From a bacterium (GTDB taxonomy: Bacteria; Patescibacteriota; Microgenomatia; Daviesbacterales; UBA10151): DNA of 64,000 bases. The DNA is taken from assembly GCA_021786105.1 (NCBI GenBank), contig JAJYNW010000026.1, positions 25,072-89,071 on the forward strand, written 5' to 3'. Both the position numbers and the translations under genes were made by a program. Shown in pieces: positions 1 to 64,000 of the stretch. Below the pieces are notes generated by a model. The model was not told the DNA's origin. It saw nothing but the letters and a program-made list of their open reading frames with translations, and did no database searches. Every line of letters begins with the position of its first letter. Within the stretch, counting starts at the first letter, position 1.

Positions 1-378
1 ATTGCCACTGCTTTAGGTTTAACCGGAGCAGCAGCCACTACCGCCTCAGGCGTAGCCACCGGCATTTTAGCCGGAGGAATCATCGGAGCCTTAACTTCGG
101 CTTTCGGTCTTTCCCGGGAAGATGCCAGGATGTATGAAGATAGAATCAAAGAAGGCGGCATCTTAATAGCTGTTCCGACCAGGGAAGGGCACGAAAAAGA
201 AGTCAAAAATATCATGAGTGGCTTTGATGCCGATAACATCAAAGTAATTGAATCCTATGGACAACCCGGACGAAGAGAAGAACCGGAGTATGCTCCGGCT
301 TATGCAAGCGAAATCAGGCATCGGGGCAGAAGAGAGCGTGGCAGTTGGAGACGCCGCAGCAGAAAAGAAAGGGTTTGA
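1..378 (+). CDS. General stress protein-like membrane protein (5' end outside window)
   Basis: Frame open from base 1: Gly/Ala-rich hydrophobic stretch then G-LSREDARMYEDRIKEGGILIAV, typical of YflT/17M-like proteins. Confidence 0.65.
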   Translation: MATALGLTGAAATTASGVATGILAGGIIGALTSAFGLSREDARMYEDRIKEGGILIAVPTREGHEKEVKNIMSGFDADNIKVIESYGQPGRREEPEYAPAYASEIRHRGRRERGSWRRRSRKERV

Positions 379-416
379 AATCAGGCAAATGCCTAAAGAA
401 AGGAGGGTCAAAATAA

Positions 417-581
417 ATGAAGTTTTACAATGTTAAAACCAGACAATCGGTAGACGTACCAGATGATCAAGTGACTGTTGTCACGATGAAGAACGGCAGA
501 AAAGCAGCCCAGGCAGAAGTTGGTGGCGTTAAGATGTTTAGAATCTTGAGCAAGGAAGACGCTGACCGCCTTGCCAAGTAA
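417..581 (+). CDS. 54-aa basic protein, DUF5679/CC1-like putative DNA-binding protein (absent from ORF track)
   Basis: RBS AGGAGG at 401-406; translates MKFYNVKTRQSVDVPDDQVTVVTMKNGRKAAQAEVGGVKMFRILSKEDADRLAK. Confidence 0.75.
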   Translation: MKFYNVKTRQSVDVPDDQVTVVTMKNGRKAAQAEVGGVKMFRILSKEDADRLAK

Positions 582-642
582 CATAAAGTGTTGACATTAA
601 GTATACGGCCGTAATATTAATGTGAACAATAATAAGCAATGT

Positions 643-1533
643 TTAGCTTTCCGCTTGAGGAGGAAGAAAGTACAGATAATTGAGAGATCGAAACCATTCT
701 GAGGCTTGTCTTCTGTCTCCTGGATATAATGGTGTTCCACCTGGCTCCTCACCTCTTAAACCTCTTTGCACCTCCTCTGCCACAAATGAATCTTTTTTCA
801 GTTCATCCCCATAAAACTTGGCCCACAAGCGGGCTAGCAATTGTTCCAGTGACTTCGGAGGTTCCGTTAACGAAAGTCTTTTGCATAAAATCCCAAAAAA
901 ATCTTGTCTGCCCGCGCCTAAAATGCGTCCAAATTCTAATAAATGCCTAACTAGTCCATGCCAATAATGAGCCAAATCGCTTTTATTACCTCTTATTGGT
1001 TGTTCGTATTTTCCATCATATACAAATTTAGGCTGCCCTTGTTCGATTATTAACTTATGATGACCAAACCAGGCGTCTGCCCGCAGTCTGTCCTGTTCAA
1101 AACTAGCTAAGTATTGTTCCGCGCTGTCTGCAAATAAATCTTTTCTTTTCTTAAGGGGCAACGCGGAGAAAAAACCATTATAAGAATTATTTATCGACAT
1201 CTCCCATCTGATACTGTTAGGCGATTGTAAAATTAAATTTGCGGCATCTTTGCTGGATTCTGAACGGCTCAAGTTTAGGCCTTGCCAGACTGCTTTTATC
1301 CTTTGCTCGCTCGGGTTCAACTGACGGTCTAAAATCATCTGTTGAAAAAGTGTATAAATATTTGCATTTTCTGCAAAAGAGTCAAAATATCCTTTTACTA
1401 ACCTCTCTAAAACTGTTTCTACACCTTCATAAAACATATTTCCTACCACCGTAATTGCTGGTCTGGGTGGAACCATAAAAGCTGCATGATCGCTGTTTAA
1501 AAAATTCCCTTCGAAAAAACTGATATTTTTCAA
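643..1533 (-). CDS. Hypothetical protein
   Basis: Long ORF; TTG at 1533 chosen to avoid overlap with the upstream CDS; no family recognised. Confidence 0.6.
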   Translation of the reverse strand: MKNISFFEGNFLNSDHAAFMVPPRPAITVVGNMFYEGVETVLERLVKGYFDSFAENANIYTLFQQMILDRQLNPSEQRIKAVWQGLNLSRSESSKDAANLILQSPNSIRWEMSINNSYNGFFSALPLKKRKDLFADSAEQYLASFEQDRLRADAWFGHHKLIIEQGQPKFVYDGKYEQPIRGNKSDLAHYWHGLVRHLLEFGRILGAGRQDFFGILCKRLSLTEPPKSLEQLLARLWAKFYGDELKKDSFVAEEVQRGLRGEEPGGTPLYPGDRRQASEWFRSLNYLYFLPPQAES

Positions 1534-1558
1534 CTTATAGTATAAAATAGTGGTGTGT

Positions 1559-2143
1559 CTAGGGTTTCCAGCCCTCGTAGGCGTAATAATTGCCCGAACT
1601 CTCCACACAGGCATAAGAGGTATCAGCCCGCAGATTGGCCGCATGTTCCGGTGAATTAATCCACTGGTTAACTACATCGGAAGAATTGCTATTCATTTCA
1701 ATATTTTCCGTCACATAACTAAACTTTGGATAAGGCAAAGTCTTGCTGTTAATCCGGTTGGTAAAACCATCATGGCTAAAATTTCTGACAATTTCCCCGG
1801 CTCTGATTTTGGCAAAATTACAAGTATAGGGATCTGTTTTGACCGGAGATAAACCCTGAGAACGGCGGTAATTATTGATTTGGTATATATAAGAATTGCC
1901 CGTGGTATTGGAAACCGGCAGGGTAGGGGTAGGGGTCGAAGTTGCGGAAGGCTTTGGGGTTGGCGTTACACTGGGTTTAGCAGTAGGAATCGATGAAGGG
2001 GTAGGGAGCGGTTTTGAAGCTGGTCTGGTGATGAAAAAACTGATCGGATTGGACCAAATTTGAGAGTGATATGACCGGGGCGAAAAATTAAACAACAAAT
2101 AAAACGGCAAAGAAAAGGCGATGGCTAGGGCAGAGAAAATCAT
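1559..2143 (-). CDS. CAP/SCP domain surface protein with Pro/Thr linker
   Basis: N-terminal TM, PT-rich linker, INNYR...FSH...ENI...W-NSPEH-AN motifs. Confidence 0.85.
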   Translation of the reverse strand: MIFSALAIAFSLPFYLLFNFSPRSYHSQIWSNPISFFITRPASKPLPTPSSIPTAKPSVTPTPKPSATSTPTPTLPVSNTTGNSYIYQINNYRRSQGLSPVKTDPYTCNFAKIRAGEIVRNFSHDGFTNRINSKTLPYPKFSYVTENIEMNSNSSDVVNQWINSPEHAANLRADTSYACVESSGNYYAYEGWKP

Positions 2144-2193
2144 CGTGAGGTGTGAAATTTAAACCATCTCTTTCCATTTGTCAAATTTTTTGT

Positions 2194-2637
2194 TTAGGGA
2201 ATAGTTTCTTCAGCTTTATCTTCTGCTTCTTTCGGATCAATCGGCTTTCTAAGCCGGAAATACCAAGCCGCCAGAAAAGCCACTACGGCATAAACCACCA
2301 TGGCAAACAGTGTTGACCACTCCAGCGCCGCGCTACCGACCGGGCTTAATAAGGGAGAAAATAATCCGGAAAAAATAAAAACTAATGGTGTAGAAAACAC
2401 ATTAATTAAAACGCTGAAAAAGCTGTTAGGATTGGCGCCAAATAACCTCAGGAGAAATCTAATAGCCAAAATAGCTTCTATCACCATAAGGGCATACCAA
2501 ACGATTTGCCTTTCCCTAATAATTTTTCTCTTCTTCTCGTAATCCTCTTGGGGAGGTTCTACCTTAATAACAGGTTTTTCTCCTGTTACCGGTTCAATTA
2601 TAGTCGGCTCTTTCGGAACTAGTGGTTCAAAGGCCAT
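2194..2637 (-). CDS. YggT-like membrane protein
   Basis: RFLLRLFGANP...PLV...F motif with two to three TM segments. Confidence 0.7.
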   Translation of the reverse strand: MAFEPLVPKEPTIIEPVTGEKPVIKVEPPQEDYEKKRKIIRERQIVWYALMVIEAILAIRFLLRLFGANPNSFFSVLINVFSTPLVFIFSGLFSPLLSPVGSAALEWSTLFAMVVYAVVAFLAAWYFRLRKPIDPKEAEDKAEETIP

Positions 2638-2785
2638 TTTGGATATTCTATAACCTCAAGGTTAATAGGTTTATTAAGATCCGGTAAGAATATTGCAGGA
2701 AATAAATTTCCCATTACTTTAATCTTACCTTAATCTAACAATCTTCTTACTCAAATATGATTAGATACTGGTGAGATTATCTAAG

Positions 2786-3920
2786 ATGAAAAAAATCTCT
2801 GTTAGCTTAATATTTATCTTCGTTTTATTCTTTTTGCCTTTCACCATCTGGGCCCAAGACAACAACAAAAATGTGATTCTGACAAAAAATGAGATAATTA
2901 ACAAAGATTACTTTGCCGCAGGCAATAGCGTTTCATTAGAAGGAACAGTTAACGGGGACGCATATTTGGCCGGAGGAAATATTGTCGTTGACGGTACAAT
3001 TAACGGAGATTTGATTGCGGCCGGCGGCAATATGGATATCAGGGGAACTGTGACCGGTAATATCCGGGCGGCCGGAGGAAATATTAACCTTAACGGGACG
3101 GTGGGCAGGAACGTATCGCTGGCCGGCGGCAGTCTTAGTCTTGCCTCAAATGCCAATATAACCGGTAGTTTAGCAGCGGCAGGCGGAAACCTGGCTGTTT
3201 TCAGCCCCGTAGGAAAGGAAGCTAATTTAGCCGGAGGACAAATTACCCTGGGCAGTCGGATTGGTGCCGATACCAACGCGGTAGTTGACCAGCTCAGCCT
3301 TGCCCCACAAGCCACAATTAGTGGTAATTTAACTTATTGGAGCAGAAATAAAGCCTCAATTTCCGAAAGTGCCACCGTTTCCGGTAGAATTATTCAAAAT
3401 ATCCCCAAAGGAGAACAGCCGCAAGAAACTGAAAAAAAAGGAGTGAGCAGTGTAATTAGCTTTTTCAGAATTGTCAATTTTATTGGGGCGGCAATTATTG
3501 GTATTCTACTGCTAATATTTATGCCAATTTATTTCGACCGGACTACCGAGTACATTATGAAAAGACCGTGGGCTAGCTTGGGAATTGGCTTTTTAACTGC
3601 CATAGTTTTTCCTTTTGCTGCTAATTACCCTAATTGGTATCCCAATCGCCTTTGTCTTAGCCTTTACTTTGGGACTTATCTTATATCTTTCTACAATATT
3701 TGTTTCATTTGTCATCGGGCTGTTAATTTTGCAACGGTTTAATAACCAAACCGGTAAAATCTGGGTCTTTTTGCTGGGTTTAATTTTTTATTCAATACTT
3801 ACACTAATCCCCATATTAGGCTGGCTGGTTTCAGCTGTGGCGGCCCTGATTGGCACAGGAGCAATTTTGATGGAGGAAAAAGATTTCTATCTGAATCTTC
3901 GCGGGAAAAAACTTATTTAA
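2786..3920 (+). pseudogene. Bactofilin/polymer-forming-repeat membrane protein, frameshifted near 3606-3616
   Basis: Signal peptide and GxVxGD-AAGG repeats in one frame; TM C-terminus LLITLIGIP continues in another frame. Confidence 0.7.
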
Positions 3921-4414
3921 CTAAAAACTACTAAAAATAAAGCTATAAAAATAGTCAGCACTTGCCAGATATCACGCAGGCCTAAAAGCAAACCCTCATC
4001 ACCCTCATTATGCCAATGCAAGCCGCCATGGAAATTCATTTCTGCTTTTAATAAACTTCTGGCTTTAATAATCCCGGCAAAAGCTAAACCATCGACTACA
4101 TCAGGCAACTGGGAACTGCCAATACCAAACATAATATAAAACAATTTCTCGCTTAAACCGGTTTTCAAATAAGTTATACCTAATATCAAAGCTATCGGCA
4201 AAGACAGATCAAAAACAATCACCGGGATGACGTATTTCTTAAATTTATCCATCTTGAAAAAATGCCCATGAGGTACAGCATCCATCAAATAATGAAATGC
4301 CACGCCAGTAGCGCCTGTGACGATTAATCCGGTTGTTAAATCACCATGTCCCAAATAGCTATAGGCAGCACTTCCCACAATCACTCCCACTGCCGTATGT
4401 CCGAAGGCTATCAT
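3917..4414 (-). CDS. Membrane protein, putative metal-dependent hydrolase-like
   Basis: H...HYLMDAVPH and QLPD...FH motifs between TM helices. Confidence 0.6.
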   Translation of the reverse strand: MIAFGHTAVGVIVGSAAYSYLGHGDLTTGLIVTGATGVAFHYLMDAVPHGHFFKMDKFKKYVIPVIVFDLSLPIALILGITYLKTGLSEKLFYIMFGIGSSQLPDVVDGLAFAGIIKARSLLKAEMNFHGGLHWHNEGDEGLLLGLRDIWQVLTIFIALFLVVFS

Positions 4415-4448
4415 AAATTAATTATACCCAATAGAGCTGAAAAGCTTC

Positions 4449-4667
4449 CTACAGTTTTAGGAACTCCAGTAGTTTATATACTAAAATGGCGGGCCAGACA
4501 AGGGCTTTTAGCAAACCAAATGCCCCTTGCCAAAACGAAGTGGCATGCTGGATAAAATAAACCGCTGCACCAATAATTCCTAATCCATAGATTGCATCTG
4601 GTCCACCTCCACTAACACCTCTTTTCCAGCGGGATTTCTGCATTGATGAATTTTCGTTATCTGCCAT
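4449..4667 (-). CDS. Small membrane protein
   Basis: YGLGIIGAAVYF...KALVWPA two-TM pattern. Confidence 0.65.
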   Translation of the reverse strand: MADNENSSMQKSRWKRGVSGGGPDAIYGLGIIGAAVYFIQHATSFWQGAFGLLKALVWPAILVYKLLEFLKL

Positions 4668-4726
4668 AAATATATTAAAGCACATTAGGATAAGTAAAAA
4701 CAGTAACCTTTGTCACTTATTTCATA

Positions 4727-4772
4727 TTGACAGATGCAATAGACTTGCATATACTAGTCGCAACAATCTTGC
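4727..4772 (+). promoter_or_regulatory. Sigma70 promoter with two operator palindromes upstream of the Fur-family gene
   Basis: TTGACA-17-TATACT (4727-4755); ATGCAA-N5-TTGCAT at 4734-4750 and GCAA-N5-TTGC at 4760-4772. Confidence 0.7.
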
Positions 4773-4776
4773 ATTT

Positions 4777-5214
4777 ATGCCGATACAAATTAAACAACAC
4801 GATTGTAAAACAGAACTGCGGGAAGCCGATTTAAAAGCCACTCCGGCGCGTTTGGCTGCACTAAAAGTACTGGAAGCAAGCAATAAACCGCTTGATGTAG
4901 CTACTATCAGATTAGAACTAAAAAGAAGTGGTATTAATACTGATCCAGCCACGGTTTTTCGGATGATGAATTCTTTTTCTGACAAAGGAATTGTCCGGGG
5001 AGTTAACCTGCAGGAAAGCAAATTGCGGTATGAACACGCTGCAAAGAAAGAGCATCATCACTTACTTTGCCAAAGCTGCAGCGCAATCGAAGATATTTCA
5101 GACTGCAACATTAACGCCCTGGAAAAAGGTATTGAAAAGAAAAAAGGCTTTCTGGTAAAAAGCCATGCTTTGGAATTTTATGGTTTATGCCAAAAATGTC
5201 AAAAAATAAATTAA
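4777..5214 (+). CDS. Fur/Zur family regulator
   Basis: TPAR, ATVFR, HHHLLCQSC and EFYGLCQKC motifs. Confidence 0.92.
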   Translation: MPIQIKQHDCKTELREADLKATPARLAALKVLEASNKPLDVATIRLELKRSGINTDPATVFRMMNSFSDKGIVRGVNLQESKLRYEHAAKKEHHHLLCQSCSAIEDISDCNINALEKGIEKKKGFLVKSHALEFYGLCQKCQKIN

Positions 5215-5215
5215 T

Positions 5216-5941
5216 ATGGAACCAATTTTATTATCTCTTCTTACCTTTATTTCCACTATCTTAGGGGGAGTTTTTGGAATAAGAAACCGGGATAGATTGC
5301 ATTATGTAATGAGCTTTACCGCCGGCGTCCTTTTAGGAGTAAGTTTTTTTGATATTTTGCCGGAGAGCATTAGTATTATTACTGAGAATAAATTCGATGT
5401 TACTCCTTTTACAATCATGATAGTTTTGGGGTTTTTGATATTCCATGTTTTAGAAAAGTCAGTCGCTATCCACCACGCTCACGAAGAAGAATATGCTGAT
5501 CATAAACATCCAACTGTCGGATTAGTCGGGGCATCCGGTTTATCGTTTCATAGTTTCTTGGACGGAATCGGAATTGGCTTAGGGTTTCAAGTTAGCACCC
5601 ATGTGGGATTATTAATCTCGCTGGCGGTAATTGCTCATGATTTTTCTGACGGTTTAAATACGGTAACCATTATGTTAACCCACAAAAATAAGGCTAGCAA
5701 AGTTTATAAAATGCTGCTTTTGGATGCCATCACTCCCATTTTAGGAGTTTTGTCCACTTTTCTTTTTAAGATTCCTCAAAATATCCTAGTGATGTATTTG
5801 GGCTTTTTTATCGGATTCCTGTTATATATTGGAGCCAGTGATCTACTGCCGGAAGCTCACAGTAAACACTCTTCTTGGAAGATGCTGGGACTAACTATAC
5901 TGGGCGCAGCTTTTATCTTTACTGTTACCAGATTTACCTAA
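5216..5941 (+). CDS. ZIP family metal transporter
   Basis: HSFLDG and AHDFSDG motifs, His-rich loop. Confidence 0.9.
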   Translation: MEPILLSLLTFISTILGGVFGIRNRDRLHYVMSFTAGVLLGVSFFDILPESISIITENKFDVTPFTIMIVLGFLIFHVLEKSVAIHHAHEEEYADHKHPTVGLVGASGLSFHSFLDGIGIGLGFQVSTHVGLLISLAVIAHDFSDGLNTVTIMLTHKNKASKVYKMLLLDAITPILGVLSTFLFKIPQNILVMYLGFFIGFLLYIGASDLLPEAHSKHSSWKMLGLTILGAAFIFTVTRFT

Positions 5942-6205
5942 TTTGGGTAAATCCAGATTTCCAGCTATTAAAGCTTCTTTTTTGGCTTTGGTTAATTTTT
6001 TAAGCTGCCATTCTCTTTTTAAAGCTTCAGTCCTGGAAGGGTATCTTTCTAAATAAACAAGTTCAAATGAGGAAAAACACTTCATATACTTGGCTGATCT
6101 GCTAGTTTTGCTTTGATGCTCTTTTAATCTTTTCTCTAAATTATTGGTTTGGCCAATATAAAGAGTATTAGAAGAGGTTCTTAGGATGTAAACAAAATAT
6201 ACCAC
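5891..6205 (-). CDS. GIY-YIG nuclease (UPF0213-like)
   Basis: VYIL...LYIGQTNNLEKRLKEH...ALKREWQLK. Confidence 0.88.
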   Translation of the reverse strand: MVYFVYILRTSSNTLYIGQTNNLEKRLKEHQSKTSRSAKYMKCFSSFELVYLERYPSRTEALKREWQLKKLTKAKKEALIAGNLDLPKLGKSGNSKDKSCAQYS

Positions 6206-6216
6206 GAGACTATGCC

Positions 6217-7074
6217 TTAAACCTTGTTATCAGGTTCTGAATGAATGGTGATATCTGCCTCAGGAATTAAAGTTTTAATTCTCTTTTCAATTTCATCAGC
6301 AATATCATGCGCTCTGCTGATAGATAATTTCTTGCTGACAGTAATTGTAATATCAATAAAAATAGTAATGCCGGCCGGCCGGACCCGAATCCGCTTAATG
6401 GAAATTACGCCTTCAACCCGGTGAATAATTCCTCTAATTTTCTCCGGCAAACCGGCCGGTACCGTATCAACTAACACATCTACTGTTCTTTTTCCTAAGG
6501 AATATCCGGCATGCAGCACAAATAGTGAAACACCCAGTGCAGCAATCGCATCAGCTTTTGCCACCCCCAACAGCACAAATACCAACCCAACTAACACAGT
6601 CAGGGAACTTAAAATATCTGAACTGAAATGAAGCGCATCTGCTTCTAAAGCCTGGCTTTTGGTGACCTTGGCCACTTTATTCAAAGCCCGGGAGCGGGAG
6701 TAATCAACTATAATGGAAAATATAATTACGGCAAAAGCATACCAGGTTACTTCTATTTCTGCTTTACCTGCAGTTAGCCGCTTAATTGCTTCATAAATAA
6801 TCCAAGCGCTGGTGAGAAAAAGCAACCCTGTTTCTACTAAAGCAGAAACGCTTTCCACCTTTTGGTGACCATAGTGATGCGTTTCATCAGCTTCTTTTTC
6901 TCCTACTCTGACGGCAAAAAAAGTCAGTATCGCTGCTCCTAAATCCAAAAAGGAGTGGGCTGCTTCGGATAAGATTCCCACGCTGCCTGTTGCCAGTCCC
7001 ACAATAAGCTTGAGCACGGTAAGAGCCAGGCTGGCAAAAACAGAACTTAAAGCAACTGATTGTTTCTTATTCAT
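6217..7074 (-). CDS. Cation diffusion facilitator (FieF-like)
   Basis: SEAAHSFLD, HHYGHQKVE, ADALHFSSD and C-terminal dimerisation domain. Confidence 0.9.
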   Translation of the reverse strand: MNKKQSVALSSVFASLALTVLKLIVGLATGSVGILSEAAHSFLDLGAAILTFFAVRVGEKEADETHHYGHQKVESVSALVETGLLFLTSAWIIYEAIKRLTAGKAEIEVTWYAFAVIIFSIIVDYSRSRALNKVAKVTKSQALEADALHFSSDILSSLTVLVGLVFVLLGVAKADAIAALGVSLFVLHAGYSLGKRTVDVLVDTVPAGLPEKIRGIIHRVEGVISIKRIRVRPAGITIFIDITITVSKKLSISRAHDIADEIEKRIKTLIPEADITIHSEPDNKV

Positions 7075-7465
7075 GCAAACATAATATTAGCACGATTTGA
7101 GAATAAGGAGCGGTTTTCGTTCAAAGTTGCAGGACATGGATAAAGGCATGCTTGCATAGAGTAAGCTTAGATTCTAAGTTGAGCATTACGGACTAGAACC
7201 TTTAAATCACTATAGTTATTGTCTCACATCAAGGCTAAATGAAATAAATGATACAGTATAAAGCAAATATTTAGTCATCTATTGTATCTTTACATGGGCG
7301 TTATTGTTTGGCATGATGATTAAAGAACAGAAAAAGCATGCTACATGTTACTGCCCAAAATATCTTGTCTAAAATCCAAAAGATCTTCAAAGGTTGGTTT
7401 TCTATCATTTACAAAAAATTAACCGGATATGTGTCTATACTTAAATAGGAAGGGGGTGATAAACG

Positions 7466-7654
7466 ATGCAATATCTAGGTGTTTTAGCACTTGTTTTGTT
7501 GGTGGTAGGTGGACTTAATTGGGGTTTAGTAGGTTTACTAAACTTTAATTTAGTGACCACTTTGTTAGGCGAAGGAATGTTGGCAAACCTTGTATATATT
7601 TTGGTAGGGTTGTCAGCAGTATATGTGGCTGCAACTTCTTTAATGAAGAAGTAG
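7466..7654 (+). CDS. DUF378 membrane protein
   Basis: VGGLNWGLVG...VYILVGLSA. Confidence 0.85.
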   Translation: MQYLGVLALVLLVVGGLNWGLVGLLNFNLVTTLLGEGMLANLVYILVGLSAVYVAATSLMKK

Positions 7655-7781
7655 GAAATTATTGTGGAGCAAGAGTTTGCTCATTTGTTCAGTGATACAA
7701 GCGTTTTACATGTTTGTATCTCTTTTAGAAATAATTAGGGAAAAACAGTTATTGCAAATGACACAATGCGAACTGTTCATT

Positions 7782-8282
7782 TTATCTATTTAAAATCCAG
7801 ATACTGTAGTTTAAGATGGTGGCGAAGCTTACCCAGGCTAGGTATGGAATCAGCAGAATCGACGCTCTTTTATCTAAATTCCAAAACTTACCAATCAAAA
7901 TCACTATAAACACCCAAATAATCAGAATATTTATTAAAGCCAAAAAGATATTGTGTAAGCCAAAAAAAACGATTGACCAGGTGGCATTAAAAAATAGATG
8001 GATTAAAAAAATCATTAAGGACAGCTTTATAAGCTTTGCTTTTTTACTGTATTTATTATCTTTTAGCTTAATCCAAATTAAGTAAAAGGAGATGCCCATG
8101 AGGGTATAAAGCGTTGCCCAAGCAGGACCAAAAAGCCAATTAGGAGGTCTGAAGGCAGGTTGGTTTAGTAAGTTATACCAGTTTGGGATAGAAGAAAAAG
8201 TAAAAAAAGAACCTATTAATCCTGCAGACTGGCAAAGAGCAATAGAAATAACCAGTTTAAAGATACTTTTAGGCAGTTTCAT
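7782..8282 (-). CDS. tspO: TspO/MBR tryptophan-rich sensory protein
   Basis: WY-L--P-F-PPNWLFGPAW-LY and PYLAWVSFA motifs. Confidence 0.9.
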   Translation of the reverse strand: MKLPKSIFKLVISIALCQSAGLIGSFFTFSSIPNWYNLLNQPAFRPPNWLFGPAWATLYTLMGISFYLIWIKLKDNKYSKKAKLIKLSLMIFLIHLFFNATWSIVFFGLHNIFLALINILIIWVFIVILIGKFWNLDKRASILLIPYLAWVSFATILNYSIWILNR

Positions 8283-8401
8283 TCTAAATACATCATGGCA
8301 GATTTAATATTAGTTGTAAACATCAGGGAAAATCCCAACCTTTTTGTTCAGACTAGTTTTTCAAATAAGTTGATATAGTGTGATACACTCTGGAATATAC
8401 T

Positions 8402-8644
8402 CTATAAACCAAAACTTAAGGTGATACTCCCTCCAGCTTTTGCTCCTTTAAAATCTATATTGGCCATAATTCCTTCCCGCTTTAAGTCTATATATCGAAA
8501 TTCAGCAATATTTGGCGTTGGATTAATTATTGTTTGATCCGCTAGCACCTGTGTTAAGGCAATCATAAAATCAATCCATTTGTTATCACTTTTGCAAAAA
8601 CTGTTAGGCAAACCATACTTTTCTAAATGATTCCTGATAACCAT
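8402..8644 (-). pseudogene. Fragment of a hypothetical gene, probably truncated by the adjacent IS remnant
   Basis: Short ORF overlapping the transposase fragment; start doubtful. Confidence 0.3.
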
Positions 8645-8843
8645 TTTGCCAGGGAGAAGCTTTATCTGAGACTGATATTTTTACTCCCAAGCTTTCCAGA
8701 TAATCAGTACAGACCTTAGCCATAAATTCAGTGCCTTGATCAGAATGGAAGATTAATGGTAATTGCTTAGTGTTTAAATGGCTTCTGGATGGTTTTAAAA
8801 ACCAACTGACTATCATGTTTGATCCCCACATTGAAAGATGCAA
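8604..8843 (-). pseudogene. IS3/IS481-type DDE transposase fragment
   Basis: IFHSDQGTEF...SPWQNGYQES rve core, truncated, next to tRNA-Gln 3' end. Confidence 0.8.
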
Positions 8844-8869
8844 CCTGTGTCTGGTAAAAATATCCTCAA

Positions 8870-8944
8870 TGGTTGCCGGACTAGGATTCGAACCTAGAAT
8901 TCACTGCTCCAAAGGCAGTTGTCCTACCGTTAGACGATCCGGCA
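8870..8944 (-). tRNA. tRNA-Gln(TTG)
   Basis: Cloverleaf; ACTGC-CT-TTG-GA-GCAGT arm, GTTCGAATC, CCA end. Confidence 0.95.
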
Positions 8945-9070
8945 ATCTTGGCCTATTATACCTTAAATATCACACTACGATCCATACCTACACCAAGCGC
9001 ATAGAGGTATTGACTCTTATAAAAATTTATGCCAACAATGAATATGGATACAAAATAATTCCAAAAGGAG

Positions 9071-9277
9071 GTGATTAAGTTGGATACAAAAAAATTGGTG
9101 GCTTGGATTTTGGTTCTTGGTGCGGTGAATTGGGGATTGGTAGGATTTTTGAATCTTAACGTAGTTGAAGCAGTTTTAGGAGCAGGTTCAATACTCACTA
9201 AACTTGTTTATATAGTAGTAGGTTTGGCAGGCGTATATAAGCTTTACATCTTAGCTGGTGGAAAAGCTAAAAAATAA
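9071..9277 (+). CDS. DUF378 membrane protein (paralogue)
   Basis: LGAVNWGLVG...VYIVVGLAG; RBS AGGAGG. Confidence 0.85.
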   Translation: MIKLDTKKLVAWILVLGAVNWGLVGFLNLNVVEAVLGAGSILTKLVYIVVGLAGVYKLYILAGGKAKK

Positions 9278-9372
9278 ACCATAGGACTATTCTTCAAAGA
9301 AGAACAGTCTTTCGTAGAAAGTATATTTTCCTTCGGAAAAGAATTTCCTCTAGGAATTGGTAATTATTTTAT

Positions 9373-9402
9373 AAAATCCGGCCCTCTTCGGCCGGATTTT
9401 TT
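9373..9402. terminator. Bidirectional terminator, the original 3' neighbour of tRNA-Gly
   Basis: AAAATCCGGCC-ctcttc-GGCCGGATTTT directly abutting the att core. Confidence 0.8.
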
Positions 9403-9408
9403 TGGAGC
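9403..9408. repeat. Left att core TGGAGC
   Basis: Same as the last 6 nt of tRNA-Gly; joining restores tRNA plus terminator and extends the recombinase ORF. Confidence 0.75.
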
Positions 9409-9629
9409 TCCTGACGAGGTCTTAGCCAGACTGCCAGGATTCATTCAAGAATTTAACTCAAATCCTATTTTACCAGATTTTTTGTATGAATTACAGCCAG
9501 AATTAGCCTCAAAAATGCCCCAGACCGTAAAATAGACTAGTCGCTCCTATTATTTACTCCCTTTATTTAGTCCTAAAACACTGGTTTTTTCTGTATAATA
9601 ATGAGCAATAACAATTTTTAACTATTTTT

Positions 9630-9836
9630 ATGCAGGGAGAAAAAAGGTCATCAAATCTTCTCAATATTAACCAAGTTGCAAAAATACTAGGAGTTATGCC
9701 CCCAACTCTCAGACGCTGGGATAAAAGTGGAAAACTAAAGGCTATCCGTGTAGGTAATAAAAAAGGAGTTGGAGAAAGAAGATACCGCAGAGAAGATATT
9801 ATTAACATCATGGTTAGCGAATATAATAAAAAGTAA
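9630..9836 (+). CDS. MerR-type HTH protein, probable excisionase/directionality factor
   Basis: LNINQVAKILGV-P-TLRRWD--GKL...RRYRREDI; follows the recombinase in the circular form. Confidence 0.75.
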   Translation: MQGEKRSSNLLNINQVAKILGVMPPTLRRWDKSGKLKAIRVGNKKGVGERRYRREDIINIMVSEYNKK

Positions 9837-10073
9837 TTATTCGTTCCATTCAACACCTCTAATCCCTAATTTTTTAAATAATTTTTTAAGTCGTCGCACT
9901 TCCTTCGTATTTTTTAAGATTTTAATGCTCTTAAAATCGCTTCCTATTTCAATAAAACCCTTACCCCAGCAATATTGTTTGAGTTTGTTAATTTCTGTTA
10001 ACGCCTCAACTTTAGCCTTTCTCTCCTCTGGCGTCATTGAGTCCCAGATAGCCCTAAATCCTGAAATGTCCAT
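9837..10073 (-). CDS. Hypothetical protein
   Basis: Last ORF of minus-strand operon; RBS AAGGAG. Confidence 0.6.
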   Translation of the reverse strand: MDISGFRAIWDSMTPEERKAKVEALTEINKLKQYCWGKGFIEIGSDFKSIKILKNTKEVRRLKKLFKKLGIRGVEWNE

Positions 10074-10078
10074 AAGTC

Positions 10079-10699
10079 TTACTCCTTAGATAAAACAAAA
10101 AATCTCCCAGACCATTTCATTTGTCTTGACTGCTGATGGTTATTAGCAAAGTCTTCCTTGGGAAAGTCGCGCTTTAAGTCCAGTCGGTGAAATAAACTCT
10201 CCCACCACCAGCGCGGCTTCATGGTTATATGTGAGGGGTCGCCTTTACCGCCCCTTGATTCGATATGGTCTGATCCGGCAGTGCAGATAAGTAAGAATAC
10301 AAAGCGTTTGACCACTCGGTGCAGTTCTTTAACTGCTTTGAATAAATCATCCTCCTGTATATGTTCTAAAAGTTCAGTGCCAATTACTAAGTCAAAACTA
10401 TTGTCCTTAAATCTTGAAAGATCGCGGACATCACCCTCTATAATTTCTTGCGTTACAGCGCGGCTCACCGCGTAAGGGGAATACTCAACACCGGTTGCAG
10501 GTATTCCTAAATCTTGAAATCTTTTAACTACAAACCCATAAGCGCACCCCACATCTAAAACGCTCTCCGGCTTAAATAACTGATTAGTCCAAGTTGCAAA
10601 AGTATTTAAGAGTCCATCGGCTCTAGCGTATGAATCATAAGCAATCTGGTTTTTACCTTCAAAATAATCTTTATTGTAAAAATCCTTAGTTGGTTGCAT
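10079..10699 (-). CDS. Class I SAM-dependent methyltransferase
   Basis: VLDVGCAYG, SFDLV...ELLEHI. Confidence 0.9.
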   Translation of the reverse strand: MQPTKDFYNKDYFEGKNQIAYDSYARADGLLNTFATWTNQLFKPESVLDVGCAYGFVVKRFQDLGIPATGVEYSPYAVSRAVTQEIIEGDVRDLSRFKDNSFDLVIGTELLEHIQEDDLFKAVKELHRVVKRFVFLLICTAGSDHIESRGGKGDPSHITMKPRWWWESLFHRLDLKRDFPKEDFANNHQQSRQMKWSGRFFVLSKE

Positions 10700-12320
10700 A
10701 AATAGCTTTTAATCGTTCAATAATTGGAACAGCGCAGGAATCCCAAGAAAACTTTTGTCTGATAAGTTCAGAAGTTTTTAGTGCTTTCTTTTTCTCCTCT
10801 TTGTAGTTTTCAAAAACAAAGCGCATTTTCGCCTGTAAATCATCAAGTTTTGGCATTGCCCACTTGTTACCCTCTAAATAGATATAAGAGGTTTTGGCTT
10901 CACCTTCTTCCCAATCAACAAAATGGACTCCGGGGAAAGGCTTGTCGTTCTCATCTCTTAAAGTTTCGTTTGGCGCGCCATATCCTGTGGTTATCACTGG
11001 AAGCCCGCAAGCAAGGGCTTCAAAGATAGGTAATCCCCACCCCTCCCCATGAGTAGGTAAAACAAAGCAATTTCCGGCAGTATAAAAACAGCCTAATTGT
11101 TCAGTTGGTAAAATATCCTCTCTAACATAAACTCTGGCACCTGCACTTCTCGCCTTAATCGCTTCAACTTCTTTTTTCACCGGATGAGATAAAGCCGAAG
11201 ACATGGTCTTGACAACCAAACAGACGTCCTCATCTCTTGAAAATTCTTGAGTAAAAGCAATTATTAAATCCCGTAAATTTTTGCGAGGTTCCCAAGTGGC
11301 GTTGGTAATAAACTTAAATTTTTCCTTTGCATCTGTTTTTATCGGCGCCATGTTTGGATGAAAGTAGTTTGAATCAATACCTTGCGGAATTACATAAATT
11401 GGAACTTTAACGCCCGCTTTTTCAAATTTTTCTTTGTCCCACTTTGTAGGCACCCAAAGTTCATCCATCATGTTGCAATAAGCAATCCAAGACGAAGGAG
11501 CGATAGTACCCTCAAATTCACAATGGCCGATTTTATATTTTCCGGAGTTTTTGAAAAATAAGGGGGCTTGCGCCCAGACAATCTGTGGTAAATCCATAGA
11601 TGGGGAAAGTTCTCTTGTATCGTTGACAAGTCCGTCATCAGAAAGCGGTTCTGCTTCTGGTATGCCAAAAAGGTTTGAGTAATGGACTTTTACTTTCGAT
11701 CGAAGAAGCGCTGAAATATAATTTTTAGCGGCAATAGCAAACCCTGTAGGCGCTTCAACGCCAGTATGATACATAATTGGATACTTATATTGTTCGAGGT
11801 ATTTTTTACCCCACATTTCCTTAAAGAAGTTGTGGTTAAGGGTAAACTGCCGGACGAATTCCTCTTTGCTCTTTAGGGCGTATCCCTTACCGCGATACTG
11901 AACAATAAGTTTATCAGTTGCATAAACCTTAAAGCCTAATTCTTGCGCTTTTAGGCAATACTCGGCATCTTTGAAAATACAATCTCCGGCACATTCAATG
12001 ATCGGAATTTTTTTTATTAGTTCTTTTTTGACAAGACATAAAAGCAAAGGTACCATTTCAACTTCTCTTGTGCCCGGATACTGTCCGTAATACTCCTCGT
12101 TAAGGGCATAGGAAACAGGCATCATTAAATTAGGAGCAATAAAACCGCCATGAAAATAGATTTTATTTTGGTGGTTGAGGATGAGTGCAGATAAAATCCC
12201 GCAGTCTTTTAATTTCTGGGACTCTTGAAAGAGAGTGTCAATCCAGCCGGCTAAATGGCCGACAATATCCCAAGAGGCGATAATTGTATCGCCACTTTCT
12301 AATTTTACCAACTTAAACAT
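10686..12320 (-). CDS. Glycosyltransferase, GT2-like N-terminal part fused to GT4 domain
   Basis: DELWVPT, EPRKN, PTHGEGWGLPIFEALACGLPVI. Confidence 0.88.
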   Translation of the reverse strand: MFKLVKLESGDTIIASWDIVGHLAGWIDTLFQESQKLKDCGILSALILNHQNKIYFHGGFIAPNLMMPVSYALNEEYYGQYPGTREVEMVPLLLCLVKKELIKKIPIIECAGDCIFKDAEYCLKAQELGFKVYATDKLIVQYRGKGYALKSKEEFVRQFTLNHNFFKEMWGKKYLEQYKYPIMYHTGVEAPTGFAIAAKNYISALLRSKVKVHYSNLFGIPEAEPLSDDGLVNDTRELSPSMDLPQIVWAQAPLFFKNSGKYKIGHCEFEGTIAPSSWIAYCNMMDELWVPTKWDKEKFEKAGVKVPIYVIPQGIDSNYFHPNMAPIKTDAKEKFKFITNATWEPRKNLRDLIIAFTQEFSRDEDVCLVVKTMSSALSHPVKKEVEAIKARSAGARVYVREDILPTEQLGCFYTAGNCFVLPTHGEGWGLPIFEALACGLPVITTGYGAPNETLRDENDKPFPGVHFVDWEEGEAKTSYIYLEGNKWAMPKLDDLQAKMRFVFENYKEEKKKALKTSELIRQKFSWDSCAVPIIERLKAIYATN

Positions 12321-12372
12321 AGGCGCTTCGCGCCAAGCACTGCATAAAGACAGGCCAATCTAAAAAGTTAGA

Positions 12373-12714
12373 TTATTTAGGCGCAGGAATACCGACGAAG
12401 ACGAAATCTTGAGTTACTTCATCATAGTTATCCTGAATGAAGTACCGCATATAGCGGTTAAACCCGGACTCGTTCAAACCGGCAGCATAAGTATTCCACG
12501 AAGTCTTATCGCCTGCGGAAACCGTGCCGTCTCGCCAGTATTGCACACCGTATGTAAGAGACGTTCTTACTCCCTGTTGAGCTGCGCTCTTAGGATTGTA
12601 CGGAATAACTCTTAACCTTGCGTAGTTAAGACCTTTCCAAGCAGAATAAACGATAGTTTTCGCTAACGTTTGTCTTGCGTCCAAAGAGAACAATGGACCT
12701 GTCAGTCTTGGCAT
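12373..12714 (-). CDS. Small basic helical protein, candidate major coat/nucleocapsid protein (DUF6266-like)
   Basis: Strong RBS AAGGAGGTGA; PYNPKSAAQQGVR...W...SWN-YA...SGFNRY motif shared with two other element proteins. Confidence 0.6.
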   Translation of the reverse strand: MPRLTGPLFSLDARQTLAKTIVYSAWKGLNYARLRVIPYNPKSAAQQGVRTSLTYGVQYWRDGTVSAGDKTSWNTYAAGLNESGFNRYMRYFIQDNYDEVTQDFVFVGIPAPK

Positions 12715-12744
12715 ACTTTTTTGTCACCTCCTTTCATAAGATTT

Positions 12745-12812
12745 GTTAGCCACTAAAAAACGCCGCATACCTGCACAACTTTTTAGAGCGTGCATTAACG
12801 GCGTTAGCTAAC
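12745..12812 (-). promoter_or_regulatory. Structured leader upstream of the candidate coat gene
   Basis: Nested stems GTTAGC/GCTAAC, AACGCCG/CGGCGTT, TGCAC/GTGCA. Confidence 0.5.
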
Positions 12813-12836
12813 TATAGTGAAATTACCAGATATTTA

Positions 12837-12865
12837 AGTTACCTGCAAGTAAGTTTCTGTTAATT
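12837..12865. repeat. 29-bp cargo-boundary site (A-like)
   Basis: AGTTACC-tgcaagtaagtttct-GTTAATT aligns without gaps to the sites at 17643 and 21812. Confidence 0.45.
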
Positions 12866-12954
12866 AAAAGAAAAAGACCCCATTGCTGAGGTCTTATCCC
12901 AAGAGATTCTATTGCTAGAATTCCTCTAACCCTACAGCTTGCGCCATAGAGCTA
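12866..12954 (-). ncRNA. Candidate ~90-nt small RNA with three GCAA-capped hairpins
   Basis: TTGACA-17-TATATT promoter (12988-12960); G-U containing stems; final hairpin followed by U-tract. Confidence 0.6.
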
Positions 12955-13010
12955 TTTTTAATATATGCTAATTTTATTTGCTTGTCAATGTCTGACGACA
13001 ACCGCCAATT

Positions 13011-13685
13011 TTATACTAAATCCTTTTTCTTTTCTTCAAATTCTTTTTTATCAATTTCACCCTTAGCGTATCGTTCCTTAAGAATTTCCAATGGGGTTTT
13101 ACTTTTATCTATATTACTATGTCCAGTTCCACCTAGGTAGCGGATTAAAGCCACTACTCCTAAAATAATAAGAACCCAAAAGATAATCATAAATATCCAA
13201 CCTATGATTCCGAAACCTCCCCAGCCGTTCATTATACCACCCCAACCACCATAACCCATCATAGGATTACCACCTCCTCCCATCATCCACATCATCGGCA
13301 TGATACCTATTCCAGAAGTAGAGGTATCACACCCGCTTAACCGTTTCCCCATAGCAATATGCATCTGCGACTCACCGTTTTCTCCCATCATAGATTTCAT
13401 CATATTGTTCATTGCTATATGTCTTGAAGTATCTCCAATTGCCTGACCCATAAAATACTCGCCGGCTTTTTCAAAATTATCATCTGTTAATTTTTCGCAT
13501 GTAGTTGTTTTATTCTTTAGCTGATCCAATAGTTTTTTACCTTCTTGTTCTTCCGCTTGTTGTTGCTGTATGGCGGTTTGATCAACAGGGGAACTGGATG
13601 AACCCATCATTTGTGCATTTACATGTTGTGCGGTAAGCGTAAAAACAAGGACACCAAGAATGGTGGCAAAGATATATTTTTTCAT
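13011..13685 (-). CDS. Met/Gly-rich membrane protein with SHOCT domain
   Basis: Signal peptide; LEILKERYAKGEIDKKEFEEKK. Confidence 0.85.
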   Translation of the reverse strand: MKKYIFATILGVLVFTLTAQHVNAQMMGSSSSPVDQTAIQQQQAEEQEGKKLLDQLKNKTTTCEKLTDDNFEKAGEYFMGQAIGDTSRHIAMNNMMKSMMGENGESQMHIAMGKRLSGCDTSTSGIGIMPMMWMMGGGGNPMMGYGGWGGIMNGWGGFGIIGWIFMIIFWVLIILGVVALIRYLGGTGHSNIDKSKTPLEILKERYAKGEIDKKEFEEKKKDLV

Positions 13686-13688
13686 AGA

Positions 13689-14072
13689 TTATTTACTTTT
13701 ATCAATAATTCCCCTGATAGCCTCGTCAACATCTTTTGGCAAGTCGCCAAGGTTTGCTTGTGGAAAAAACTGAGAAAGAATAATCGGGCGCATGCCTGAA
13801 ATATATGTCTTTCCGTTCTTTTGATACACGTTTATTTTGCAGGGCAACATGAGTCCAATCTTTATATCTGCCTGAAGGACGGTATAAGCGCTTTTGGCAT
13901 TACAAATCTCAATAATCTTAAATGGCTTAATAATAAAGCCTTTCTCTGCCAAAGTCTTCATCACATCATGAACATAAAGCACCCGAAATCCTGCCTTTTT
14001 GGTTTCTTCCGCAATCGACTTTACTGCGTCCTCGAATGATTTTTTAGTCGTAACTGTATAATCAAAATCCAT
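13689..14072 (-). CDS. DUF302 protein
   Basis: GFRVL-VHDV...EICN...IGLMLPCKINVY. Confidence 0.88.
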   Translation of the reverse strand: MDFDYTVTTKKSFEDAVKSIAEETKKAGFRVLYVHDVMKTLAEKGFIIKPFKIIEICNAKSAYTVLQADIKIGLMLPCKINVYQKNGKTYISGMRPIILSQFFPQANLGDLPKDVDEAIRGIIDKSK

Positions 14073-14142
14073 ATAGTTATCACCTCCCATCTTAAATGGT
14101 GAAACAAATTATTCCCTTAAGAAATACTTAAGGGAGAAGGGG

Positions 14143-14325
14143 CTACTTTACCTCCCCCAATTCTTTTTCTGCCTCTTGAACGGCTTTCATCTCCTTTTCT
14201 AATTCTTCCTTATATCCTTGAAGGGATTTTTTTTGCTCTTCTTTTGAAAGGAATCGCGATCCGCCCCAACAAGAACAGTTGCACCCGTACATTCTATTTT
14301 TTATCATCATAGGCATATCCATCAT
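14143..14325 (-). CDS. Small Cys-rich coiled-coil protein
   Basis: RBS AGGAGG; GCNCSC then RFLSKEE...Y-EELEKE. Confidence 0.7.
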   Translation of the reverse strand: MMDMPMMIKNRMYGCNCSCWGGSRFLSKEEQKKSLQGYKEELEKEMKAVQEAEKELGEVK

Positions 14326-14717
14326 ATTGTTTCACCTCCTCTCTTGGTTTTGTTTTGAGAACTCCTTTGATATCCTTCTAAAAACTTGTGAATAAGTTTG
14401 TCAGTTTCTATAAGAGAAAAGGCTGCTTCTTTGAGGAACTCTTGACCATTTGGGGTGATAGTATAAACTCTTCTATCGGGACGAGTCTCGTTTTTATCCC
14501 ATTCGGACTCTACCCACCCCATTGCTTCCATCCGTCTTAGAGTTCGATAGAGATTACCAATATCAACCTTTTCTCCGCAGTGTTTCTCTAAACCTTCCAT
14601 TAAACCATACCCGTGAGATGAGCCTTTGGAGAGGAGGAGGAGAATGCATGGTTCTACAAATCGCTCAATTGTGCCAAAATCCCTTGATCGGAAAGAACAA
14701 CCGCAAGTTCTGCACAT
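14322..14717 (-). CDS. PadR family regulator
   Basis: HGYGL...GNLYRTLRRME--GWV...RRVYTIT; TTGACA-17-TATGAT promoter just upstream of ATG 14717. Confidence 0.88.
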   Translation of the reverse strand: MCRTCGCSFRSRDFGTIERFVEPCILLLLSKGSSHGYGLMEGLEKHCGEKVDIGNLYRTLRRMEAMGWVESEWDKNETRPDRRVYTITPNGQEFLKEAAFSLIETDKLIHKFLEGYQRSSQNKTKRGGETI

Positions 14718-14925
14718 ATATGTAAATATCATATATGATGCTGTAGTTTTTGTCAACGGAAAATGAGGAACAAGATTACACCAATACCAATAATTAAAAT
14801 CACACTTATAACCCAAGCAAAATAATTAGTTTCGCTTCTGCGTTCTTCGATAGCACTGTAACTAAATGGCAGTTTTTCTTCTTTCTTGAAAAACTTTCTC
14901 ATCTTTAAACTATTTTAGCAAAAAC

Positions 14926-16659
14926 CTACAAAGGTGGGTAATTGGCATCTAAATACTGCGAAAGATAATAATTAAATCCCGTCATTGTTAAATTTTTTGC
15001 TTTTTCGTTGTACATATTTTTGATTGACTGATTAAAGCCATGCCAATTGCTTACTCCTTGAGCAAACACTGTGCGCCATGACTGTTGATGATAAGTCTTT
15101 GGATTATAAGGATAAAAAGGTGGTGAGACTTGGCGTCCCCACCATTGCTCCTGAAAAGTGGCAACGTTGCCAAGTTTGCCTCTTACTTTCAAAGCTAGGA
15201 AGTCATACATTCCATGAGGCCTTGTCCACGGAGGGATTGGATTTTCTATTTCATAGATTAGGCTTTTTGTTATTAACCCAGCTGTTAATACAGTGTATTG
15301 AAGTGATTTTGTATCGCTCAACGATTTTATAAGGGCATACTTGAGGCTTCTTGTTATAGCGTCCGGTGTAACTTTGACGCTGTATTTCAAGGGCTTAGTT
15401 TTGGCAGCAGGCGTTATCTTAATCGCGTATTTAAGTAATTTAGTGCTGATTATATTAACTATCACGGCGTACCTGAGAAGTTTTGTTTTTGTCGATGGAA
15501 TAGTTTTTACAGCATATTGCAAAGATTTATTTTTTGCGGTAGGTGTTGTTTTAACTGCATATTTAAGATTTTTTTGAATATCTGTTGGCGTTGTTACAAC
15601 TGGTTTATAGTCAACAATTACCCATACATCCTCAATAGTCATTAGCACTGACCCAGAAGTGGTTTGTTTTCCGCCTACTTCCATGCTATTTAAGAGGGCA
15701 AGAGTTAATGCTGAATTTATATGGCTGTAGTAATAATCATCAGATGTTGTAAGTATGACTGAATTTTCGGTTAAAACAGAGTTATAAATAAAATTCATGG
15801 CATAAGTTGCAGCTGTACCGGTGCCTCGTTTAGCAACATAATAAATCCCTGCGGCATTGATAGTGTCGTTTGCGCCAATGGTCTGATTTCCATGACCGGT
15901 TTGAGTTGTATTAAAAGCGGAAATTAGTTTAGTTTGTCTGCTTGGGATACCGGAATTAACAGAAGTGGCTTTGTTGGTAGTGCTAAAAGGTGTATCTGCC
16001 CAATAAGGGTCTGTTCCAACTTTAGTCCACGCGTTATATGTTGGCGTTCCTATTTTTGGCTGTCTGGCAATAACTCGCCCAGCTCCACAATAAGCGCTGT
16101 CATCTTCTGATATGTCATCAAAGTCAATTTGTTGCGCTGCGGTCCTAAAACCATAACCTGCACCTGTTATAGCGGCCGCAGCCATTGTCAGAGAAGTAAA
16201 AGTCAATGTTTCAATAACTGTGTCATTTGCATCTGTAAATCTTACCTCGATTGTGCCATTACTAGCTGTTCCACAAATTATCTTTACCTCAACCCGAAAC
16301 CAGCCATTAAGAGGTATAGAATTGGTAGATGCTCCTAAGAGTGTACCCGCAGAGCTTCCATTTCTTATTTTAATTTTACCTGTTGAAGATAATTGAAGCG
16401 TGACTATTCCTGTGTTGCCGTTTATTGTCTGCCAGAAGACATTATCTGCGCTGGGATTAGCAAGAATATAGGCATAGAACCTATAAAACATTGTGGCTTT
16501 GGAATAAATGATAAAATCAAAGAAAGCATTAGTTGAAGTGCACCTATAAGCATATCCGCCGGTTCTTACATTGGCGCTCTGAACGCTACAACCACCACCC
16601 GGAGTTGCTGTTTCGCTTATGCTGCCTGTTTCCGCACCACCTAACCAAATACTTGCCAT
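14926..16659 (-). CDS. Fibre/adhesin-like virion protein: beta-sandwich head, repeat stalk, C-terminal coat-like domain
   Basis: Thr/Gly-rich lectin-like N-terminus; 8 KxLxY repeats; PYNPKT..QQ..R..GV..W..GFNYY tail. Confidence 0.6.
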   Translation of the reverse strand: MASIWLGGAETGSISETATPGGGCSVQSANVRTGGYAYRCTSTNAFFDFIIYSKATMFYRFYAYILANPSADNVFWQTINGNTGIVTLQLSSTGKIKIRNGSSAGTLLGASTNSIPLNGWFRVEVKIICGTASNGTIEVRFTDANDTVIETLTFTSLTMAAAAITGAGYGFRTAAQQIDFDDISEDDSAYCGAGRVIARQPKIGTPTYNAWTKVGTDPYWADTPFSTTNKATSVNSGIPSRQTKLISAFNTTQTGHGNQTIGANDTINAAGIYYVAKRGTGTAATYAMNFIYNSVLTENSVILTTSDDYYYSHINSALTLALLNSMEVGGKQTTSGSVLMTIEDVWVIVDYKPVVTTPTDIQKNLKYAVKTTPTAKNKSLQYAVKTIPSTKTKLLRYAVIVNIISTKLLKYAIKITPAAKTKPLKYSVKVTPDAITRSLKYALIKSLSDTKSLQYTVLTAGLITKSLIYEIENPIPPWTRPHGMYDFLALKVRGKLGNVATFQEQWWGRQVSPPFYPYNPKTYHQQSWRTVFAQGVSNWHGFNQSIKNMYNEKAKNLTMTGFNYYLSQYLDANYPPL

Positions 16660-16662
16660 TTT

Positions 16663-17079
16663 TTAGCTCACCTCCAAATTGTCTAAATTATCAGTTGTTA
16701 TCAGTTCATCGTTTGGCATAATAGCCATTAAAGATTTTTGCGTTCTGCCAAAAAACTTTTTCTCAAAGCCGAAACAATAGATTTTTATTTTTTTCTCCTC
16801 ACTGGTTCCAACATTTAAGACAATGTTTCTATAAAAATGAATTAGTTTCATGGTCTTGGGATTAAAAATTAAAGTAAAAGCAGGTAGGCTTTCGGGGTTG
16901 ACCATTTTGAAGGATAGAAGTTTCGACTGGTCTATTTCTCTAAACTGATGGAAAATTCCGTTATCATCAAATTGTTTTAAGAGACTACCATCAATGTAGT
17001 GAGCTTCCCAACACCAACGCTCTTTTATAACATTTTCAACTTGTCCTGTTTCTGGCCTTTGGAAAATATAGTTTTGCAT
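16663..17079 (-). CDS. Hypothetical virus-like protein
   Basis: Intact ORF in the structural operon. Confidence 0.6.
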   Translation of the reverse strand: MQNYIFQRPETGQVENVIKERWCWEAHYIDGSLLKQFDDNGIFHQFREIDQSKLLSFKMVNPESLPAFTLIFNPKTMKLIHFYRNIVLNVGTSEEKKIKIYCFGFEKKFFGRTQKSLMAIMPNDELITTDNLDNLEVS

Positions 17080-17110
17080 AGTATTGCATTGGAAAGCATG
17101 GTATTACTTC

Positions 17111-17611
17111 TCACGCTGTCTCATCATATTGGTAATTCATGGTACTGGTTGATCCAGCAGTATCACCGGCGTTTGATTGAATCTGGTGTACCAGATAATC
17201 AGATGATCCGGCGGCAAGGAGCGATCCTCCGAGTGATCCGGAAATTCCTAAGTTTGCAGAAGCTGGGGCGGAAGTTGGCATGGTTTGTGTAGCGACACTT
17301 GACGCAGAAGCAATCGGTGTCGCGTAAGTTGCTTGTGCATACGATGAAGTTCTGGCATTAGTTTTATGAACTGCTGATCCGCCAAGTGCGCTTGTTCTCC
17401 ATATTTTAAGATTGTCAATCTTTGAAGAACCACCCATTGCGGTTACATGGATTTTTTGCCACTTCTCAAAGGTATTATTCCCCGGAGTAAGCGGATTAGC
17501 GACCGGATCAAGATTAACCGCGTCAGTTGAACCCATATTGGTATTTGTTATATTGTGGGTTAGAGTTTCCCCTACGCCGTTTGCTTCGTCTATTTCTACT
17601 GTTGCTGCCAT
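17111..17611 (-). CDS. Putative beta-rich virion protein
   Basis: Ala/Ser/Thr-rich, TFEKW motif, YQYDET end. Confidence 0.55.
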   Translation of the reverse strand: MAATVEIDEANGVGETLTHNITNTNMGSTDAVNLDPVANPLTPGNNTFEKWQKIHVTAMGGSSKIDNLKIWRTSALGGSAVHKTNARTSSYAQATYATPIASASSVATQTMPTSAPASANLGISGSLGGSLLAAGSSDYLVHQIQSNAGDTAGSTSTMNYQYDETA

Positions 17612-17622
17612 AAGATACTTTA

Positions 17623-17671
17623 TGATTGTAGCTGTAAATGGTAGTTAACTTCGATAAGTTTCCTGTCAGCT
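17623..17671. repeat. Cargo-boundary site A (copy 1)
   Basis: AGTTAACTTCGATAA identical to 21812-21826; flank similarity extends ~20 bp left. Confidence 0.7.
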
Positions 17672-17702
17672 TCTGTTAGTTACCGTAATTTCCTTGTACG
17701 AA

Positions 17703-17722
17703 ATATCAATAAATAATGATAT
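17703..17722 (+). promoter_or_regulatory. Probable ArsR operator
   Basis: ATATCA-N8-TGATAT inverted repeat just upstream of the ArsR gene. Confidence 0.55.
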
Positions 17723-17735
17723 ACTGATTTTATCT

Positions 17736-18050
17736 ATGAATTCTACCCAGCTACAACTTGAGGCAAAATTATTTAAAGGCTTTGGCGATCCGTCTCGTCT
17801 TGCGATATTGGAAGTTATTGCAGAGAAACCAATCACTGTTTCAGAAATTGTAGAGCAAACGGAATTTTCTCAACCAAATGTCTCAATGCACTTAGCCTGT
17901 CTTTTGGATTGCGGGTTAGTCCAAAAAAGGAAAGAAGGTAGAAATATCTATTACCAACTTTCAGGAGACGAAGTAAAAGAAGTAATAAATACTGCCAGAA
18001 AAATTATCAGCGCTCATTCAAAAGAGTTGTTTGAGTGCACCAGATATTAA
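17736..18050 (+). CDS. ArsR/SmtB (CmtR-like) metal-sensing repressor
   Basis: FKGFGDPSRLAIL...QPNVSMHLACLLDCGLV. Confidence 0.9.
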   Translation: MNSTQLQLEAKLFKGFGDPSRLAILEVIAEKPITVSEIVEQTEFSQPNVSMHLACLLDCGLVQKRKEGRNIYYQLSGDEVKEVINTARKIISAHSKELFECTRY

Positions 18051-18080
18051 GATAATAAGAATTTGACTCATACTATCGCA

Positions 18081-19958
18081 ATGGGAAAAATAATTGCTTA
18101 TTTGCATAATCGGAAAGTTGCTACTTCAGCCGCAAGCTGGCTTGTGCTTATTCTTACAATTTTTCTCGGATACCTCGGGGTTGAATTAAAATATCTGATT
18201 CCGGTTTATCTTACCGGCATAATTGTTGGCGGATTTTTCTTTGGCAGAGAAGCGGTTGAAAAGCTCTTCAAGGGAAAAGTTGGCATTGAACTTTTGATGT
18301 CAGTGGGTATTGTTGGTGCTGCTGCATTAGGAGAATGGCGGGAGTCTCTCCTTCTGGTCGGTCTTTACTCTATCTCAGAAGCTATCGAAAGTTTCATTTC
18401 TGATAAAACCAGAAATGCTATTCGGTCTCTCATGGATTTAGTGCCTAAGAAGGCGTTAGTAAAGCAAAACGGAAAAACAGAGTATATTTTGGCAGAAAGG
18501 CTTCAAGTTGGCGATATTTTTATTGTCAAAGCCGGTGAGTCAATTGCTACCGATGGTTTTATTTATATAGGTGGTGCTTCTATCAATCAAGCTGCAGTAA
18601 CTGGTGAGTCCATCCCTATATTTAAAAAGGAGGGTGAGCCGGTGTTTGCTGGGACTTTGAACGAAGATGGTTATATCGAAGTCAAAGCCACTAAGAAGTT
18701 TTCGGAAAATACTATCTCCAAGATTATTCGTCTGGTTGAAGAGGCGCAGGAGAGTAAAGGCAAGAGACAGCAGATGGTGGAAAAGTTCGCTTATACATTT
18801 TCTCCAATAGTCTTGGGAGTTTCTATTATTATGCCTTTCGGTCTCCTTCTCTTAGGTTTCCCCTTACCTGATGCTTTGGTGAGAGCAGTCACCTTTGTAG
18901 TTGCCGCCTCTCCTTGTGCCTTTGCGGTATCCGTACCAGTGGCGTTTGCAGCAGCGATAGGAACTTCTGCGAAAAATGGAGTTTTGGTAAAAGGCGGGGT
19001 CTATTTAGAGGAGTTGGCCGATACTAAGATGGTTGCTTTTGACAAAACCGGCACTCTCACGACAGGCAAACCAGTAGTAACAGATACCCTTCCTCTTAAT
19101 AAGCTAACCCATAAAAGGTTTTTGCAAATTGCTGGTGGACTGGCTGCCAATTCATCGCATCCTTTGAGCCGAGCGGTTCAAGCAGCACTGCAACAAGAAG
19201 AGATAAAACCATTAACTGCCACCAATTATCATACAATGGCCGGTGAAGGCGTCAGAGGAGATATAGACGGAAAGACAATTTATCTTGGCAGTCCTAATTT
19301 ATTCGAAAGATTAGGACATACTATAGCGGAGATAAAAGAACTTGAGCAATTCTCTTCTGAAGGTAAAACTGTTGTATTTGCAGGCACAAAAGCAAAACTG
19401 CTAGGGTTAGTTGCTATTGCGGATTCTCCTAGAATTGAAGCAAAAGAAACAATTGGAAAACTTAAAGAGTTAGAAGTTCAAAATGTCATGCTCACGGGTG
19501 ATCATGAATTAGTAGGAAAAAGCATTGGAAAAGAATTGGGAGTGGATAAGATTATTGCCGAGCTGAAACCAGACCAAAAGGTAGAGAAAATTAAAGAATT
19601 AAAAAATAAATACCAGCATATAGCTATGATTGGTGATGGGATCAACGATGCACCAGCACTAGCCGAATCATCAGTTGGTCTTGCTATGGGAACTGCCGGA
19701 ACAGATGCCGCACTTGAGGCTGCGGATGTAGCGATTATGGGCGATGACTTGACTAAAATCCCTTATGCCATTCGGCTCTCCCGATATGCCAAAAAGATAG
19801 TTTTCCAAAACCTAATTTTTTCAACAGTTCTTCAAGGGGTTGCAATGGTGTTAGCAATCTTCATGCTTTTATCAGTAAGTCAGATATTATTTATTGATGA
19901 GTTCGGCGAAGTGTTAGTTGTCTTAAACGGACTTCGCCTACTCAATGGGAAAGTATAA
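18081..19958 (+). CDS. P1B-type heavy-metal ATPase with SPC motif (P1B-4-like)
   Basis: TGES, SPC, DKTGTLT, HP, GDGINDAP. Confidence 0.93.
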   Translation: MGKIIAYLHNRKVATSAASWLVLILTIFLGYLGVELKYLIPVYLTGIIVGGFFFGREAVEKLFKGKVGIELLMSVGIVGAAALGEWRESLLLVGLYSISEAIESFISDKTRNAIRSLMDLVPKKALVKQNGKTEYILAERLQVGDIFIVKAGESIATDGFIYIGGASINQAAVTGESIPIFKKEGEPVFAGTLNEDGYIEVKATKKFSENTISKIIRLVEEAQESKGKRQQMVEKFAYTFSPIVLGVSIIMPFGLLLLGFPLPDALVRAVTFVVAASPCAFAVSVPVAFAAAIGTSAKNGVLVKGGVYLEELADTKMVAFDKTGTLTTGKPVVTDTLPLNKLTHKRFLQIAGGLAANSSHPLSRAVQAALQQEEIKPLTATNYHTMAGEGVRGDIDGKTIYLGSPNLFERLGHTIAEIKELEQFSSEGKTVVFAGTKAKLLGLVAIADSPRIEAKETIGKLKELEVQNVMLTGDHELVGKSIGKELGVDKIIAELKPDQKVEKIKELKNKYQHIAMIGDGINDAPALAESSVGLAMGTAGTDAALEAADVAIMGDDLTKIPYAIRLSRYAKKIVFQNLIFSTVLQGVAMVLAIFMLLSVSQILFIDEFGEVLVVLNGLRLLNGKV

Positions 19959-19980
19959 ATTTGGATGGGAGGTGATAAAC

Positions 19981-20184
19981 ATGATTAAACAAGCGATTAA
20001 ATATTGGTCAGAGCATGTTATTTTATCGAGCCTCTCTCACGCTCTGGGAGGATTTGGGGCAGCACTATTGTTGCAACATTATCTAGTTGGCAATGCCTTT
20101 TTACCAACGATCGTTGGGTGGGTAGCTCTTGGTTTTACGGCAGTTACTCACTTCTTTGCTTATACGAGTAGCAACGGCCGTTAA
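19981..20184 (+). CDS. Small membrane protein
   Basis: RBS GGAGGTGA; two TM segments. Confidence 0.65.
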   Translation: MIKQAIKYWSEHVILSSLSHALGGFGAALLLQHYLVGNAFLPTIVGWVALGFTAVTHFFAYTSSNGR

Positions 20185-20236
20185 GTGAAAGATTTATAAT
20201 TTTATTTAGATCTGCTTACAAAGCAGGAAGAAGTTT

Positions 20237-21175
20237 ATGGCGCTAATGGATGAATTAAAAATAAACCCTCAAGTCGAGGTTGAGAAGATAGAAAAATTTA
20301 TCTCAACACAGCTTGAAGATTTAGGGAAAGATGGAGTTGTTCTAGGGTTAAGTGGAGGATTGGATTCTTCTGTCTGTGCCTATCTATGCACACGGGTATT
20401 GAGCAAAGATAAAATCTTTACCCTTATTTTACCCGAGAAGGACAACAACCCGCTCAACATGGAGCACGCCGAACTCATCTCAAAAACCTTGCGGTTGACA
20501 ACAAAAACTATAAATCTTACATCCTTCCTTGAACAAATCGGGGTTTACCAGCTTTTTACAGACGAAGAAAGAGGCAATAGAGAAAAAGTGGAAAAGTTGA
20601 TAAAAGGCCTGACGAAAGTGCTCAAAACGCCCTCTCTCTACACCACTGGTATGTCTTTTCAGTACGGCGGAAGATTTGGGTTAAAAGAAAAAATAGAAAG
20701 AAAGTTTTTACTACCCTACTCGAAGAAATTTTTAGCCCTTACTTATGCTAAGGTACGCTTAAGGATGCTGCTTTTATATTATTACGCAGCCCTCAATAAC
20801 TACTTAGTCATAGGAACAACCGACAAGACTGAGTGGACAGTCGGGTTTTATGATAAATACGGAGATGGGGCGAATGATATTACCCTCCTTCGCCATCTTT
20901 ACAAGACTCAGATCAGACAGCTTGCCTCTTACTTAGGCGTTCCCAAAGAAATTATCCAAAAACCGTCTTCTGGCGATTTGATAGCGAAGTTACCTAACGA
21001 AGTTATCATGGGATTTTCTTATGAACAACTTGATCAAATTCTTTACGGCCTAGAAAGGGGTATGCAAGATAAAAATATAGCCAAGGAGGTGGGTGTCGAT
21101 ATACGGTCAATCCAAGCTATTAAAACAGCAATTATCATGGAGCAAATTAAACGAAAGATGCCCAGACATCTCTAA
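20237..21175 (+). CDS. nadE: NH3-dependent NAD+ synthetase
   Basis: LGLSGGLDS, KVRLRM, KYGDG, LYKTQIRQLA, KPSS. Confidence 0.9.
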   Translation: MALMDELKINPQVEVEKIEKFISTQLEDLGKDGVVLGLSGGLDSSVCAYLCTRVLSKDKIFTLILPEKDNNPLNMEHAELISKTLRLTTKTINLTSFLEQIGVYQLFTDEERGNREKVEKLIKGLTKVLKTPSLYTTGMSFQYGGRFGLKEKIERKFLLPYSKKFLALTYAKVRLRMLLLYYYAALNNYLVIGTTDKTEWTVGFYDKYGDGANDITLLRHLYKTQIRQLASYLGVPKEIIQKPSSGDLIAKLPNEVIMGFSYEQLDQILYGLERGMQDKNIAKEVGVDIRSIQAIKTAIIMEQIKRKMPRHL

Positions 21176-21195
21176 CATTTTGGGGAACAAAAACT

Positions 21196-21474
21196 ATGTC
21201 AAATAAAATACAGGTCAAAAAGCGTGACGGATCACTTGAAGATTTTGATCAAACAAAAATAGCAAGGGTGGTAACTGTTGCTGGATTAACGCACGAACAA
21301 GGACAGAAGCTTGCGGCAGAAATAACTAATTGGGCACAAACCAATTCAAACTCATTTATAACTTCGTTCCAGATTAGAGATAAGGTGATCGAAGAATTAC
21401 GCAAACTTAACCCAAACGCTGCTAATCTTTATGCATGGTACGAAAAAACTAAGGGGGAAAAGTTACATGAGTGA
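21196..21474 (+). CDS. Stand-alone ATP-cone protein
   Basis: VKKRDGSLEDFDQTKI. Confidence 0.85.
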   Translation: MSNKIQVKKRDGSLEDFDQTKIARVVTVAGLTHEQGQKLAAEITNWAQTNSNSFITSFQIRDKVIEELRKLNPNAANLYAWYEKTKGEKLHE

Positions 21475-21748
21475 CTTACAGCTCAAAGACCCTAAAAAAC
21501 CGTCTGGACCTGTTATAGTGCGTGGCTATAAAGTCTATGTAGACAGGAACATCTGCATAGGAGCAGCTACCTGTATTGCCGTTGCCCCCAAAACCTTTGC
21601 TCTCGACGATGAGGCAAAAGCAGTCATTTTAGATACTGCCGATCAAGAAACTATAGAAACGATAATTATGGCTGCGCAATCTTGCCCTGTAAAAGCAATA
21701 ATCATCGAAGATGAGAAGGGACAAAGGGTTTTTCCCGAAATTAAGTAG
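21467..21748 (+). CDS. Ferredoxin
   Basis: CIGAATC...SCPVKAI. Confidence 0.88.
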   Translation: MSDLQLKDPKKPSGPVIVRGYKVYVDRNICIGAATCIAVAPKTFALDDEAKAVILDTADQETIETIIMAAQSCPVKAIIIEDEKGQRVFPEIK

Positions 21749-21750
21749 TA

Positions 21751-21840
21751 TTACCGATCAATTGTTGGCAGTAAAACGTTTTCTGCTCTTTTGCTTGTAC
21801 CTATAATCGGCAGTTAACTTCGATAAACTTTCTGTTGATA
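21751..21840. repeat. Junction of cargo-boundary site B (21763-21791) and site A (21812-21840)
   Basis: Left part matches 29847-29883, right part matches 17623-17671. Confidence 0.7.
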
Positions 21841-21888
21841 TTCTATATTCTGCTTACACATAACGTCATTTTTTGATAAAATGAAATT

Positions 21889-22788
21889 ATGAGCGGATCG
21901 CATGAGCCACCTACCAATTTAGACAATAAATTTAAGATTGGCCTTGTTTTAAATACTAGCTTTACTATTTTTGAATTCATCATGGGGTTTGTATCAGGAA
22001 GTTTAGCACTAGTATCTGATGCTTCTCATAATTTGACTGATTCACTCTCATTGGTAATTGCCTTTTTGGCAAATAAAGTTTCCCGGCGTTCGGCAAACAT
22101 TGACAAAACCTACGGTTATGGCAGGGTAACTATTTTGGCAGCGCTTATCAATGCATTAATCCTTTTTGCTCTTGCCTTTTATATTTTTTATGAGGCGTAC
22201 CAGCGGATTCTAAAACCTGAGCCGGTTGAGGGAGGGATTGTAATGATTGTAGCTTTTGTAGGAACTATCATCAATGGAGCAATTGCCTTTACTTTCTTCA
22301 AAAATAGGGATGAGTTAAATACTAGAGCAGCTTTTTTAAGCATGGCCTTTGATACTTTGGCTTCAGTTGGCGCACTTCTGGCAGGGTTTATTATTGTTTT
22401 GACCGGCAAGACATTTGTTGATCCATTCATTAGTATTCTGATTGGTATCATGTTGGTCTTTAGCGCCTGGGGTGTAGTCAAAGATGGATTGCATGTCCTA
22501 CTAGACGGAGTCCCTGAAGGTATTGATACTGGAAAAGTCAAACAGGCAATTTTAAATATCCCAAACGTTAAAGATCTTGATGATTTACATATTTGGGCAA
22601 TTTCTTCAACTTCTGCCGCCTTGAGTTGCCATTTGGTGATAAAAGAGTGTTCTCTTGCCGAAAGTCTGAGGATAAAGGAAGAGGTTAAAGAAATGTTATC
22701 TAGGCAGTTTCATATAGACCACGCAACGATTGAGATTGAACTAATAGAAGGCCCGCATCACAACGAAAGAACTGATGAGGGTATGTAG
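21889..22788 (+). CDS. CDF Zn/Co/Cd efflux transporter (CzcD-like)
   Basis: SLALVSDASHNLTD, TYGYGR, DLHIW, IDHATIE. Confidence 0.9.
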   Translation: MSGSHEPPTNLDNKFKIGLVLNTSFTIFEFIMGFVSGSLALVSDASHNLTDSLSLVIAFLANKVSRRSANIDKTYGYGRVTILAALINALILFALAFYIFYEAYQRILKPEPVEGGIVMIVAFVGTIINGAIAFTFFKNRDELNTRAAFLSMAFDTLASVGALLAGFIIVLTGKTFVDPFISILIGIMLVFSAWGVVKDGLHVLLDGVPEGIDTGKVKQAILNIPNVKDLDDLHIWAISSTSAALSCHLVIKECSLAESLRIKEEVKEMLSRQFHIDHATIEIELIEGPHHNERTDEGM

Positions 22789-22790
22789 AT

Positions 22791-23573
22791 ATGAAAAATT
22801 TATTTTCTGGAAAATGGTTTATTGCTATAAAGGTGCTTCCATGGGTTGTAGGGATTATTCTCCTCAAGCTAGTACTTGATAAATTTGGTTTGGAGCCGTT
22901 ATCTTTAAGCCCGCTTTTTAATAGTATCATTGCAGCTAATGTATTTTTGTTAGGATTTCTGCTTGCCGGAACACTGGCTGATTACAAAGAGAGCGAGCGT
23001 TTACCAGGAGAATTGGCAGCCAGTATTGAAACACTGTATGACGAATTTGAAATTACCTACAAGAATAAAAAATCACCTGTTGCTAAAAACGCCATCGCTC
23101 TTTTGGGTGATTTTAATACCTTGCTTATCAACTGGTTTTATAAAAAAGAACGGACAAAAACGCTGATGGATAAAATATGCCGCTTTAATGATCTTTTTCT
23201 TGACCTTGAACGCCTCACCCAGCCGAACTTTATTGCCAGACTCAAACAGGAGCAACACAACATTCGTCGCAATCTAATCCGCATACATACAATCAGAGAG
23301 ACATCATTTGTTGCGGCTGGTTATGCAGTTGCCGAAATTACGACGGGGCTTCTTATTCTTGGATTTCTTTTTGCCAAAATTGAACCATTCTATGAATCAC
23401 TTTTCTTTGTTGGGGCGACAACTTTTTTGATGATTTATATGATTGCGCTTATTAAAGATTTGGATAATCCGTTCGATCACTATACAGACGGAAAAGAGAC
23501 AACCGTTGTTTCATTGAAACCCTTGAAAGATGTAGAAGAAAGAATAAAAGAGGAGTTAAAAAGGATAAAATAA
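22791..23573 (+). CDS. Hypothetical membrane protein
   Basis: Four TM segments; DYKESERLPGE and DLDNPF motifs. Confidence 0.7.
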   Translation: MKNLFSGKWFIAIKVLPWVVGIILLKLVLDKFGLEPLSLSPLFNSIIAANVFLLGFLLAGTLADYKESERLPGELAASIETLYDEFEITYKNKKSPVAKNAIALLGDFNTLLINWFYKKERTKTLMDKICRFNDLFLDLERLTQPNFIARLKQEQHNIRRNLIRIHTIRETSFVAAGYAVAEITTGLLILGFLFAKIEPFYESLFFVGATTFLMIYMIALIKDLDNPFDHYTDGKETTVVSLKPLKDVEERIKEELKRIK

Positions 23574-23583
23574 AGGTGTTCTT

Positions 23584-23961
23584 ATGAAACCTGTAGTCCA
23601 CGGTGAACTGGAAATACAAATCCTAAAAATCATCTGGGAGAAAAAAGACTGTTCTCCAAGAGAAGTGTTGGATGAAATTCAGAAAGAAAGGGATATAGCG
23701 CTCACCACAATATCAACGGTCTTAGGGCGTCTTCATACCAAAAGAGTTTTAATTCGTAAAAAAACCAAGGGGCGAGTGCGTTACTCACCTAAACTTTCCA
23801 AAGAAGCCTATGGTGCCAATACCGTAAAAGAATTTGTGGGTAGCCTGGTAGATTCTTTTGGAAACACAGCGATTACCTCTTTTGCTAAGGGAGTGAAAGG
23901 ACTACCAGATGACCAATTGAAAAAGTTAATTTATTTACTCAGAAAGTATGAAAATAAATAA
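23584..23961 (+). CDS. BlaI/MecI/CopY family repressor
   Basis: GELE-QILKIIW...TTISTVLGRL. Confidence 0.88.
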   Translation: MKPVVHGELEIQILKIIWEKKDCSPREVLDEIQKERDIALTTISTVLGRLHTKRVLIRKKTKGRVRYSPKLSKEAYGANTVKEFVGSLVDSFGNTAITSFAKGVKGLPDDQLKKLIYLLRKYENK

Positions 23962-24829
23962 AAACAGTATTGTCTTGAGTTCTTTATTTGTTGGGTTACT
24001 TTTCTATTTTTTGTTCCAAGCAACCCAAATCGCCTCTTTGATTTTAGGAAAGAATGTCTTGATATGTAACTCCTGTCTCCAAACAATCCCCACAATTCTT
24101 TTATATTCAGTCACATCTCTGTTAGGGTTATCCTTAGTTTGTTTTTTATTCGGTCTGGCAAAGACAGTTCATTTTAGGAAAAAACTCTACTTGATTAGCG
24201 CTCATTCTCGCTCTCTTAAGATGATAGAAAAGGAGCATTTACTGGACAGGAAAATAATCGTTTTTTCGCACAAAGACCCGTTAGCTTTTTGCTTGGGAAT
24301 ACTCAAGCCAAAGATTTATCTTTCTACCAAACTACTTAAAATAATGAACTCATCGGAGCTGGAGGCGGTAATTCTTCACGAAAAACAACATCTACAGGGA
24401 AATGACAACTTGTTTCTAGTCCTGCCGACTCTACTCAAGACCACCTTCTTTTTCCTGCCGATATTTAGTGACATAGCCCAGAGATTTGAAGTTCAAAAGG
24501 AAATTAGAGCCGATCAAAATGCGATTAAAGAAATTGGTGACAAAAGTGTCCTTATTTCTGCTTTACAAAAAATTCTTTTTACATCTCAGCCCAACTTGGC
24601 TTTTGCCAATTATTTTTCCAAATTTACTAGCCTTGAGGTAAGAATAAACAGTTTGTTGGGAGAAAGAACAAACCGCCGCCTCATCAGCCTAAATAATCTG
24701 GTTATCAGTTTTGGAATGCTACTTCTGATTGCGACCGTTATCCTTAATAGGGTCGAAATCCACTCCCAGCTTGCCAACTCAGCGCTTCTTTGTCTGGACA
24801 AAGGAAATTGCCAAGGCGCCTGCTACTAA
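23948..24829 (+). CDS. BlaR1-like M56 membrane metallopeptidase
   Basis: AFCLGILKPKIY, ILHEKQH, EIRAD. Confidence 0.85.
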   Translation: MKINKNSIVLSSLFVGLLFYFLFQATQIASLILGKNVLICNSCLQTIPTILLYSVTSLLGLSLVCFLFGLAKTVHFRKKLYLISAHSRSLKMIEKEHLLDRKIIVFSHKDPLAFCLGILKPKIYLSTKLLKIMNSSELEAVILHEKQHLQGNDNLFLVLPTLLKTTFFFLPIFSDIAQRFEVQKEIRADQNAIKEIGDKSVLISALQKILFTSQPNLAFANYFSKFTSLEVRINSLLGERTNRRLISLNNLVISFGMLLLIATVILNRVEIHSQLANSALLCLDKGNCQGACY

Positions 24830-24849
24830 ATTCTGCCTACAAAAACCTA

Positions 24850-24887
24850 TTGACTTTTTATCCACTAATTTTCTACAATATGTAGAA
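24850..24887 (+). promoter_or_regulatory. Promoter with BlaI/CopY-type operator
   Basis: TTGACT...TACAAT overlapped by TTCTACA-ata-TGTAGAA palindrome. Confidence 0.65.
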
Positions 24888-24918
24888 GACATTAAAATTT
24901 AGAGGTTTAATTAATCTT

Positions 24919-25647
24919 ATGAAAAACACCAATAATCTCCTTGTCGCTTTACTTATAATAGTCATTGCATTCTCAGGCTATTTATTTTGGAAGGTTCAGA
25001 AACTTGAGCAAAAGGTCGGCTCTGACAACCAGGCAGCCCAAGTTAAAAGAGAACAGCAGGCAAAAGAAGCTCCGCCACAACCTACACAAAACCTTGACGC
25101 TGTACCACCAGTAACAGATAAAGACCATATCTTAGGAAGTAAAAATGCCGATGTGGTTTTAGTGGAGTATTCTGACTTTGAATGCCCCTTTTGCAAGCGC
25201 TTCCATCCCACCATGCAACAGGTGGTAAAAGAATACGGCAGTAAAGTCGCCTGGGTATACCGCCAGTATCCTTTAGGCTTCCACGCCAATGCCCAAAAAG
25301 AGGCTGAGGCTTCTGAATGTGCCGCCGAACAAGGTGGTAATGAGGCTTTCTGGAAGTATTCCGACAAAATCATGGAGAGGACTACTTCAAACGGCACAGG
25401 TTTTGCTCTTGATAAGCTTGCGCCACTGGCTACTGAAATTGGACTAGATGCCAATAAATTTAAACAGTGTCTTGATAGTGGCAAGTATACCCAACATATT
25501 AAAGACGATATGGCTGGCGGTCAAAAAGCTGGCATTCAGGGAACTCCAGGCACGGTTATCATAGGCAAGAATGGTAAGAAAGAATTTATTGGCGGAGCGC
25601 TCCCCTTTGAACAAATTAAGCCATTGATAGATAAAGTACTGGAGTAA
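24919..25647 (+). CDS. DsbA-family thiol-disulfide oxidoreductase
   Basis: EYSDFECPFC, GIQGTPG. Confidence 0.92.
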   Translation: MKNTNNLLVALLIIVIAFSGYLFWKVQKLEQKVGSDNQAAQVKREQQAKEAPPQPTQNLDAVPPVTDKDHILGSKNADVVLVEYSDFECPFCKRFHPTMQQVVKEYGSKVAWVYRQYPLGFHANAQKEAEASECAAEQGGNEAFWKYSDKIMERTTSNGTGFALDKLAPLATEIGLDANKFKQCLDSGKYTQHIKDDMAGGQKAGIQGTPGTVIIGKNGKKEFIGGALPFEQIKPLIDKVLE

Positions 25648-25670
25648 GTTGAGACATATGACTAATAAAT

Positions 25671-26882
25671 ATGAACATAAACAAACTTCGTCAAGATTTC
25701 CCCTTTTTCCAAAAGACTCTTAACAGGAAACCCATAATTTACTTTGACAATGCCTGCCAGAGCCTTCGACCCCAATCTGTCATAGACGCTGTTGTTAATT
25801 ACTACCAGGATTATCCTGCTTGTGGCGGGAGGAGCATGCACCGTTTAGCTGCCAAAGTTACTCAGAAGTGCGATGAGGCAAGAAGTATTATTGCCAGGTT
25901 TGTCGGCGCTAAGCGTAAAGAGGAGATTATTTTTACCCGCAATACTACGGAAGGGATAAATCTTGTTGCTCATTCGCTAGGACTTCAAAAAGGCGATATT
26001 GTGGTTACCTCTGATAAGGAACATAATTCTAATCTCATCCCCTGGCAAATCTTAGCTAAAAAAATCGGCATTATTCACAAAATAATTCCTTCACGAGAAG
26101 AGAACATCTTTGGCCTTGAAGGATTTAAAAAAGTGATGAATGAAGAGGTAAAACTTGTATCCTTGGGCTTTACTTCCAACTTAGACGGAGTAACCATTCC
26201 TGCTTCCGAAATAATAAAAATTGCCCATCAGTTCGGTGTTTTGGTTCTTCTTGATGTTGCCCAAACCGCTCCACATCATAAGATTGATGTCACTGCACTT
26301 GATGTTGACTTCCTCGCTTTTTCTGGACATAAAATGCTTGGACCTTCTGGAACTGGTGTTCTTTATGGCAAATATCATCTTTTGGAGAAACTTGAGCCAT
26401 TTTTGGTAGGAGGAGATACGGTGGTGTCTTCTACCTATGATTCTCATAAACTACTCCCTCCTCCTGAAAAATTTGAGGCAGGGTTACAAGATTACGCTGG
26501 GATTATCGGGTTGGGAGAGGCGGTTAGATATTTGGAAAAGGTCGGGTTTGAGAATATTACCGAGCAAGAACACACGCTCAATAAGTTTATTAGTAATGAA
26601 ATTGTAAATATTCCTCATCTTCATATTATTGGACCCGAAGACCCAAGTAAACGAGGTGGTATTGTCTCCTTTTATATCGAGGGAGTAGACTCTCATCAGG
26701 TTGCCCTAATGCTTGATGAGTCTGCTAATATTATGGTTCGTTCTGGTCAGCACTGCGTTCATTCCTGGTTTGCTAGTAAGAAAATTGCTGGTTCTGTCCG
26801 TGCGTCGCTGTATTTTTATAACACCCAAGAGGAGGCGGAAATCTTTGTTAATCAGTTGAAGAAAGTTATACGGGTATTGTAG
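25671..26882 (+). CDS. Cysteine desulfurase (SufS-like)
   Basis: YFDNA, EHNSN, SGHKMLGP, RSGQHC. Confidence 0.92.
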   Translation: MNINKLRQDFPFFQKTLNRKPIIYFDNACQSLRPQSVIDAVVNYYQDYPACGGRSMHRLAAKVTQKCDEARSIIARFVGAKRKEEIIFTRNTTEGINLVAHSLGLQKGDIVVTSDKEHNSNLIPWQILAKKIGIIHKIIPSREENIFGLEGFKKVMNEEVKLVSLGFTSNLDGVTIPASEIIKIAHQFGVLVLLDVAQTAPHHKIDVTALDVDFLAFSGHKMLGPSGTGVLYGKYHLLEKLEPFLVGGDTVVSSTYDSHKLLPPPEKFEAGLQDYAGIIGLGEAVRYLEKVGFENITEQEHTLNKFISNEIVNIPHLHIIGPEDPSKRGGIVSFYIEGVDSHQVALMLDESANIMVRSGQHCVHSWFASKKIAGSVRASLYFYNTQEEAEIFVNQLKKVIRVL

Positions 26883-26885
26883 CTT

Positions 26886-27818
26886 ATGTTTTGTTTATTA
26901 GCTCTTATCGTTTTATCAATTTTAGGCATATTTAGTGCTACCCATAGACAGCTTGCCAAAGAAGCCTTCGACTGTGTATTTCGACGGATTACTTTCCGCC
27001 CTTGTACGACGGGATTTAAAGAGAAGATGAAGGCAAAACTTACAGGAAAGATTCTCAATCGTTCACCTTTTGTAGCCCGTTTTCTGAACAGACACTTTGA
27101 ACTTGTCTCCTGGGTATTTTTTATCCTCATGGTTGCAAGTACCTTTTGGACAGTTAAGGGTGCTTATAACTTTTATCTTTATGGAAGCTGTAATGGTTTA
27201 AATGAAACTGGTTTTTGTGCTTTTGATCCATCGGGTGAGAATAATAAGGTGTCACAGATTGCCACATCGTGTAGCTTAGAAAAACCCTCTGAAAAAGATT
27301 TGACATTAAACGGTGTTGATCTTAGCATTTTCCCTATTAGGAATCCTGATGCCAAAGATAAAATTATTTTTATTGGCTGTTACGGCTGTGACTATACCCG
27401 CAAGGCTTACCCTTTGATACAGAAACTTATTGCTAACAATGAAGTTAGTTTCATCTTTGCCCATTTCCCTGTAAAGGACGAGACTAACTTCCTCTCTGAA
27501 TATGGCTATTGTGCCTATAAGCAGGATCAGGAGAGATTCTGGCAGTTCAATGATGCTTTGTTTGCCTCGGATAAGCAAAATTTAGGAAATAAAAATTATG
27601 TGGACGGTTTAGCTTCAAAGATCGGTTATAACTTGACTACGATCGATAGATGTATAGATAGCCAGGAAACTAAAGAGGCCGTGGAAAGACAGTTTCAGGA
27701 GATAAGCAAAACCCATGTTTATGGAACTCCAACCGTGTTTATAAATGGTAAAGTGCTGGTCGGACCGAAGCCCTACCGAGTTTATGAAAGAGCCTTAAAG
27801 GGTTGGCGGTTTTGGTGA
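26886..27818 (+). CDS. Membrane-anchored DsbA-like thioredoxin-fold protein
   Basis: CYGC, HFP, VYGTPT. Confidence 0.8.
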   Translation: MFCLLALIVLSILGIFSATHRQLAKEAFDCVFRRITFRPCTTGFKEKMKAKLTGKILNRSPFVARFLNRHFELVSWVFFILMVASTFWTVKGAYNFYLYGSCNGLNETGFCAFDPSGENNKVSQIATSCSLEKPSEKDLTLNGVDLSIFPIRNPDAKDKIIFIGCYGCDYTRKAYPLIQKLIANNEVSFIFAHFPVKDETNFLSEYGYCAYKQDQERFWQFNDALFASDKQNLGNKNYVDGLASKIGYNLTTIDRCIDSQETKEAVERQFQEISKTHVYGTPTVFINGKVLVGPKPYRVYERALKGWRFW

Positions 27819-27930
27819 TTTTAGCAGATGACAATTTTTGACATGATTTTTAGATTTTAGAGAACCGGTAAATATAAAAACTACCATAAACCATAGATTC
27901 CTCAATGTTTTTTAGGTAAAATGTAAACAT

Positions 27931-29838
27931 ATGGAGATAGAAAATGGATTTACAAAAGTAACTAATCTTTTTAAGAACTGTAAAGTTAGTTTAACTGTTC
28001 TTTCAGGAATAGCTTTAGTTTTTGGTCTTTTCTTAAGTTGGTTTAAAATTGCGCCTCAGCTCTCGCCCTTTTTGTATCTACTATCTTTGGCAAGCGGAGG
28101 ATTTTATGTATATAGAGAGGCGTTTGAAGGTTTCAAAAACAAAGCTTTCTTCAATATTAATCTTTTAGTAACAATAGCATCAATTGGAGCTGTTTTTATT
28201 AACCAGTGGGCAGAAGCAGCCTCAGTTGTTTTCTTCTTTTCACTGGCTGAAATGTTTGAGGAATTCGGTATTAAGCGCTCACAGCAAGCCATAACCAATC
28301 TTATTAAGGAATCACCCCAAAAGGCGAATAAAAAAGAGGTTAATAATATCGTCTCTATCTCTATCGAGGAAGTAAATATTGGTGATATCGTGGTGGTTAA
28401 ACCAGGAGACAAAATCCCATTAGACGGAAAAGTTGTTAAGGGAAATTCTGCAGTTGATGAAGCGGCAATTACTGGGGAATCACTTCCAAAAGAAAAGCTT
28501 GTAGGTGACTTAGTTTTTGCAGGAACCATGAATATGTCCGGCTACTTGGAGATTAAAATTACAAAAAGGTCGAAAGACAGCGTGTTATCAAAGGTGATTG
28601 CAACAATTGAGGAAGCGCAGGAGAAAAAAGCCCCATCGCAGGAGTTTATTGATAAATTTGCAGCTTATTACACACCTACAGTTGTCATTGGTGCTGTTCT
28701 TTTAACCATAGTTCCGGTTTTGTTGGGAGGAACATTTACACAGTGGCTGTACCGCTCCTTAACCCTTCTTGTTATTGCCTGTCCTTGCGCGCTTGTTATT
28801 TCAACCCCTGTTTCTGTTGCCTCGGCTATTGGTAGAGCTTCGCAAAAGGGATCACTCATAAAGGGCGGAAAATTTTTAGAAGCAATAGGAAAAGTGAAGG
28901 CTATCGCCTTTGATAAAACAAGAACATTGACAGAAGGTAAACCTATCGTTTCTGACATTCTTACATTTAATGGCTTTTCTAAAGAAGAAGTCCTCGCAGA
29001 TGCTTGCGGTATTAGTAAATTTGACACACATCCATTATCTTTTGCCATTAAAGTTAAGGCGGAAGAAGAAAGCATAAACCCTCATATTATGGAGAAGTTT
29101 AAGAATACCCCCGGAAAAGGCTCTAAGGCTAACTGTACTGTATGTGATGATTTAACACACTGTGTTGGTAATCTAAAACTCTTAAACAGTGAAGAAGTAA
29201 ATACCAAAGAAGTAGAGCATGTAGTTGAAAATTTGGCCAAGGAAGGCAAGACCACGATTTTAGTAAGTGAGGGTAAAGTAATGATGGGTGTACTAGGCAT
29301 AACTGACTCTATCCGTCCAGAAGCCATTGAGACGATTGGACAACTAAAACGGCTTGGTATTTCAAACTTTTCGATTATAAGCGGTGATAATGCTTATGCT
29401 GTTGATTATGTTGCACAAAAGCTAGGAGTTAATAATACCTTTGCTCAACTTTTGCCTGGGCAGAAATTAGAAACAATCGAAAAACTTAAACAGGAGTATG
29501 GAACTGTATCGATGGTAGGTGATGGCATCAACGATTCTCCATCCCTTGCCGCCTCTGATGTTGGAATTGCTCTTGGCTCTGCGGGGTCGGACGTTGCCAT
29601 TGAAACCGCTGATATTGCCCTTATGGGTGATGATTTAAGAAGGATTCCCTATCTTATTAAGCTGGGAAGACAAACAACTCAAGTAATCAAACAAAATATC
29701 TATGCTTCCCTTGGGATTAAGGCCATCTTTTTAACATTGGGAGTATTTGGGTTAACTCATCTAGGATGGGCAATAGCCGCAGATTCAGGGGTAGCACTCT
29801 TGGTAACGCTAAATGGATTAAGGCTTTTTAGAGCTTAA
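27931..29838 (+). CDS. P1B-type Cd/Zn ATPase (CPC motif)
   Basis: TGES, CPCAL, DKTRTLT, GDGIND. Confidence 0.93.
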   Translation: MEIENGFTKVTNLFKNCKVSLTVLSGIALVFGLFLSWFKIAPQLSPFLYLLSLASGGFYVYREAFEGFKNKAFFNINLLVTIASIGAVFINQWAEAASVVFFFSLAEMFEEFGIKRSQQAITNLIKESPQKANKKEVNNIVSISIEEVNIGDIVVVKPGDKIPLDGKVVKGNSAVDEAAITGESLPKEKLVGDLVFAGTMNMSGYLEIKITKRSKDSVLSKVIATIEEAQEKKAPSQEFIDKFAAYYTPTVVIGAVLLTIVPVLLGGTFTQWLYRSLTLLVIACPCALVISTPVSVASAIGRASQKGSLIKGGKFLEAIGKVKAIAFDKTRTLTEGKPIVSDILTFNGFSKEEVLADACGISKFDTHPLSFAIKVKAEEESINPHIMEKFKNTPGKGSKANCTVCDDLTHCVGNLKLLNSEEVNTKEVEHVVENLAKEGKTTILVSEGKVMMGVLGITDSIRPEAIETIGQLKRLGISNFSIISGDNAYAVDYVAQKLGVNNTFAQLLPGQKLETIEKLKQEYGTVSMVGDGINDSPSLAASDVGIALGSAGSDVAIETADIALMGDDLRRIPYLIKLGRQTTQVIKQNIYASLGIKAIFLTLGVFGLTHLGWAIAADSGVALLVTLNGLRLFRA

Positions 29839-29846
29839 TATGATCT

Positions 29847-30086
29847 TTACCTGCTAATCGTTGGTAATAAAACGTTTTCTGCTGGCTTTACGGCTTTTGT
29901 AGGCCTCTTTATAATCTTACCGGCAGAAACTAGATTATCTTTAGGACTTTTCTTTATTTCTTCGGCTTGCGCTTCTGTTACCTCAATAAAACGGCTTTTA
30001 TTTTCGTCAGCTATCACAGCGTCAAATTCTGCTTTGACAACAAATTGAATTTCGCCGTTTTCATCAAATTGTATAAAGTGTTTCAT
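29847..30086 (-). CDS. Small hypothetical protein whose 3' end contains boundary site B (29859-29887)
   Basis: RBS GAGGAG; follows the fibre-like gene. Confidence 0.6.
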   Translation of the reverse strand: MKHFIQFDENGEIQFVVKAEFDAVIADENKSRFIEVTEAQAEEIKKSPKDNLVSAGKIIKRPTKAVKPAENVLLPTISR

Positions 30087-30089
30087 TGT

Positions 30090-31265
30090 TTAGCTCCTCA
30101 TAAATAAGGCGTATACATCAAGCGAGATGGCCGCGTTAGAATCGCCGTCATAAAGATAAACTGTGTCTCGGTTGATGGTAATTTTTGGTATTCTGGTTTG
30201 CTTCCAATAGCCATTGATCCGAAAAACAATATCTGCCGCAATCTCCGATATTATTTGAATAATCCGATTGCTATCGAGTTTAACAGTCATGGTATAGCCG
30301 TTTCTGCCATCTGCGCCCGGACTTGAAATATCAAAGTACCTATTGGCGCTTGAGCCGTTGGCTCTTGCTCCGGCAATTCTTGCGGCTGTTGTGTTAGAAC
30401 TTTCAATATAAACTTCCACACTATCTGCACCGATAGGGATAAAAGAGGATAAATCTAAGTTTTGCCATGCAGAGTTTGTGGAATTTTGGGCGGAGGCGAG
30501 TGTTTCTGTAAAGTGCATACCAAGACCAGCCTGATCGAGTGTTGGAGTATTAAGATAAGCGCCCATGATAGAGATAAACTCATGGTCTGAAAAAACCGGA
30601 AAAGTTGCCGCAGAATAACCATTGGCATTTAAATTGCCGGTGAAATTAGCTCCTGCTTGGACTAAATAAAGATTAGTTCCCTTTACTAAGGCTCCAATTT
30701 TGAAAGCATCAAAATAAAAATTATAACCGGTGGACGCCGCGTTTTTATCGCTTCTTAAAACTATTTTAATCGTATGGCTTCCTGCAGAAAGCCCTGTTTT
30801 TTCATAAACCAAAAAGCGGGTTAAAAGCAATGCGGAGTAAAGATCAACTGTTGAATCAAGTACGTTGTCAATATAAATATCAATCTTGCCCATATACGGC
30901 CCTTTGGCCGAGAAAATGCCTATTCTGGTACCTGTAAACGAATAGATTAAATAATCAGCAGGCGTTAGGGTGGTGTGATAAGAGCGGTTGTAAAACTGCA
31001 TGGAAGAAGTGGAATAACTCCAACTTCCCACATAAGAAATAGCAGCGTCTAAATCATCAACAATTACTCTTAGTTTATCGGCATCAACAGAATTATTAGG
31101 ATGGTCTAGCTCACTTTGTGTCCGGTGAGATTCTAAAACCTCGCCTGTTTCAGAATGGGCGGACGGGTCTTGGTCGTGAGCCAGAATTTTATTATCTATC
31201 TCCTGTCCTATGGTTGTTGTATCTGTGGCGCTTTTTGCCAAAGCTCCCCAGCATATTGCAGGCAT
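30090..31265 (-). CDS. Putative virion/receptor-binding protein with carbohydrate-binding beta-sandwich
   Basis: Y-GSW...FTGTRI...IDIYID...VDLYS...GSHTIKI...FDAF module. Confidence 0.65.
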   Translation of the reverse strand: MPAICWGALAKSATDTTTIGQEIDNKILAHDQDPSAHSETGEVLESHRTQSELDHPNNSVDADKLRVIVDDLDAAISYVGSWSYSTSSMQFYNRSYHTTLTPADYLIYSFTGTRIGIFSAKGPYMGKIDIYIDNVLDSTVDLYSALLLTRFLVYEKTGLSAGSHTIKIVLRSDKNAASTGYNFYFDAFKIGALVKGTNLYLVQAGANFTGNLNANGYSAATFPVFSDHEFISIMGAYLNTPTLDQAGLGMHFTETLASAQNSTNSAWQNLDLSSFIPIGADSVEVYIESSNTTAARIAGARANGSSANRYFDISSPGADGRNGYTMTVKLDSNRIIQIISEIAADIVFRINGYWKQTRIPKITINRDTVYLYDGDSNAAISLDVYALFMRS

Positions 31266-31419
31266 TAAAAAACTCCTTTCGAAATTTCAACTTCATTTGA
31301 ACGTGACCGCACTATGGCCTTACCCCGTCCATACTCACTCCATAATGTCACCAAACCGGCTTTCAGTCGGTATAAAGTCTGCTCAAGATTTAGTATGTTT
31401 TGTGTTTCTCTCATACAAT

Positions 31420-32214
31420 TTACAATGCCGTACCCACTGGATACACACTTTCAACTAAAGCTCCGGCCGGAACCAAAACCTGCTCCCACGAAAGATTAAC
31501 TTGGTCGCAGTCCGGATCGGTATTATTAAGAACGCCGTTATAAGTAACCCACACATTATCAAACCAAAGATCGCCTGAAACATCGTTTAACTCCAAGGAA
31601 AGCTCCCAATTAGCAGGAACACCCAAAGGAAGCGGAACTGATAAACTTTGCGTTGCCCATCCACTTGCAAGAGGAATTGAAATAACATTTTCATCTGTAA
31701 TATTTTGCCCGCCATAATACCTGTTTGTTCGAAGGATTAGTTTTGCGTAAGGATTGCCGCCAGCAGAAGTTAAGTTTGATTTTCTGGAAAGTTGAAAGGT
31801 TAAAGGAAAAGTTGGTTTTTGATTTTTCGTTTGCCGGATTATAAGCGCAGTTGCACTCCCAGCTAAATTGATATGTCCTACCAAATACTGATGAAATAAA
31901 GATGGTGTTGCAAAACCACCAAGCAGATTTTTAATTCGATATGCTTGATCCTGAACAAAAAGGTTATAACCATTCATTCCCGGGACATTTCCGGCGTCAA
32001 GCCAGGACTGTCTCTGTGGAGCGCTAAATTCCGACCAGCTTTTGGAAACTGTAAATAAATAAGAAATCTCACGAAGACTGTAATAGCGGGAACGAGTCAT
32101 AAAACGGGGATTCTTGCCAATAGAACAGAAGAACGAAAAATCGTACATCTTCAAGGTCTTGTTATAATAAATCTCAAGACCGGCTGGTATAGTAATTCCC
32201 ATTATTCTTGGCAT
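31420..32214 (-). CDS. Putative virion protein: divergent coat-like N-domain plus beta-sandwich
   Basis: SKSWSEFSAPQRQSW...MNGYNLF; GDLWFDNV. Confidence 0.55.
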   Translation of the reverse strand: MPRIMGITIPAGLEIYYNKTLKMYDFSFFCSIGKNPRFMTRSRYYSLREISYLFTVSKSWSEFSAPQRQSWLDAGNVPGMNGYNLFVQDQAYRIKNLLGGFATPSLFHQYLVGHINLAGSATALIIRQTKNQKPTFPLTFQLSRKSNLTSAGGNPYAKLILRTNRYYGGQNITDENVISIPLASGWATQSLSVPLPLGVPANWELSLELNDVSGDLWFDNVWVTYNGVLNNTDPDCDQVNLSWEQVLVPAGALVESVYPVGTAL

Positions 32215-32224
32215 AGTATTTCCT

Positions 32225-32413
32225 TTACCCTACTGGCGGCGTACTTTTGACGCCAAAGTAAAAAGCCACAACTGCCAGAAGTACAGAGCTGACAACTCCA
32301 TCGTGTCCTAATCCGATTAAAACAAACGAGCCGATAACCACAATCATTGCCAAAATATCAGTTGGTTTCATTCTATCCAGAAAATTATAAAATTCTTTCA
32401 TATTCTGTTCCAT
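32225..32413 (-). CDS. Holin-like two-TM protein
   Basis: Two short TM helices, FYFG motif. Confidence 0.55.
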   Translation of the reverse strand: MEQNMKEFYNFLDRMKPTDILAMIVVIGSFVLIGLGHDGVVSSVLLAVVAFYFGVKSTPPVG

Positions 32414-32907
32414 AAAGTTTCGAAGTATCTAGTGAACTCTACTGCTACTTCTCTTGAAACTATTTTTATCGAAGCCTCATCATTAACTGTTACTGCACGC
32501 CTTGACATGTTATGCGATCCTAAAACTGTAATTTCTTGATCTATAATCCAAAGTTTGGCATGAGTAATAGGGGATGATGGCCCAAACTTTGCTAAAGCTC
32601 CGGCTTCTTGTAAATTTAAGATAGTGTTTTTGTTGACCGAATTTAGTGGATGTCTTGGATGTTCTTTGTTTAACAGAACTCGAACAGCAACTTTGCGCCT
32701 TGCGGCTTGCAAGACTTCATAGGAAAGTTGTTGAATACTTGAATCGTGGTCGTGATGATACCATTTCCACTCAAACTGAATAATATCTATACTCGCCTTG
32801 GCTTGCCGAACACAATCTGTGATCGTTCCAATGAAAGCTCTCCCCGGCAAAGGGGTAACTATAGCATTGATATTCTCAACCATTATTTTTGTTTGTAAGT
32901 CTTGCAT
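32398..32907 (-). CDS. PLD-superfamily (Nuc-like) nuclease
   Basis: HAKLWIID...GSHN single HKD motif. Confidence 0.85.
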   Translation of the reverse strand: MQDLQTKIMVENINAIVTPLPGRAFIGTITDCVRQAKASIDIIQFEWKWYHHDHDSSIQQLSYEVLQAARRKVAVRVLLNKEHPRHPLNSVNKNTILNLQEAGALAKFGPSSPITHAKLWIIDQEITVLGSHNMSRRAVTVNDEASIKIVSREVAVEFTRYFETLWNRI

Positions 32908-32934
32908 ACTTAAATTTTTACGCTTCCAAACCTA

Positions 32935-34905
32935 ATCGCAACTCCCAAGCGATGTACTACTAACGAAAGTTTGTCTGCGACACCATCGCTCGTGCCTCGC
33001 CTTATCGCTCGCCCTGCTTCGCAGGTCTCGCTTTGGCTTCGGCACTCGCTACCTTATGGGAAACTCCAACCTTTGTACTTTTCCCAAACCTTGGGTCGCT
33101 ATCGCGCAACCCAAACCGCCAACCTTAAACCCAATTGCGATTCGAAACTCCATCGCCCCCGACAATGCGCGCCGCCCGCCTACGGCGAACATATTTATAA
33201 GAAAAACTTGTAAGGAAAGGCGGCGCTAGGCGGGGGCTTGGGATTACCAAACATAACTCGCACCATTGCCTCTCTCGCCAAGCAAAGCTTGGCTCGTTCG
33301 GCTCCACAACTGCCCTTTGCTCGCAGTGCCTGGCCTCGCTTCGGGCAGCAGAAAAGGGTCGCTCGGTTCCCCCCGCCGCTTCTTCCCCCTAAAACCCCCT
33401 TCTTAGGCAACCCCCCTTAATCAAATGTATTGCCATATTAGGGGGAAGAACGCTCTTGGGGGGATTCTCGCTTAAAAAAGCAGGCAATAATCTATAGTTG
33501 CTTTTTTTACCCTTTCTCTGACGCTACGCAGCGGGAACCCTGTACATCCCGCTGCTTCGCTTATTCGGCGACTCGTCGGAGCCTCAATTTCTCCAACTCG
33601 TCGCCTCCAATTCCCATCGTTTACTGTTCATGTTGCTCTTGCAGGCGCGCTCGCTCCATCTCTTGCGGTCTTCGCTCGCTTGCCGTACCTGCTTTTTTAT
33701 CCCTTTCTGAACGCCGCTTTTTAAAAAGAGTTATCTTTTTGTATAAATCAAAACTTCTCCCGAAGTTTTTCAAGCGGTATTAAGCGGCGTTGAAGTGGAA
33801 TCCGCCAATAGCGGATATGGTGCGAGTAAAACCTATCATCGCCATATTCGGCGGCTGTGACCCCCGCTTATCGCTCACTCGCTTTTATTATATTTTTTAA
33901 GGTGCTCGTTCGCTGGGCGAGAGGGCGCCCTAGGGGGCGCCTCGCCCATGTCATTGCTTTCTAATAACGCTGTACAGTCTCTACCTCGCCGCCCGAAGTA
34001 GCGTTTTCTGAACCCAATCTCATCGGCGGGACGGCTACCTTTTAGGGTGGTTTAGTATCGCCTGCCTACGCGGGGGTGTGCCTTTTCCCCTCTCCTCCGC
34101 GTCGCTTCGCTCCTTGTCGGTGTCCCCCCTTCTGCGCAGGGGCGCTCCCTCTGGTCGCTTACCTGCTTGCGGGGGGAGCCCCCCTCGCCGTCGTATGGCT
34201 TGTGGAAACTCAACCGCTGTACCCGTGCGCCGAACCGCAATCTAAGCCTGTGGGCGCTCGCGCTTATCTTTTAATACTAAGGTCAACTTCGCGCTCGCTT
34301 GGGTTATCGGGGGCGCGGCGCCAAACCTCATATAAGTCGTGAAGTTTTGTGTTGGCGCGCCCCCTCTTTTTGGCTCGTGCGCTTCGCTCGGGGGGCAGGC
34401 AACAGCCGCCGAAAAGAAAAACAAAAGCGTCTGTTTTTCCCTGCTTTCGAGCTAGCGCTTAGCTTTCGTTAGGTTTTCAAAGTGCTTGTTCCCATTGGCT
34501 TCCGATGTTGCGCGGGACAAACTTTTGTCTGTTATCAAGGGCATACTGCCCGCGCTGAAAATTCTTATCGTCGCCGATTATAAAAATACTAATCATAAAT
34601 AATCATCAAATAAATCAATCATTTCTATTTTTTATTTAACCTAACATTTGGTTTAACGTTAAGTTTTTTTATTTTCTATCCCGGAGGGTAGATTTTTTGC
34701 AAACGGTCCCCCTAACCCCATTAACGCCGAAATGAGGCTAGGAGACCATCTGCGAGGAAAGTTTTATCTTTCCTATCCCGTCTGGGCTAGTTCCTCGCTG
34801 AACGGCTGGTGAGACTTAAAGAGTTTTTTTAGGACCCCCGGAGGGAATTGCACCACTCTCTTTTGGTCGCTCCCACCATGCAAACCCCAAGCGACCTGCC
34901 AGAAG
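32935..34905 (-). other. ~2 kb non-coding structured region (candidate ssDNA origin/packaging structure or large ncRNA)
   Basis: GC-rich, many nested inverted repeats, TCGC/GCGA strand bias, AT-rich spacer at ~34575-34680. Confidence 0.7.
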
Positions 34906-34908
34906 TGT

Positions 34909-35286
34909 CTATGTTTTCTTCTTGGCGCTCTTATCAATTTCTTCCATGTCCTCGTCTGAAATTTCAGGATTACCTTTATTCCATACCGGATTATCGCCGT
35001 CTATTTTTTGCACTTCATAGTGGACACTTTCGCCCTGCTTAACTTTAGTAATTTTGATGACTTCTCCCTCTTTTATTTCAGAAAAAAATAAAGCGATCCG
35101 AGATGCAGAGGATGTAAATAGTTTTTTCTCTCCGTCAACTTCGATAGAGTAGCGGGGATTTTCTTTGGTTGGGTCCCGAAAACTTGGCACCATTTTATAA
35201 CCGCAATAGATACCCACCGCGGATTCTCCGGGCTTTAACATTAAATAAGGACTATTCGCTTTGGCGTATTCTTCAAGCTCTCCCAT
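34909..35286 (-). CDS. Putative OB-fold single-stranded DNA-binding protein
   Basis: Beta-strand pattern with aromatic residues and acidic C-terminal tail. Confidence 0.55.
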   Translation of the reverse strand: MGELEEYAKANSPYLMLKPGESAVGIYCGYKMVPSFRDPTKENPRYSIEVDGEKKLFTSSASRIALFFSEIKEGEVIKITKVKQGESVHYEVQKIDGDNPVWNKGNPEISDEDMEEIDKSAKKKT

Positions 35287-35341
35287 AGTTTTATTAATTT
35301 TGGTGCCCGCCAGCTCCTGCCCTGAACCAGCGGGCATATCC

Positions 35342-35953
35342 TTACGGAATAACCAGAGTCTGATCCGGGTAAATTAAATCCGGATTTTGAATCTGGTCTT
35401 TGTTAGCGTTAAAAATGTCCTGCCAGCGATTACCATTTCCGTAAAACTTCTCGCTTATTTTCCAGAGAGAGTCTCCTGGTTGCACTCGGTAGTGGTGAAC
35501 AAGTTTGGCTTCATCAATGGCACTTCCTGTTGGTTCTTTGAGATATTTCATCGGGTCTGTCCAACCGCGCATACCCTCCGGTGTATCACCTTGAACTTTC
35601 ATCCCGAAGTGAAGATGGGGACCGGTCACAAATCCAGTGGCTCCACTTTCTCCGATCTGTTGACCTTTCGTAACATGATCTCCGATCTTCACAATAATTT
35701 TTGAAAGATGCCAATACAAAGATTGACCCCAAGAGTGTTTGATAATTACTCCCATTCCGTCTGAATCTGCTACATCATCATCGAAAATAATTTCTCCATC
35801 ATCTACTGCAAAAACTGGTGTACCTACAGAGGCTTTAAGATCAATTCCGTTATGCGGATAGCCAAACTGTTTCAAATACCAGTCAGTAGCCGCGCCGAAT
35901 GGCCAAGTAATAATCAATTCTCCTTCTAGTGGCTTTCCTATTTTTATTTCCAT
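35342..35953 (-). CDS. M23 peptidase-LysM cell-wall hydrolase (endolysin-like)
   Basis: HNGID, YWHL, TGPHLHF; YRVQPGDSLWKIS...LIYPDQTL; no signal peptide. Confidence 0.92.
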   Translation of the reverse strand: MEIKIGKPLEGELIITWPFGAATDWYLKQFGYPHNGIDLKASVGTPVFAVDDGEIIFDDDVADSDGMGVIIKHSWGQSLYWHLSKIIVKIGDHVTKGQQIGESGATGFVTGPHLHFGMKVQGDTPEGMRGWTDPMKYLKEPTGSAIDEAKLVHHYRVQPGDSLWKISEKFYGNGNRWQDIFNANKDQIQNPDLIYPDQTLVIP

Positions 35954-35954
35954 A

Positions 35955-36089
35955 CTATCCTTGCCATTTATCGCCGTAAAAGTGCTGCATTACTGCACAG
36001 GCCAATAAATAAACGACTTCCTGAATATCCCGCAGTTCCTCTTCTGACGAATTCGGATAAAACTTTTTAATCGCTTCTATCGGCAACAT
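35955..36089 (-). CDS. 44-aa hypothetical protein (absent from ORF track)
   Basis: Fills the gap between cro-like and M23 genes: MLPIEAIKKFYPNSSEEELRDIQEVVYLLACAVMQHFYGDKWQG. Confidence 0.55.
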   Translation of the reverse strand: MLPIEAIKKFYPNSSEEELRDIQEVVYLLACAVMQHFYGDKWQG

Positions 36090-36092
36090 AGC

Positions 36093-36341
36093 TTATTTGC
36101 CTTTCTCTGCTGCACTGATGTACCAGTCTTGAGCAGATATACCCAAAGCCTCACCGACTTTTTTAACATTTGATGGACGAGTGGGTTTTCCTTGTAGTAA
36201 TCTGTTGACTGTTTGTGGTGCAACTTCTGCTTCTAGTGCCAACCCCATTCTGGAAAGACCTTTTTGAAGACGCGCCTTGTCAAAAAGGCTGAAGTTTATT
36301 TTAAGCTCGTTATTGTTTAACTTATTTACATTATCATTCAT
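36093..36341 (-). CDS. Cro-like HTH regulator
   Basis: XRE-type HTH, divergent from the repressor. Confidence 0.8.
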   Translation of the reverse strand: MNDNVNKLNNNELKINFSLFDKARLQKGLSRMGLALEAEVAPQTVNRLLQGKPTRPSNVKKVGEALGISAQDWYISAAEKGK

Positions 36342-36471
36342 AAATGTTAGGAAGATTTAACAGAATAGAAACAGTTTATAAATTTATTCACTTTCAGTCA
36401 ATAAACTTTCTTTTAATTATTGTTGACAATTTTTAACTAATTTGCTACGGTATTATAAGAAGGTTATTTTT

Positions 36472-36933
36472 ATGAGCAAGAAGATAAAAGAAATGAAAAA
36501 ATCTCCACTAAGAAGTCCAGAAGAATTTAGAGATTTGGCAGACTACCTTTACTATTTGCGAACACACCGAAAGTTAAGTATGCGGGATGTCGAGCTTGCG
36601 GCTAAAGAGCTTCTCCGAAGAAAAATTATAAAAAAAGAAGGTCTTATTTCCTATGCGTATATCTCCAATATAGAAAGCCGCAGGGTAAGCAATCCCTCTC
36701 CGATTATTTTAAGAACCCTAGCTCTTATCTTTGGTGTAGATCAAGAAATGATGTTTGAAAAAGCTGGTTACCTTGATAAAAAAAGACCTAAAATAGAAGA
36801 TGACGTGGCTTTTACTTTAATGTTAAAAGAAGTTCCCAGAATGACAGATGATGAGAAACAATCGCTTTTAGACTATATAGATTTTGTTAAGTCTAGGCGG
36901 AGAAAATATGAGAAAGGCCCTAAAAAGGGCTAG
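36472..36933 (+). CDS. XRE-family repressor (ImmR/cI-like)
   Basis: LSMRDV...ISYAYISNIE...NPSP-IL--LA. Confidence 0.85.
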   Translation: MSKKIKEMKKSPLRSPEEFRDLADYLYYLRTHRKLSMRDVELAAKELLRRKIIKKEGLISYAYISNIESRRVSNPSPIILRTLALIFGVDQEMMFEKAGYLDKKRPKIEDDVAFTLMLKEVPRMTDDEKQSLLDYIDFVKSRRRKYEKGPKKG

Positions 36934-37351
36934 GGAAATTTTACAGCAATGTAATCTATCCTCTGCCCCAATAAATTTAGATAAAATTATAGAGCGTGAA
37001 GGCATAAACCTTGATGACTGGCGTTTTGCCGGAAGAATCAAAGAGGCTTACCTTGGCGATAGCATTGGCATAAAAAATTCAGTTAATCCAAAGAGGAGGC
37101 GCGAGTTAATAGCTCATGCACTAGGACATCATTTTCTTCATACGGGAAACCATTTATATTTTGAAGAACACGACCAGTTTGTTACTTTCAAACAAGAATA
37201 CGAAGCTCAATGCTTCGCGGCAGAACTTCTTATACCTACCTTAATACTCAAGCCGCTAAAAACTTGGCCAGTCCACGAATTAGCCGAGCATTTTTCCGTA
37301 ACCGAAGAATTAGTAAAATTTCGCTTAAAAGTTTTAGAGGGGGAATCATAA
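36908..37351 (+). CDS. ImmA/IrrE-family metallopeptidase-like protein (HALGH variant)
   Basis: RRR-LIAHALGH...EYEAQCFAAELLIP. Confidence 0.85.
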   Translation: MRKALKRAREILQQCNLSSAPINLDKIIEREGINLDDWRFAGRIKEAYLGDSIGIKNSVNPKRRRELIAHALGHHFLHTGNHLYFEEHDQFVTFKQEYEAQCFAAELLIPTLILKPLKTWPVHELAEHFSVTEELVKFRLKVLEGES

Positions 37352-37980
37352 TGGCTATCGCAATGCTTATTTTTATGGATGAATCCGGTGACACTGGATT
37401 TAAGTTTGGTAAAACTTCCAGTAAGTTTTTCGTTTTAGTTATCGTGATTTTTGATAGTTTGAGTGTTGCCGAAGAAGCAAACGAAGCCGTAAAGAAAGTC
37501 AGAAAAGAGTTAAAACTGCCAGAGAATTTTGAGTTTAAGTTTAGCACCGGTACATCAGATAAGGTGAAACGTGCTTTCTTACAAAAATTATCTAAATACA
37601 ATTTTCGTTATAGAACAGTGATTGTTGATAAAACCATCCTTGCCAAGCGTGAACCTTTACACCCCAAAGACAGTTTATACATGCTGGTTGCAGATCATCT
37701 CTTTTTAAGAGCGGAGGAGCGAATGAAAAACGCTTCTATTTTTATAGATCGTATTTCTAAATCCTTTGTGGATGATTTTGATGGTTATTTAAGAAAACGA
37801 CTAAACACTAATATTGAAAAGATTATCGGGAGAGTAAAACATCAGGACTCAAGAAGTAATAATTTACTCCAACTTGCCGATATGGTTTGCGGGGCAATTT
37901 ATCGAAAATACAATCGTAGTGATGATAAGTTCTACAAGATTATCAAAAAAAGAGAGGAAGATTTATGGAAACCTTATTGA
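37351..37980 (+). CDS. DUF3800 protein
   Basis: IFMDESGD...S----LQLADMVCG. Confidence 0.85.
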   Translation: MAIAMLIFMDESGDTGFKFGKTSSKFFVLVIVIFDSLSVAEEANEAVKKVRKELKLPENFEFKFSTGTSDKVKRAFLQKLSKYNFRYRTVIVDKTILAKREPLHPKDSLYMLVADHLFLRAEERMKNASIFIDRISKSFVDDFDGYLRKRLNTNIEKIIGRVKHQDSRSNNLLQLADMVCGAIYRKYNRSDDKFYKIIKKREEDLWKPY

Positions 37981-37984
37981 GTAG

Positions 37985-38082
37985 GAAAAAGTCGATCTCT
38001 GTGGCCAAGACGGATCACTTTTTATGGTGCCGACATTCGCTCCCTAACAGTAAGGTACTTTCACCACTGAGATCATTCGGTA
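37985..38082 (-). ncRNA. Candidate DUF3800-associated structured RNA
   Basis: Closing stem 37994-38004/38064-38074; convergent TTGATT-17-TATATT promoter at 38116-38088. Confidence 0.5.
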
Positions 38083-38125
38083 ACTGTAATATAGCAAATA
38101 TTGGGTCAAAAATCAAGGGGAAATT

Positions 38126-39643
38126 ATGAGAGCTTTAATCTATGTTAGGGTTTCAACAGACGAACAGGCCGATAAAGGCTTATCGTTACCTGCCCAGCAG
38201 GAAGCCTGTTTAGAATACATAAAAATTAAGCATTGGACTATTGACCCTAAAAAAGACATCTTTGTTGACGCCGGAGAATCAGCACGAACCGCTAATCGCC
38301 CAGCCCTCCAAGAAATGCTATCCCGCTGTAAGAAAGATAAAGAAGTCAATGTAGTTTTGGTCCATAAACTCGACAGGTTAGCCCGCAATGTAGCCGACCA
38401 CGCGGCTATAAGGGGAATCCTGCGAAAATATGATATACAGCTTTGTTCTGTTGTTGAGCCTGTTGATGACAGCCCCACGGGAGCGCTTCTTGAAAATATT
38501 ATGGCTTCCGTTGCAGAGTTCTATTCTGCTAATCTAGGACAGGAGGTAAAAAAAGGAATGAAGCAGGTACTTAAACAGGGGAGGTATCCGGGACGTGCGC
38601 CTGTCGGTTATCTTAATAAGGATATATTTGAGTCGGACGGCACTGTTACCAAAACAATAATTATGGATGCGATCAAAGCCCCTGCAATCCAGCAGGCTTT
38701 CAGAGTATTTGCCACTAACCAATGGACTCAAGAACAGTTATGCGATGAGCTTAATAAAAACGGCTTTAAGACGTTTTTTAATAATGGAGTAAGACCATGG
38801 AAATTGCACGGTATCCTCACAAACAAATTTTATATGGGTATTGTTGTGTGGGGCGGAGAAGAAGTGCAGGGAACCCATGAACCCTTGGTGTCTCCCGAAC
38901 TATTTTACCGAGTGCAAGACGTCTTGAGAATAAGGACTAAGAATACAACTCGCCAAAGAGCGGCAATGTTTTCTCTAAGGAGAATTCTTTATTGCCCCAA
39001 GTGTGGCAATAGATATGTTGCAGAAACCCACAAAGGCGGGCGGTTCAGCTATTATCGCTGTAGCTCCGCTTCCCGCTATGGTATGCACTGTGACCAAAAA
39101 ATGGCGGCGGAAAAAGATTTATTAGCACAGATTCTTGAAATCTTCAAACAAGTGGAGCTCCCCGAAGAACTTGTTACCCTTGCAAAAATGAACGTTAAAA
39201 AACTAGAGGAAGATCGAGTAAGCGGAGTAACAAATGAACGCAGGCACTTGCGGGAAAGAATAAGTAAACTTGAAGAAAAACAGCAGAAACTTCTTGATGA
39301 CCGGCTGGAAGGTCTTATTGATAAAGAACTATGCTACCAAAAGCTAGCCCTAATCAAAAGAGATATTGACCTTGCCAACGTAAGGCTTAATGAAATCCAA
39401 CAGGAGAACGACGCAAGCTTTGTCGCTCTTAATAAAACAATTGATGTTTTAGGAAATATCTACGAGATATACAAAATGTCCGACCCGCCAAGGCGTACTC
39501 TTTATAACCAATCTTTCTTCGAAAAGATCATGGTTGACCAAAAACGAATTACCGAGATAAAATGGCGTGCACCGTTTAGCTCGTTATATCGGGATAAACG
39601 TGATTCTGGTTTACCCCCCTATGGAGCGGGAGAGGGGATTTGA
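38126..39643 (+). CDS. Large serine recombinase (integrase)
   Basis: YVRVSTDEQ, KLDRLARN, recombinase domain, CPKCG...YYRC...C zinc ribbon, coiled coil. Confidence 0.95.
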   Translation: MRALIYVRVSTDEQADKGLSLPAQQEACLEYIKIKHWTIDPKKDIFVDAGESARTANRPALQEMLSRCKKDKEVNVVLVHKLDRLARNVADHAAIRGILRKYDIQLCSVVEPVDDSPTGALLENIMASVAEFYSANLGQEVKKGMKQVLKQGRYPGRAPVGYLNKDIFESDGTVTKTIIMDAIKAPAIQQAFRVFATNQWTQEQLCDELNKNGFKTFFNNGVRPWKLHGILTNKFYMGIVVWGGEEVQGTHEPLVSPELFYRVQDVLRIRTKNTTRQRAAMFSLRRILYCPKCGNRYVAETHKGGRFSYYRCSSASRYGMHCDQKMAAEKDLLAQILEIFKQVELPEELVTLAKMNVKKLEEDRVSGVTNERRHLRERISKLEEKQQKLLDDRLEGLIDKELCYQKLALIKRDIDLANVRLNEIQQENDASFVALNKTIDVLGNIYEIYKMSDPPRRTLYNQSFFEKIMVDQKRITEIKWRAPFSSLYRDKRDSGLPPYGAGEGI

Positions 39644-39696
39644 ACCCCCGACATCCTCGTTGGCAACGAGGCACTCTACCACTGAGTTACTCCCGC
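39622..39696 (-). tRNA. tRNA-Gly(GCC), integration target
   Basis: Cloverleaf, CCTCG-TT-GCC-AA-CGAGG, CCA end. Confidence 0.95.
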
Positions 39697-39754
39697 AAAC
39701 ATATAAACACTCAACTCTAAATTGTATCTCAAACCGCTATTTCTGCTATGCAGA

Positions 39755-39828
39755 AACGAGGCACTCTTCCTGGGCGTCATTTAGACTCCCGTCCGCACTT
39801 CGTGCATGACCCACTGAGTTACTCCCGC
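39755..39828 (-). other. Copy of the tRNA-Gly 5' part with a 43-nt D-loop insertion
   Basis: Exact match to the tRNA on both sides of insert 39768-39810. Confidence 0.8.
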
Positions 39829-39834
39829 AAAAAG

Positions 39835-39907
39835 TGCCGCAGACTTGAGTTGCACAAGTATAAAACGCTCTTCAGGCGCTCGCCGTGACTACCTTGGCTA
39901 CTGCGGC
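39835..39907 (-). tRNA. tRNA-Phe(GAA) with atypical T-loop
   Basis: GCCGCAG/CTGCGGC acceptor, AGCGC-CT-GAA-GA-GCGTT arm, ACTTG-TGCAACT-CAAGT T-arm. Confidence 0.75.
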
Positions 39908-40371
39908 AATTTACAATAGTTCTCTGTTTGAGAATGACAATTAGGACACAAGAAACAAAGATTTTCAGGTCGATTATCTAATGGATTACTATTAATATGC
40001 TCTACTTCTAATCGTATCAGCTTATCTCTCCACTTTGATAATTGACATTCACTACATTTATATTCTCTGCCTATCTCCAGAAGTGCCCTTCTTAATAATT
40101 TTCCTCTTGCCCTAATGCCACTATTTTGAACGACCAGTATTTGTTGGGGTGTTTTTTTAGCCGATCCACCAACATGATTTTTACCTTGATTCCAGGCCTG
40201 CCCTAAAAAGTGCGAGTTATCTATTTTATAATATTTAATTCTACCAATTAAATATGTTCTGAGAGCACCCGATGTCAAAGAAGCCCCTAATGTCCGCATC
40301 ACTCCTAGCATTGAGACATTATTTTTCACTGCTTTCTCTAAAATCTCTCGGGTATATTTCAGCTTTGACAC
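39898..40371 (-). CDS. HNH endonuclease
   Basis: CSEC...LEVEHINSN--DNR-ENL--LCPNCHS; GTG start 6 nt after TATAAT. Confidence 0.9.
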   Translation of the reverse strand: MSKLKYTREILEKAVKNNVSMLGVMRTLGASLTSGALRTYLIGRIKYYKIDNSHFLGQAWNQGKNHVGGSAKKTPQQILVVQNSGIRARGKLLRRALLEIGREYKCSECQLSKWRDKLIRLEVEHINSNPLDNRPENLCFLCPNCHSQTENYCKLPQ

Positions 40372-40493
40372 CTTACTATTATAACATTTGTTAGGTGCCT
40401 TGCCCATAATGAAAATCATGCCTAGTTATATTTTAATGTGCCACCAGATTCTACATCATTTCCTGAAAAAATTGAAGAGAAAGAAAAGAATAA

Positions 40494-42293
40494 CTATTTC
40501 ACCGTTACACTTTTGGCAATATTACGCGGCTTGTCGACATTATGCCCTAATTCCACCGCCATGTAATAAGCCAACAGCTGCAAGGGGATTATATTCATAA
40601 TTGCCGAAGTTTCACCGGTATCAGGAACCGGGATATGGTAATCAAATCCGGCATAAGGAGCAGGGGAAATTCCAATCACCGTTGCCCCCCGCGCCTTTAC
40701 TTGATTAACTGCATTCAACACATCATCCTTGGCCAAATCTTCTGAAACCACCACAATTACCGGCACCCCTTTTTCCATGAGAGTTATAGCATAATGTTTT
40801 AAGTCTCCAGCCGGAATACCGTGGGCATGAATGTATGAACCTTCAATCATCTTGATCATTCCTTCTTTAACAATATTAAAGTTTTGATATTTACCCAGTA
40901 AAAATACGTCTTTTTTCTTTGCCAGCTCCTTGGCCAAATTTCTGATTTGTTCATGGTTAGAACCGGAGTCCAAATATTTTTGCATTACCTGGACCAAGTC
41001 CTGCAAATTCTTCATACCTTCTTCAGTTTTACCAGCGGCTGCTTTGGCCACCAAATATCCCCAGGCAATTTGCGAAGTAAAAACCTTAGTAGACATTACA
41101 CAAATTTCCGGCCCGGCATTGGCCATAAATTTATAATCCGAAACCCGGGTCATGGTAGAGCCGGGCATATTAACATAAGAAGCGATCTTAACTTTTTTCT
41201 TTTTGGCTATTTCCAGAACCTCCAAAACATCAGCTGTTTCACCTGACTGCGAAGGAGTAATAATCATGTCCTCGTCACTGAACAAATCAGAATAATCCAG
41301 AGCTTCCGCGGCAATCAAACCTACTGCATTAATTTTGGCAAAAACTCTCAGATAAAAGGCAATCTGTGAAGCCGCAACGCCGGCTGTTCCCATACTGAGC
41401 GTATAAACTCTTTCAACCCTCTTCACTGATTTAATAAAATCATTTAAGGAACTTTTATTCTGATAAATAACTTGATTTACTACATAAGGGCTTTCGTGAA
41501 TTTCCTTGAGCATAAAGTGATCGTAACCTTCCTTATCCACCTTGCTGCTTTGGAAATTAATTTTTTCAGGATGATAGGGGAGAGTTTTATTGGATTTAAT
41601 ATCCACCAGATCCAGCTTACCATTCCAAGTAACCATCTGGCCGTTTTCTACCACCACCACATCACTAACATGCGGCGCAAAAGATAAAGTATCAGACGAG
41701 AAAAATACCTCCTTTTCTCCTAAACCCACCACCAGCGGAGAGCCGTTCCTGGCAGCAATAATTTGACTGTCTTTAGTTAAAACAATAATGGTATTTCTGC
41801 CTTCCAAATCCAAGAAAGCAGACCGGATAGCCTCATATAAATCATGAGATTCTTCGCTTCGCTCAGAATGACGGAGGGGGAGAAGCTTATCTTCTATCAG
41901 CCTGACTATAACTTCTGTATCTGTTTCTGTTTCAAATTTATAATCTTTCTTTTCCAAATCTTTCTTTAAATTTTGATAATTCTCCACAATACCATTCTGG
42001 GCTAACACAAAACTTTTATCGGTAGAGTAGTGAGGGTGGGCATTGGTTTTCGAAATTCCACCGTGAGTAGCCCAGCGGGTGTGACCAATTCCAATATTCG
42101 AGTTAATAGTTGAGAGTTCAGAGTTAAGAGTGTCTAAGTCGCCAATAGCGCCGGTTTGCTTATTGACCTTAATTTGATCAACCAGGACTGCGATTCCCCA
42201 GGAATCATAACCGCGGTATTCCAACCTTTTTAAACCCTCCAAAATTACCTCTGAAGCATTTTTGGAGCCACAATAACCGAATATTCCACACAT
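40494..42293 (-). CDS. glmS: Glutamine-fructose-6-phosphate aminotransferase
   Basis: MCGIFG start, GHTRWATHG, SQSGETAD, PRNIAKSVTVK. Confidence 0.97.
   Translation of the reverse strand: MCGIFGYCGSKNASEVILEGLKRLEYRGYDSWGIAVLVDQIKVNKQTGAIGDLDTLNSELSTINSNIGIGHTRWATHGGISKTNAHPHYSTDKSFVLAQNGIVENYQNLKKDLEKKDYKFETETDTEVIVRLIEDKLLPLRHSERSEESHDLYEAIRSAFLDLEGRNTIIVLTKDSQIIAARNGSPLVVGLGEKEVFFSSDTLSFAPHVSDVVVVENGQMVTWNGKLDLVDIKSNKTLPYHPEKINFQSSKVDKEGYDHFMLKEIHESPYVVNQVIYQNKSSLNDFIKSVKRVERVYTLSMGTAGVAASQIAFYLRVFAKINAVGLIAAEALDYSDLFSDEDMIITPSQSGETADVLEVLEIAKKKKVKIASYVNMPGSTMTRVSDYKFMANAGPEICVMSTKVFTSQIAWGYLVAKAAAGKTEEGMKNLQDLVQVMQKYLDSGSNHEQIRNLAKELAKKKDVFLLGKYQNFNIVKEGMIKMIEGSYIHAHGIPAGDLKHYAITLMEKGVPVIVVVSEDLAKDDVLNAVNQVKARGATVIGISPAPYAGFDYHIPVPDTGETSAIMNIIPLQLLAYYMAVELGHNVDKPRNIAKSVTVK
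41846..41872. repeat. REP-like unit inside glmS
   Basis: GAGATTCTTCGCTTCGCTCAGAATGAC, 2 mismatches from intergenic 56393-56419. Confidence 0.8.
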
Positions 42294-42337
42294 TCTCAAA
42301 CGATTATAGCGCAAAGCGATACCAGAAGTGAAGCGGG

Positions 42338-42410
42338 TGGGCAGTGAGGGATTCGAACCCCCGACATCTACAGTGTAAATGTAGCGCTCTACCAACTGAG
42401 CTAACTGCCC
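42338..42410 (-). tRNA. tRNA-Val(TAC)
   Basis: Cloverleaf, CTACA-TT-TAC-AC-TGTAG. Confidence 0.95.
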
Positions 42411-42458
42411 AAATATTACCTAAATCAAATTAATGTACTCAATACAAAAGCCTTCGGC

Positions 42459-42570
42459 AGCGCTCTTCCTGGGATAACACTAATTTTAAACTATCCGCTG
42501 GTCGCGGATTAGTTTGTAGTTATCCCATTTAAGTCGATTTACGACTTTAACCCAACTGAGCTAACTGCCC
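42459..42570 (-). other. Copy of the tRNA-Val 5' part with an 85-nt D-loop insertion
   Basis: Exact match to the tRNA on both sides of insert 42467-42551. Confidence 0.8.
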
Positions 42571-42581
42571 CAAAAAATAAC

Positions 42582-42667
42582 TGGTGCCGGGAAGAGGAGT
42601 TGAACCTCCACGCCCTTGCGGGCACTACCACCTCAAGGTAGCGTGTATACCATTTCACCATCCCGGC
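42582..42667 (-). tRNA. tRNA-Leu(GAG)
   Basis: Cloverleaf with long variable arm, CCA end. Confidence 0.95.
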
Positions 42668-42716
42668 TTGCCGGACGAATCCAACTGGATAATTTTAGCA
42701 GTTTAGCTTAGGCATA

Positions 42717-43928
42717 TCAATCTGAAGGAAGATAGGGAAATTTAGAACGCAAGCGATTGATGGAGCCTGATTTTCCCAAAAGCATTGGACTTGAAGAAGA
42801 GAACGGGATAAACCTGTCATCGGTTTTGGACCGACTCCGATTTAACCTCGACTGATTAAGCGAAGTCTCTTTATGGTAAAGGCTTAAATACTTTCTGGCT
42901 GCAGTTTGTGGAGAAAACTGGCTTTCAACACGTTTCCGGCATTTTTGACGGTCAATTTCCTTAACTTTAAGAAGCGATTTAAGCAGACCAGTCCTACAGC
43001 TAGCCAAAAATCCCGTTTCTCTGTCTTTAATCACCTCCGGAATAGCTCCCTTGCTATAGGAAACCACTGGCGTACCGCAAGCCATCGACTCTACAATCAC
43101 CATCCCAAAAGGCTCATTCCAATCAATTGGGTTTAAAAAAGCTTTGGCCCCGCCCAAAAGTTTATTTTTTAGCTTCAAATCAGCCAAGCCTAGATATTGA
43201 ATCTGTTTGCCGTCTATCAACGGTTTTACTTCTCTTTCAAAATACTTGACTGATTTTTCCTGATGTTTATCAATATATCCGGCAAAGATAAACTGCTCTC
43301 CAACCATTTTGGCAATCTTAATTGCCTCGGCCGTACCTTTCTCAGGGATAATTTTACCCAGCCAGGTTAAATAACTTCCTCCCTTGGAATTAAACTTCAT
43401 TTTAGTAATATCCAAACTGTTATAGACAAAGCCTCCGTCCCTAAATTGCTTGGGCAAGGTTTTTTGCATGGCCCCGGAAATATTAACTGCCAGGATTTTC
43501 TTGGCATAAAGATCAAGAAACATCTTATCCATATTGGAAAACTTGTCAAAAGGCCAGGGGGAGTGAATTGTCATCAAATTTGGAATACCGCTTTGGGTTA
43601 AATCTGCCAAGAAAGGCAGGAGGATCAAATCTGTTTCAGAAGCCAGATGAGCATGAACAACATCATATTTGGGGGCCATTTTAAAAGCTTGATGGTAGTG
43701 AATTAAGGCTGGCAAAGCAGCTGTCCAGGAAACGCCCTGATCTAAAAGGCTTTTTTTAAAAACATACTTAACTTTACCGGCAACTTTGGAACTTCTTGTT
43801 GCAAACAGAGTTACATTATGTCCCAAATCGGATAAGCCTTTAATCAAATTAGCAATAACCCACTCTGTCCCGCCGTAAGCCTTAGGAGGTATATTAGCCC
43901 AAGCCGGCGCAATCTGGAGAATCTTCAT
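42717..43928 (-). CDS. GT4 glycosyltransferase
   Basis: MKILQIAP...PP--YGGTE, EPFGMVIVESMACGTPV. Confidence 0.92.
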   Translation of the reverse strand: MKILQIAPAWANIPPKAYGGTEWVIANLIKGLSDLGHNVTLFATRSSKVAGKVKYVFKKSLLDQGVSWTAALPALIHYHQAFKMAPKYDVVHAHLASETDLILLPFLADLTQSGIPNLMTIHSPWPFDKFSNMDKMFLDLYAKKILAVNISGAMQKTLPKQFRDGGFVYNSLDITKMKFNSKGGSYLTWLGKIIPEKGTAEAIKIAKMVGEQFIFAGYIDKHQEKSVKYFEREVKPLIDGKQIQYLGLADLKLKNKLLGGAKAFLNPIDWNEPFGMVIVESMACGTPVVSYSKGAIPEVIKDRETGFLASCRTGLLKSLLKVKEIDRQKCRKRVESQFSPQTAARKYLSLYHKETSLNQSRLNRSRSKTDDRFIPFSSSSPMLLGKSGSINRLRSKFPYLPSD

Positions 43929-43997
43929 AGAATTAAAACATCTTAGCAATTTAAATTAAGAGTAGCTCTGGAATTTTGTAAGATTTCTGTAAAAATT

Positions 43998-45299
43998 TTA
44001 AGTCAGCCAATCAAGGGTCGAGGCGGCAGACCAAGCTTGAACCTTACAGCCGGTTTGACCAGCCGGAGACAGGTATTCTAAAAAATTACCCTGATCGTCT
44101 TTCATGTAAAGCTCAATCGGGGAGTTAAAATGATAAATCGGTTTTAAAGAAGCTTTTTTGAGTAAGTCAGCCTTATCTAAAAATCCAAAGTTTTCCAATC
44201 CTTCGCTAACCAACCCATTTAATACCGGCCAAAAACTGCCATTATGATATGAGTCGCGGTTGGGGTTAAAAGTCGGAGAAAGTATGCTCATGGTTCGGAT
44301 CCCGGCATCAGGATCAAACAAGTCAGACCAAAAAGCCCGATGTACCATACTTTCAATAAAATCATCTTCAATAATACACTCAGTCTTTTTTCCTGATTTA
44401 TCCGCTGCCCACAAACAAATCAATGGATTACCGGTAACTGTTCTAATTAGCCTCTTATTACCATCAATGGCTTGTCCGGCAAAATGAAAATTCCCGTCTT
44501 CAAAGAGAGAATCTTCTTCGAAGATAAACAGTTTATTAAACATCTGTTTCATCTGGGCTGCCTGGCTCTCCAGCTTTCCGGCAAAAGAAGGAGCGCTTTC
44601 AGAAAAAAACCTGGACCATAATCTTAAAGCTAGCCAGGCGTATCCTTGAGCTTCTACCGGGGAAATCGGGTACTTGGGAAATAAACCATTCACATCTCTT
44701 AACGACTCGTGTGAATCAGTCCAGGACTGGACTACTAATCCGCCATATCTTCTGTCCGATTCCAAAGCATAATCTATTAACCCGTCTTTATCCTTATCTC
44801 CAAAAGTGATGATCCAATTTATGGCCATCTCAACATGCGGCATTACTCTCATCAAAAACTCATTATCGCCGGCTACCTGCCAATATTTGTAAAGGGCGAT
44901 TAAAATCAAAGGGGTCGAATCCAAAGAATCAAAATTCCGCAAATGCCCATCCGGATAAAGATACCAAGGCTTAACCGACCGGGAAGTCAGGTGCTCAAAT
45001 TTTTCCTTGCGGAATTCATGGATAAATTTACCAGGTTCTTCGCCGCTTTCAATGTTAGTTTCCATTCCCTGGAGTTTACATAAAGTCAGCAAAGCTCTTC
45101 TGCAAACCCGCATCAGCTCCGGGGAAGGAGATTTTTGGTGTACTTTTAGAATCTTCAATATAGTAAGTGCGCTATCCCGGCCAAAAATACAGCCATAGGC
45201 TTCATCTTTACCGGAAGCATTAATACCCTCTTCAGTGGCTAAACTAAGCAGATTTTGCAAAATTACGTCTCTAAAACTCGGAGGCTGGGCAGAATCCAT
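43998..45299 (-). CDS. Amylo-alpha-1,6-glucosidase-like glycoside hydrolase
   Basis: FGRDS, EEPGK--HE, DSTPL, SYHNGSFWP, QAWSA. Confidence 0.88.
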   Translation of the reverse strand: MDSAQPPSFRDVILQNLLSLATEEGINASGKDEAYGCIFGRDSALTILKILKVHQKSPSPELMRVCRRALLTLCKLQGMETNIESGEEPGKFIHEFRKEKFEHLTSRSVKPWYLYPDGHLRNFDSLDSTPLILIALYKYWQVAGDNEFLMRVMPHVEMAINWIITFGDKDKDGLIDYALESDRRYGGLVVQSWTDSHESLRDVNGLFPKYPISPVEAQGYAWLALRLWSRFFSESAPSFAGKLESQAAQMKQMFNKLFIFEEDSLFEDGNFHFAGQAIDGNKRLIRTVTGNPLICLWAADKSGKKTECIIEDDFIESMVHRAFWSDLFDPDAGIRTMSILSPTFNPNRDSYHNGSFWPVLNGLVSEGLENFGFLDKADLLKKASLKPIYHFNSPIELYMKDDQGNFLEYLSPAGQTGCKVQAWSAASTLDWLT

Positions 45300-45355
45300 T
45301 GGGATTTGTAATCTATATAATTTTTGAAGCTAAATCAAGAGGCAAAAAAACTTTT

Positions 45356-45443
45356 TGGTGCCGAAGAGAGGAGTTGAACCTCCACCCCGATTGCTCGGGA
45401 CAGCGCCCTGAACGCTGCGCGTCTGCCATTCCGCCACTTCGGC
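45356..45443 (-). tRNA. tRNA-Leu(CAG)
   Basis: Cloverleaf with long variable arm, CCA end. Confidence 0.95.
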
Positions 45444-45521
45444 TTGTATGCCATTCTAACACCTGGACTTACAATACACTTACACTGCTTATTTTAACAT
45501 CTCTGGTATAATTATTCCTTA

Positions 45522-46544
45522 ATGGCAAATCCAGCTAACAAAAAATATCCCTTCCAACAAAAGATTGTCACCTTTGGTGGAGGAACCGGCCACTTTTCAC
45601 TACTCAGAGGGTTAGTTGAATTAAACCAGCCGGAAGAAATTACCGCCATTGTTGGTACCTGGGACTCAGGCGGTTCATCAGGCAGGTTAAGAACCGAGCT
45701 GGGGGTTTTACCTCCCGGAGACATCAGGCAATGTTTATTAGCATTGATGGAAGACCCGAAACAACGCCAGGTAGCTCAAAAGCTTTTTGACGACAGACTG
45801 GCAGATGTAGACGGACCCTTAAAAGGGCATAGTTTGGGTAATTTAATCGCAGCCAGACTGGAGAATATTTATAAAGGGGCAGACCGAGGCGTGGAGGCAG
45901 AGCGGCTGCTTTTTAGAATCAGATCCCGGGTTTTACCAATTAGTATTTCCGAGCTAAATCTGATGGCCAGGCTTGAAGGCGGGGAAGAACTGGAAGGCGA
46001 AACGAATATTGATTTAAGAGGGCAAAAAGCCGGTTATGATGCCAAAAAGAGAATTACCAGAATTTATTTTGAAACAAATGCCGATCCTAACCCGGAAGCC
46101 ATCCAGACCATAATGGGCGCAGAAACAATTATTTTTTCCGCCGGTGACTTATATACCAGCGTTTTACCTCACCTTCTTGTGGCTGGGGTCAAGGAAGCAA
46201 TCGAAGCCTCAACAGCTAAAGTTATCTTAATACTGAATTTGATGACTAAAATGGGGGAAACGGATAATTTTAAGGCTTCAGATTATTTAAAAAACTTCCT
46301 GTATTATCTGGGAAATAACCGGATAAACGTGATTATTGCCAATTCCAACAACCTGGACACCGAAGTTTTAAAAGTTTACAAAAAGGACAAACAGCAACCG
46401 GTGAAGGTAGATGAAAGCGAATGCCAAAAAATTGCTCCTGATATCAAAATAATCCAGAAACCCTTAGCTGTTTATCACATTAGGGAACATCTTTTCCGCC
46501 ATGATCCACAAAGTTTGGCAAAGACCATCTTAGAACTTAATTAA
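45522..46544 (+). CDS. YvcK/GlmR (UPF0052) family protein
   Basis: GGGTG, DSGGSSGRLR, PPGDIR, GHSLGNL. Confidence 0.9.
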   Translation: MANPANKKYPFQQKIVTFGGGTGHFSLLRGLVELNQPEEITAIVGTWDSGGSSGRLRTELGVLPPGDIRQCLLALMEDPKQRQVAQKLFDDRLADVDGPLKGHSLGNLIAARLENIYKGADRGVEAERLLFRIRSRVLPISISELNLMARLEGGEELEGETNIDLRGQKAGYDAKKRITRIYFETNADPNPEAIQTIMGAETIIFSAGDLYTSVLPHLLVAGVKEAIEASTAKVILILNLMTKMGETDNFKASDYLKNFLYYLGNNRINVIIANSNNLDTEVLKVYKKDKQQPVKVDESECQKIAPDIKIIQKPLAVYHIREHLFRHDPQSLAKTILELN

Positions 46545-46617
46545 TCCACATTGACCCAGTAAGTTACGGTTGAAAAAAATAATTTTTCGGGCTACTATAC
46601 AAAAGGAAATTTTGCAG

Positions 46618-47208
46618 ATGGACAATATCAAACCTCAAGCCAATGTGTGGTTTGTCGCTGCCTGGTTTGGCACGGCGACAACTGCTTTAATATTCTCCTT
46701 AATATTTAGTTTTTATCTGTCAAGCGTAAGAATCATTAAACCAACGGTTCAAAACTTTAACTTGTATGCAGCATTACCCAAAACAGAAGTTTCCGTTTCA
46801 GATGATGTTAACTATGTCGACGCCCGGGCTAAAATAGTCGAAGACTTCTTCAGCGGCTATAATTCGCCGCTGTCCGCTTACGGTAATACTTTTATTCAGG
46901 TAGCGGACAAATATCAGCTCGATTGGCGGCTTCTGCCTTCAATTGCCATGCAGGAATCCAATGGCGGAAAAAGAGTGATAAAACAATCGTACAACCCTTT
47001 TGGATATGGAATTTACGGCAGCTTAGTGGTCAGATTCCAGTCATGGGATGAGGCAATCGAAAGAGTCGGAAAGGCCCTAAGGGAAGATTATTTGAACCAG
47101 GGATTAAAAACTCCATATCAAATTATGGCCAAATACACCCCGCCGTCCCTGGCTAAAGATGGTGCCTGGGCCAAAGGTGTTTCCTCCTTTATAGGAGAGC
47201 TGCAATAG
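46618..47208 (+). CDS. Glucosaminidase/lysozyme-like protein
   Basis: LDWRLLPSIAMQES-GG, NPFGYG. Confidence 0.75.
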   Translation: MDNIKPQANVWFVAAWFGTATTALIFSLIFSFYLSSVRIIKPTVQNFNLYAALPKTEVSVSDDVNYVDARAKIVEDFFSGYNSPLSAYGNTFIQVADKYQLDWRLLPSIAMQESNGGKRVIKQSYNPFGYGIYGSLVVRFQSWDEAIERVGKALREDYLNQGLKTPYQIMAKYTPPSLAKDGAWAKGVSSFIGELQ

Positions 47209-47295
47209 CCTTTAATTGGCTTCTAAACTTGACTTCTGCCGCTATTTCTGATAAACTATCGGCTTCAATCCTGACCTTGGTGTCAGGATTTTTTT

Positions 47296-47901
47296 ATGGC
47301 TATAAAAGCAAAAGTTCTAATTTTCCTTTTGTTGGTCATTCCTATCTTGCTGCCTGTCAAACAAGCAACGGCAGAAAAACCTGTGGCAAAATCCTCGAAT
47401 ACCCAAGTAACTCAAATTGAAGCCAAAAAAATCGATAAACAGGCAGAAATTTTATCCAGCTATCTAGCTGAATTTGACTCACCTTTGCAATATCATGCCC
47501 AAGACTTTATCGATGCTTCCAATACTTATAAATTAGACTGGAAACTTCTTCCGGCCATTGCCGGAGTCGAATCTACATTTGGTAAGCAAATCCCCGGAGG
47601 ATTTAATGCTTGGGGTTGGGGTGTGTATGGTACGCAAGCTATTTATTTTAATTCCTGGAGGGATGGAATTTTTACTATTGCCAAAGGACTACGGGAAAAT
47701 TATTTGGATAAAGGATTTACTGATCCCTATTCTATAAACAGAATTTATGCAGCTTCTCCTTACTGGGGAGGAAGAGTTTCTTATTTTATGCAAGATCTGG
47801 AAAATTTCGCCGCTAAATTTGAAGCTGAAAAGCAACAAGCCGCCCAGGTAGGACAATCGCCTAATATTGCAGCCATTTCCGGCCAATTGGCCTTAAGGTA
47901 A
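47296..47901 (+). CDS. Glucosaminidase/lysozyme-like secreted protein (paralogue)
   Basis: LDWKLLPAIAGVESTFG, NAWGWG. Confidence 0.75.
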   Translation: MAIKAKVLIFLLLVIPILLPVKQATAEKPVAKSSNTQVTQIEAKKIDKQAEILSSYLAEFDSPLQYHAQDFIDASNTYKLDWKLLPAIAGVESTFGKQIPGGFNAWGWGVYGTQAIYFNSWRDGIFTIAKGLRENYLDKGFTDPYSINRIYAASPYWGGRVSYFMQDLENFAAKFEAEKQQAAQVGQSPNIAAISGQLALR

Positions 47902-47922
47902 GGTAGGGTATATAATTTCTTC

Positions 47923-49284
47923 ATGCGTCTAGCTATTGCAATTTTATTGGGCAAACTAATTGCTTATTTTACGAGACTTTTCAAAATTGGGGGTGGTTCA
48001 GCTGCACCAGGTTTGTATGCTTTAAAAGTTCATCCTGAGTTAGTAACAAGCTTAAGCCGGCATATTCCCAAAAATGTGGTTATAACCGGTACTAACGGCA
48101 AAACAACCACTGCCAAAATATTGGCTCATTTTGCCACATCCACCGGGTTAAAAGTTATCAGAAACCACACCGGCTCAAACCTGGAAAGAGGCATTGCATC
48201 CGCCTTAATTTCGTGCTTCAACCTGAAAGGTTGCAAGCTAAATTATGATTTAGGAGTTTGGGAATTGGATGAGGCAGCTTTTAATACAGTTGCACCCAAG
48301 CTGAAACCCGACATTATTATTTTCCTAAATGTATTTCGGGATCAATTGGACAGATATGGCGAAATCGACACCGTGGTACAAAAATGGTGCCAGACACTAA
48401 AAAATTTACCTGCCGAAACTTTAGTTTTAATAAATGGTGATGATGCCAATATTGCCAAATTAGCCAATTGTTTTAAAGGAAAAGTACAAAAGTTTGGTGC
48501 CAAGGACTTCAAGATTGCCGGAGAATCAATCACGCGCGCCAAAGAGCAAGAAAATCTGGACTTCGAAGCTAAAAATATTGTATTAAATGGCCTAGACGGA
48601 AGTAAATTTGAAATAACCGCAAACAAAAAATCTTACCCTTTAAATCTTCCCTTACCTGGTCTCTATCATATTTATGATGCTTTGGCAGCCTTTGCTGGCG
48701 GTTGTTTGCTGAATTTACCAATCCAACAACTAGCTGAAACTCTAAAAGATTACTCTCCGGCTTTTGGCCGGGTAGAAAAATTTAGTCTAAACCCTACGTC
48801 TCATCGCACTCCTACCTCCGAGGTAGGATATATCTTCCTAATTAAAAATCCGGCCGGAGCTACCCAGGTTTTTGAAACTGTTGCCCCAAATATTAAACTA
48901 GACGACAGACTGTTTTTGGCTTTAAATGATAATTTGGCAGACGGAACAGATATCTCCTGGATTTGGGACGCCAAATTTGAAAAACTAACCAGTAATCGTC
49001 ATCCTGAACTCATTTCAGGATCTAAAAAGATGCCGAAACAAGTTCGACATGACATGATAGTTTCAGGCACACGAGCACATGATTTAGCATTAAGACTAAA
49101 ATATGCCGGGATTGATCCCAAAACAATTATCTTAGAACCGAATCTACAGAAAGCCTTTAAAGAGGCTAGGATAGGCTTAAAAGGTCACTTGTTCATTTTA
49201 CCTACCTATACTGCCATGCTGGAATTACAGTCTATTCTTGCAAAGTCTGGTTTAAAGAAACAATACTGGGAGGAGGGGAATTAA
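47923..49284 (+). CDS. murT: Lipid II amidotransferase Mur-ligase subunit
   Basis: TGTNGKTTT, FRDQLDRYGE, KNPAG, DG-D-SWIWD, PTYTAML. Confidence 0.92.
   Translation: MRLAIAILLGKLIAYFTRLFKIGGGSAAPGLYALKVHPELVTSLSRHIPKNVVITGTNGKTTTAKILAHFATSTGLKVIRNHTGSNLERGIASALISCFNLKGCKLNYDLGVWELDEAAFNTVAPKLKPDIIIFLNVFRDQLDRYGEIDTVVQKWCQTLKNLPAETLVLINGDDANIAKLANCFKGKVQKFGAKDFKIAGESITRAKEQENLDFEAKNIVLNGLDGSKFEITANKKSYPLNLPLPGLYHIYDALAAFAGGCLLNLPIQQLAETLKDYSPAFGRVEKFSLNPTSHRTPTSEVGYIFLIKNPAGATQVFETVAPNIKLDDRLFLALNDNLADGTDISWIWDAKFEKLTSNRHPELISGSKKMPKQVRHDMIVSGTRAHDLALRLKYAGIDPKTIILEPNLQKAFKEARIGLKGHLFILPTYTAMLELQSILAKSGLKKQYWEEGN
48998..49053. repeat. REP-like palindrome inside murT
   Basis: GTCATCCTGAAC...TTCAGGATCT...GTTCGACATGAC. 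Confidence 0.75.
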
Positions 49285-49330
49285 TAGATAATAGTTTATG
49301 CTTTATTCTATTAACAATGAACAATTAACT

Positions 49331-50053
49331 ATGAAATTAATAATCGGCTATTTATATGGTGATTTAATGAATATTTACGGTGACAGCGGCAATATTATTG
49401 CCTTGAAAAAACGGGCCGAGTGGAGAGGAATAGAGGTTGAAATCAGGAATATTTCCATTAAGGATAAGCTTGAAAAAGGCGATGCAGATATCTTTTTCTT
49501 CGGTGGAGGACAAGACCAGGCCCAGGAATTAGTTTCAGGGGATTTAATATCGAGCGGCAAAGAAAAAATTATCAAGTCAGAAGCTGAGAGAGGAGTACCC
49601 TTGCTGGCAATTTGCGGAGGGTATCAGTTATTGGGTGAATATTACCAACCTCACAACGGCCCAAAGCTTTTAGGCATCAGTTTGTTTCCCGCTTATACTT
49701 TAGCCAGCTTTGACCGGATGATTGGTAATTTAGTCATTGATTCCATGTTTGGCCCTTTGGTGGGATTCGAAAACCATTCCGGCAAAACTTACCTGAAAAA
49801 GGAAGCTACGCCGCTCGGTATGGTCAAAAAAGGGTTTGGTAACAATGGAATCAGTAAAGCTGAAGGCTGTATTTATAAAAATGCCGTGGGCTGTTACATG
49901 CACGGCTCACTTTTGCCCAAAAACCCCAAACTGGCTGACTGGCTTCTGCAAAAAGCTTTGGAATTAAAATATGGCAAAAAAATCGAATTGAAGCCTTTAG
50001 ATGACTCTTTGGAGTTTCAAGCCCATAATACCGCTGTTAAACGATTCAGCTAA
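49331..50053 (+). CDS. gatD: Glutamine amidotransferase subunit
   Basis: MNIYGD-GN, GGGQD, ICGGYQLLG, GFENH, HGSLLPKNP. Confidence 0.92.
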   Translation: MKLIIGYLYGDLMNIYGDSGNIIALKKRAEWRGIEVEIRNISIKDKLEKGDADIFFFGGGQDQAQELVSGDLISSGKEKIIKSEAERGVPLLAICGGYQLLGEYYQPHNGPKLLGISLFPAYTLASFDRMIGNLVIDSMFGPLVGFENHSGKTYLKKEATPLGMVKKGFGNNGISKAEGCIYKNAVGCYMHGSLLPKNPKLADWLLQKALELKYGKKIELKPLDDSLEFQAHNTAVKRFS

Positions 50054-50054
50054 A

Positions 50055-50139
50055 GGTGCCCAGGAGAGGAGTTGAACCTCCACGCCCTTACGAGCAATAG
50101 GTCCTAAACCTATCGTGTATGCCATTTCACCACCTGGGC
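50055..50139 (-). tRNA. tRNA-Leu(TAG)
   Basis: Cloverleaf with long variable arm. Confidence 0.93.
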
Positions 50140-50319
50140 ATAGCGCTATTTTACCACTTTCTTGCCTATTTCTAACACCTGTTTTATAACTATCGTACAT
50201 CCGTTTGCAAGAATAGTTGGTGCGATAGTTACATAACAATCGTCACATTAGTTTATATTTTAAAAACGATTGTTTTATTTGACTTCTAGCCATAAAGTTG
50301 TAGAATATGCTCGTTTAAT

Positions 50320-50586
50320 ATGAACAAGTCAGTATTAGATCCTATTTCACCTACTAAACCGAGGGAAACAGCTCCTGTTTACCCGATTCCGGAAACACCA
50401 GAACATACGACAAACCCTAATCCTCCTGTAACAGCAGGAACCATAAATTTCCAAAATCATAGTACACCAAAAATTGGCGAACGATCACTCGATGAGTTAA
50501 GAAAATTCCTTAAAACTGCAACCAATAATCAAACTCCAGTCGGTGTAGAGGGACTAATCCTTGAACCCGAATCACAGCAAAAATAG
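50320..50586 (+). CDS. Hypothetical Pro-rich protein
   Basis: ORF downstream of TTGACT...TAGAAT promoter-like sequence. Confidence 0.5.
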   Translation: MNKSVLDPISPTKPRETAPVYPIPETPEHTTNPNPPVTAGTINFQNHSTPKIGERSLDELRKFLKTATNNQTPVGVEGLILEPESQQK

Positions 50587-50611
50587 CTTAAACGGTGTAA
50601 AATATACTGCC

Positions 50612-51259
50612 ATGAACACTTTCGGTAGTACAAAAAACAAAATTAATCCCAGGAATATTTTAGGAGGAATTCCGGATCTATTTGATGAAGCTGATTTTGA
50701 AAGAGAAACTTCCATTGTTTCTACTATTGCTTCCACTGTAAAAGATCTGGCAGGTGGAGTTTATGAAGCAACTTCTGATTTAAGTCAAACAGTGATCATC
50801 GCTGAATCCAAAACCGAATCAAATGGAGCTGAAAAATTTCCTTCAAAAGGTTCAATTGAATTCAATAAACAGGTGCAGACTGAGCAAAAACAAAAGACTG
50901 AAGCAGAAAGAAAGAAGGCTTTCTTCCAGGCTTTAAAAGAAGATAAAGACAGAGCTCAAAGAGCCAAAGACAAATTGCTGTTTGAAGAAGAAATAAACGA
51001 CATTATGACTAATTTACCCACTGAGCAAAAGAACCAGTTACTGCACTACCAAGTCAGTTATAAGGACAGAAGTATTTATCAACGGGCAGAACTGCGAAAG
51101 AAATTAATTGAAGAACGGAAAAAAGCGGACAAGCAACAAAAAGAGACTTCCATCCCTAACCCAGCCAAGCAACCCAGTGCCATGGAGGGCGCTTTTGAAG
51201 GTGGCAGCGGCACCCAGGGCGGCGGCACCGCCAATCTTTCAGCCCAGGCTGTAGGCTAA
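50612..51259 (+). CDS. Hypothetical coiled-coil protein
   Basis: Long charged helical ORF. Confidence 0.65.
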   Translation: MNTFGSTKNKINPRNILGGIPDLFDEADFERETSIVSTIASTVKDLAGGVYEATSDLSQTVIIAESKTESNGAEKFPSKGSIEFNKQVQTEQKQKTEAERKKAFFQALKEDKDRAQRAKDKLLFEEEINDIMTNLPTEQKNQLLHYQVSYKDRSIYQRAELRKKLIEERKKADKQQKETSIPNPAKQPSAMEGAFEGGSGTQGGGTANLSAQAVG

Positions 51260-51276
51260 AATCTGGAATCTTTTAT

Positions 51277-51306
51277 AGAAAATAGCTCTTAAGAAAATAG
51301 CTCTTA
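51277..51306. repeat. Tandem 15-bp direct repeat
   Basis: AGAAAATAGCTCTTA x2 upstream of the HAD gene. Confidence 0.8.
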
Positions 51307-51328
51307 TTAAATTTGCTACAATATTCTC

Positions 51329-52552
51329 ATGGAACAAGACCGCATCTACGAAAATAGAGATGGACAAATTAATCCTTTCCGCGGATCAGAGTTTGAGAGG
51401 ATGATGATAGCACAGGATCAATTAAATATTCCTAGAACCGCTCTTTTTTTTGATATCGACAAAACATTTAGGATGAAAGGGGATGTTTTAAACGATGTTT
51501 CCAGAAAACTTGCTGTTACAGCCTGGGAGGCTAATATTCCAATCGTTGCTGTGACTGGCGTTCCTTTTCATATTGATAGAACTGCAGAGTTTAATCCAGT
51601 CTTTAATTCTGTTGAAGAAAGAATCGCAAAAGGAGACTTGCCTTATTTTCCAGTTATATATACAGATGCCGGAACAAGAAGATGGATTCTAAATATTGAC
51701 CAAGCGACTGGTAAAAGACATTACCTTGAAGATAAGGTATATAAACAAAAGCTTATCGATCAGGGGTTTGAAAGAACAGAAATAGTTAGCCAATTAAATA
51801 CACTAATAAATGTATCTGAAGATTTTAAAAAGGTTAATTTTAGATTCCAAAGACCCGAAGACGAACAAACATTTCTTAATGGTCAAGAAACTCCAGAACC
51901 TTTCAAGGTCAGCGGCTATTTCAACACAGCATCTTCCGACCAAGCCTTAAAAATGCAGAATCTGCTACAACAGATGTATCCAAATTTAAGAGTGGCTGTT
52001 GGAATAGATATGAATGATTCCTCAAATACTACATATTGGGCCGATATTCTGCCTATAGACAAACACGAAGCACTGTATGAACTACGCCAATTTTTTGGGA
52101 TTAAAATAGCAATAAGAGCTGGTGATAGTCCAAACGATAAAAGTATGTTAATAGAAGATGTAAATCTTAAGGACCGCCCTGATTTATTAAAAGGAGCTGT
52201 AGATATAGCAATACTTGTCGGGGGAGCAGAAAATTCTGTAAAAGAAGAAATTGAAAATGCAATTGATATATCAAATAAAGGAAAGAGAAAAACTGGCAGT
52301 TATGAAATAACGACTTTAGAGGATGAAAGAAAAAAACTTTTTTACAGAGAGACGGCTCACAGTAAGAGATTAGGACCAGAAAGCATAGTGAGAGGATTGC
52401 AGATATTTTTAAGGAAAGCCAGAAGAGATCAGTCGAAAGACGCTGGAAATGAAAATAATGAAAAACTATATGCTGTAATTGAAGCTTTGATTGAGAAACT
52501 CAAAAATCCTAGATACTCACTTGATGCTGAGAAGAAGATATACGAGAAATAA
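51329..52552 (+). CDS. HAD-superfamily (IIB-like) hydrolase
   Basis: FFDIDKTF, VTG, K, AGDSPND motifs. Confidence 0.8.
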   Translation: MEQDRIYENRDGQINPFRGSEFERMMIAQDQLNIPRTALFFDIDKTFRMKGDVLNDVSRKLAVTAWEANIPIVAVTGVPFHIDRTAEFNPVFNSVEERIAKGDLPYFPVIYTDAGTRRWILNIDQATGKRHYLEDKVYKQKLIDQGFERTEIVSQLNTLINVSEDFKKVNFRFQRPEDEQTFLNGQETPEPFKVSGYFNTASSDQALKMQNLLQQMYPNLRVAVGIDMNDSSNTTYWADILPIDKHEALYELRQFFGIKIAIRAGDSPNDKSMLIEDVNLKDRPDLLKGAVDIAILVGGAENSVKEEIENAIDISNKGKRKTGSYEITTLEDERKKLFYRETAHSKRLGPESIVRGLQIFLRKARRDQSKDAGNENNEKLYAVIEALIEKLKNPRYSLDAEKKIYEK

Positions 52553-52831
52553 CTTATCAAAAAATTCAATATTAATATTGATAAAATTAAATGCTCCCTT
52601 CATTTGCGAGCTGACCAAAATCCGGAAAAGCTTAAAAGATATTGGTCAAAACAACTCAAGCTACCTTTAATTAATTTCAGATCTCCAAGTATCGATCAAC
52701 GGACTGCTGGTAGTCCTACTTACAATTCATATCATGGAGTTTGTGTGGTCCAATGTGGTAACATTGCAATACAACGCAGGTTGCTTTTTCTAAGCAGAAA
52801 ATTCTGCACAAAAATAATTAAGAGCGGTTAG
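52553..52831 (+). pseudogene. C-terminal remnant of a LAGLIDADG-like endonuclease
   Basis: LHLRADQN----KRYWS--L--P...Y-GVC pattern; stop lies inside the tRNA-Val 5' end. Confidence 0.5.
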
Positions 52832-52895
52832 CTCAGTTGGCTAGAGCGCAGCATTGACATTGCTGAGGTCGCCGGTTCAAATCCAGCACCGCTCA
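52822..52895 (+). tRNA. tRNA-Val(GAC)
   Basis: Cloverleaf, CAGCA-TT-GAC-AT-TGCTG; one T-stem mismatch. Confidence 0.92.
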
Positions 52896-52913
52896 CATTA
52901 TGTTAATATATTT

Positions 52914-53129
52914 ATGACTCCGCAGATTGAAAAGCACTTAACCGCCAATATGAATCTTAAGAAAAGACAAATTATTTTTGCTAATTTTTTAGGTGGTCTG
53001 GCCTGGGGACTAGGCACGGTAATTGGAGCCACCATTATTGCTGCCATTGTGATTGCAATTTTACGATTTTTCAATTTTATTCCGGGTTTAAGTCAAATAC
53101 TGGAAGCGCTACCAAAATCTCCCCGGTAA
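52914..53129 (+). CDS. Small membrane protein (DUF5665-like)
   Basis: NFLGGLAWGLGTVIGAT. Confidence 0.7.
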   Translation: MTPQIEKHLTANMNLKKRQIIFANFLGGLAWGLGTVIGATIIAAIVIAILRFFNFIPGLSQILEALPKSPR

Positions 53130-53172
53130 TTTGACTTTACATTTTAAAGTAATATTGTTATATAATTAACTT

Positions 53173-53306
53173 AGTGGCATCGAGAAAGACTCACCAACTT
53201 TGGAGCCATTCGCCTGATTTACGTTAAAAATCAAAGAGTATAATTTAGGGTGGAACCGCCAACTTTGGCCCCTAAATCCAGTAAAACTGGAGGAGGGGCT
53301 TTTTTT
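53173..53306 (+). promoter_or_regulatory. T-box leader (Thr) with very short stem I and terminator
   Basis: AATTTAGGGTGGAACCGC at 53242-53259; ACC in stem-I loop; GCCCCT/AGGGGC hairpin plus T7. Confidence 0.8.
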
Positions 53307-55070
53307 ATGGACAAACAGCAATATTTAAACAATTTAAGGCATTCCTGTGCCCACCTTTTGGCAGCAGCAGTAACAGAGCTTTGGCCTGATACCAAACCGA
53401 CCATTGGTCCGGCAATTGAAAATGGCTTTTATTACGATTTTGACTTCTCCCAAAGTTTAAAACGGGCTTTATCTGAAGAGGATCTGCCAATAATTGAAGA
53501 AAAAATGCGGCAGCTCCTTCCTTCCTGGGACCACTTTGAAAAAAGAGAGGTATCTCCGGAGGAAGCTAAAGAAATCTTTAAAGATAATCCATATAAATTA
53601 GAGCTTATTGATGAAATTGTTGCCAAGAACGAACCAATCACACTTTACAAAGCGGGAAATTTTGAAGATCTTTGCCGGGGAGGGCATGCGGAAAGTCCTG
53701 TAACAGAAATCGGCGCATTAAAGCTTTTATCCATTGCCGGAGCTTATTGGAGAGGTTCAGAAAAAAACAAAATGCTAACCAGGATTTACGGAACTTGTTT
53801 TCCAACCCAGCAAGAGCTGGACAATTACCTAAACCAGCTTGAAGAAGCAAAAAAGAAAGACCATAGAAAAATCGGTCAGGATTTGGGGCTATTTGTTTTT
53901 TCGGATTTAGTCGGAAAAGGGTTGCCACTTTTTACCGCCAAAGGTGCCACCGTCAGACGGGAACTTGAACGCTTTGCTGTTGACGAAGAAATCAAAAGAG
54001 GCTACCAACACGTAATCACACCGCCTTTGGCTAAAGTAGATTTATATAAAGTCTCAGGCCATTATCCTTATTACAAAGGTACTATGTATCCGCCAATGAA
54101 AATTGATGAGGAAGAATTAATACTTAGGCCGATGACTTGTCCGCACCATTTCATGTTATATAAATCCCAAATGCGAAGTTACAAGGATTTACCTTTGAAG
54201 ATTGCAGAAGTAGCCCAACAATTCCGCTATGAAAAAAGTGGGGAACTCAGTGGGCTGACTAGAGTTAGAGTATTTGCTTTAACCGATTCCCATATTTTCT
54301 GCATCCCTAATCAGGCAAAACAAGTCATTCTGGAAGTTTTAGATTTAATTGACTTTGCAAATAGCAAGTTAGGTTTTGTAAAAGGACAGGATTACCGCTA
54401 TAGATTATCATTAGGCGACAGAAAAGAAGAAAAGAAATATTACAAGGATGACGCAGCTTGGGATAAAGCGGAAAACATTCTGCGTGAAGTATTAACGGAA
54501 GCAAAAGCGCCATTTTATGAAGCTCCAAATGAAGCAGCTTTTTACGGACCAAAGATTGATGTCCAAATCAAAAATGTCAGCGGCAAAGAAGAAACTGCTT
54601 TCACTGTTCAATATGATTTTGTTTTGCCCCAAAGATTTCATCTTAAATATATAGATGAGGACGGAAAAGAAAAACAACCCATTGTGATTCACCGGTCTTC
54701 CATCGGAGCTATTGAAAGAACTATGGCCTTCCTGATTGAAAAATATGGCGGAGCTTTTCCAGTCTGGTTATCACCAGTTCAAGTACAAATTATACCCATT
54801 GCCGATCGGCATCAGGATTATGGACAAAAAGTACTCGAACAACTAAAGTCTGCAAATATCAAGGCAGAGATTGATAAAAGACAAGAATCCATGCAAGCCA
54901 AAATCCGGGACGCCCAGAACCAAAAAATTCCTTACATGATTATTGTTGGCGACCGCGAGCAAAATGAAAATAAAATTGCCGTAAGAACCAGAGCCGGTCA
55001 AGACCTTGGCGTTTCATCAATAGAGGACTTTTTAACCCGGATAAATTCGGAGATTGAATCTAAAGCCTAA
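53307..55070 (+). CDS. thrS: Threonyl-tRNA synthetase (no TGS domain)
   Basis: RHSCAH, DLCRGGH, DHRKIG, RPMTCP, FYGPKID. Confidence 0.97.
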   Translation: MDKQQYLNNLRHSCAHLLAAAVTELWPDTKPTIGPAIENGFYYDFDFSQSLKRALSEEDLPIIEEKMRQLLPSWDHFEKREVSPEEAKEIFKDNPYKLELIDEIVAKNEPITLYKAGNFEDLCRGGHAESPVTEIGALKLLSIAGAYWRGSEKNKMLTRIYGTCFPTQQELDNYLNQLEEAKKKDHRKIGQDLGLFVFSDLVGKGLPLFTAKGATVRRELERFAVDEEIKRGYQHVITPPLAKVDLYKVSGHYPYYKGTMYPPMKIDEEELILRPMTCPHHFMLYKSQMRSYKDLPLKIAEVAQQFRYEKSGELSGLTRVRVFALTDSHIFCIPNQAKQVILEVLDLIDFANSKLGFVKGQDYRYRLSLGDRKEEKKYYKDDAAWDKAENILREVLTEAKAPFYEAPNEAAFYGPKIDVQIKNVSGKEETAFTVQYDFVLPQRFHLKYIDEDGKEKQPIVIHRSSIGAIERTMAFLIEKYGGAFPVWLSPVQVQIIPIADRHQDYGQKVLEQLKSANIKAEIDKRQESMQAKIRDAQNQKIPYMIIVGDREQNENKIAVRTRAGQDLGVSSIEDFLTRINSEIESKA

Positions 55071-55118
55071 TTTATGTTAATATCTACCAAAGATCATATG
55101 ACAGAGGAGGCTCGTTAA

Positions 55119-55628
55119 CTGGCCAAGTTTTATCGTATTAATGAGCATATCCAAGCTGAAAAGCTTAGGGTAGTTGATTCCAAGGGGGAACAGGTTGGAG
55201 TCATACCTCGCGCCGAAGCTTTAGCAAAAGCCAGGGAATTAGGACAGGATCTAATAGAAATTGCCCCAAATGTAGATCCGCCTGTTGCCAAAATAGCTGA
55301 TTTTCAAAAATTCAGGTATGAGGAAAACAAAAAGGAACGAGCATCCCGGAAAGGTGCTTCAGCCGGAGAACTGAAAGAGCTATGGCTGTCACCCAGGATT
55401 GCTGAGCATGATCTTAAGGTCAGGTTGAACCGAACGGAAGAGTTTTTGAAAGAGGGTCATAAAGTCAAGCTGACTGTAAAGTTTAAAGGTAGGGAAATGG
55501 CTCACCAGGAAGTAGGCTACCAGGTTTTACAGGAAGCCTTAAGCTTTTTGGGAGACAAGGTTAGTGTTGAAAAAGAACCTAAAATGGAAGGAAGAAAACT
55601 GTCCATGATTGTTGGAAAAGGTCACTAA
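55119..55628 (+). CDS. infC: Translation initiation factor IF-3, CTG start
   Basis: RBS GAGGAGG, then CTG-AKFYRINEHI...LRVVD...PPVAKI...GHKVK. Confidence 0.92.
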   Translation: MAKFYRINEHIQAEKLRVVDSKGEQVGVIPRAEALAKARELGQDLIEIAPNVDPPVAKIADFQKFRYEENKKERASRKGASAGELKELWLSPRIAEHDLKVRLNRTEEFLKEGHKVKLTVKFKGREMAHQEVGYQVLQEALSFLGDKVSVEKEPKMEGRKLSMIVGKGH

Positions 55629-55633
55629 TTTAT

Positions 55634-55831
55634 ATGCCAAAACAAAAGACTAATAAATCAGTATTAAAACGTGTTAAAGTTACCTCAAAGGGTAAAATTT
55701 TGCGTAAGCATCAATTTGGTTCAGGACACTTAAAAAGGCACAAAAGTAAAGGTGCTTTAAATCGGCAAAAGAAAACCATTACCTTTTTCAAAGGAGAAGC
55801 CAGAAAGCTTAGAAAGATAATCGGGCTTTAA
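55634..55831 (+). CDS. rpmI: Ribosomal protein bL35
   Basis: MPKQKT-KS--KR-KVT--GK. Confidence 0.95.
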   Translation: MPKQKTNKSVLKRVKVTSKGKILRKHQFGSGHLKRHKSKGALNRQKKTITFFKGEARKLRKIIGL

Positions 55832-55974
55832 AAATTTTATGGGTAAAGAAACTCGGAATTTTAGACAAACAGGAAGAGCGCGGGCGGTTAATACCTCGGC
55901 CAGAAATTACGCCGGGATTAACCGGGCCGGATATTTTGGGAAAATAATTAATTTCTTCAAAAAAGGAGGTTACT

Positions 55975-56322
55975 ATGGCAAGAGTTAAAAGAGGTCTTGT
56001 TGCACACAGAAAACATAAAAAAGTTTTAGAGTTAACTAAAGGCCACAGAGCCGGAAGAAGTAAGCTGGTCAAAGAAGCTAAATCTTCGCTTTTACATGCC
56101 GGAGCTTATGCTTTTGCCGGCCGCAAGAATAGAAAACGGGATATGAGAAGACTTTGGATTATCCAGTTGGGAAATGCAGTCAGAAATGAAGGTTTAAGCT
56201 ATTCTAAATTTATAGCGGGGCTAAAATCCAAAAATATCACCATAGATAGAAAAATTTTGGCAGAATTGGCTGTTCACAATTTAGATGACTTTAAAAAAAT
56301 TGTTCAGCAAGTAACACAATAA
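55975..56322 (+). CDS. rplT: Ribosomal protein bL20
   Basis: MARVKRG...KRDMRRLWI...DRKILAELA. Confidence 0.97.
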   Translation: MARVKRGLVAHRKHKKVLELTKGHRAGRSKLVKEAKSSLLHAGAYAFAGRKNRKRDMRRLWIIQLGNAVRNEGLSYSKFIAGLKSKNITIDRKILAELAVHNLDDFKKIVQQVTQ

Positions 56323-56420
56323 TGTCATCCTGAGGCGATTAGCCGAAAGATCTCTAGGTTTATCCTGGATACCATGATACTTGCATTCGCAAGAGATTCT
56401 TCACTTCGTTCAGAATGACA
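56323..56420. repeat. Intergenic REP-like inverted doublet
   Basis: TGTCATCCTGAG...GATCTC / GAGATTC...CAGAATGACA. Confidence 0.8.
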
Positions 56421-56427
56421 GAGTAAT

Positions 56428-57141
56428 ATGAAAAAAATTATCCTTGCAGTAGGAGCTCATCCTGATGATATTGATATCAGCTGTGCCGGTACTGTTGCCA
56501 AAACCATTACCGAAGGCGGAGAAGCTTATTATCTGGTCCTGACAGATGGCAGTAAGGGCTCTGAAGACCTTACCATCTCCACCAGGGAACTAATTAGAAT
56601 CAGGAAAGCAGAACAACAAAAAGCAGCCGATATTTTAGGGGTAAAGAAGGTGTTCTTTTTAGACTTTGTGGATGGGGAATTGGAAAATACCGCCAGTCTG
56701 AGAAAACATATTGTTAAGATCATTCGCCAGATTAAACCGACAACAGTTATTTGCTGGGATCCCACGCTTTATTACGATGAACACCGCAACATGGTCAACC
56801 ACCCGGACCACCGGATTGGTGGAGAAGCGACCATGGATTGTGTGTATCCTTTTGCCAGAAATGCCCGAACCTTCCCGGAACTTATGGAAGAAGGTTTAGA
56901 ACCGCATATTGTGGAAGAACTCTTAATTCTAAATTTCCAAAAAGCTAATTTTTTTGTGGATATTACTCAAACTGTTGATAAAAAAATTGCAGCCATCACA
57001 TGCCATCAAAGTCAGTTTGAGAACATAGAAAAATTCGGGGAAAGAATTAAAGAAATGTCTAAAATCATGAGCCAAAAAGCCAAGCCAAAACTAAAATACG
57101 CTGAAGGCTTTATCAAAATTACCCTTAGAAAACCGGGTTAA
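56428..57141 (+). CDS. PIG-L/LmbE family deacetylase
   Basis: AHPDD, HPDH. Confidence 0.92.
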   Translation: MKKIILAVGAHPDDIDISCAGTVAKTITEGGEAYYLVLTDGSKGSEDLTISTRELIRIRKAEQQKAADILGVKKVFFLDFVDGELENTASLRKHIVKIIRQIKPTTVICWDPTLYYDEHRNMVNHPDHRIGGEATMDCVYPFARNARTFPELMEEGLEPHIVEELLILNFQKANFFVDITQTVDKKIAAITCHQSQFENIEKFGERIKEMSKIMSQKAKPKLKYAEGFIKITLRKPG

Positions 57142-57183
57142 TTCCAAATTGACAAAACAAATCCCATAGTTTATAATTATGCT

Positions 57184-57582
57184 GTGACTGAAGCTAATAG
57201 AGAAAATTCAATAACAATTTATCCACCCCAGAAACCGCTGGATTATCCTTTATCAACAGCTTTGGTTGAGGGTATCTTTGGTATCTCTAAATCAACCCTT
57301 TTTAGATGGGAAAAGGACCGCGCAATTCCAATTCCAGAAAGAAGCATTGAAGGAAGAAGGGAATATCAAGAAGCCGATGTACGAGCTATTGCAGTCTTAG
57401 TTCAGAACAAATATCGAGCTAATTTAAGAAGTGTCCTCAGTGGAGAGGATCCAAATAGAGATAGCTCCACAAGGGCCATACAGGAATTGCTGGATTTCGT
57501 TAATACAGATCTTGAATCTTCAAACAAAGCTTCGGTTAAACTGCCTTCGGGATATACTCTCCATTTCGGACCCCGAATCTAA
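57184..57582 (+). CDS. MerR-type HTH protein
   Basis: GISKSTLFRWE...P-R---GRREY. Confidence 0.65.
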   Translation: MTEANRENSITIYPPQKPLDYPLSTALVEGIFGISKSTLFRWEKDRAIPIPERSIEGRREYQEADVRAIAVLVQNKYRANLRSVLSGEDPNRDSSTRAIQELLDFVNTDLESSNKASVKLPSGYTLHFGPRI

Positions 57583-57657
57583 TTTGAAATAGTGACAATT
57601 CCATTATCACTCAATTACACTCTTTCGTGAAGCCGAACTTTATATTAGAATCAAAGC

Positions 57658-58755
57658 GTGGAACAAAAACTTTCTCAAATTCAAAAAGATTATCTTAAAA
57701 AAATTCAATCGGCCCCAAACTTAAAAGTATTGGATGAGATTTTTTTGGAGCTATTTGGCAAAAATGGGGTAGTTAATAAACTTTCAGAAGAATTTCCCAA
57801 AGTCCCTAAAGAGGAGCGCCCAAAAGTCGGCCCGCTTTTTAACAGAATCAAAAAAGAACTGGAAGCTGTAATTGCGGACAAAAGAACCGCCATTAGGGAA
57901 GAAGGCTACAAAAAGCTGGAAACAGAGAAGTTTGTGCTGCAACCTGGAAGGTTACAGGCTAAAAGGCAAGGCCATCTGCACCCGGTCACCAAGCTGGAAC
58001 AGGAAACCATTGAACTTTTCAAAAGATTAGGCTTTCAGCAGTTTTCCGCTCCCCATATTGATACTGATGAATACAATTTTGAGCTTCTTAATATCCCGAA
58101 AGGCCACCCGGCCAGAGACCTTTGGGATACACTATATATAGATTACCCCGGTTATGCGCCCGGCAAATTACTGCTGAGAACCCACACTTCCAATGCCCAA
58201 GTCAGAAGTATGCGTGAATTTGGAACACCCCTTCGGATGATGATTATCGACCGCTGTTTCCGCTATGAAAACCTGGATGCTAGACACGAGCACACGTTGG
58301 AACAATTTGAAATAGTTTATGTGGATAAAGGTGTTAGCATGGCTAATCTACAATACCTTTCTGAATACTTTTTGAAAGCAGTCTTGGGAAAAAATACTAA
58401 AGTCAGAATGAGGCCAAAATATTACCCGTTTGTAGAACCGGGAGCCGGGGTGGACGGGCAATGCCTGTTTTGTGAAGGAAAGGGTTGCAAAGTGTGCGGC
58501 TGGACCGGTTGGCTGGAACTGGCCGGAGCCGGCATGATTCACCCGCAAGTTTTAAAAAATGGGGGGATTGATCCCAATGAATATTCCGGCATTGCCTGGG
58601 GTTTTGGACCGGAAAGAATGGCCATGTTAAAGTATGGCATTGAAGATATCCGAATCTTTAAAAGCGGCAACCTAAAAGCCTTAAACAAAATTCATGAAAG
58701 AAAAAAACCAATTAGTCCGGCTAAAATAGCTGAGCCGGAAGGAGACGTGTTATGA
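57658..58755 (+). CDS. pheS: Phenylalanyl-tRNA synthetase alpha subunit
   Basis: GHLHP, HPARD, LRTHTS, YPFVEP, GFGPER. Confidence 0.97.
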   Translation: MEQKLSQIQKDYLKKIQSAPNLKVLDEIFLELFGKNGVVNKLSEEFPKVPKEERPKVGPLFNRIKKELEAVIADKRTAIREEGYKKLETEKFVLQPGRLQAKRQGHLHPVTKLEQETIELFKRLGFQQFSAPHIDTDEYNFELLNIPKGHPARDLWDTLYIDYPGYAPGKLLLRTHTSNAQVRSMREFGTPLRMMIIDRCFRYENLDARHEHTLEQFEIVYVDKGVSMANLQYLSEYFLKAVLGKNTKVRMRPKYYPFVEPGAGVDGQCLFCEGKGCKVCGWTGWLELAGAGMIHPQVLKNGGIDPNEYSGIAWGFGPERMAMLKYGIEDIRIFKSGNLKALNKIHERKKPISPAKIAEPEGDVL

Positions 58756-60467
58756 AAGTAAGTAAACACTGGCTAAAAGAATTAGTGGAGCTGAAAGTTA
58801 CCATAGAAGAAGTTATAAAACTGCTGCCGCTTCGCACTATCGGCGTAAAGGAAGAAACCCCGCAATTTTTTGAGCTGGATATGAAAGGTTATAACCGGGC
58901 AGATTTGTTATCTTTACGCGGGGTTGCTTATGAAGTGGCTGCGATAACTGATTCTAAGATTAGATTTTCAGAACAATCTGAAAATGAGTACATTTGGTTG
59001 AGTAATAACTTTCCTCAGACTAAAATTGAGGTAAAAAATCCTGATCTCTGTCCAACATATTGTATTGCCAAAATTGAAGGCTTAAAAATTGAACCTTCTT
59101 CGCCGGACTGGGTTAAAAAATTAGCTGACTCCGGCATGAGATCGGTTAATAATGTAGCTGATGTCACCAATTTAATCATGCTGGAATACGGCCAGCCTTT
59201 ACATTCATTTGACGCCGGAGTTGTCAAAGATGAAACCCTGATTGTCAGGACTACCCGGGAAGGGGAGGAGATTGTGACTTTGGACGGTAAAAAAAGAAAG
59301 CTTCATCCTTCTGATCTATTAATTACTGATCCGGAAAAGGCTGTCGGTATTGCTGGGGTGATGGGAGGACAAAATAGTGAAATTACTGACTCCACCAATA
59401 CCATTTTACTGGAAGCTGCTATTTTTGACCCGGTTAATTTGAGGCAAACCGCCACTAGACTAAACTTGCAATCCGAAGCCAGCAGAAGATTCCAGCACGG
59501 ACTAACCAAAAAAAGATGCCTGCAGGCTTTTGATGCAGCTATCAGAATGTATGAAAGCTTAGGCGGAAAAGTCACCGCCATCACTTTGAGCGGCAATTTG
59601 GTAGATCAGGAAAGAAAAATTACCTTAACCAAAAAAAGACTGGATACCATTATCGGAATAGAAATTAAACCGGAGGCTGTGGAGACTTATTTAAATAGGC
59701 TGCATTTTGGGGTAGAGAAGATCCAAGACGGCTGGGAAGTAACAGTACCTTATTTCAGGCTGGATATCGAGATCGAAGATGATGTGATTGAAGAAGTAGC
59801 CAGAATGTACGGTTATGAAAAACTTCCGGCCAAAGAACTGCCCGGAGAAACACCGAAAAAAATTGACCAGTCATTTTACGAACTGGTTTATCAACTAAAA
59901 AACACCTTAGTTAATTTAGGTTTAACCGAAATTCATACTTATTCTTTTTATTCAACTCAGGTTTTGAAAAATGTTAATTTTGATAGAAGAAAGCTGATTA
60001 AAATCCTTAACCCCATGTCTGCCGAAACAGAATATATGCGGAATAATTTATGGCCCAATCTTTTGGAAGTAACTGCCAAAAATATCCGAAATGGCATTAA
60101 AGATGTAGCGATTTTTGAAACCGGCAAAGTCTACCAGGAAACCCCAGAAGGACCAAAAGAAAGCTACCATTTGGCAATTGCTATTAGTAATGGCACGGAT
60201 AACCCCATTGCCGAGCTCTCTGTCATCCTGAACGCAGTGAAGGATCTCTCAATTTATTTGAGTCCCACATCCGTGGGAGATTCTTCGGTCATTTCACTCC
60301 CTCAAAATGACAACGGTAATTTATTCCACCCGAATAGATTTGCTGTTTTAGAAAAAGATGGTAAAAAAATAGGCAAAATTGGAGAAATCCACCCCAAATT
60401 TGTTAATAAATTCGGAATAGATCAAAGGATAGCTATTTTGGAAATAGAATTTACAAAGCTACAGTAA
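58752..60467 (+). CDS. pheT: Phenylalanyl-tRNA synthetase beta subunit (short form)
   Basis: NRADLLS, GQPLHSFD, AGVMGG, R-DI--EDDVIEEVARMYGY. Confidence 0.95.
   Translation: MKVSKHWLKELVELKVTIEEVIKLLPLRTIGVKEETPQFFELDMKGYNRADLLSLRGVAYEVAAITDSKIRFSEQSENEYIWLSNNFPQTKIEVKNPDLCPTYCIAKIEGLKIEPSSPDWVKKLADSGMRSVNNVADVTNLIMLEYGQPLHSFDAGVVKDETLIVRTTREGEEIVTLDGKKRKLHPSDLLITDPEKAVGIAGVMGGQNSEITDSTNTILLEAAIFDPVNLRQTATRLNLQSEASRRFQHGLTKKRCLQAFDAAIRMYESLGGKVTAITLSGNLVDQERKITLTKKRLDTIIGIEIKPEAVETYLNRLHFGVEKIQDGWEVTVPYFRLDIEIEDDVIEEVARMYGYEKLPAKELPGETPKKIDQSFYELVYQLKNTLVNLGLTEIHTYSFYSTQVLKNVNFDRRKLIKILNPMSAETEYMRNNLWPNLLEVTAKNIRNGIKDVAIFETGKVYQETPEGPKESYHLAIAISNGTDNPIAELSVILNAVKDLSIYLSPTSVGDSSVISLPQNDNGNLFHPNRFAVLEKDGKKIGKIGEIHPKFVNKFGIDQRIAILEIEFTKLQ
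60221..60312. repeat. REP-like inverted doublet inside pheT
   Basis: TGTCATCCTGAACGCAGTGAAGGATCTC...GAGATTCTTC...AATGACA. Confidence 0.8.
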
Positions 60468-63009
60468 CCCCAATTGAAGAAGAAAAAGTTCCGCCGTTGT
60501 TATCTTCCAAAGTCACTGTAATGGTGTGTGAGCCTTTATCACCTTGCGGGAACTCCACATGCAGAGCAAAAGGTTCAGCAGTCATGGTTGATTTCACTGC
60601 ACCATCTACTAACCAGGTAATTTTCTTCACCCCGGCTGGTGAATTAGCTTTAGCCAGGACATCAAACACGCGCGGTACATTAGCTCCATTTCCCACATTA
60701 ACAATCTCAATCACTCCGCCACCGCCCGAAGTAAATCCCGGAACCCCTGAACAACCTTTAGTTACCCCCACCAGTAAGGGATTCGGAGCTGTCAACACCC
60801 ATTGGTCTATCCCGGTTTGCCATTTATTCGCTCCGGTCGGATCATTTTCCTGTAAAACTATCACATCTTTTTCCTCATTGTCTTCATTATCATTAGCCAA
60901 CCGATGAGGGTTAGTTTTACAAACTTTTTGATGCTGATAAGCGCTGGATTCACTTTTTGGCTCTGTCCCGGCAATAAAGTATTCTTTGCGGGTAGGGGAA
61001 CCGTTGTGCGGTTTACCGGTCATCAATCCGTCCACATCGGCTTGAATTACATCATCCGGCTTTATAAACGGCTCATTCTGTTTACCCTGTAAAGCGGCCG
61101 TCATAATCTTATTCCAAATCGGGGAAGCACCGGTCACACCTGACGCAATTGTTGGGCTCATATCACTGTTATTGTTGTTGCCCACCCAAACACCTACTAC
61201 AACAGACGGTGTATAACCTACTGCCCAGTTATCCTTTTTCTGATCAGTTGTACCGGTTTTGACTGCCACTGTCTTACCGGGGATTACCAAAACCGAATTT
61301 GAGCCAAATGCGGCCGTTCTGGCCCCATTATCCGAGAGAATATCGGAAATAATAAAAGCAATACCCGGATCCAGAACTTTTTTCCCTTCAGATTCATGAA
61401 ACTCAAACAGGGTTCTCCCTTTGCTATCAGTAACCTTTAAAATAGAAACCGGGTCAAGCTGACGGCCTTGGTTGGCAAATACCGAGTAAGCCGAAGCCAA
61501 GTCCAACAGTCTAACCTCCCGTCCTCCCAACACCAGACTCAGACCAACTGAATTAACGTTATCTTCCGTCGGTTCCCAAGTTGATAAACCCATTTGATAA
61601 CCCAGATTCATCACATCTTTTACTCCCACTAAAGCCAGGTTTTTAACGGCCGGAATATTAAAGGAATTACCCAAGGCATACCGCATCTGGACAGGGCCAT
61701 GAAATTGGCCATCATAATTGCCCGGAACATAAGCAGGCTGATTGCCTCCCGGGAATTCGGTCTTAACATCCATATAAACCTGATTAGCTGTATAACCTTT
61801 TTCCAAGGCTCTGGCATAAGCAATCGGCTTGGTGGCTGAACCAGGCTGCCTGGGAGAGATAGCTGCATTGACATTGGGCTCAAAAGTACAAGTCGCTCCT
61901 TCTTTACAACCATCAGGCTTGGAATCCCCAAAATAATCTTTGCTGCCGACCATGGCCAGAATTTGACCGGTTTTAGGATCCAACACCACTGCCGCCCCAT
62001 TACCCACTTTGGCCGAAGTCAAATCATCTACTTCTTTTTTAACTATTTCTTCAGCTTTTTTCTGCAGATCGTAGTCTAAGGTGGTAGTTACCCGAAGACC
62101 TCCACTTTCCACCATCTTGTCACCAAATTGCTCAATCAGTTTTTCTTTGACATACAACACAAAATGGGGGGCTTTGAAGCCCTGTTCGCTTTGGCCGGTC
62201 CGGTAGGTTAACGGCTCATCTTCCGCTGCTTTTGCTTGATCCTGAGTAATATACTTATCTTCCACCATCCTCCTTAGCACTTCCTTCTGTCTGGCCTTAG
62301 CCAGTTCAGGGTGAGTTCCGTACGGGGAATAAACAGAAGGCCTTTGAGGCAGTCCGGCCAGCAGGGCAGCCTGGGCTAAATCCAAATCCTTGGCAGATTT
62401 TCCAAAATATAGATTTGAGGCAGCTTCAATTCCATAGGCCGTACCACCATAGGGAATTTCATTCAAATACATTTCCAGGATCTGATCCTTACTGTAAGCC
62501 CGCTCTACTTGGATGGCCAATATAAGTTCTTTAAGTTTACGAGTCAGCGTCCGTTCACCTGAAAGCAAGGCATTTTTCACCAGCTGCTGGGTAAGCGTAG
62601 AACCGCCGCCTTCAACTTGACGGTGGATTACCAGATCAAAAAAAGCCCGGCCAATTCCGACTAGGGAAAAACCGCCATGTTTATAAAAATCTTTATCTTC
62701 TATAGAAATTGTGGCCTCTTTAATGTAGGGAGGAATATCAGAAAGCTTTACCGGCGTTCTGTTTTGGTTTTGGTAAATATCATAAAGTAATTGACCGTTC
62801 TTATCGAAAATTTTAGTAGCGGAAGCTATCTCGCGGCTTGATAAATCAGAAGGATCGGGCACCTGGGTAGCAAAGAAAATAACAGCTCCGAAAAGCAAAA
62901 GCAGAAAGCCTACTACTGTAATTAGTATCCCTGTGGATAGACTTGATAAAAATTTAAACTTCCAGATCTTTTTATTTTCCTGTCTGGCTCTCCATGAACC
63001 CGGAGTCAT
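60451..63009 (-). CDS. Class A penicillin-binding protein with C-terminal Ig-like domain
   Basis: EDKDFY-H-G, GGSTLTQQLVKN, QPGSATKP, KTGTT. Confidence 0.95.
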   Translation of the reverse strand: MTPGSWRARQENKKIWKFKFLSSLSTGILITVVGFLLLLFGAVIFFATQVPDPSDLSSREIASATKIFDKNGQLLYDIYQNQNRTPVKLSDIPPYIKEATISIEDKDFYKHGGFSLVGIGRAFFDLVIHRQVEGGGSTLTQQLVKNALLSGERTLTRKLKELILAIQVERAYSKDQILEMYLNEIPYGGTAYGIEAASNLYFGKSAKDLDLAQAALLAGLPQRPSVYSPYGTHPELAKARQKEVLRRMVEDKYITQDQAKAAEDEPLTYRTGQSEQGFKAPHFVLYVKEKLIEQFGDKMVESGGLRVTTTLDYDLQKKAEEIVKKEVDDLTSAKVGNGAAVVLDPKTGQILAMVGSKDYFGDSKPDGCKEGATCTFEPNVNAAISPRQPGSATKPIAYARALEKGYTANQVYMDVKTEFPGGNQPAYVPGNYDGQFHGPVQMRYALGNSFNIPAVKNLALVGVKDVMNLGYQMGLSTWEPTEDNVNSVGLSLVLGGREVRLLDLASAYSVFANQGRQLDPVSILKVTDSKGRTLFEFHESEGKKVLDPGIAFIISDILSDNGARTAAFGSNSVLVIPGKTVAVKTGTTDQKKDNWAVGYTPSVVVGVWVGNNNNSDMSPTIASGVTGASPIWNKIMTAALQGKQNEPFIKPDDVIQADVDGLMTGKPHNGSPTRKEYFIAGTEPKSESSAYQHQKVCKTNPHRLANDNEDNEEKDVIVLQENDPTGANKWQTGIDQWVLTAPNPLLVGVTKGCSGVPGFTSGGGGVIEIVNVGNGANVPRVFDVLAKANSPAGVKKITWLVDGAVKSTMTAEPFALHVEFPQGDKGSHTITVTLEDNNGGTFSSSIGVTVAL

Positions 63010-63074
63010 ATATAAAGTTGATTATATCAGGTACAAACCAGCACTGCGAGCCACAAGCATGGCTATCCCCGCAA

Positions 63075-63995
63075 TGTCCCCGTAAATATCCGACACTAAC
63101 TCCTCTCTAAGGGTGGTCTCATGCCTTTGTTAATATGTGGCCTGTGATAATGATATCTGTCTAAGAACTGGTTAACAACTAGGGTAAGTTGAGGTATTTG
63201 ATTTGCTTTGTACTTTACCCAACCCAAACACTCTTTCCTAACTGTTCTATTAAAGCTCTCAATATATGCCTGTTCATTTTTCTTGTAAGGTGAAGCTATT
63301 CTAAATCTATCTGTATATTGGTAGACTTTTCTTTTAAATTCATCCTTAAATTCTGATCCTCCATCAGTTTGAATTAGATCAGAATGCCCATTAAATCTTC
63401 TGCTCATACAAGTATCTAAAAATATTACTCCATCTTTGGCTGTTAAAGATGGCCTCAAGATTACATCAGCTTCTTTGGAGTAGATATCAACACCCGTAAA
63501 GGCAAAGACCTCTCCAAAATCAATTGAATCCATTTGGATAACTTCTCGGGGCTTCTGGGCATGAGGTACAGGACCTCTTAACTGGTTCTTTTTCCATTTG
63601 CTTCTTAATTTGTATTTCTCTGCTAAAATTTCATAGATTTTAGACACAGCAGGAGATTGTCCATACTCTTGTTCTAAAAAATATTTAATCTTTTGTCCAC
63701 AACAGTCCATCTCCCTTTCCCTAATCTTCCAGACTCTTCTTTTGAGGATGGGATCAATTTGTCTTTTAACTCTTTGTCCTCTTTTGGCATTAGTATACTT
63801 ATCTAAAAATTCCAGTAACCCTAAACTTTCAATACCACAAATCCACAGATGAACTGTTTCTCTGTTTAATCCTAACTGTTTAGCTATATGGGTCTTAGGA
63901 ACTTCCTGCTCATAGAGTTCCCAGGCAATCGTAATTTTAGTTAATTGATTCACTTCTTCCATTTTACTGGAAGTGTCGGATTTCTATGGAGAATA
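63075..63995. mobile_element. IS481-like insertion sequence
   Basis: Imperfect ~23-bp terminal inverted repeats sharing ATCCGACACT around a transposase. Confidence 0.75.
63096..63962 (-). CDS. DDE (rve) transposase
   Basis: N-terminal HTH, QMD, QTDGGSEF, IESFNRT, Y--RPH. Confidence 0.9.
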   Translation of the reverse strand: MEEVNQLTKITIAWELYEQEVPKTHIAKQLGLNRETVHLWICGIESLGLLEFLDKYTNAKRGQRVKRQIDPILKRRVWKIREREMDCCGQKIKYFLEQEYGQSPAVSKIYEILAEKYKLRSKWKKNQLRGPVPHAQKPREVIQMDSIDFGEVFAFTGVDIYSKEADVILRPSLTAKDGVIFLDTCMSRRFNGHSDLIQTDGGSEFKDEFKRKVYQYTDRFRIASPYKKNEQAYIESFNRTVRKECLGWVKYKANQIPQLTLVVNQFLDRYHYHRPHINKGMRPPLERS

Positions 63996-64000
63996 CTTCG

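What the first reader, a model, noticed from the sequence alone, without database searches (positions are those of the whole stretch)
9403..39627. Integrated virus-like element with lysis and virion-like genes but no tailed-phage or inovirus hallmark: candidate new filamentous virus type
Seen: integrase, excisionase-like HTH, repressor/Cro switch and a minus-strand backbone (M23-LysM, SSB-like, structured region, PLD nuclease, holin-like, several beta-sandwich proteins, small basic protein, GT, MTase). Backbone ORFs are tightly packed and intact, arguing against decay. I recognise no terminase, portal, HK97 capsid, Zot/FtsK ATPase, Rep, primase or conjugation gene. Established: filamentous archaeal viruses (Rudiviridae, Lipothrixviridae) pair small helical coat proteins with glycosyltransferases, and helical virions tolerate length change. 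Inference: a temperate helical-virion element released by lysis, which would explain tolerance of ~14 kb of cargo.
Basis: partly seen in the sequence, partly recalled or inferred. Interest (0 to 1): 0.88.

Follow-up and report, generated by a model that had tools for sequence, protein, structure and literature searches.

The report
Hallmark-less mobile element with giant RNA
A 30-kb piece of foreign DNA sits in a tRNA gene of a tiny bacterium; it belongs to an undescribed family of small DNA circles that carry phage-like fibre, sugar-modifying and cell-wall-cutting genes and a very large folded RNA, but no known capsid, packaging or replication gene.

Summary
Window 9403-39627 is one inserted element: TGGAGC stands at both ends, at the 3' end of tRNA-Gly, and a same-genus genome has the empty site. 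Gene content is as listed; no terminase, portal, capsid, ATPase, Rep or conjugation family was found.

Syntenic relatives lack them too. The backbone recurs at 62-99% protein identity in other integrated copies. At about 45-50% identity it recurs in contigs of 13.5-17 kb whose gene orders are rotations of one circle.

The core is a PLD nuclease, a 2-TM protein, M23-LysM, several glycosyl- and methyltransferases, and 3-5 proteins sharing a ~95-aa helical domain fused to jelly-roll or fibre modules. It also holds a 1.9-2.2 kb GC-rich non-coding stretch with covarying helices and no Rfam match.

Three genes (166, 138 and 577 aa) were swapped in from ~35-46 kb tailed phages, where they lie between the capsid and head-tail adaptor genes. 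Metal-resistance cargo was inserted.

A filamentous virion is neither supported nor excluded. I read it as a new phage-related element spread in particles: its own, or a helper phage's.

The parts
9403..9408 (.). attL core TGGAGC (left junction)
   Evidence: Same 6 bp as 39622-39627. The empty site in G407/L171 reads ...GGATTTTTTGGAGCGGGAGA....
9563..9856 (-). 97-aa ORF, one hydrophobic span, not shared with relatives
   Evidence: No Pfam or PHROG match. Nucleotide homology to L085/L095 ends near 9844. TM prediction.
9837..10073 (-). 78-aa basic protein, conserved in the family
   Evidence: tblastn hits in 10 loci. jackhmmer finds 12 family members, always just upstream of the M23 or lysogeny module.
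10079..10699 (-). SAM-dependent methyltransferase
   Evidence: Methyltransf_11, E 1.8e-16.
10686..12320 (-). GT4 glycosyltransferase (544 aa), core gene
   Evidence: Glycos_transf_1 E 6.8e-13 and GT4-conflict E 1.3e-7. Found in 19 loci.
12373..12714 (-). 113-aa basic protein made of the 'anchor' domain alone (distant DUF6266); the most conserved core protein
   Evidence: 74 clusters at 47-96% identity, with longest contig at most 19.9 kb. DUF6266 is matched weakly by 28 of 40 members. The profile finds 2875 representatives.
13011..14816 (-). small cargo island: SHOCT membrane protein, DUF302, a 60-aa ORF, PadR
   Evidence: Pfam. Relatives have other cargo at this position; L084 has a Na/Ca exchanger, an iron permease and Na/H-TrkA.
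14926..16659 (-). 577-aa chimeric fibre protein: phage-type N-domain (aa 1-350), ~13-aa shaft repeats (aa 354-472) and the family's anchor domain (aa 467-577)
   Evidence: aa 1-474 align to L014 aa 1-486. The repeats match up to ~1000 aa of repeats in the L011 2332-aa protein. The C-terminus is 75% identical to the L084 475-aa protein and 38% to the 113-aa protein.
16663..17079 (-). 138-aa protein of the phage-derived module
   Evidence: Homologues in 62-70 of 80 IMG/VR loci (tblastn 70, phmmer 62), next to the 166-aa gene.
17111..17611 (-). 166-aa Ig/pilin-like beta-sandwich protein of the phage-derived module
17694..29838 (+). 12.1-kb cargo island on the opposite strand, for metal and redox homeostasis
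   Evidence: ArsR, 2x E1-E2 ATPase, Cation_efflux, NAD_synthase, Fer4, Penicillinase_R + M56, Aminotran_5. It is absent in L162, where the 79-aa and 166-aa genes are adjacent.
29847..30086 (-). 79-aa conserved protein
   Evidence: 10 homologues in the close group.
30090..31265 (-). 391-aa core protein: conserved His-rich N-terminus plus a jelly-roll/CBM-like region
   Evidence: Found in 61 loci. Invariant W6, H30, H37, H47, D54, H55. phrog_10059 E 1e-12 and weak CE2_N. Weak GH16-like PDB rows, E 0.03.
31420..32214 (-). 264-aa core protein: anchor-domain helices (aa 41-95) plus a jelly-roll
   Evidence: AF2 pLDDT 83. Foldseek: CBM16 and the CBA120 TSP4 domain at E ~1e-4, CPMV capsid at 9e-4. 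BFVD: minor tail, galactose-binding and tail-fibre proteins at E 1e-5 to 1e-3. 45 homologues, nearly all of 264 aa.
32225..32413 (-). 62-aa protein with two hydrophobic spans (holin-like)
   Evidence: Hydropathy. 9-13 homologues.
32398..32907 (-). PLD-family (Nuc-like) nuclease, core gene
   Evidence: PLDc_2 E 1e-21. Found in 61 loci. It also lies next to anchor-domain genes in 3 of 5 distant IMG/VR contigs.
32908..34908 (-). ~2.0-kb GC-rich non-coding stretch: candidate giant structured RNA (strand inferred from the flanking genes)
   Evidence: 52% GC. No ORF over 113 codons, stop to stop. No Rfam family. 79-90% nucleotide identity to 5 close loci. 570 predicted pairs, 95.8% paired, and 57 pairs with double changes against 29.3+-3.3 in shuffles and 8-17 in slid controls. 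A sub-motif is found in distant L117, L112 and L115.
34909..35337 (-). 142-aa acidic protein, conserved, unknown function
   Evidence: No Pfam, PHROG or PDB match. Atlas look-alikes are Uroviricota hypothetical proteins at 0.92-0.93.
35342..35953 (-). M23 peptidase with LysM (endolysin-like)
   Evidence: Peptidase_M23 E 3.6e-26 and LysM E 1.7e-13. PHROG endolysin and metallo-endopeptidase families.
36093..36341 (-). Cro/C1-type HTH (82 aa), divergent from the repressor-like gene
   Evidence: HTH_3 E 6.3e-7.
36442..37351 (+). HTH_19 repressor-like gene (36442-36933) and ImmA/IrrE M78 metallopeptidase (36884-37351)
   Evidence: Pfam.
37210..37980 (+). DUF3800 protein
   Evidence: E 3.8e-18.
38126..39643 (+). 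large serine recombinase (505 aa)
   Evidence: Resolvase + Recombinase + Zn_ribbon_recom. Its 3' end overlaps tRNA-Gly.
39622..39696 (-). tRNA-Gly(GCC), the integration target; attR core TGGAGC at 39622-39627
   Evidence: ARAGORN and Rfam. Empty site in L171.

Best explanation
Window 9403-39627 is an integrated, apparently intact copy of an undescribed family of small phage-related mobile elements of CPR bacteria. The nearest named relative lies on a 'Candidatus Daviesbacteria' MAG contig.

Basic form. The element is a circle of about 13.5-17 kb with these parts:
(a) a PLD-family nuclease and a small 2-TM protein;
(b) three to five proteins sharing a ~95-aa helical 'anchor' domain, fused to jelly-roll/CBM, beta-helix or repeat-shaft modules, plus one protein (113 aa) made of that domain alone;
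(c) a GT4, further GT2-type glycosyltransferases and SAM methyltransferases;
(d) an M23-LysM peptidase;
(e) a conserved GC-rich non-coding stretch, 1.9-2.2 kb in this subgroup, that folds as a large RNA.
Temperate members add a large serine recombinase, an ImmA/HTH-Cro switch and DUF3800. They insert at the 3' end of a tRNA gene.

This copy has two additions. The variable fibre slot holds a 166/138/577-aa module taken from ~35-46 kb tailed phages. Two cargo islands (12.1 and 1.8 kb) have been inserted.

Inferred mechanism (inference, not shown). The HTH/ImmA switch keeps the element silent. On induction it excises at TGGAGC and replicates with host enzymes; the large RNA may act as primer or organiser, since no Rep is encoded. 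The transferases glycosylate and methylate a product. The element leaves by lysis (2-TM protein plus M23-LysM) in particles carrying its own carbohydrate-binding fibres. The particle is either of a still unrecognised kind built around the anchor-domain proteins (about 35%) or the capsid of a helper tailed phage, i.e. a satellite (about 30%).
For: Insertion and limits:
- TGGAGC stands at both ends, and the site is empty in a same-genus genome.

A family, not decay:
- L084 is syntenic over 17 genes at 62-90% protein identity and also lacks head genes.
- Seven integrated relatives and eight or more contigs of 13.5-17 kb hold each core gene once, with different start points.
- The 113-aa and 264-aa families never sit on contigs longer than 19.9 and 26.4 kb. 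That covers 74 and 45 clusters.

No hallmark genes:
- Pfam and PHROGs on the backbone ORFs found none.
- Pfam on 10 L100 proteins gave only GTs and MTases.
- Of 150 ORFs from nine distant loci, the 25 listed of 43 families are GT, MTase, PLD, LysM, M23, Beta_helix/NosD, HNH_3, Hjc, Gp10_C and DUF4257.

Link to phages:
- The 166-aa protein has 83 IMG/VR relatives.
- The order in L057 is TerL, portal, protease, MCP, 166, 138, fibre, head-tail adaptors, Neck1, minor tail, tape measure, hub.
- Other element proteins share domains with proteins of those phage contigs.
- The 264-aa model matches phage minor-tail, fibre and CBM proteins.

Module swap:
- Most close relatives have a 475-aa protein with the same C-terminal anchor domain.
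- L162 has 264, 391, 79, 166, 138, 577 in an unbroken row without cargo.

Anchor domain:
- It occurs in 3-5 proteins per element.

RNA.

Lysis parts.
Against: - No capsid-like, packaging or replication function has been shown for any element protein, so 'spread in particles' is inference.
- Circularity rests on permuted gene orders and contig sizes. The one whole contig held (L100, 16,942 bp) has no terminal repeat of 11-200 bp.
- The family was not found in IMG/VR with the 264-aa protein, its alignment, the 391-aa protein or the 113-aa alignment.
- Metal-resistance and ion-transport cargo making up 46% of the element is more usual for plasmids and genomic islands than for viruses or satellites.
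- No helper prophage is present: the own genome (92% complete) has no Phage_capsid, Phage_portal or Terminase_6C match and no homologue of the L057/L011 head proteins.
- The anchor domain gave 0 hits in the 80 tailed-phage loci.
- RNA expression rests on one 190-nt contig of one RNA run.
Confidence: 0.62

Rival explanations
1. Non-viral integrative plasmid or genomic island. The circles are Rep-less plasmids that replicate with host enzymes, perhaps RNA-primed. They supply the CPR cell with adhesins, a surface-glycosylation set and a wall-remodelling peptidase, and they pick up adaptive cargo. No particle is made.
For: - Small circular size with different cargo at different places in different copies.
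- Size range of 15.5 to 30.2 kb among integrated copies.
- No capsid or packaging gene.
- Not found in IMG/VR.
- Runs that hold this DNA include mine drainage, mine tailings and groundwater metagenomes, where metal cargo would pay.
Against: - No Rep, partition, relaxase or secretion gene.
- The fibre-like proteins have no hydrophobic span or signal-like N-terminus.
- Modules are exchanged with tailed phages, including a three-gene head-proximal module.
- A 2-TM holin-like protein plus M23-LysM and a Cro/ImmA switch are the usual marks of temperate viruses and satellites.
Confidence: 0.25
2. One reading: a temperate virus with a helical (filamentous or rod) virion, in which the small basic 113-aa protein coats the DNA, as in archaeal Rudiviridae and Lipothrixviridae.
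For: - The 113-aa protein is the most conserved core protein, is basic (pI 9.6) and has no TM span.
- The homologous stretch of the 264-aa model is three helices after a disordered arm.
- Glycosyltransferases and methyltransferases are core genes, and Hjc-type resolvases occur in 2 of 150 ORFs.
- No packaging ATPase is found.
- Genome length varies two-fold.
Against: - The domain is fused to jelly-roll, fibre and beta-helix modules in 3-5 proteins per element, which fits an attachment domain better than a DNA coat.
- The genomes look circular or integrated, not linear with inverted ends.
- The A7 profile finds no solved coat protein.
- The fold of the 113-aa protein alone was not obtained.
Confidence: 0.1
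3. Decayed tailed prophage: the head and packaging module was deleted and replaced by the metal-resistance island.
For: - The 166, 138 and fibre genes follow TerL, portal, protease and MCP in L057 and L011.
- The 12-kb cargo lies exactly upstream of the 166-aa gene.
Against: - L162 has the 79-aa gene directly next to the 166-aa gene, with neither head genes nor cargo.
- All syntenic relatives lack head, connector and tail genes.
- Only 3 of 24 backbone proteins have homologues in the 80 phage loci, apart from one weak hit of the 391-aa protein.
- Backbone genes are intact and conserved.
Confidence: 0.03

Closest known systems
Phage satellites (P4-like, PICI, cf-PICI, PLE, PICMI)
   Same: - An integrase at a tRNA site and an HTH/ImmA-type switch.
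- No terminase, portal or capsid gene.
- Size about one third of the tailed phages with which it shares genes: 13.5-17 kb against 33-46 kb.
- P4 encodes a capsid-decoration protein, Psu (recalled, not from a call).
   Different: - No primase or replication module, no small terminase, and no capsid-size or interference gene recognised.
- Many family members have no integrase hit.
- The core is fibres, transferases, PLD and a 2-kb RNA.
- No helper was identified.
Archaeal filamentous viruses (Rudiviridae, Lipothrixviridae; Adnaviria)
   Same: - Glycosyltransferases, SAM methyltransferases and occasional Hjc-type resolvases.
- No packaging ATPase.
- A small conserved helical basic protein.
The family traits are recalled, not from a call.
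   Different: - A bacterial (CPR) host.
- Circular or integrated rather than linear genomes.
- The helical domain is shared by several fibre-like proteins.
- No sequence match to solved coat proteins.
Large ornate bacterial and phage RNAs (GOLLD, ROOL, HEARO, OLE)
   Same: - Large, GC-rich relative to its surroundings and densely structured, with many GNRA-like loops.
- Carried by a mobile or prophage-like element beside tRNA genes.
That GOLLD and ROOL occur in prophages is recalled; for the cryo-EM preprint 10.1101/2024.12.08.627333 I saw only the search listing and the start of the abstract.
   Different: - No match to any of 4227 Rfam models, even at E up to 10.
- At 1.9-2.2 kb it is two to three times longer than those RNAs; their lengths are recalled.
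- It may be more than one RNA.
Head-proximal decoration and fibre modules of Caudoviricetes
   Same: - In L057 the 166-aa, 138-aa and fibre genes lie between the HK97-type capsid gene and the head-tail adaptor genes.
- The fibre has a ~13-aa repeat shaft.
   Different: - Here the module stands without any head gene.
- The fibre has gained the family's C-terminal anchor domain.
- What the 166-aa protein does in the phage has not been shown.

Membership tests
Caudoviricetes (tailed) prophage | Large terminase, portal and HK97-fold major capsid protein | tested here: not met
   - No such Pfam or PHROG family among the backbone ORFs.
- None in the own genome with PF05065, PF04860 or PF17289.
- No homologue of the L057/L011 head proteins.
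- None in syntenic relatives.
Caudoviricetes (tailed) prophage | Head-tail connector, tail tube and tape-measure genes | tested here: not met
   These are present in phage L057. The element and its relatives have no counterpart.
Inoviridae / filamentous phage | Zot-type assembly ATPase and rolling-circle Rep | tested here: not met
   No ATPase or Rep family among 20 window ORFs, 10 L100 ORFs, or the 25 listed of 43 families found in 150 ORFs of distant members. ORFs under 60 aa were not scanned.
Adnaviria (Rudiviridae/Lipothrixviridae) | SIRV2-type helical major capsid protein fold | tested here: inconclusive
   The 113-aa profile has no PDB-sequence match. The homologous part of the 264-aa model is three helices.
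Adnaviria (Rudiviridae/Lipothrixviridae) | Linear dsDNA genome with terminal inverted repeats | tested here: not met
   Gene orders are permuted as for a circle, and this copy is integrated by a serine recombinase at a 6-bp core.
Double jelly-roll viruses (Tectiviridae, Corticoviridae and kin) | FtsK/HerA-type packaging ATPase | tested here: not met
   No P-loop ATPase family found.
Double jelly-roll viruses (Tectiviridae, Corticoviridae and kin) | Double jelly-roll major capsid protein | tested here: inconclusive
   The 264-aa model has one jelly-roll. It matches CBMs best and CPMV capsid only weakly. The 391-aa and 475-aa proteins were not folded.
Phage satellites (P4, PICI, cf-PICI, PLE) | Integrase plus a regulatory switch | tested here: met
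   Large serine recombinase, HTH_19 + ImmA, and HTH_3.
Phage satellites (P4, PICI, cf-PICI, PLE) | Own replication module (primase or Rep-helicase) | tested here: not met
   None found.
Phage satellites (P4, PICI, cf-PICI, PLE) | Dependence on, and packaging by, a helper phage | not testable with these tools
   Only indirect signs: modules shared with 33-46 kb tailed phages and no helper in the own genome.
Plasmid / ICE | Replication initiator, partition, relaxase or type IV secretion genes | tested here: not met
   None found.
Large serine recombinase integrases | Resolvase catalytic domain + Recombinase domain + zinc ribbon | tested here: met
   E 1.6e-36, 8.1e-17 and 1.1e-10. Short core without long direct repeats.
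Rfam large RNAs (GOLLD, ROOL, HEARO, OLE, group I/II introns, rRNA) | Match to the family covariance model | tested here: not met
   No match at gathering scores over the window. Only two chance-level miRNA rows at E 1.8 and 5.4 in 32700-35100.
Pfam DUF6266 | Score over the gathering cut-off (23.4 bits) | tested here: not met
   16.0 bits for the window protein. 28 of 40 family members match weakly, best E 6.7e-4, and only to the first ~80 of 198 profile positions.

The most novel reading that the evidence does not exclude
The 13.5-17 kb circles are genomes of a new kind of bacterial virus that infects CPR bacteria. The particle would be built from helical 'anchor-domain' proteins: the 113-aa protein as main subunit, with paralogues carrying jelly-roll, beta-helix or fibre turrets. 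It would need no packaging ATPase and no HK97 or double jelly-roll capsid protein. The 2-kb structured RNA, the largest non-ribosomal structured RNA known from a bacterial mobile element, would take part in replication or in particle assembly.
Probability: 0.3. Interest if true: 0.93.

Novelty: new variant of a known kind. Interest (0 to 1): 0.78.

Why it matters
Almost nothing is known of the mobile elements of CPR/Patescibacteria, which make up a large share of bacterial diversity. This finding defines a widespread family. The 264-aa scan found 152 metagenome stretches, of which 80 were kept. The anchor-domain profile finds 2875 representative clusters.

The family fits no class used by virus, plasmid or satellite finders, and so is missed by them. 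If it forms particles, it is either a new virus architecture or the first satellite system of CPR phages. If it does not, it is a Rep-less plasmid type that exchanges fibre modules with phages.

The element also carries a candidate structured RNA of about 2 kb with covariation support and no Rfam family. That makes it a good target for cryo-EM and for asking what large RNAs do in mobile elements.

The element moves heavy-metal efflux genes in DNA that is held by mine-drainage and groundwater runs. That bears on how streamlined symbionts adapt.

Tried and rejected
Searches that found nothing or little:
- Rfam at gathering and at E up to 10: no family for 32700-35100.
- PHROGs on ten backbone proteins: only unknown-function families, for the 391-aa and 138-aa proteins.
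- IMG/VR scans with the 264-aa protein, the 391-aa protein, alignment A2 and alignment A7: no relative.
- GenBank phage collection (tblastn) with the 166-aa protein and a 195-aa DUF6266-like representative: no match.
- Phylum-wide genome search with the 577-aa protein: 2 of 401 genomes, one being the own genome, and the other matching the repeat part only.
- PDB-sequence profiles of the 391-aa, 142-aa and 113-aa families: nothing under E 0.02.
- Two large ORFs of L177: no PDB match.

Complex prediction with four copies of the 113-aa protein: no answer (score 0.00; controls not run). This is no evidence either way.

Direct repeats of 10 bp or more between the element ends: none. The core is only 6 bp and was found through the empty site.

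Simple promoter and terminator scan of the RNA region: nothing above the shuffles on the minus strand.

Exact terminal repeat of 11-200 bp on the whole contig L100: none.

Read laying: all four runs are contigs, so no depth, ends or excision junction could be read.
- One 190-nt contig of an RNA run lies on 33413-33602. The rest of the 10.4-kb stretch has no cover in that run, which proves nothing.

Rejected ideas:
- The GC-rich stretch as a coding region in another code or frame. There is no long frame stop to stop, and indels among relatives are not in threes.
- An rRNA or tRNA array.
- A decayed tailed prophage (see rivals).

Literature: five searches. For each I saw only the listing and the starts of abstracts, and I read no paper.
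- No listed title or abstract start, as far as shown, describes this element family.
- 'DUF6266' occurs in 0 papers.
- Supplementary files were not consulted. Virome or plasmidome tables of groundwater studies could list these contigs.

Full report
**1. What is there**

The window lies in a 1.04-Mb, 40% GC genome of 26 contigs, 92% complete. Size and relatives point to a CPR/Patescibacteria bacterium. The closest named relative of the element sits on a contig titled 'Candidatus Daviesbacteria'.

ORF listing, composition and tRNA scans show three blocks:
- a minus-strand backbone at 9.5-17.6 kb;
- a plus-strand block at 17.7-29.8 kb;
- a second minus-strand backbone at 29.8-36.3 kb, followed by plus-strand regulatory and integrase genes up to tRNA-Gly at 39622-39696.

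**2. Limits**

No direct repeat of 10 bp or more links the ends. A search of 20 relatives with the left flank and retrieval of three regions gave an empty site. In the same-genus genome G407 the order is tRNA-Gln, about 700 bp, tRNA-Gly, tRNA-Phe, glmS, tRNA-Val, tRNA-Leu. That is the order of the window's flanks.

Alignment of the junctions shows TGGAGC at 9403-9408 and again at 39622-39627, the 3' end of tRNA-Gly. The element is therefore 30.2 kb and includes both cargo blocks.

**3. Gene content**

Pfam confirms the large serine recombinase, HTH_19 + ImmA/M78, a divergent HTH_3, DUF3800, M23+LysM, PLD, GT4 and a methyltransferase.

The plus-strand block holds ArsR, two P-type ATPases, a CDF transporter, NAD synthase, a ferredoxin, a BlaI/M56 pair and a class-V aminotransferase. 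A second small block holds PadR, DUF302 and a SHOCT membrane protein.

The other backbone proteins have no curated family. The 62-aa protein has two hydrophobic spans and the 113-aa protein is basic. No terminase, portal, capsid, ATPase, Rep, primase or conjugation family appears.

**4. The tailed-phage lead**

The 166-aa protein has 83 relatives at 60-85% identity in IMG/VR. Its family has at least 1226 clusters, and the longest contigs pile up at 33-46 kb.

Only the 166-aa, 138-aa and 577-aa proteins are shared with those 80 loci, apart from one weak hit of the 391-aa protein.

In L057 and L011 the 166-aa gene follows TerL, portal (with MuF), prohead protease and an HK97-type capsid gene. 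By BLAST to those two reference sets, 53 of the 80 loci carry such a capsid gene.

Downstream in L057 come the 138-aa homologue, a 797-aa homologue of the 577-aa protein, two head-tail adaptors, Neck1, a minor tail protein, a tape measure and a hub. So in the phages the module lies between the head and connector genes, where decoration or head-fibre genes usually stand (that placement is my recall).

The 166-aa model (pLDDT 92) is an Ig/pilin-like sandwich with only generic matches.

The 577-aa protein has three parts:
- a phage-type N-domain;
- a stretch of ~13-aa repeats, which fills up to 1000 residues in the phage proteins;
- a C-terminal domain that the phage proteins lack.

**5. The real family**

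The 264-aa protein has 45 homologues, nearly all of exactly 264 aa.

One lies on a 26.4-kb Daviesbacteria contig (L084). Over 17 genes at 62-90% identity that contig has the same order as the window: integrase, DUF3800, ImmA, HTH, Cro-like, M23-LysM, 142 aa, the non-coding stretch (~80% nucleotide identity), PLD, 62 aa, 264 aa, 391 aa, 79 aa, a 475-aa protein, other cargo (Na/Ca exchanger, iron permease, Na/H-TrkA), 113 aa, GT4, MTase, 78 aa. It sits at tRNA-Lys. L084 lacks the 166/138 module, the metal block and any head gene.

A metagenome scan with the 264-aa alignment gave 152 stretches, of which 80 loci were kept. Two groups stand out:
- Six more integrated copies repeat the pattern (L085, L089, L090, L091, L094, L095). 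Five have the 475-aa protein where the window has 166+138+577; L090 has neither. Their cargo, where present, lies at other places and on the opposite strand.
- L162 has 264, 391, 79, 166, 138, 577 in one unbroken row. So the window's 12-kb block is a later insertion, and the three phage-type genes are an alternative filling of a variable slot. They are not what is left of a prophage.

**6. Small circles**

Members at about 45-50% identity lie on contigs of 13.5-17 kb: L100, L102, L107, L109, L112, L122, L138 and L141. Each core gene occurs once, in the same order but from different start points, so each contig ends where it began.

The 113-aa family (74 clusters) is never on a contig longer than 19.9 kb. 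I infer circular genomes of 13.5-17 kb. No terminal overlap was seen on the one whole contig, so this is inference.

These members gave no integrase hit. Pfam on ten L100 proteins found only methyl- and glycosyltransferases.

A scan of 150 ORFs from nine such loci found 43 families, of which the tool listed 25. Those listed include: GT2 (12 ORFs), GT1 (12), methyltransferases, PLD (7), LysM (5), M23 (4), Beta_helix/NosD (3), DUF4257 (3), HNH_3 (2), Hjc (2) and T4 Gp10_C (1). None of the listed families is an ATPase, Rep, capsid, terminase or portal family.

**7. The shared domain**

The 113-aa protein, the C-terminus of the 577- and 475-aa proteins and residues 41-95 of the 264-aa protein are homologous. 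jackhmmer finds the domain in 3-5 proteins per element, at either end, fused to different modules.

In the 264-aa model (pLDDT 83) the domain is three helices after a disordered arm, followed by a jelly-roll. The jelly-roll's best matches are CBM16, a CBA120 tailspike domain and phage minor-tail, fibre and galactose-binding proteins; cowpea mosaic virus capsid scores weakly.

The domain is distantly like the first 80 positions of DUF6266, below the cut-off. Its profile finds 2875 representative clusters, many of about 200 aa. Five IMG/VR contigs from high-GC hosts hold such proteins, three of them next to a PLD gene. The domain is absent from the 80 tailed-phage loci.

I read it as an attachment or assembly domain that mounts different sugar-binding heads on one common structure. 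What that structure is remains open.

**8. The non-coding stretch**

Region 32908-34908 is 52% GC, purine-rich on the minus strand and without a long frame. It matches no Rfam model.

It is 1.9-2.2 kb long in the window and five close loci and 79-90% identical to the window's copy. That is as well kept as the neighbouring proteins. Nine sequences, one of them cut at its 5' end, make up alignment A3. Parts are detectable by nhmmer in distant members.

RNAalifold gives 570 pairs. On alignment A3, 95.8% of cells are paired. Fifty-seven pairs show changes on both sides, against 29.3+-3.3 in 500 shuffles (0 of 500 reach the observed value) and 8-17 in slid controls. The caveat is that the structure was derived from the same nine related sequences.

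A 128-nt model of one arm finds L117 (55 bits), L112 and L115 (26 bits each), and nothing in 11 tailed-phage loci. Most of 34 loci have a GC-raised window upstream of PLD.

One 190-nt contig of one RNA run lies inside the stretch. That is a weak hint of transcription.

**9. Reading**

The element is not a decayed tailed prophage, and it meets no membership test for inoviruses, double jelly-roll viruses, plasmids/ICEs or known satellites (see the table).

It shares fibre modules with tailed phages, has a lysogeny switch and lysis-type genes, and is one third the size of those phages. That points to spread in particles.

My odds:
- about 35% for its own, unrecognised particle;
- about 30% for a satellite of the 33-46 kb phages;
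- about 25% for a Rep-less plasmid-like island that makes no particle;
- about 3% for a remnant of a tailed prophage.

The filamentous reading (about 10%) is a subset of the first case.

Shown: the insertion, the family, the module swap, the lack of hallmark families and the RNA covariation.

Inferred: circularity, induction, replication with host enzymes, the role of the RNA, and transfer.

Noticed in passing
window 38028-38067: Contigs of three runs break off or diverge between the DUF3800 gene and the integrase gene (loose ends in X7 and X3; one X7 contig skips 38084-39622). Relatives carry integrases of only 24-84% identity and use other tRNA targets (L084 sits at tRNA-Lys). This looks like a boundary where integrase modules are exchanged.
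   Followed up: partly
window 39898-40419: A 173-aa ORF with an HNH-like C-terminus (read by eye, no family search) lies between tRNA-Phe and glmS, outside the element. L173 (G412) has this stretch at 81% nucleotide identity. In L171 (G407) tRNA-Phe is followed almost at once by glmS.
   Followed up: no
G000 contig C17, about 56845-58248: A second large serine recombinase, 31% identical to the element's, lies elsewhere in the genome and may mark another integrated element.
   Followed up: no
window 34580-34660 (minus strand): An AT-rich gap separates a 250-nt 5' structured domain from the rest of the GC-rich stretch and is largely deleted in L094/L095. The 2-kb stretch may therefore hold two RNAs. 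The simple promoter scan found nothing there.
   Followed up: partly
L084 2096-3649: The integrase of the Daviesbacteria relative reads as two ORFs (392 and 107 aa), so that copy may be fixed in place.
   Followed up: no
L176, L177, L178 (IMG/VR, 52-63% GC): Distant anchor-domain (DUF6266-like) genes lie next to PLD-nuclease genes in contigs from high-GC hosts. The PLD-anchor pairing may therefore be older and wider than CPR.
   Followed up: partly
window 42335-52896: The flank is rich in tRNA genes (Val, three Leu, Val), beside the Gln, Gly and Phe genes at the insertion site. This is a tRNA-dense stretch that serves as a landing zone.
   Followed up: no

Follow-up and report, generated by a model that had tools for sequence, protein, structure and literature searches.

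A conserved, intramolecularly folded noncoding region in Daviesbacteria-like CPR bacteria and its probable identity as a very large minus-strand RNA

What maintains nearly 2 kb of DNA without a gene in a bacterium of the Candidate Phyla Radiation (CPR), a huge section of bacterial diversity that has hardly been studied and in whose minimal genomes 1–2 kb of noncoding DNA is costly? The region at 32935–34905 of the window (the whole 64,000-nt stretch analysed here, to which all positions refer) raises this question. Its longest open reading frame (ORF) has 88 aa, stop codons occur in 6/6 frames, and its G+C content is 0.52/0.50 vs ~0.40 in the remaining window. The preliminary description had called it a noncoding region of ~2 kb, and we likewise found no credible ORF. 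It had also reported from a hand count that the plus strand holds TCGC ~35–40 times and GCGA fewer than 10 times; the exact counts are 40 and 9. In 500 dinucleotide-preserving shuffles TCGC occurred 16.0±3.4 times (maximum 28), and TCGCT (22 vs 4.9±2.1) and GCTTCGC (4 vs 0.6±0.7) were likewise in excess. The region lies inside an integrated module of ~9.7 kb whose serine recombinase adjoins tRNA-Gly; a search for att repeats of this tRNA, made to delimit the island, found none. Pfam, PHROGs and NCBIfam identified among the module proteins a PLD-like nuclease, an M23+LysM protein, HTH regulators, DUF3800 and the serine recombinase, and gave no named family for the proteins of 391, 264 and 142 aa. 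The 391-aa protein matches only PHROGs without a known function, apart from a weak match to a tail protein, and an Atlas search with it gave no lead; the 142-aa protein has 11 close homologues, all unnamed, and an AlphaFold model with a pLDDT of 42, which was unusable.

The region is a selected, intramolecularly paired element. Its conserved structured part comprises ~33250–34580 and 34695–34905, boundaries that differ from those first drawn. The features are given below with the strand on which they are read.

34695–34905, minus strand: structured segment with a G·U-rich hairpin (34699–34753), directly 3′ of the stop of the 142-aa ORF
34675–34692, plus strand: terminator-like hairpin followed by T6, at the right edge of the spacer
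34585–34680, no strand: AT-rich spacer, ~27% G+C, poorly conserved, with a short tandem repeat of 10–13 nt
34577–34582, minus strand: TATAAT, conserved in 3/3 homologues
34510–34516/34549–34555, minus strand: stem GCGCGGG/CCCGCGC around a variable interior, read from the sequence and its homologues
34418–34584, minus strand: segment joining spacer and domain, 27.5% variable columns, no periodicity
33847–34417, minus strand: closed domain that defines the family, 9.1% variable columns
33847–33858/34402–34413, minus strand: closing helix P1 of the domain
33860–33870/34067–34077, minus strand: helix P2 of the domain
33914–33948, minus strand: core hairpin with a CUAG loop
33973–33988, minus strand: near-invariant strand of the domain
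33250–33846, minus strand: second conserved structured block, 12.9% variable columns
33256–33265/33818–33827, minus strand: long-range helix of the second block
33380–33392/33438–33450, 33473–33484/33688–33699, 33523–33536/33547–33560, 33569–33574/33601–33606 and 33710–33719/33782–33791, minus strand: helices of the second block
32935–33249, minus strand: variable end with large indels between homologues and dense TCGC
33012–33024 and 33176–33186, minus strand: GAA and GUA triloop hairpins in the variable end

Besides these features, the domain holds other helices and two tandem G·A loops that are conserved. The variable end borders on the PLD-like nuclease gene at its start codon (32907). By its sequence, the TATAAT could serve as a promoter; a scan of the region for sigma-70-like promoters found none and did not report this site, and in a scan for promoters and terminators the counts were not above those of shuffles. 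Two further candidates were dropped. A helix closing the whole region (32963–32988/34503–34528) is 73% complementary and is lost in the homologues of G009 and G013, and we take it as chance. To see whether the upstream block repeats the domain, the R1 model was run unfiltered; it matched 33914–34096 alone (135.6 bits), the next match scoring 10 bits.

All the stems named in the preliminary description are present. The stems 33380–33392/33438–33450 (13 nt) and 33473–33484/33688–33699 (12 nt) are 100% complementary, the stem 33710–33719/33782–33791 reads AACGCCGCTT/AAGCGGCGTT and is paired in the RNAalifold consensus, the hairpin placed at 33528–33555 was recovered as 33523–33536/33547–33560, and the one at 33914–33948 proved to be the conserved core of the putative RNA family. 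The predicted triloops CCTGC-TTC-GCAGG (33012–33024) and CGCC-TAC-GGCG (33176–33186) exist and present GAA and GUA on the minus strand; such GAA triloops, like the tandem G·A motifs, are genuine, and both recur and are conserved throughout the family. Excess folding, a check named at the outset, was found for the domain 33847–34417, which lay below shuffled sequences with z scores of -3.06 (minus RNA), -3.48 (minus DNA), -2.96 (plus RNA) and -2.10 (plus DNA); the shuffles folding as well numbered 0/100, 0/100, 0/100 and 5/100, respectively. Across 150-nt windows of the region, the mean folding z was only modest.

Covariation among homologues was present in both the domain and the upstream block. 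Over the 72 curated pairs of the domain in 25 sequences, 89.2% of cells paired, vs 78.5% in shuffles (0/500 reached the observed value) and 47–54% when the partners were slid. Changes on both sides occurred in 36/72 pairs vs 11–20 with slid partners, and the covariation score was 0.276 vs 0.064–0.085. RNAalifold alone returned 44 pairs for the domain, 18 of them compensatory, and 153 pairs for the upstream block (10 window-type sequences), 11 with compensatory double changes. Covarying pairs span up to 450–560 nt. The element has the more than 400 nt of conserved, covariation-supported multi-helix structure without coding capacity by which ornate noncoding RNAs (ncRNAs) are recognised; covariation as such does not separate DNA from RNA. 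One helix, H5a (CCGA/TCGG), was excluded from the curated set on two grounds: sequence variation disrupts it, and it is in competition with an extended H6, which has the support of one covariation (L020). The family alignment left out six partial loci and 11 near-duplicates (≥97% identical), the window-type alignments left out L051 (46% identical), and the RNAalifold alignment of the upstream block left out L036.

Substitutions give the same picture of selection. Variable columns make up 9.1% of the domain, 12.9% of 33320–33846 and 9.7% of 34680–34905, and 3-nt periodicity is absent from all three (p 0.87, 0.99 and 0.19), vs 20.9% and 24.5% variable columns with strong periodicity (p 3.5e-6 and 1e-15) in the flanking coding sequences (CDS). 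The claim of a functional folded nucleic acid is thus upheld, since the element varies less than the flanking CDS and its pairs covary.

The element belongs to a family of 36 metagenome loci and further loci in related genomes. Within the order of the window organism it is present in 20/96 genomes and absent from several that are rated 100% complete or closed in 1–3 contigs; matches score high across different genera and families, and the distribution is patchy. Members share a domain of 430–570 nt that corresponds to 33847–34417 in the window. As hallmarks of the family, the long-range helix P1 closes this domain, which falls into two sub-domains; its helices covary, the joining strands are rich in A/G and nearly invariant, and it shows tandem sheared G·A loops together with hairpin loops of the GAA/GNRA type. 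The ORF-free stretch measures ~1 kb in most loci and 1.6–2 kb in the window, whose copy is an expanded version of the family element; shorter members share with it only the domain. The neighbours vary, and most members lie between ordinary chromosomal and defence-type genes. Collections of phages, plasmids and viral contigs gave no match to the family.

The preliminary description had the minus strand folding, which is probably right, to judge from unpaired composition, G·A loops, GAA/GUAA loops and G·U exchanges. Read on the minus strand, the unpaired residues are A 38, G 23, U 22 and C 17%, alongside A 50, G 21, U 18 and C 11% in the RNase P RNA of the same genome. Two conserved 2x2 loops that are TC/TC on the plus strand become GA/GA on the minus strand and are kept in 21/25 and 17/25 sequences; mismatches within helices, in the plus reading, are Y·Y in 95 cases vs R·R in 37. 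One member carries a GUAA loop in place of the GAA of the others. In the upstream block, the consensus energy is -347 on the minus strand vs -318 on the plus strand, and seven pairs vs two show exchanges between G·U and Watson-Crick. The segment 34670–34910 folds as RNA at -88.3 kcal/mol (z -2.66) on the minus strand vs -73.2 (z -1.36) on the plus strand, and in homologues of the hairpin 34699–34753 (L024 and L029, which lack the sequence, were left out of the pair comparison) a one-sided change in each of seven pairs exchanged minus-strand G·U for Watson-Crick or the reverse, and one pair was broken. Within the domain the strands are nearly balanced: the consensus energies are -174.2 (plus) vs -172.9 (minus), single-sequence RNA minimum free energies (MFE) are better on the minus strand in 17/25 sequences and on the plus strand in 8/25 (mean difference 1.25±7.9 kcal/mol), and pairs predicted on both strands show GT 70 vs AC 58.

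We consider it reasonably probable that the element is a very large structured ncRNA made from the minus strand, of the GOLLD/ROOL kind and belonging to an undescribed family of Microgenomates/Daviesbacteria-like CPR bacteria. The same fold could instead be a plus-strand RNA, either a structured RNA or a 5′ leader, ending at the terminator-like hairpin and T6 at 34675–34692. Such a transcript would suit the shorter members, where the first ORF of at least 150 aa past the domain lies on the plus strand in 18/21 loci having one, beginning 365–804 nt past the core. It would also suit the window's own domain copy, whose RNA MFE is lower on the plus strand (-236.6 vs -225.9), and the slight excess of G·T over A·C in the curated helices (42 vs 27 in 22 sequences), a wobble count that is ambiguous. 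We hold this rather unlikely: on the plus strand the unpaired residues become U 38 and C 23%, unlike the RNase P RNA and tmRNA of the genome, the conserved 2x2 loops become U·C/C·U, and the loop variants CTAA and TCAA are self-complementary only as minus-strand UUAG and UUGA. The hairpin 34699–34753 and the upstream block favour the minus strand, as noted above, and in the window every gene next to the element lies on the minus strand. Moreover, the genes downstream of the domain in family loci carry their own TGnTATACT box 7–8 nt before the ATG, so no leader is needed. The minus strand might also act as folded single-stranded DNA, the original proposal; the mobile module would then use it as a single-strand origin or as a signal for packaging or transfer. 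Several features suit DNA: GAA triloops closed by C-G are recurrent and conserved, as is tandem G·A, wobble pairs make up only ~2–3% of the domain, which is low for an RNA, and the window copy sits in an integrated mobile module. The suggested comparison of DNA and RNA folding bore this out in one respect, as DNA parameters make the minus strand more stable in 22/25 family domains (the plus strand in 2/25) and, in the window, give it z -3.48 vs -2.10; the RNA folds are equally significant, and a minus-strand preference under DNA parameters does not separate the two. What tells against the claim of DNA rather than RNA is the hairpin 34699–34753, whose stability depends on about six G·U pairs and is seen only with RNA of the minus strand (z -6.79 vs -2.45 for minus DNA and -3.13 for plus RNA). 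The claim of an origin or packaging signal fares no better, as neither the module (Pfam, PHROGs and NCBIfam, where unannotated proteins could hide one) nor 20 flank proteins of nine other family loci showed a recognisable domain of the Rep/HUH, relaxase, reverse transcriptase (RT) or SSB type. The chromosomal and defence-type surroundings of most members and the lack of matches in phage, plasmid and viral-contig collections point the same way. The single-strand origins (sso) of rolling-circle plasmids, Frpo/ssi and filamentous-phage origins are single or double hairpins of ~100–330 nt by Rep or transfer genes; the element is like them in strand-specific folding, DNA-stable GAA-type triloops and G·A pairs and, in the window copy, mobile DNA, and unlike them in its closed multi-helix domain within 1–2 kb, its G·U-dependent hairpin and the absence of a recognised Rep or relaxase. 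We know of no precedent among DNA origins for a multi-junction domain of 430–570 nt with invariant joining strands. We therefore infer that RNA fits better than single-stranded DNA; the origin or packaging reading appears quite improbable, and a role of the core domain, poor in wobble pairs, as folded single-stranded DNA is very improbable. Sequencing data touch on this at one point: in metatranscriptome run X20, a single strandless contig of 190 nt, the sole match within 30000–38000, covers 33413–33602 with four differences, which is a weak hint of transcription because DNA carry-over is possible. Coverage of the entire 8 kb is even in runs X7 and X8; they carry the label RNA-Seq but are probably DNA and so uninformative on expression.

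The minus-strand RNA would be one transcript, and the region might instead be a patchwork, with a 3′-UTR structure of the 142-aa gene, a domain RNA of ~0.5 kb, and small RNAs or protein-binding repeats in 32935–33846. The AT-rich variable spacer does divide the region, 32935–33250 is poorly conserved, shorter members share the domain alone, and short-type loci have, upstream of the domain, palindromic repeats that are particular to each locus and resemble protein sites. Against such a division, the helix 33256–33265/33818–33827 and others bind 33250–33846 together, this block is as conserved as the domain and meets P1 without a gap, and the same minus-strand signals appear on either side of the spacer; we regard a patchwork as fairly improbable. 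We give very little credence to a decayed gene or a double-stranded DNA region for regulation or recombination by the serine recombinase. The location in a mobile module and the palindromic centres CCTAGG and CTCGAG, which could be protein sites, would suit the latter; pairs 450–560 nt apart covary, which double-stranded DNA sites do not need, and some members have no recombinase nearby. A decayed gene, which the preliminary description had named as a possible refutation, is contradicted by the absence of an ORF, by stops in all frames, by substitutions without codon periodicity and by variability lower than in the adjacent CDS.

The scan of Rfam that had been suggested returned no Rfam 15 family for the element (GOLLD, ROOL, OLE, group I/II introns, RNase P, tmRNA, 6S, DUF3800-type motifs or others). 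At gathering thresholds the whole window gave just six tRNA hits, 32500–35300 with E up to 10 gave only two chance miRNA hits (~19 bits), and eight family loci with E up to 1 gave one match of 27 bits vs a threshold of 208 bits. Housekeeping RNAs were rejected on several grounds. The RNase P RNA (G000:C7, 108.5 bits) and tmRNA (G000:C17, 117.8 bits) of the genome lie elsewhere, a search for 6S RNA gave only a sub-threshold match elsewhere in the genome, and the family, in 20/96 genomes, is not near-universal in the order. Literature searches, along with look-ups of terms in two 2026 preprints and with supplementary motif catalogues outside their scope, gave no description of the family.

Large folded bacterial RNAs of unknown function, such as OLE, GOLLD and ROOL, are rare, and we know of no such large ornate RNA from the CPR. 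OLE, of about 600 nt, is found in Firmicutes as a chromosomal gene with fixed protein partners; the family resembles it as a large conserved structured RNA but differs in its varying neighbours, patchy distribution and lack of an Rfam match. PMC12286853 presents OLE as a large structured RNA, highly conserved, whose biochemical function is unclear, and GOLLD and ROOL as large ornate bacterial ncRNAs, often in prophages, that form RNA-only homo-oligomeric assemblies. Like GOLLD and ROOL, the family has hundreds of nucleotides of conserved, covarying, noncoding multi-junction structure and a patchy distribution tied to mobile or variable DNA, and its conserved self-complementary loops could serve self-association; unlike them, it lacks matches in Rfam 15 and in phage collections, belongs to a different phylum (CPR) and is longer. 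TIGR arrays, according to PMC12045711, occur in phages and CPR bacteria and consist of tandem units from which 36-nt RNAs are processed, next to a Tas protein with a Nop domain. They are similar in being noncoding RNA loci of CPR/mobile elements with small conserved motifs and palindromic stems. By this definition the locus is not a TIGR array, as its sole tandem repeat is the AT-rich one of 10–13 nt and no neighbour with a Nop domain was found.

As a minus-strand RNA, the element would be transcribed from near 34575 to ~32935 (~1.6 kb), possibly joined to the structured 34695–34905 behind the 142-aa gene. It may fold by itself and act in trans, as a structural RNA belonging to mobile or variable gene cassettes that serves as a scaffold or particle and not as a cis-regulator. 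Because it changes less than the flanking genes, spreads across genera and families and has variable and defence-type neighbours, the family suggests that mobile elements of the CPR have an RNA-based function which is invisible to protein annotation. A bolder claim we hold to be unlikely: that, the ribosome aside, the element founds the largest class of structured RNA in bacteria, carried on mobile CPR cassettes and either assembling by means of its CUAG and UCGA loops into a multimeric RNA-only particle, like those of GOLLD and ROOL, or acting as a ribozyme. New RNA biology has come with each new class of large RNA, the latest example being RNA-only nanocages; structural biology gains here a covariation-rich target of more than 450 nt, and the strand-specific GAA/G·A chemistry offers a clean test of whether such motifs ever mark functional single-stranded DNA. 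Self-association of the RNA may proceed through the loops CUAG and UCGA, an idea drawn from the loop palindromes alone: CUAG stands in 38/44 sequences and UCGA in 11, while CTAT, in 2/44, breaks the palindrome.

The gene-free stretch at 32935-34905, hereafter the element, lies in the genome of a Microgenomates-type CPR bacterium, 1.04 Mb in 26 contigs and rated 92% complete. It contains no ORF longer than 88 aa, all frames carrying stops, and its G+C content is 0.50-0.52 against 0.40 for the genome. The stems listed in a preliminary description of the sequence are all present, and the asymmetry it had counted by hand was borne out: TCGC occurs 40 times and GCGA nine times on the plus strand, beyond all 500 dinucleotide shuffles (TCGC 16.0±3.4, maximum 28). 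On the minus strand 24 of the 40 sites read R-GCGA-R (A/G-GCGA-G 15, A-GCGA-A five, plus others), recurring at helix ends with G·A pairs after a C-G pair. The TCGC excess thus mirrors, on the plus strand, this recurring minus-strand motif.

Features of the element and its flanks
32398-32907, minus strand: PLD-like nuclease gene, one flank
33847-34417: family-defining domain, closed by helix P1 (33847-33858/34402-34413)
34909-35337, minus strand: 142-aa gene without family name, other flank; an M23+LysM peptidase gene is next

Two genomes of the same genus, G009 (91% identical) and G013 (87%), carry the region with its flanks, and we counted variable columns in their three-way alignment with the window. 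Constraint was weaker at the two ends, in the indel-filled 32935-33250 and the AT-rich variable spacer 34585-34680. The substitution pattern indicates that the element is under selection, but not as a gene.

Variable columns and 3-nt periodicity in the three-way alignment
PLD-like CDS: 20.9%, p 3.5e-6
142-aa CDS: 24.5%, p 1e-15
Domain 33847-34417: 9.1%, p 0.87
33320-33846: 12.9%, p 0.99
34680-34905: 9.7%, p 0.19

A 79-nt query (33914-33991) matched further loci in related genomes. The core pattern derived from their alignment matched 36 metagenome stretches and 14 of the 96 genomes of the order, with a single copy in the window's own genome; a reversed control gave 0 matches, and viral contigs gave none. 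R1, a covariance model of 181 positions, called members in 20 of the 96 genomes (13 of 63 genera), at 1-2 copies per genome; when 151 genomes of the class were sampled it called 10, among them a 182-bit match in another family. R1 did not match several genomes of the order with a completeness rating of 100% or with assemblies closed in 1-3 contigs. On this distribution the element is accessory and patchy, and high scores across different genera and families point to horizontal movement. The core of locus L018 is identical to that of G109, a genome of the same GTDB family as the window's. At most loci the core lies within a G+C-rich, ORF-poor stretch with the same TCGC excess, neighbouring ORFs (at least 150 aa) ending ~300-950 nt before it and starting 365-804 nt after. 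Many loci stop at contig ends, as repeated or strain-variable DNA does.

All family members have in common a domain of 430-570 nt. P1, the helix that closes it, reads GUGGCGGC/GCCGCCAC in the majority of members, with the covariants GUCGCGG/CCGCGAC, GGUGGC/GCCACC and GGAAGCGGC/GCCGCUUCC. Two CCCCCGC/GCGGGGG helices divide the domain in two; the core hairpin (33914-33948 in the window) has a covarying stem and a constant CUAG loop, and there are several more covarying helices and near-invariant joining strands such as TACAGTCTCTACC (plus strand). Applied to 25 non-redundant sequences, RNAalifold gave 44 pairs, of which 18 show compensatory changes on both sides. We curated a structure with 72 pairs, arranged in 10 helices, and scored it against shuffled and partner-slid controls.

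Curated domain structure against controls
Cells paired: observed 89.2%; shuffled 78.5% (observed value reached by 0 of 500); partners slid 47-54%
Pairs changed on both sides: observed 36; shuffled 24.8; partners slid 11-20
Covariation score: observed 0.276; shuffled 0.117; partners slid 0.064-0.085

The window copy is of an expanded subtype, represented by 11 loci, that has long insertions in the domain and a second conserved block, 33250-33846, where RNAalifold (10 sequences) gave 153 pairs, 11 compensatory, including the helix 33256-33265/33818-33827. Covariation, proposed earlier as a check on the fold, is positive both in the domain (36 of 72 pairs double-changed) and in this block. From pairing and covariation, therefore, the folded structure is real and extends beyond local hairpins.

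Just outside P1, short-type loci (e.g. L004, L017, L046) have the tract CCCACCCACCC, conserved among them and reading GGGUGGGUGGG on the minus strand. This tract, which the window copy lacks, may resemble a G-quadruplex or serve in C-rich pairing. Each short-type locus (e.g. L006, L014, L015, L027, L049) also has several copies of one short palindrome peculiar to it, some 100-400 nt ahead of the core: CCACAATTGTGG for seven loci, a ACCGTAACGGT-like one for three and a CCATAATGG-like one for one. These repeats are reminiscent of iterons, operator arrays or covarying hairpins.

The folded strand is probably the minus strand. Wobble pairs in the curated domain helices leave the strand undecided: across 22 sequences, Watson-Crick cells number 1498, G·T cells 42 and A·C cells 27. 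The two strands of the domain have similar fold energies. Read as minus, unpaired residues are A 38, G 23, U 22 and C 17%, close to the composition of the RNase P RNA in the same genome (A 50, G 21, U 18, C 11%); a plus reading would be U- and C-rich. Two 2x2 internal loops, TC/TC on the plus strand (21/25 and 17/25 sequences), are tandem G·A/A·G on the minus, and in-helix mismatches on the plus strand are pyrimidine-pyrimidine 95 times and purine-purine 37 times. Small hairpins have minus-strand GAA triloops on covarying stems, replaced in one member by GUAA (a GNRA loop). The less frequent loop variants, CTAA and TCAA, are self-complementary only if read on the minus strand, as UUAG and UUGA. 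The 33250-33846 block has a consensus energy of -347 for minus versus -318 for plus; of the pairs common to the predictions for both strands, seven alternate between G·U and Watson-Crick on the minus strand and two on the plus. In 34640-34910, seven pairs that changed on one side only are kept on the minus strand via G·U; one pair is broken, in 2 of the 9 sequences. Two observations count against the minus strand: 18 of the 21 loci with a gene after the domain have it on the plus strand, and at the AT-rich spacer's edge (34675-34692) the plus strand carries a terminator-like hairpin with T6. Loop composition, G·A loops, GAA triloops and G·U exchanges nevertheless back the minus-strand reading of the preliminary description.

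That description also proposed that the minus strand acts as folded single-stranded DNA, to be checked by folding with DNA and RNA parameters against shuffles. With DNA as with RNA parameters, folding of either strand exceeded the shuffles; this excess, the minus-strand preference seen with DNA parameters, as that description expected, and the covariation do not separate RNA from DNA. The hairpin at 34699-34753 holds about six G·U pairs and reaches -35.6 kcal/mol as minus-strand RNA (z -6.79), compared with -11.1 as DNA (z -2.45) and -20.1 as plus-strand RNA. No gene for generating single-stranded DNA (Rep/HUH, relaxase, reverse transcriptase) was recognised in the module described below or at the family loci scanned. 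One contig of a true metatranscriptome lies on 33413-33602, which is a weak sign. On these three grounds we prefer RNA, as a putative transcript. Wobble pairs are scarce in the domain, which leaves DNA as a very improbable reading; what stands of the earlier proposal is a selected fold, probably on the minus strand. Two sequencing runs labelled "METAGENOMIC RNA-Seq" (X7, X8) cover genes and spacers evenly across 30000-38000, with several strain variants, and their reads are probably DNA.

In three genomes of the genus (G007, G012, G018) the match to the window begins only at tRNA-Gly (39622-39696) and runs rightwards, whereas G009 carries window 32621-39590 and G013 window 29873-38575, both on other contigs. 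The window shares a stretch of ~9.7 kb (29870-39700) with contigs G009:C7 and G013:C15 at ~80% identity. The element therefore makes up about one-fifth of a ~9.7-kb module, probably an integrated mobile element; an att repeat was looked for and none found. Besides the element and the 142-aa gene, the module holds PLD-like nuclease, M23+LysM, HTH regulator and DUF3800 genes, four genes without a named family (79, 391, 264 and 62 aa) and a large serine recombinase (38126-39643) overlapping the tRNA-Gly end. Eight tRNA genes lie in the 64-kb window (8870-52896; ARAGORN), several at 39.6-45.4 kb beside the module.

Elsewhere in the family, one side of the element has ordinary genes (glutamine synthetase, M16 peptidase, glycosyltransferase) and the opposite side variable or defence-type ones (HsdM, Zeta-toxin-domain protein, OLD-like ATPase, SNase, M23 peptidases), including low-complexity proteins whose C-terminus looks winged-helix by eye, with no Pfam match. 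In the metagenome contigs L035 and L046, the element and its adjacent gene stand behind an M16 gene in opposite orientations, as if they were a cassette. This arrangement speaks against a cis-regulatory leader, as do the genes on the element's other side, which point either way (10 minus, 7 plus).

On our best reading, the element would encode a structural RNA of mobile cassettes that folds by itself and acts in trans, similar in kind to the large ornate ncRNAs GOLLD and ROOL. The CUAG loop is present in 38 of 44 distinct sequences and a UCGA loop in 11, 19 of 37 sequences examined being without such a hairpin; speculatively, invariant self-complementary loops on covarying stems could mediate loop-loop self-association. 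No family in Rfam 15 matches the element, and we found no description of it in the literature and recent preprints searched. Taken as RNA, it is a new, unusually long family among the large ornate bacterial ncRNAs, of which we know none in its phylum.

The products of domain-adjacent genes (L004, L018, L019, L022, L035, L047; L021, L026, L046, L054) begin with conserved N-termini of low complexity, MADDPNQ... or MDNLPKDP..., and a TGnTATACT box stands just 7-8 nt ahead of the ATG, a spacing that suggests leaderless mRNAs. Between P1 and the neighbour gene lies a 12-14 nt motif, TTTCCACCATTT, in one orientation at L018 and L030 and inverted at L005, L019, L022, L035 and L047, with a further copy upstream at L004; a protein might bind this motif, or it might act as an invertible promoter element.
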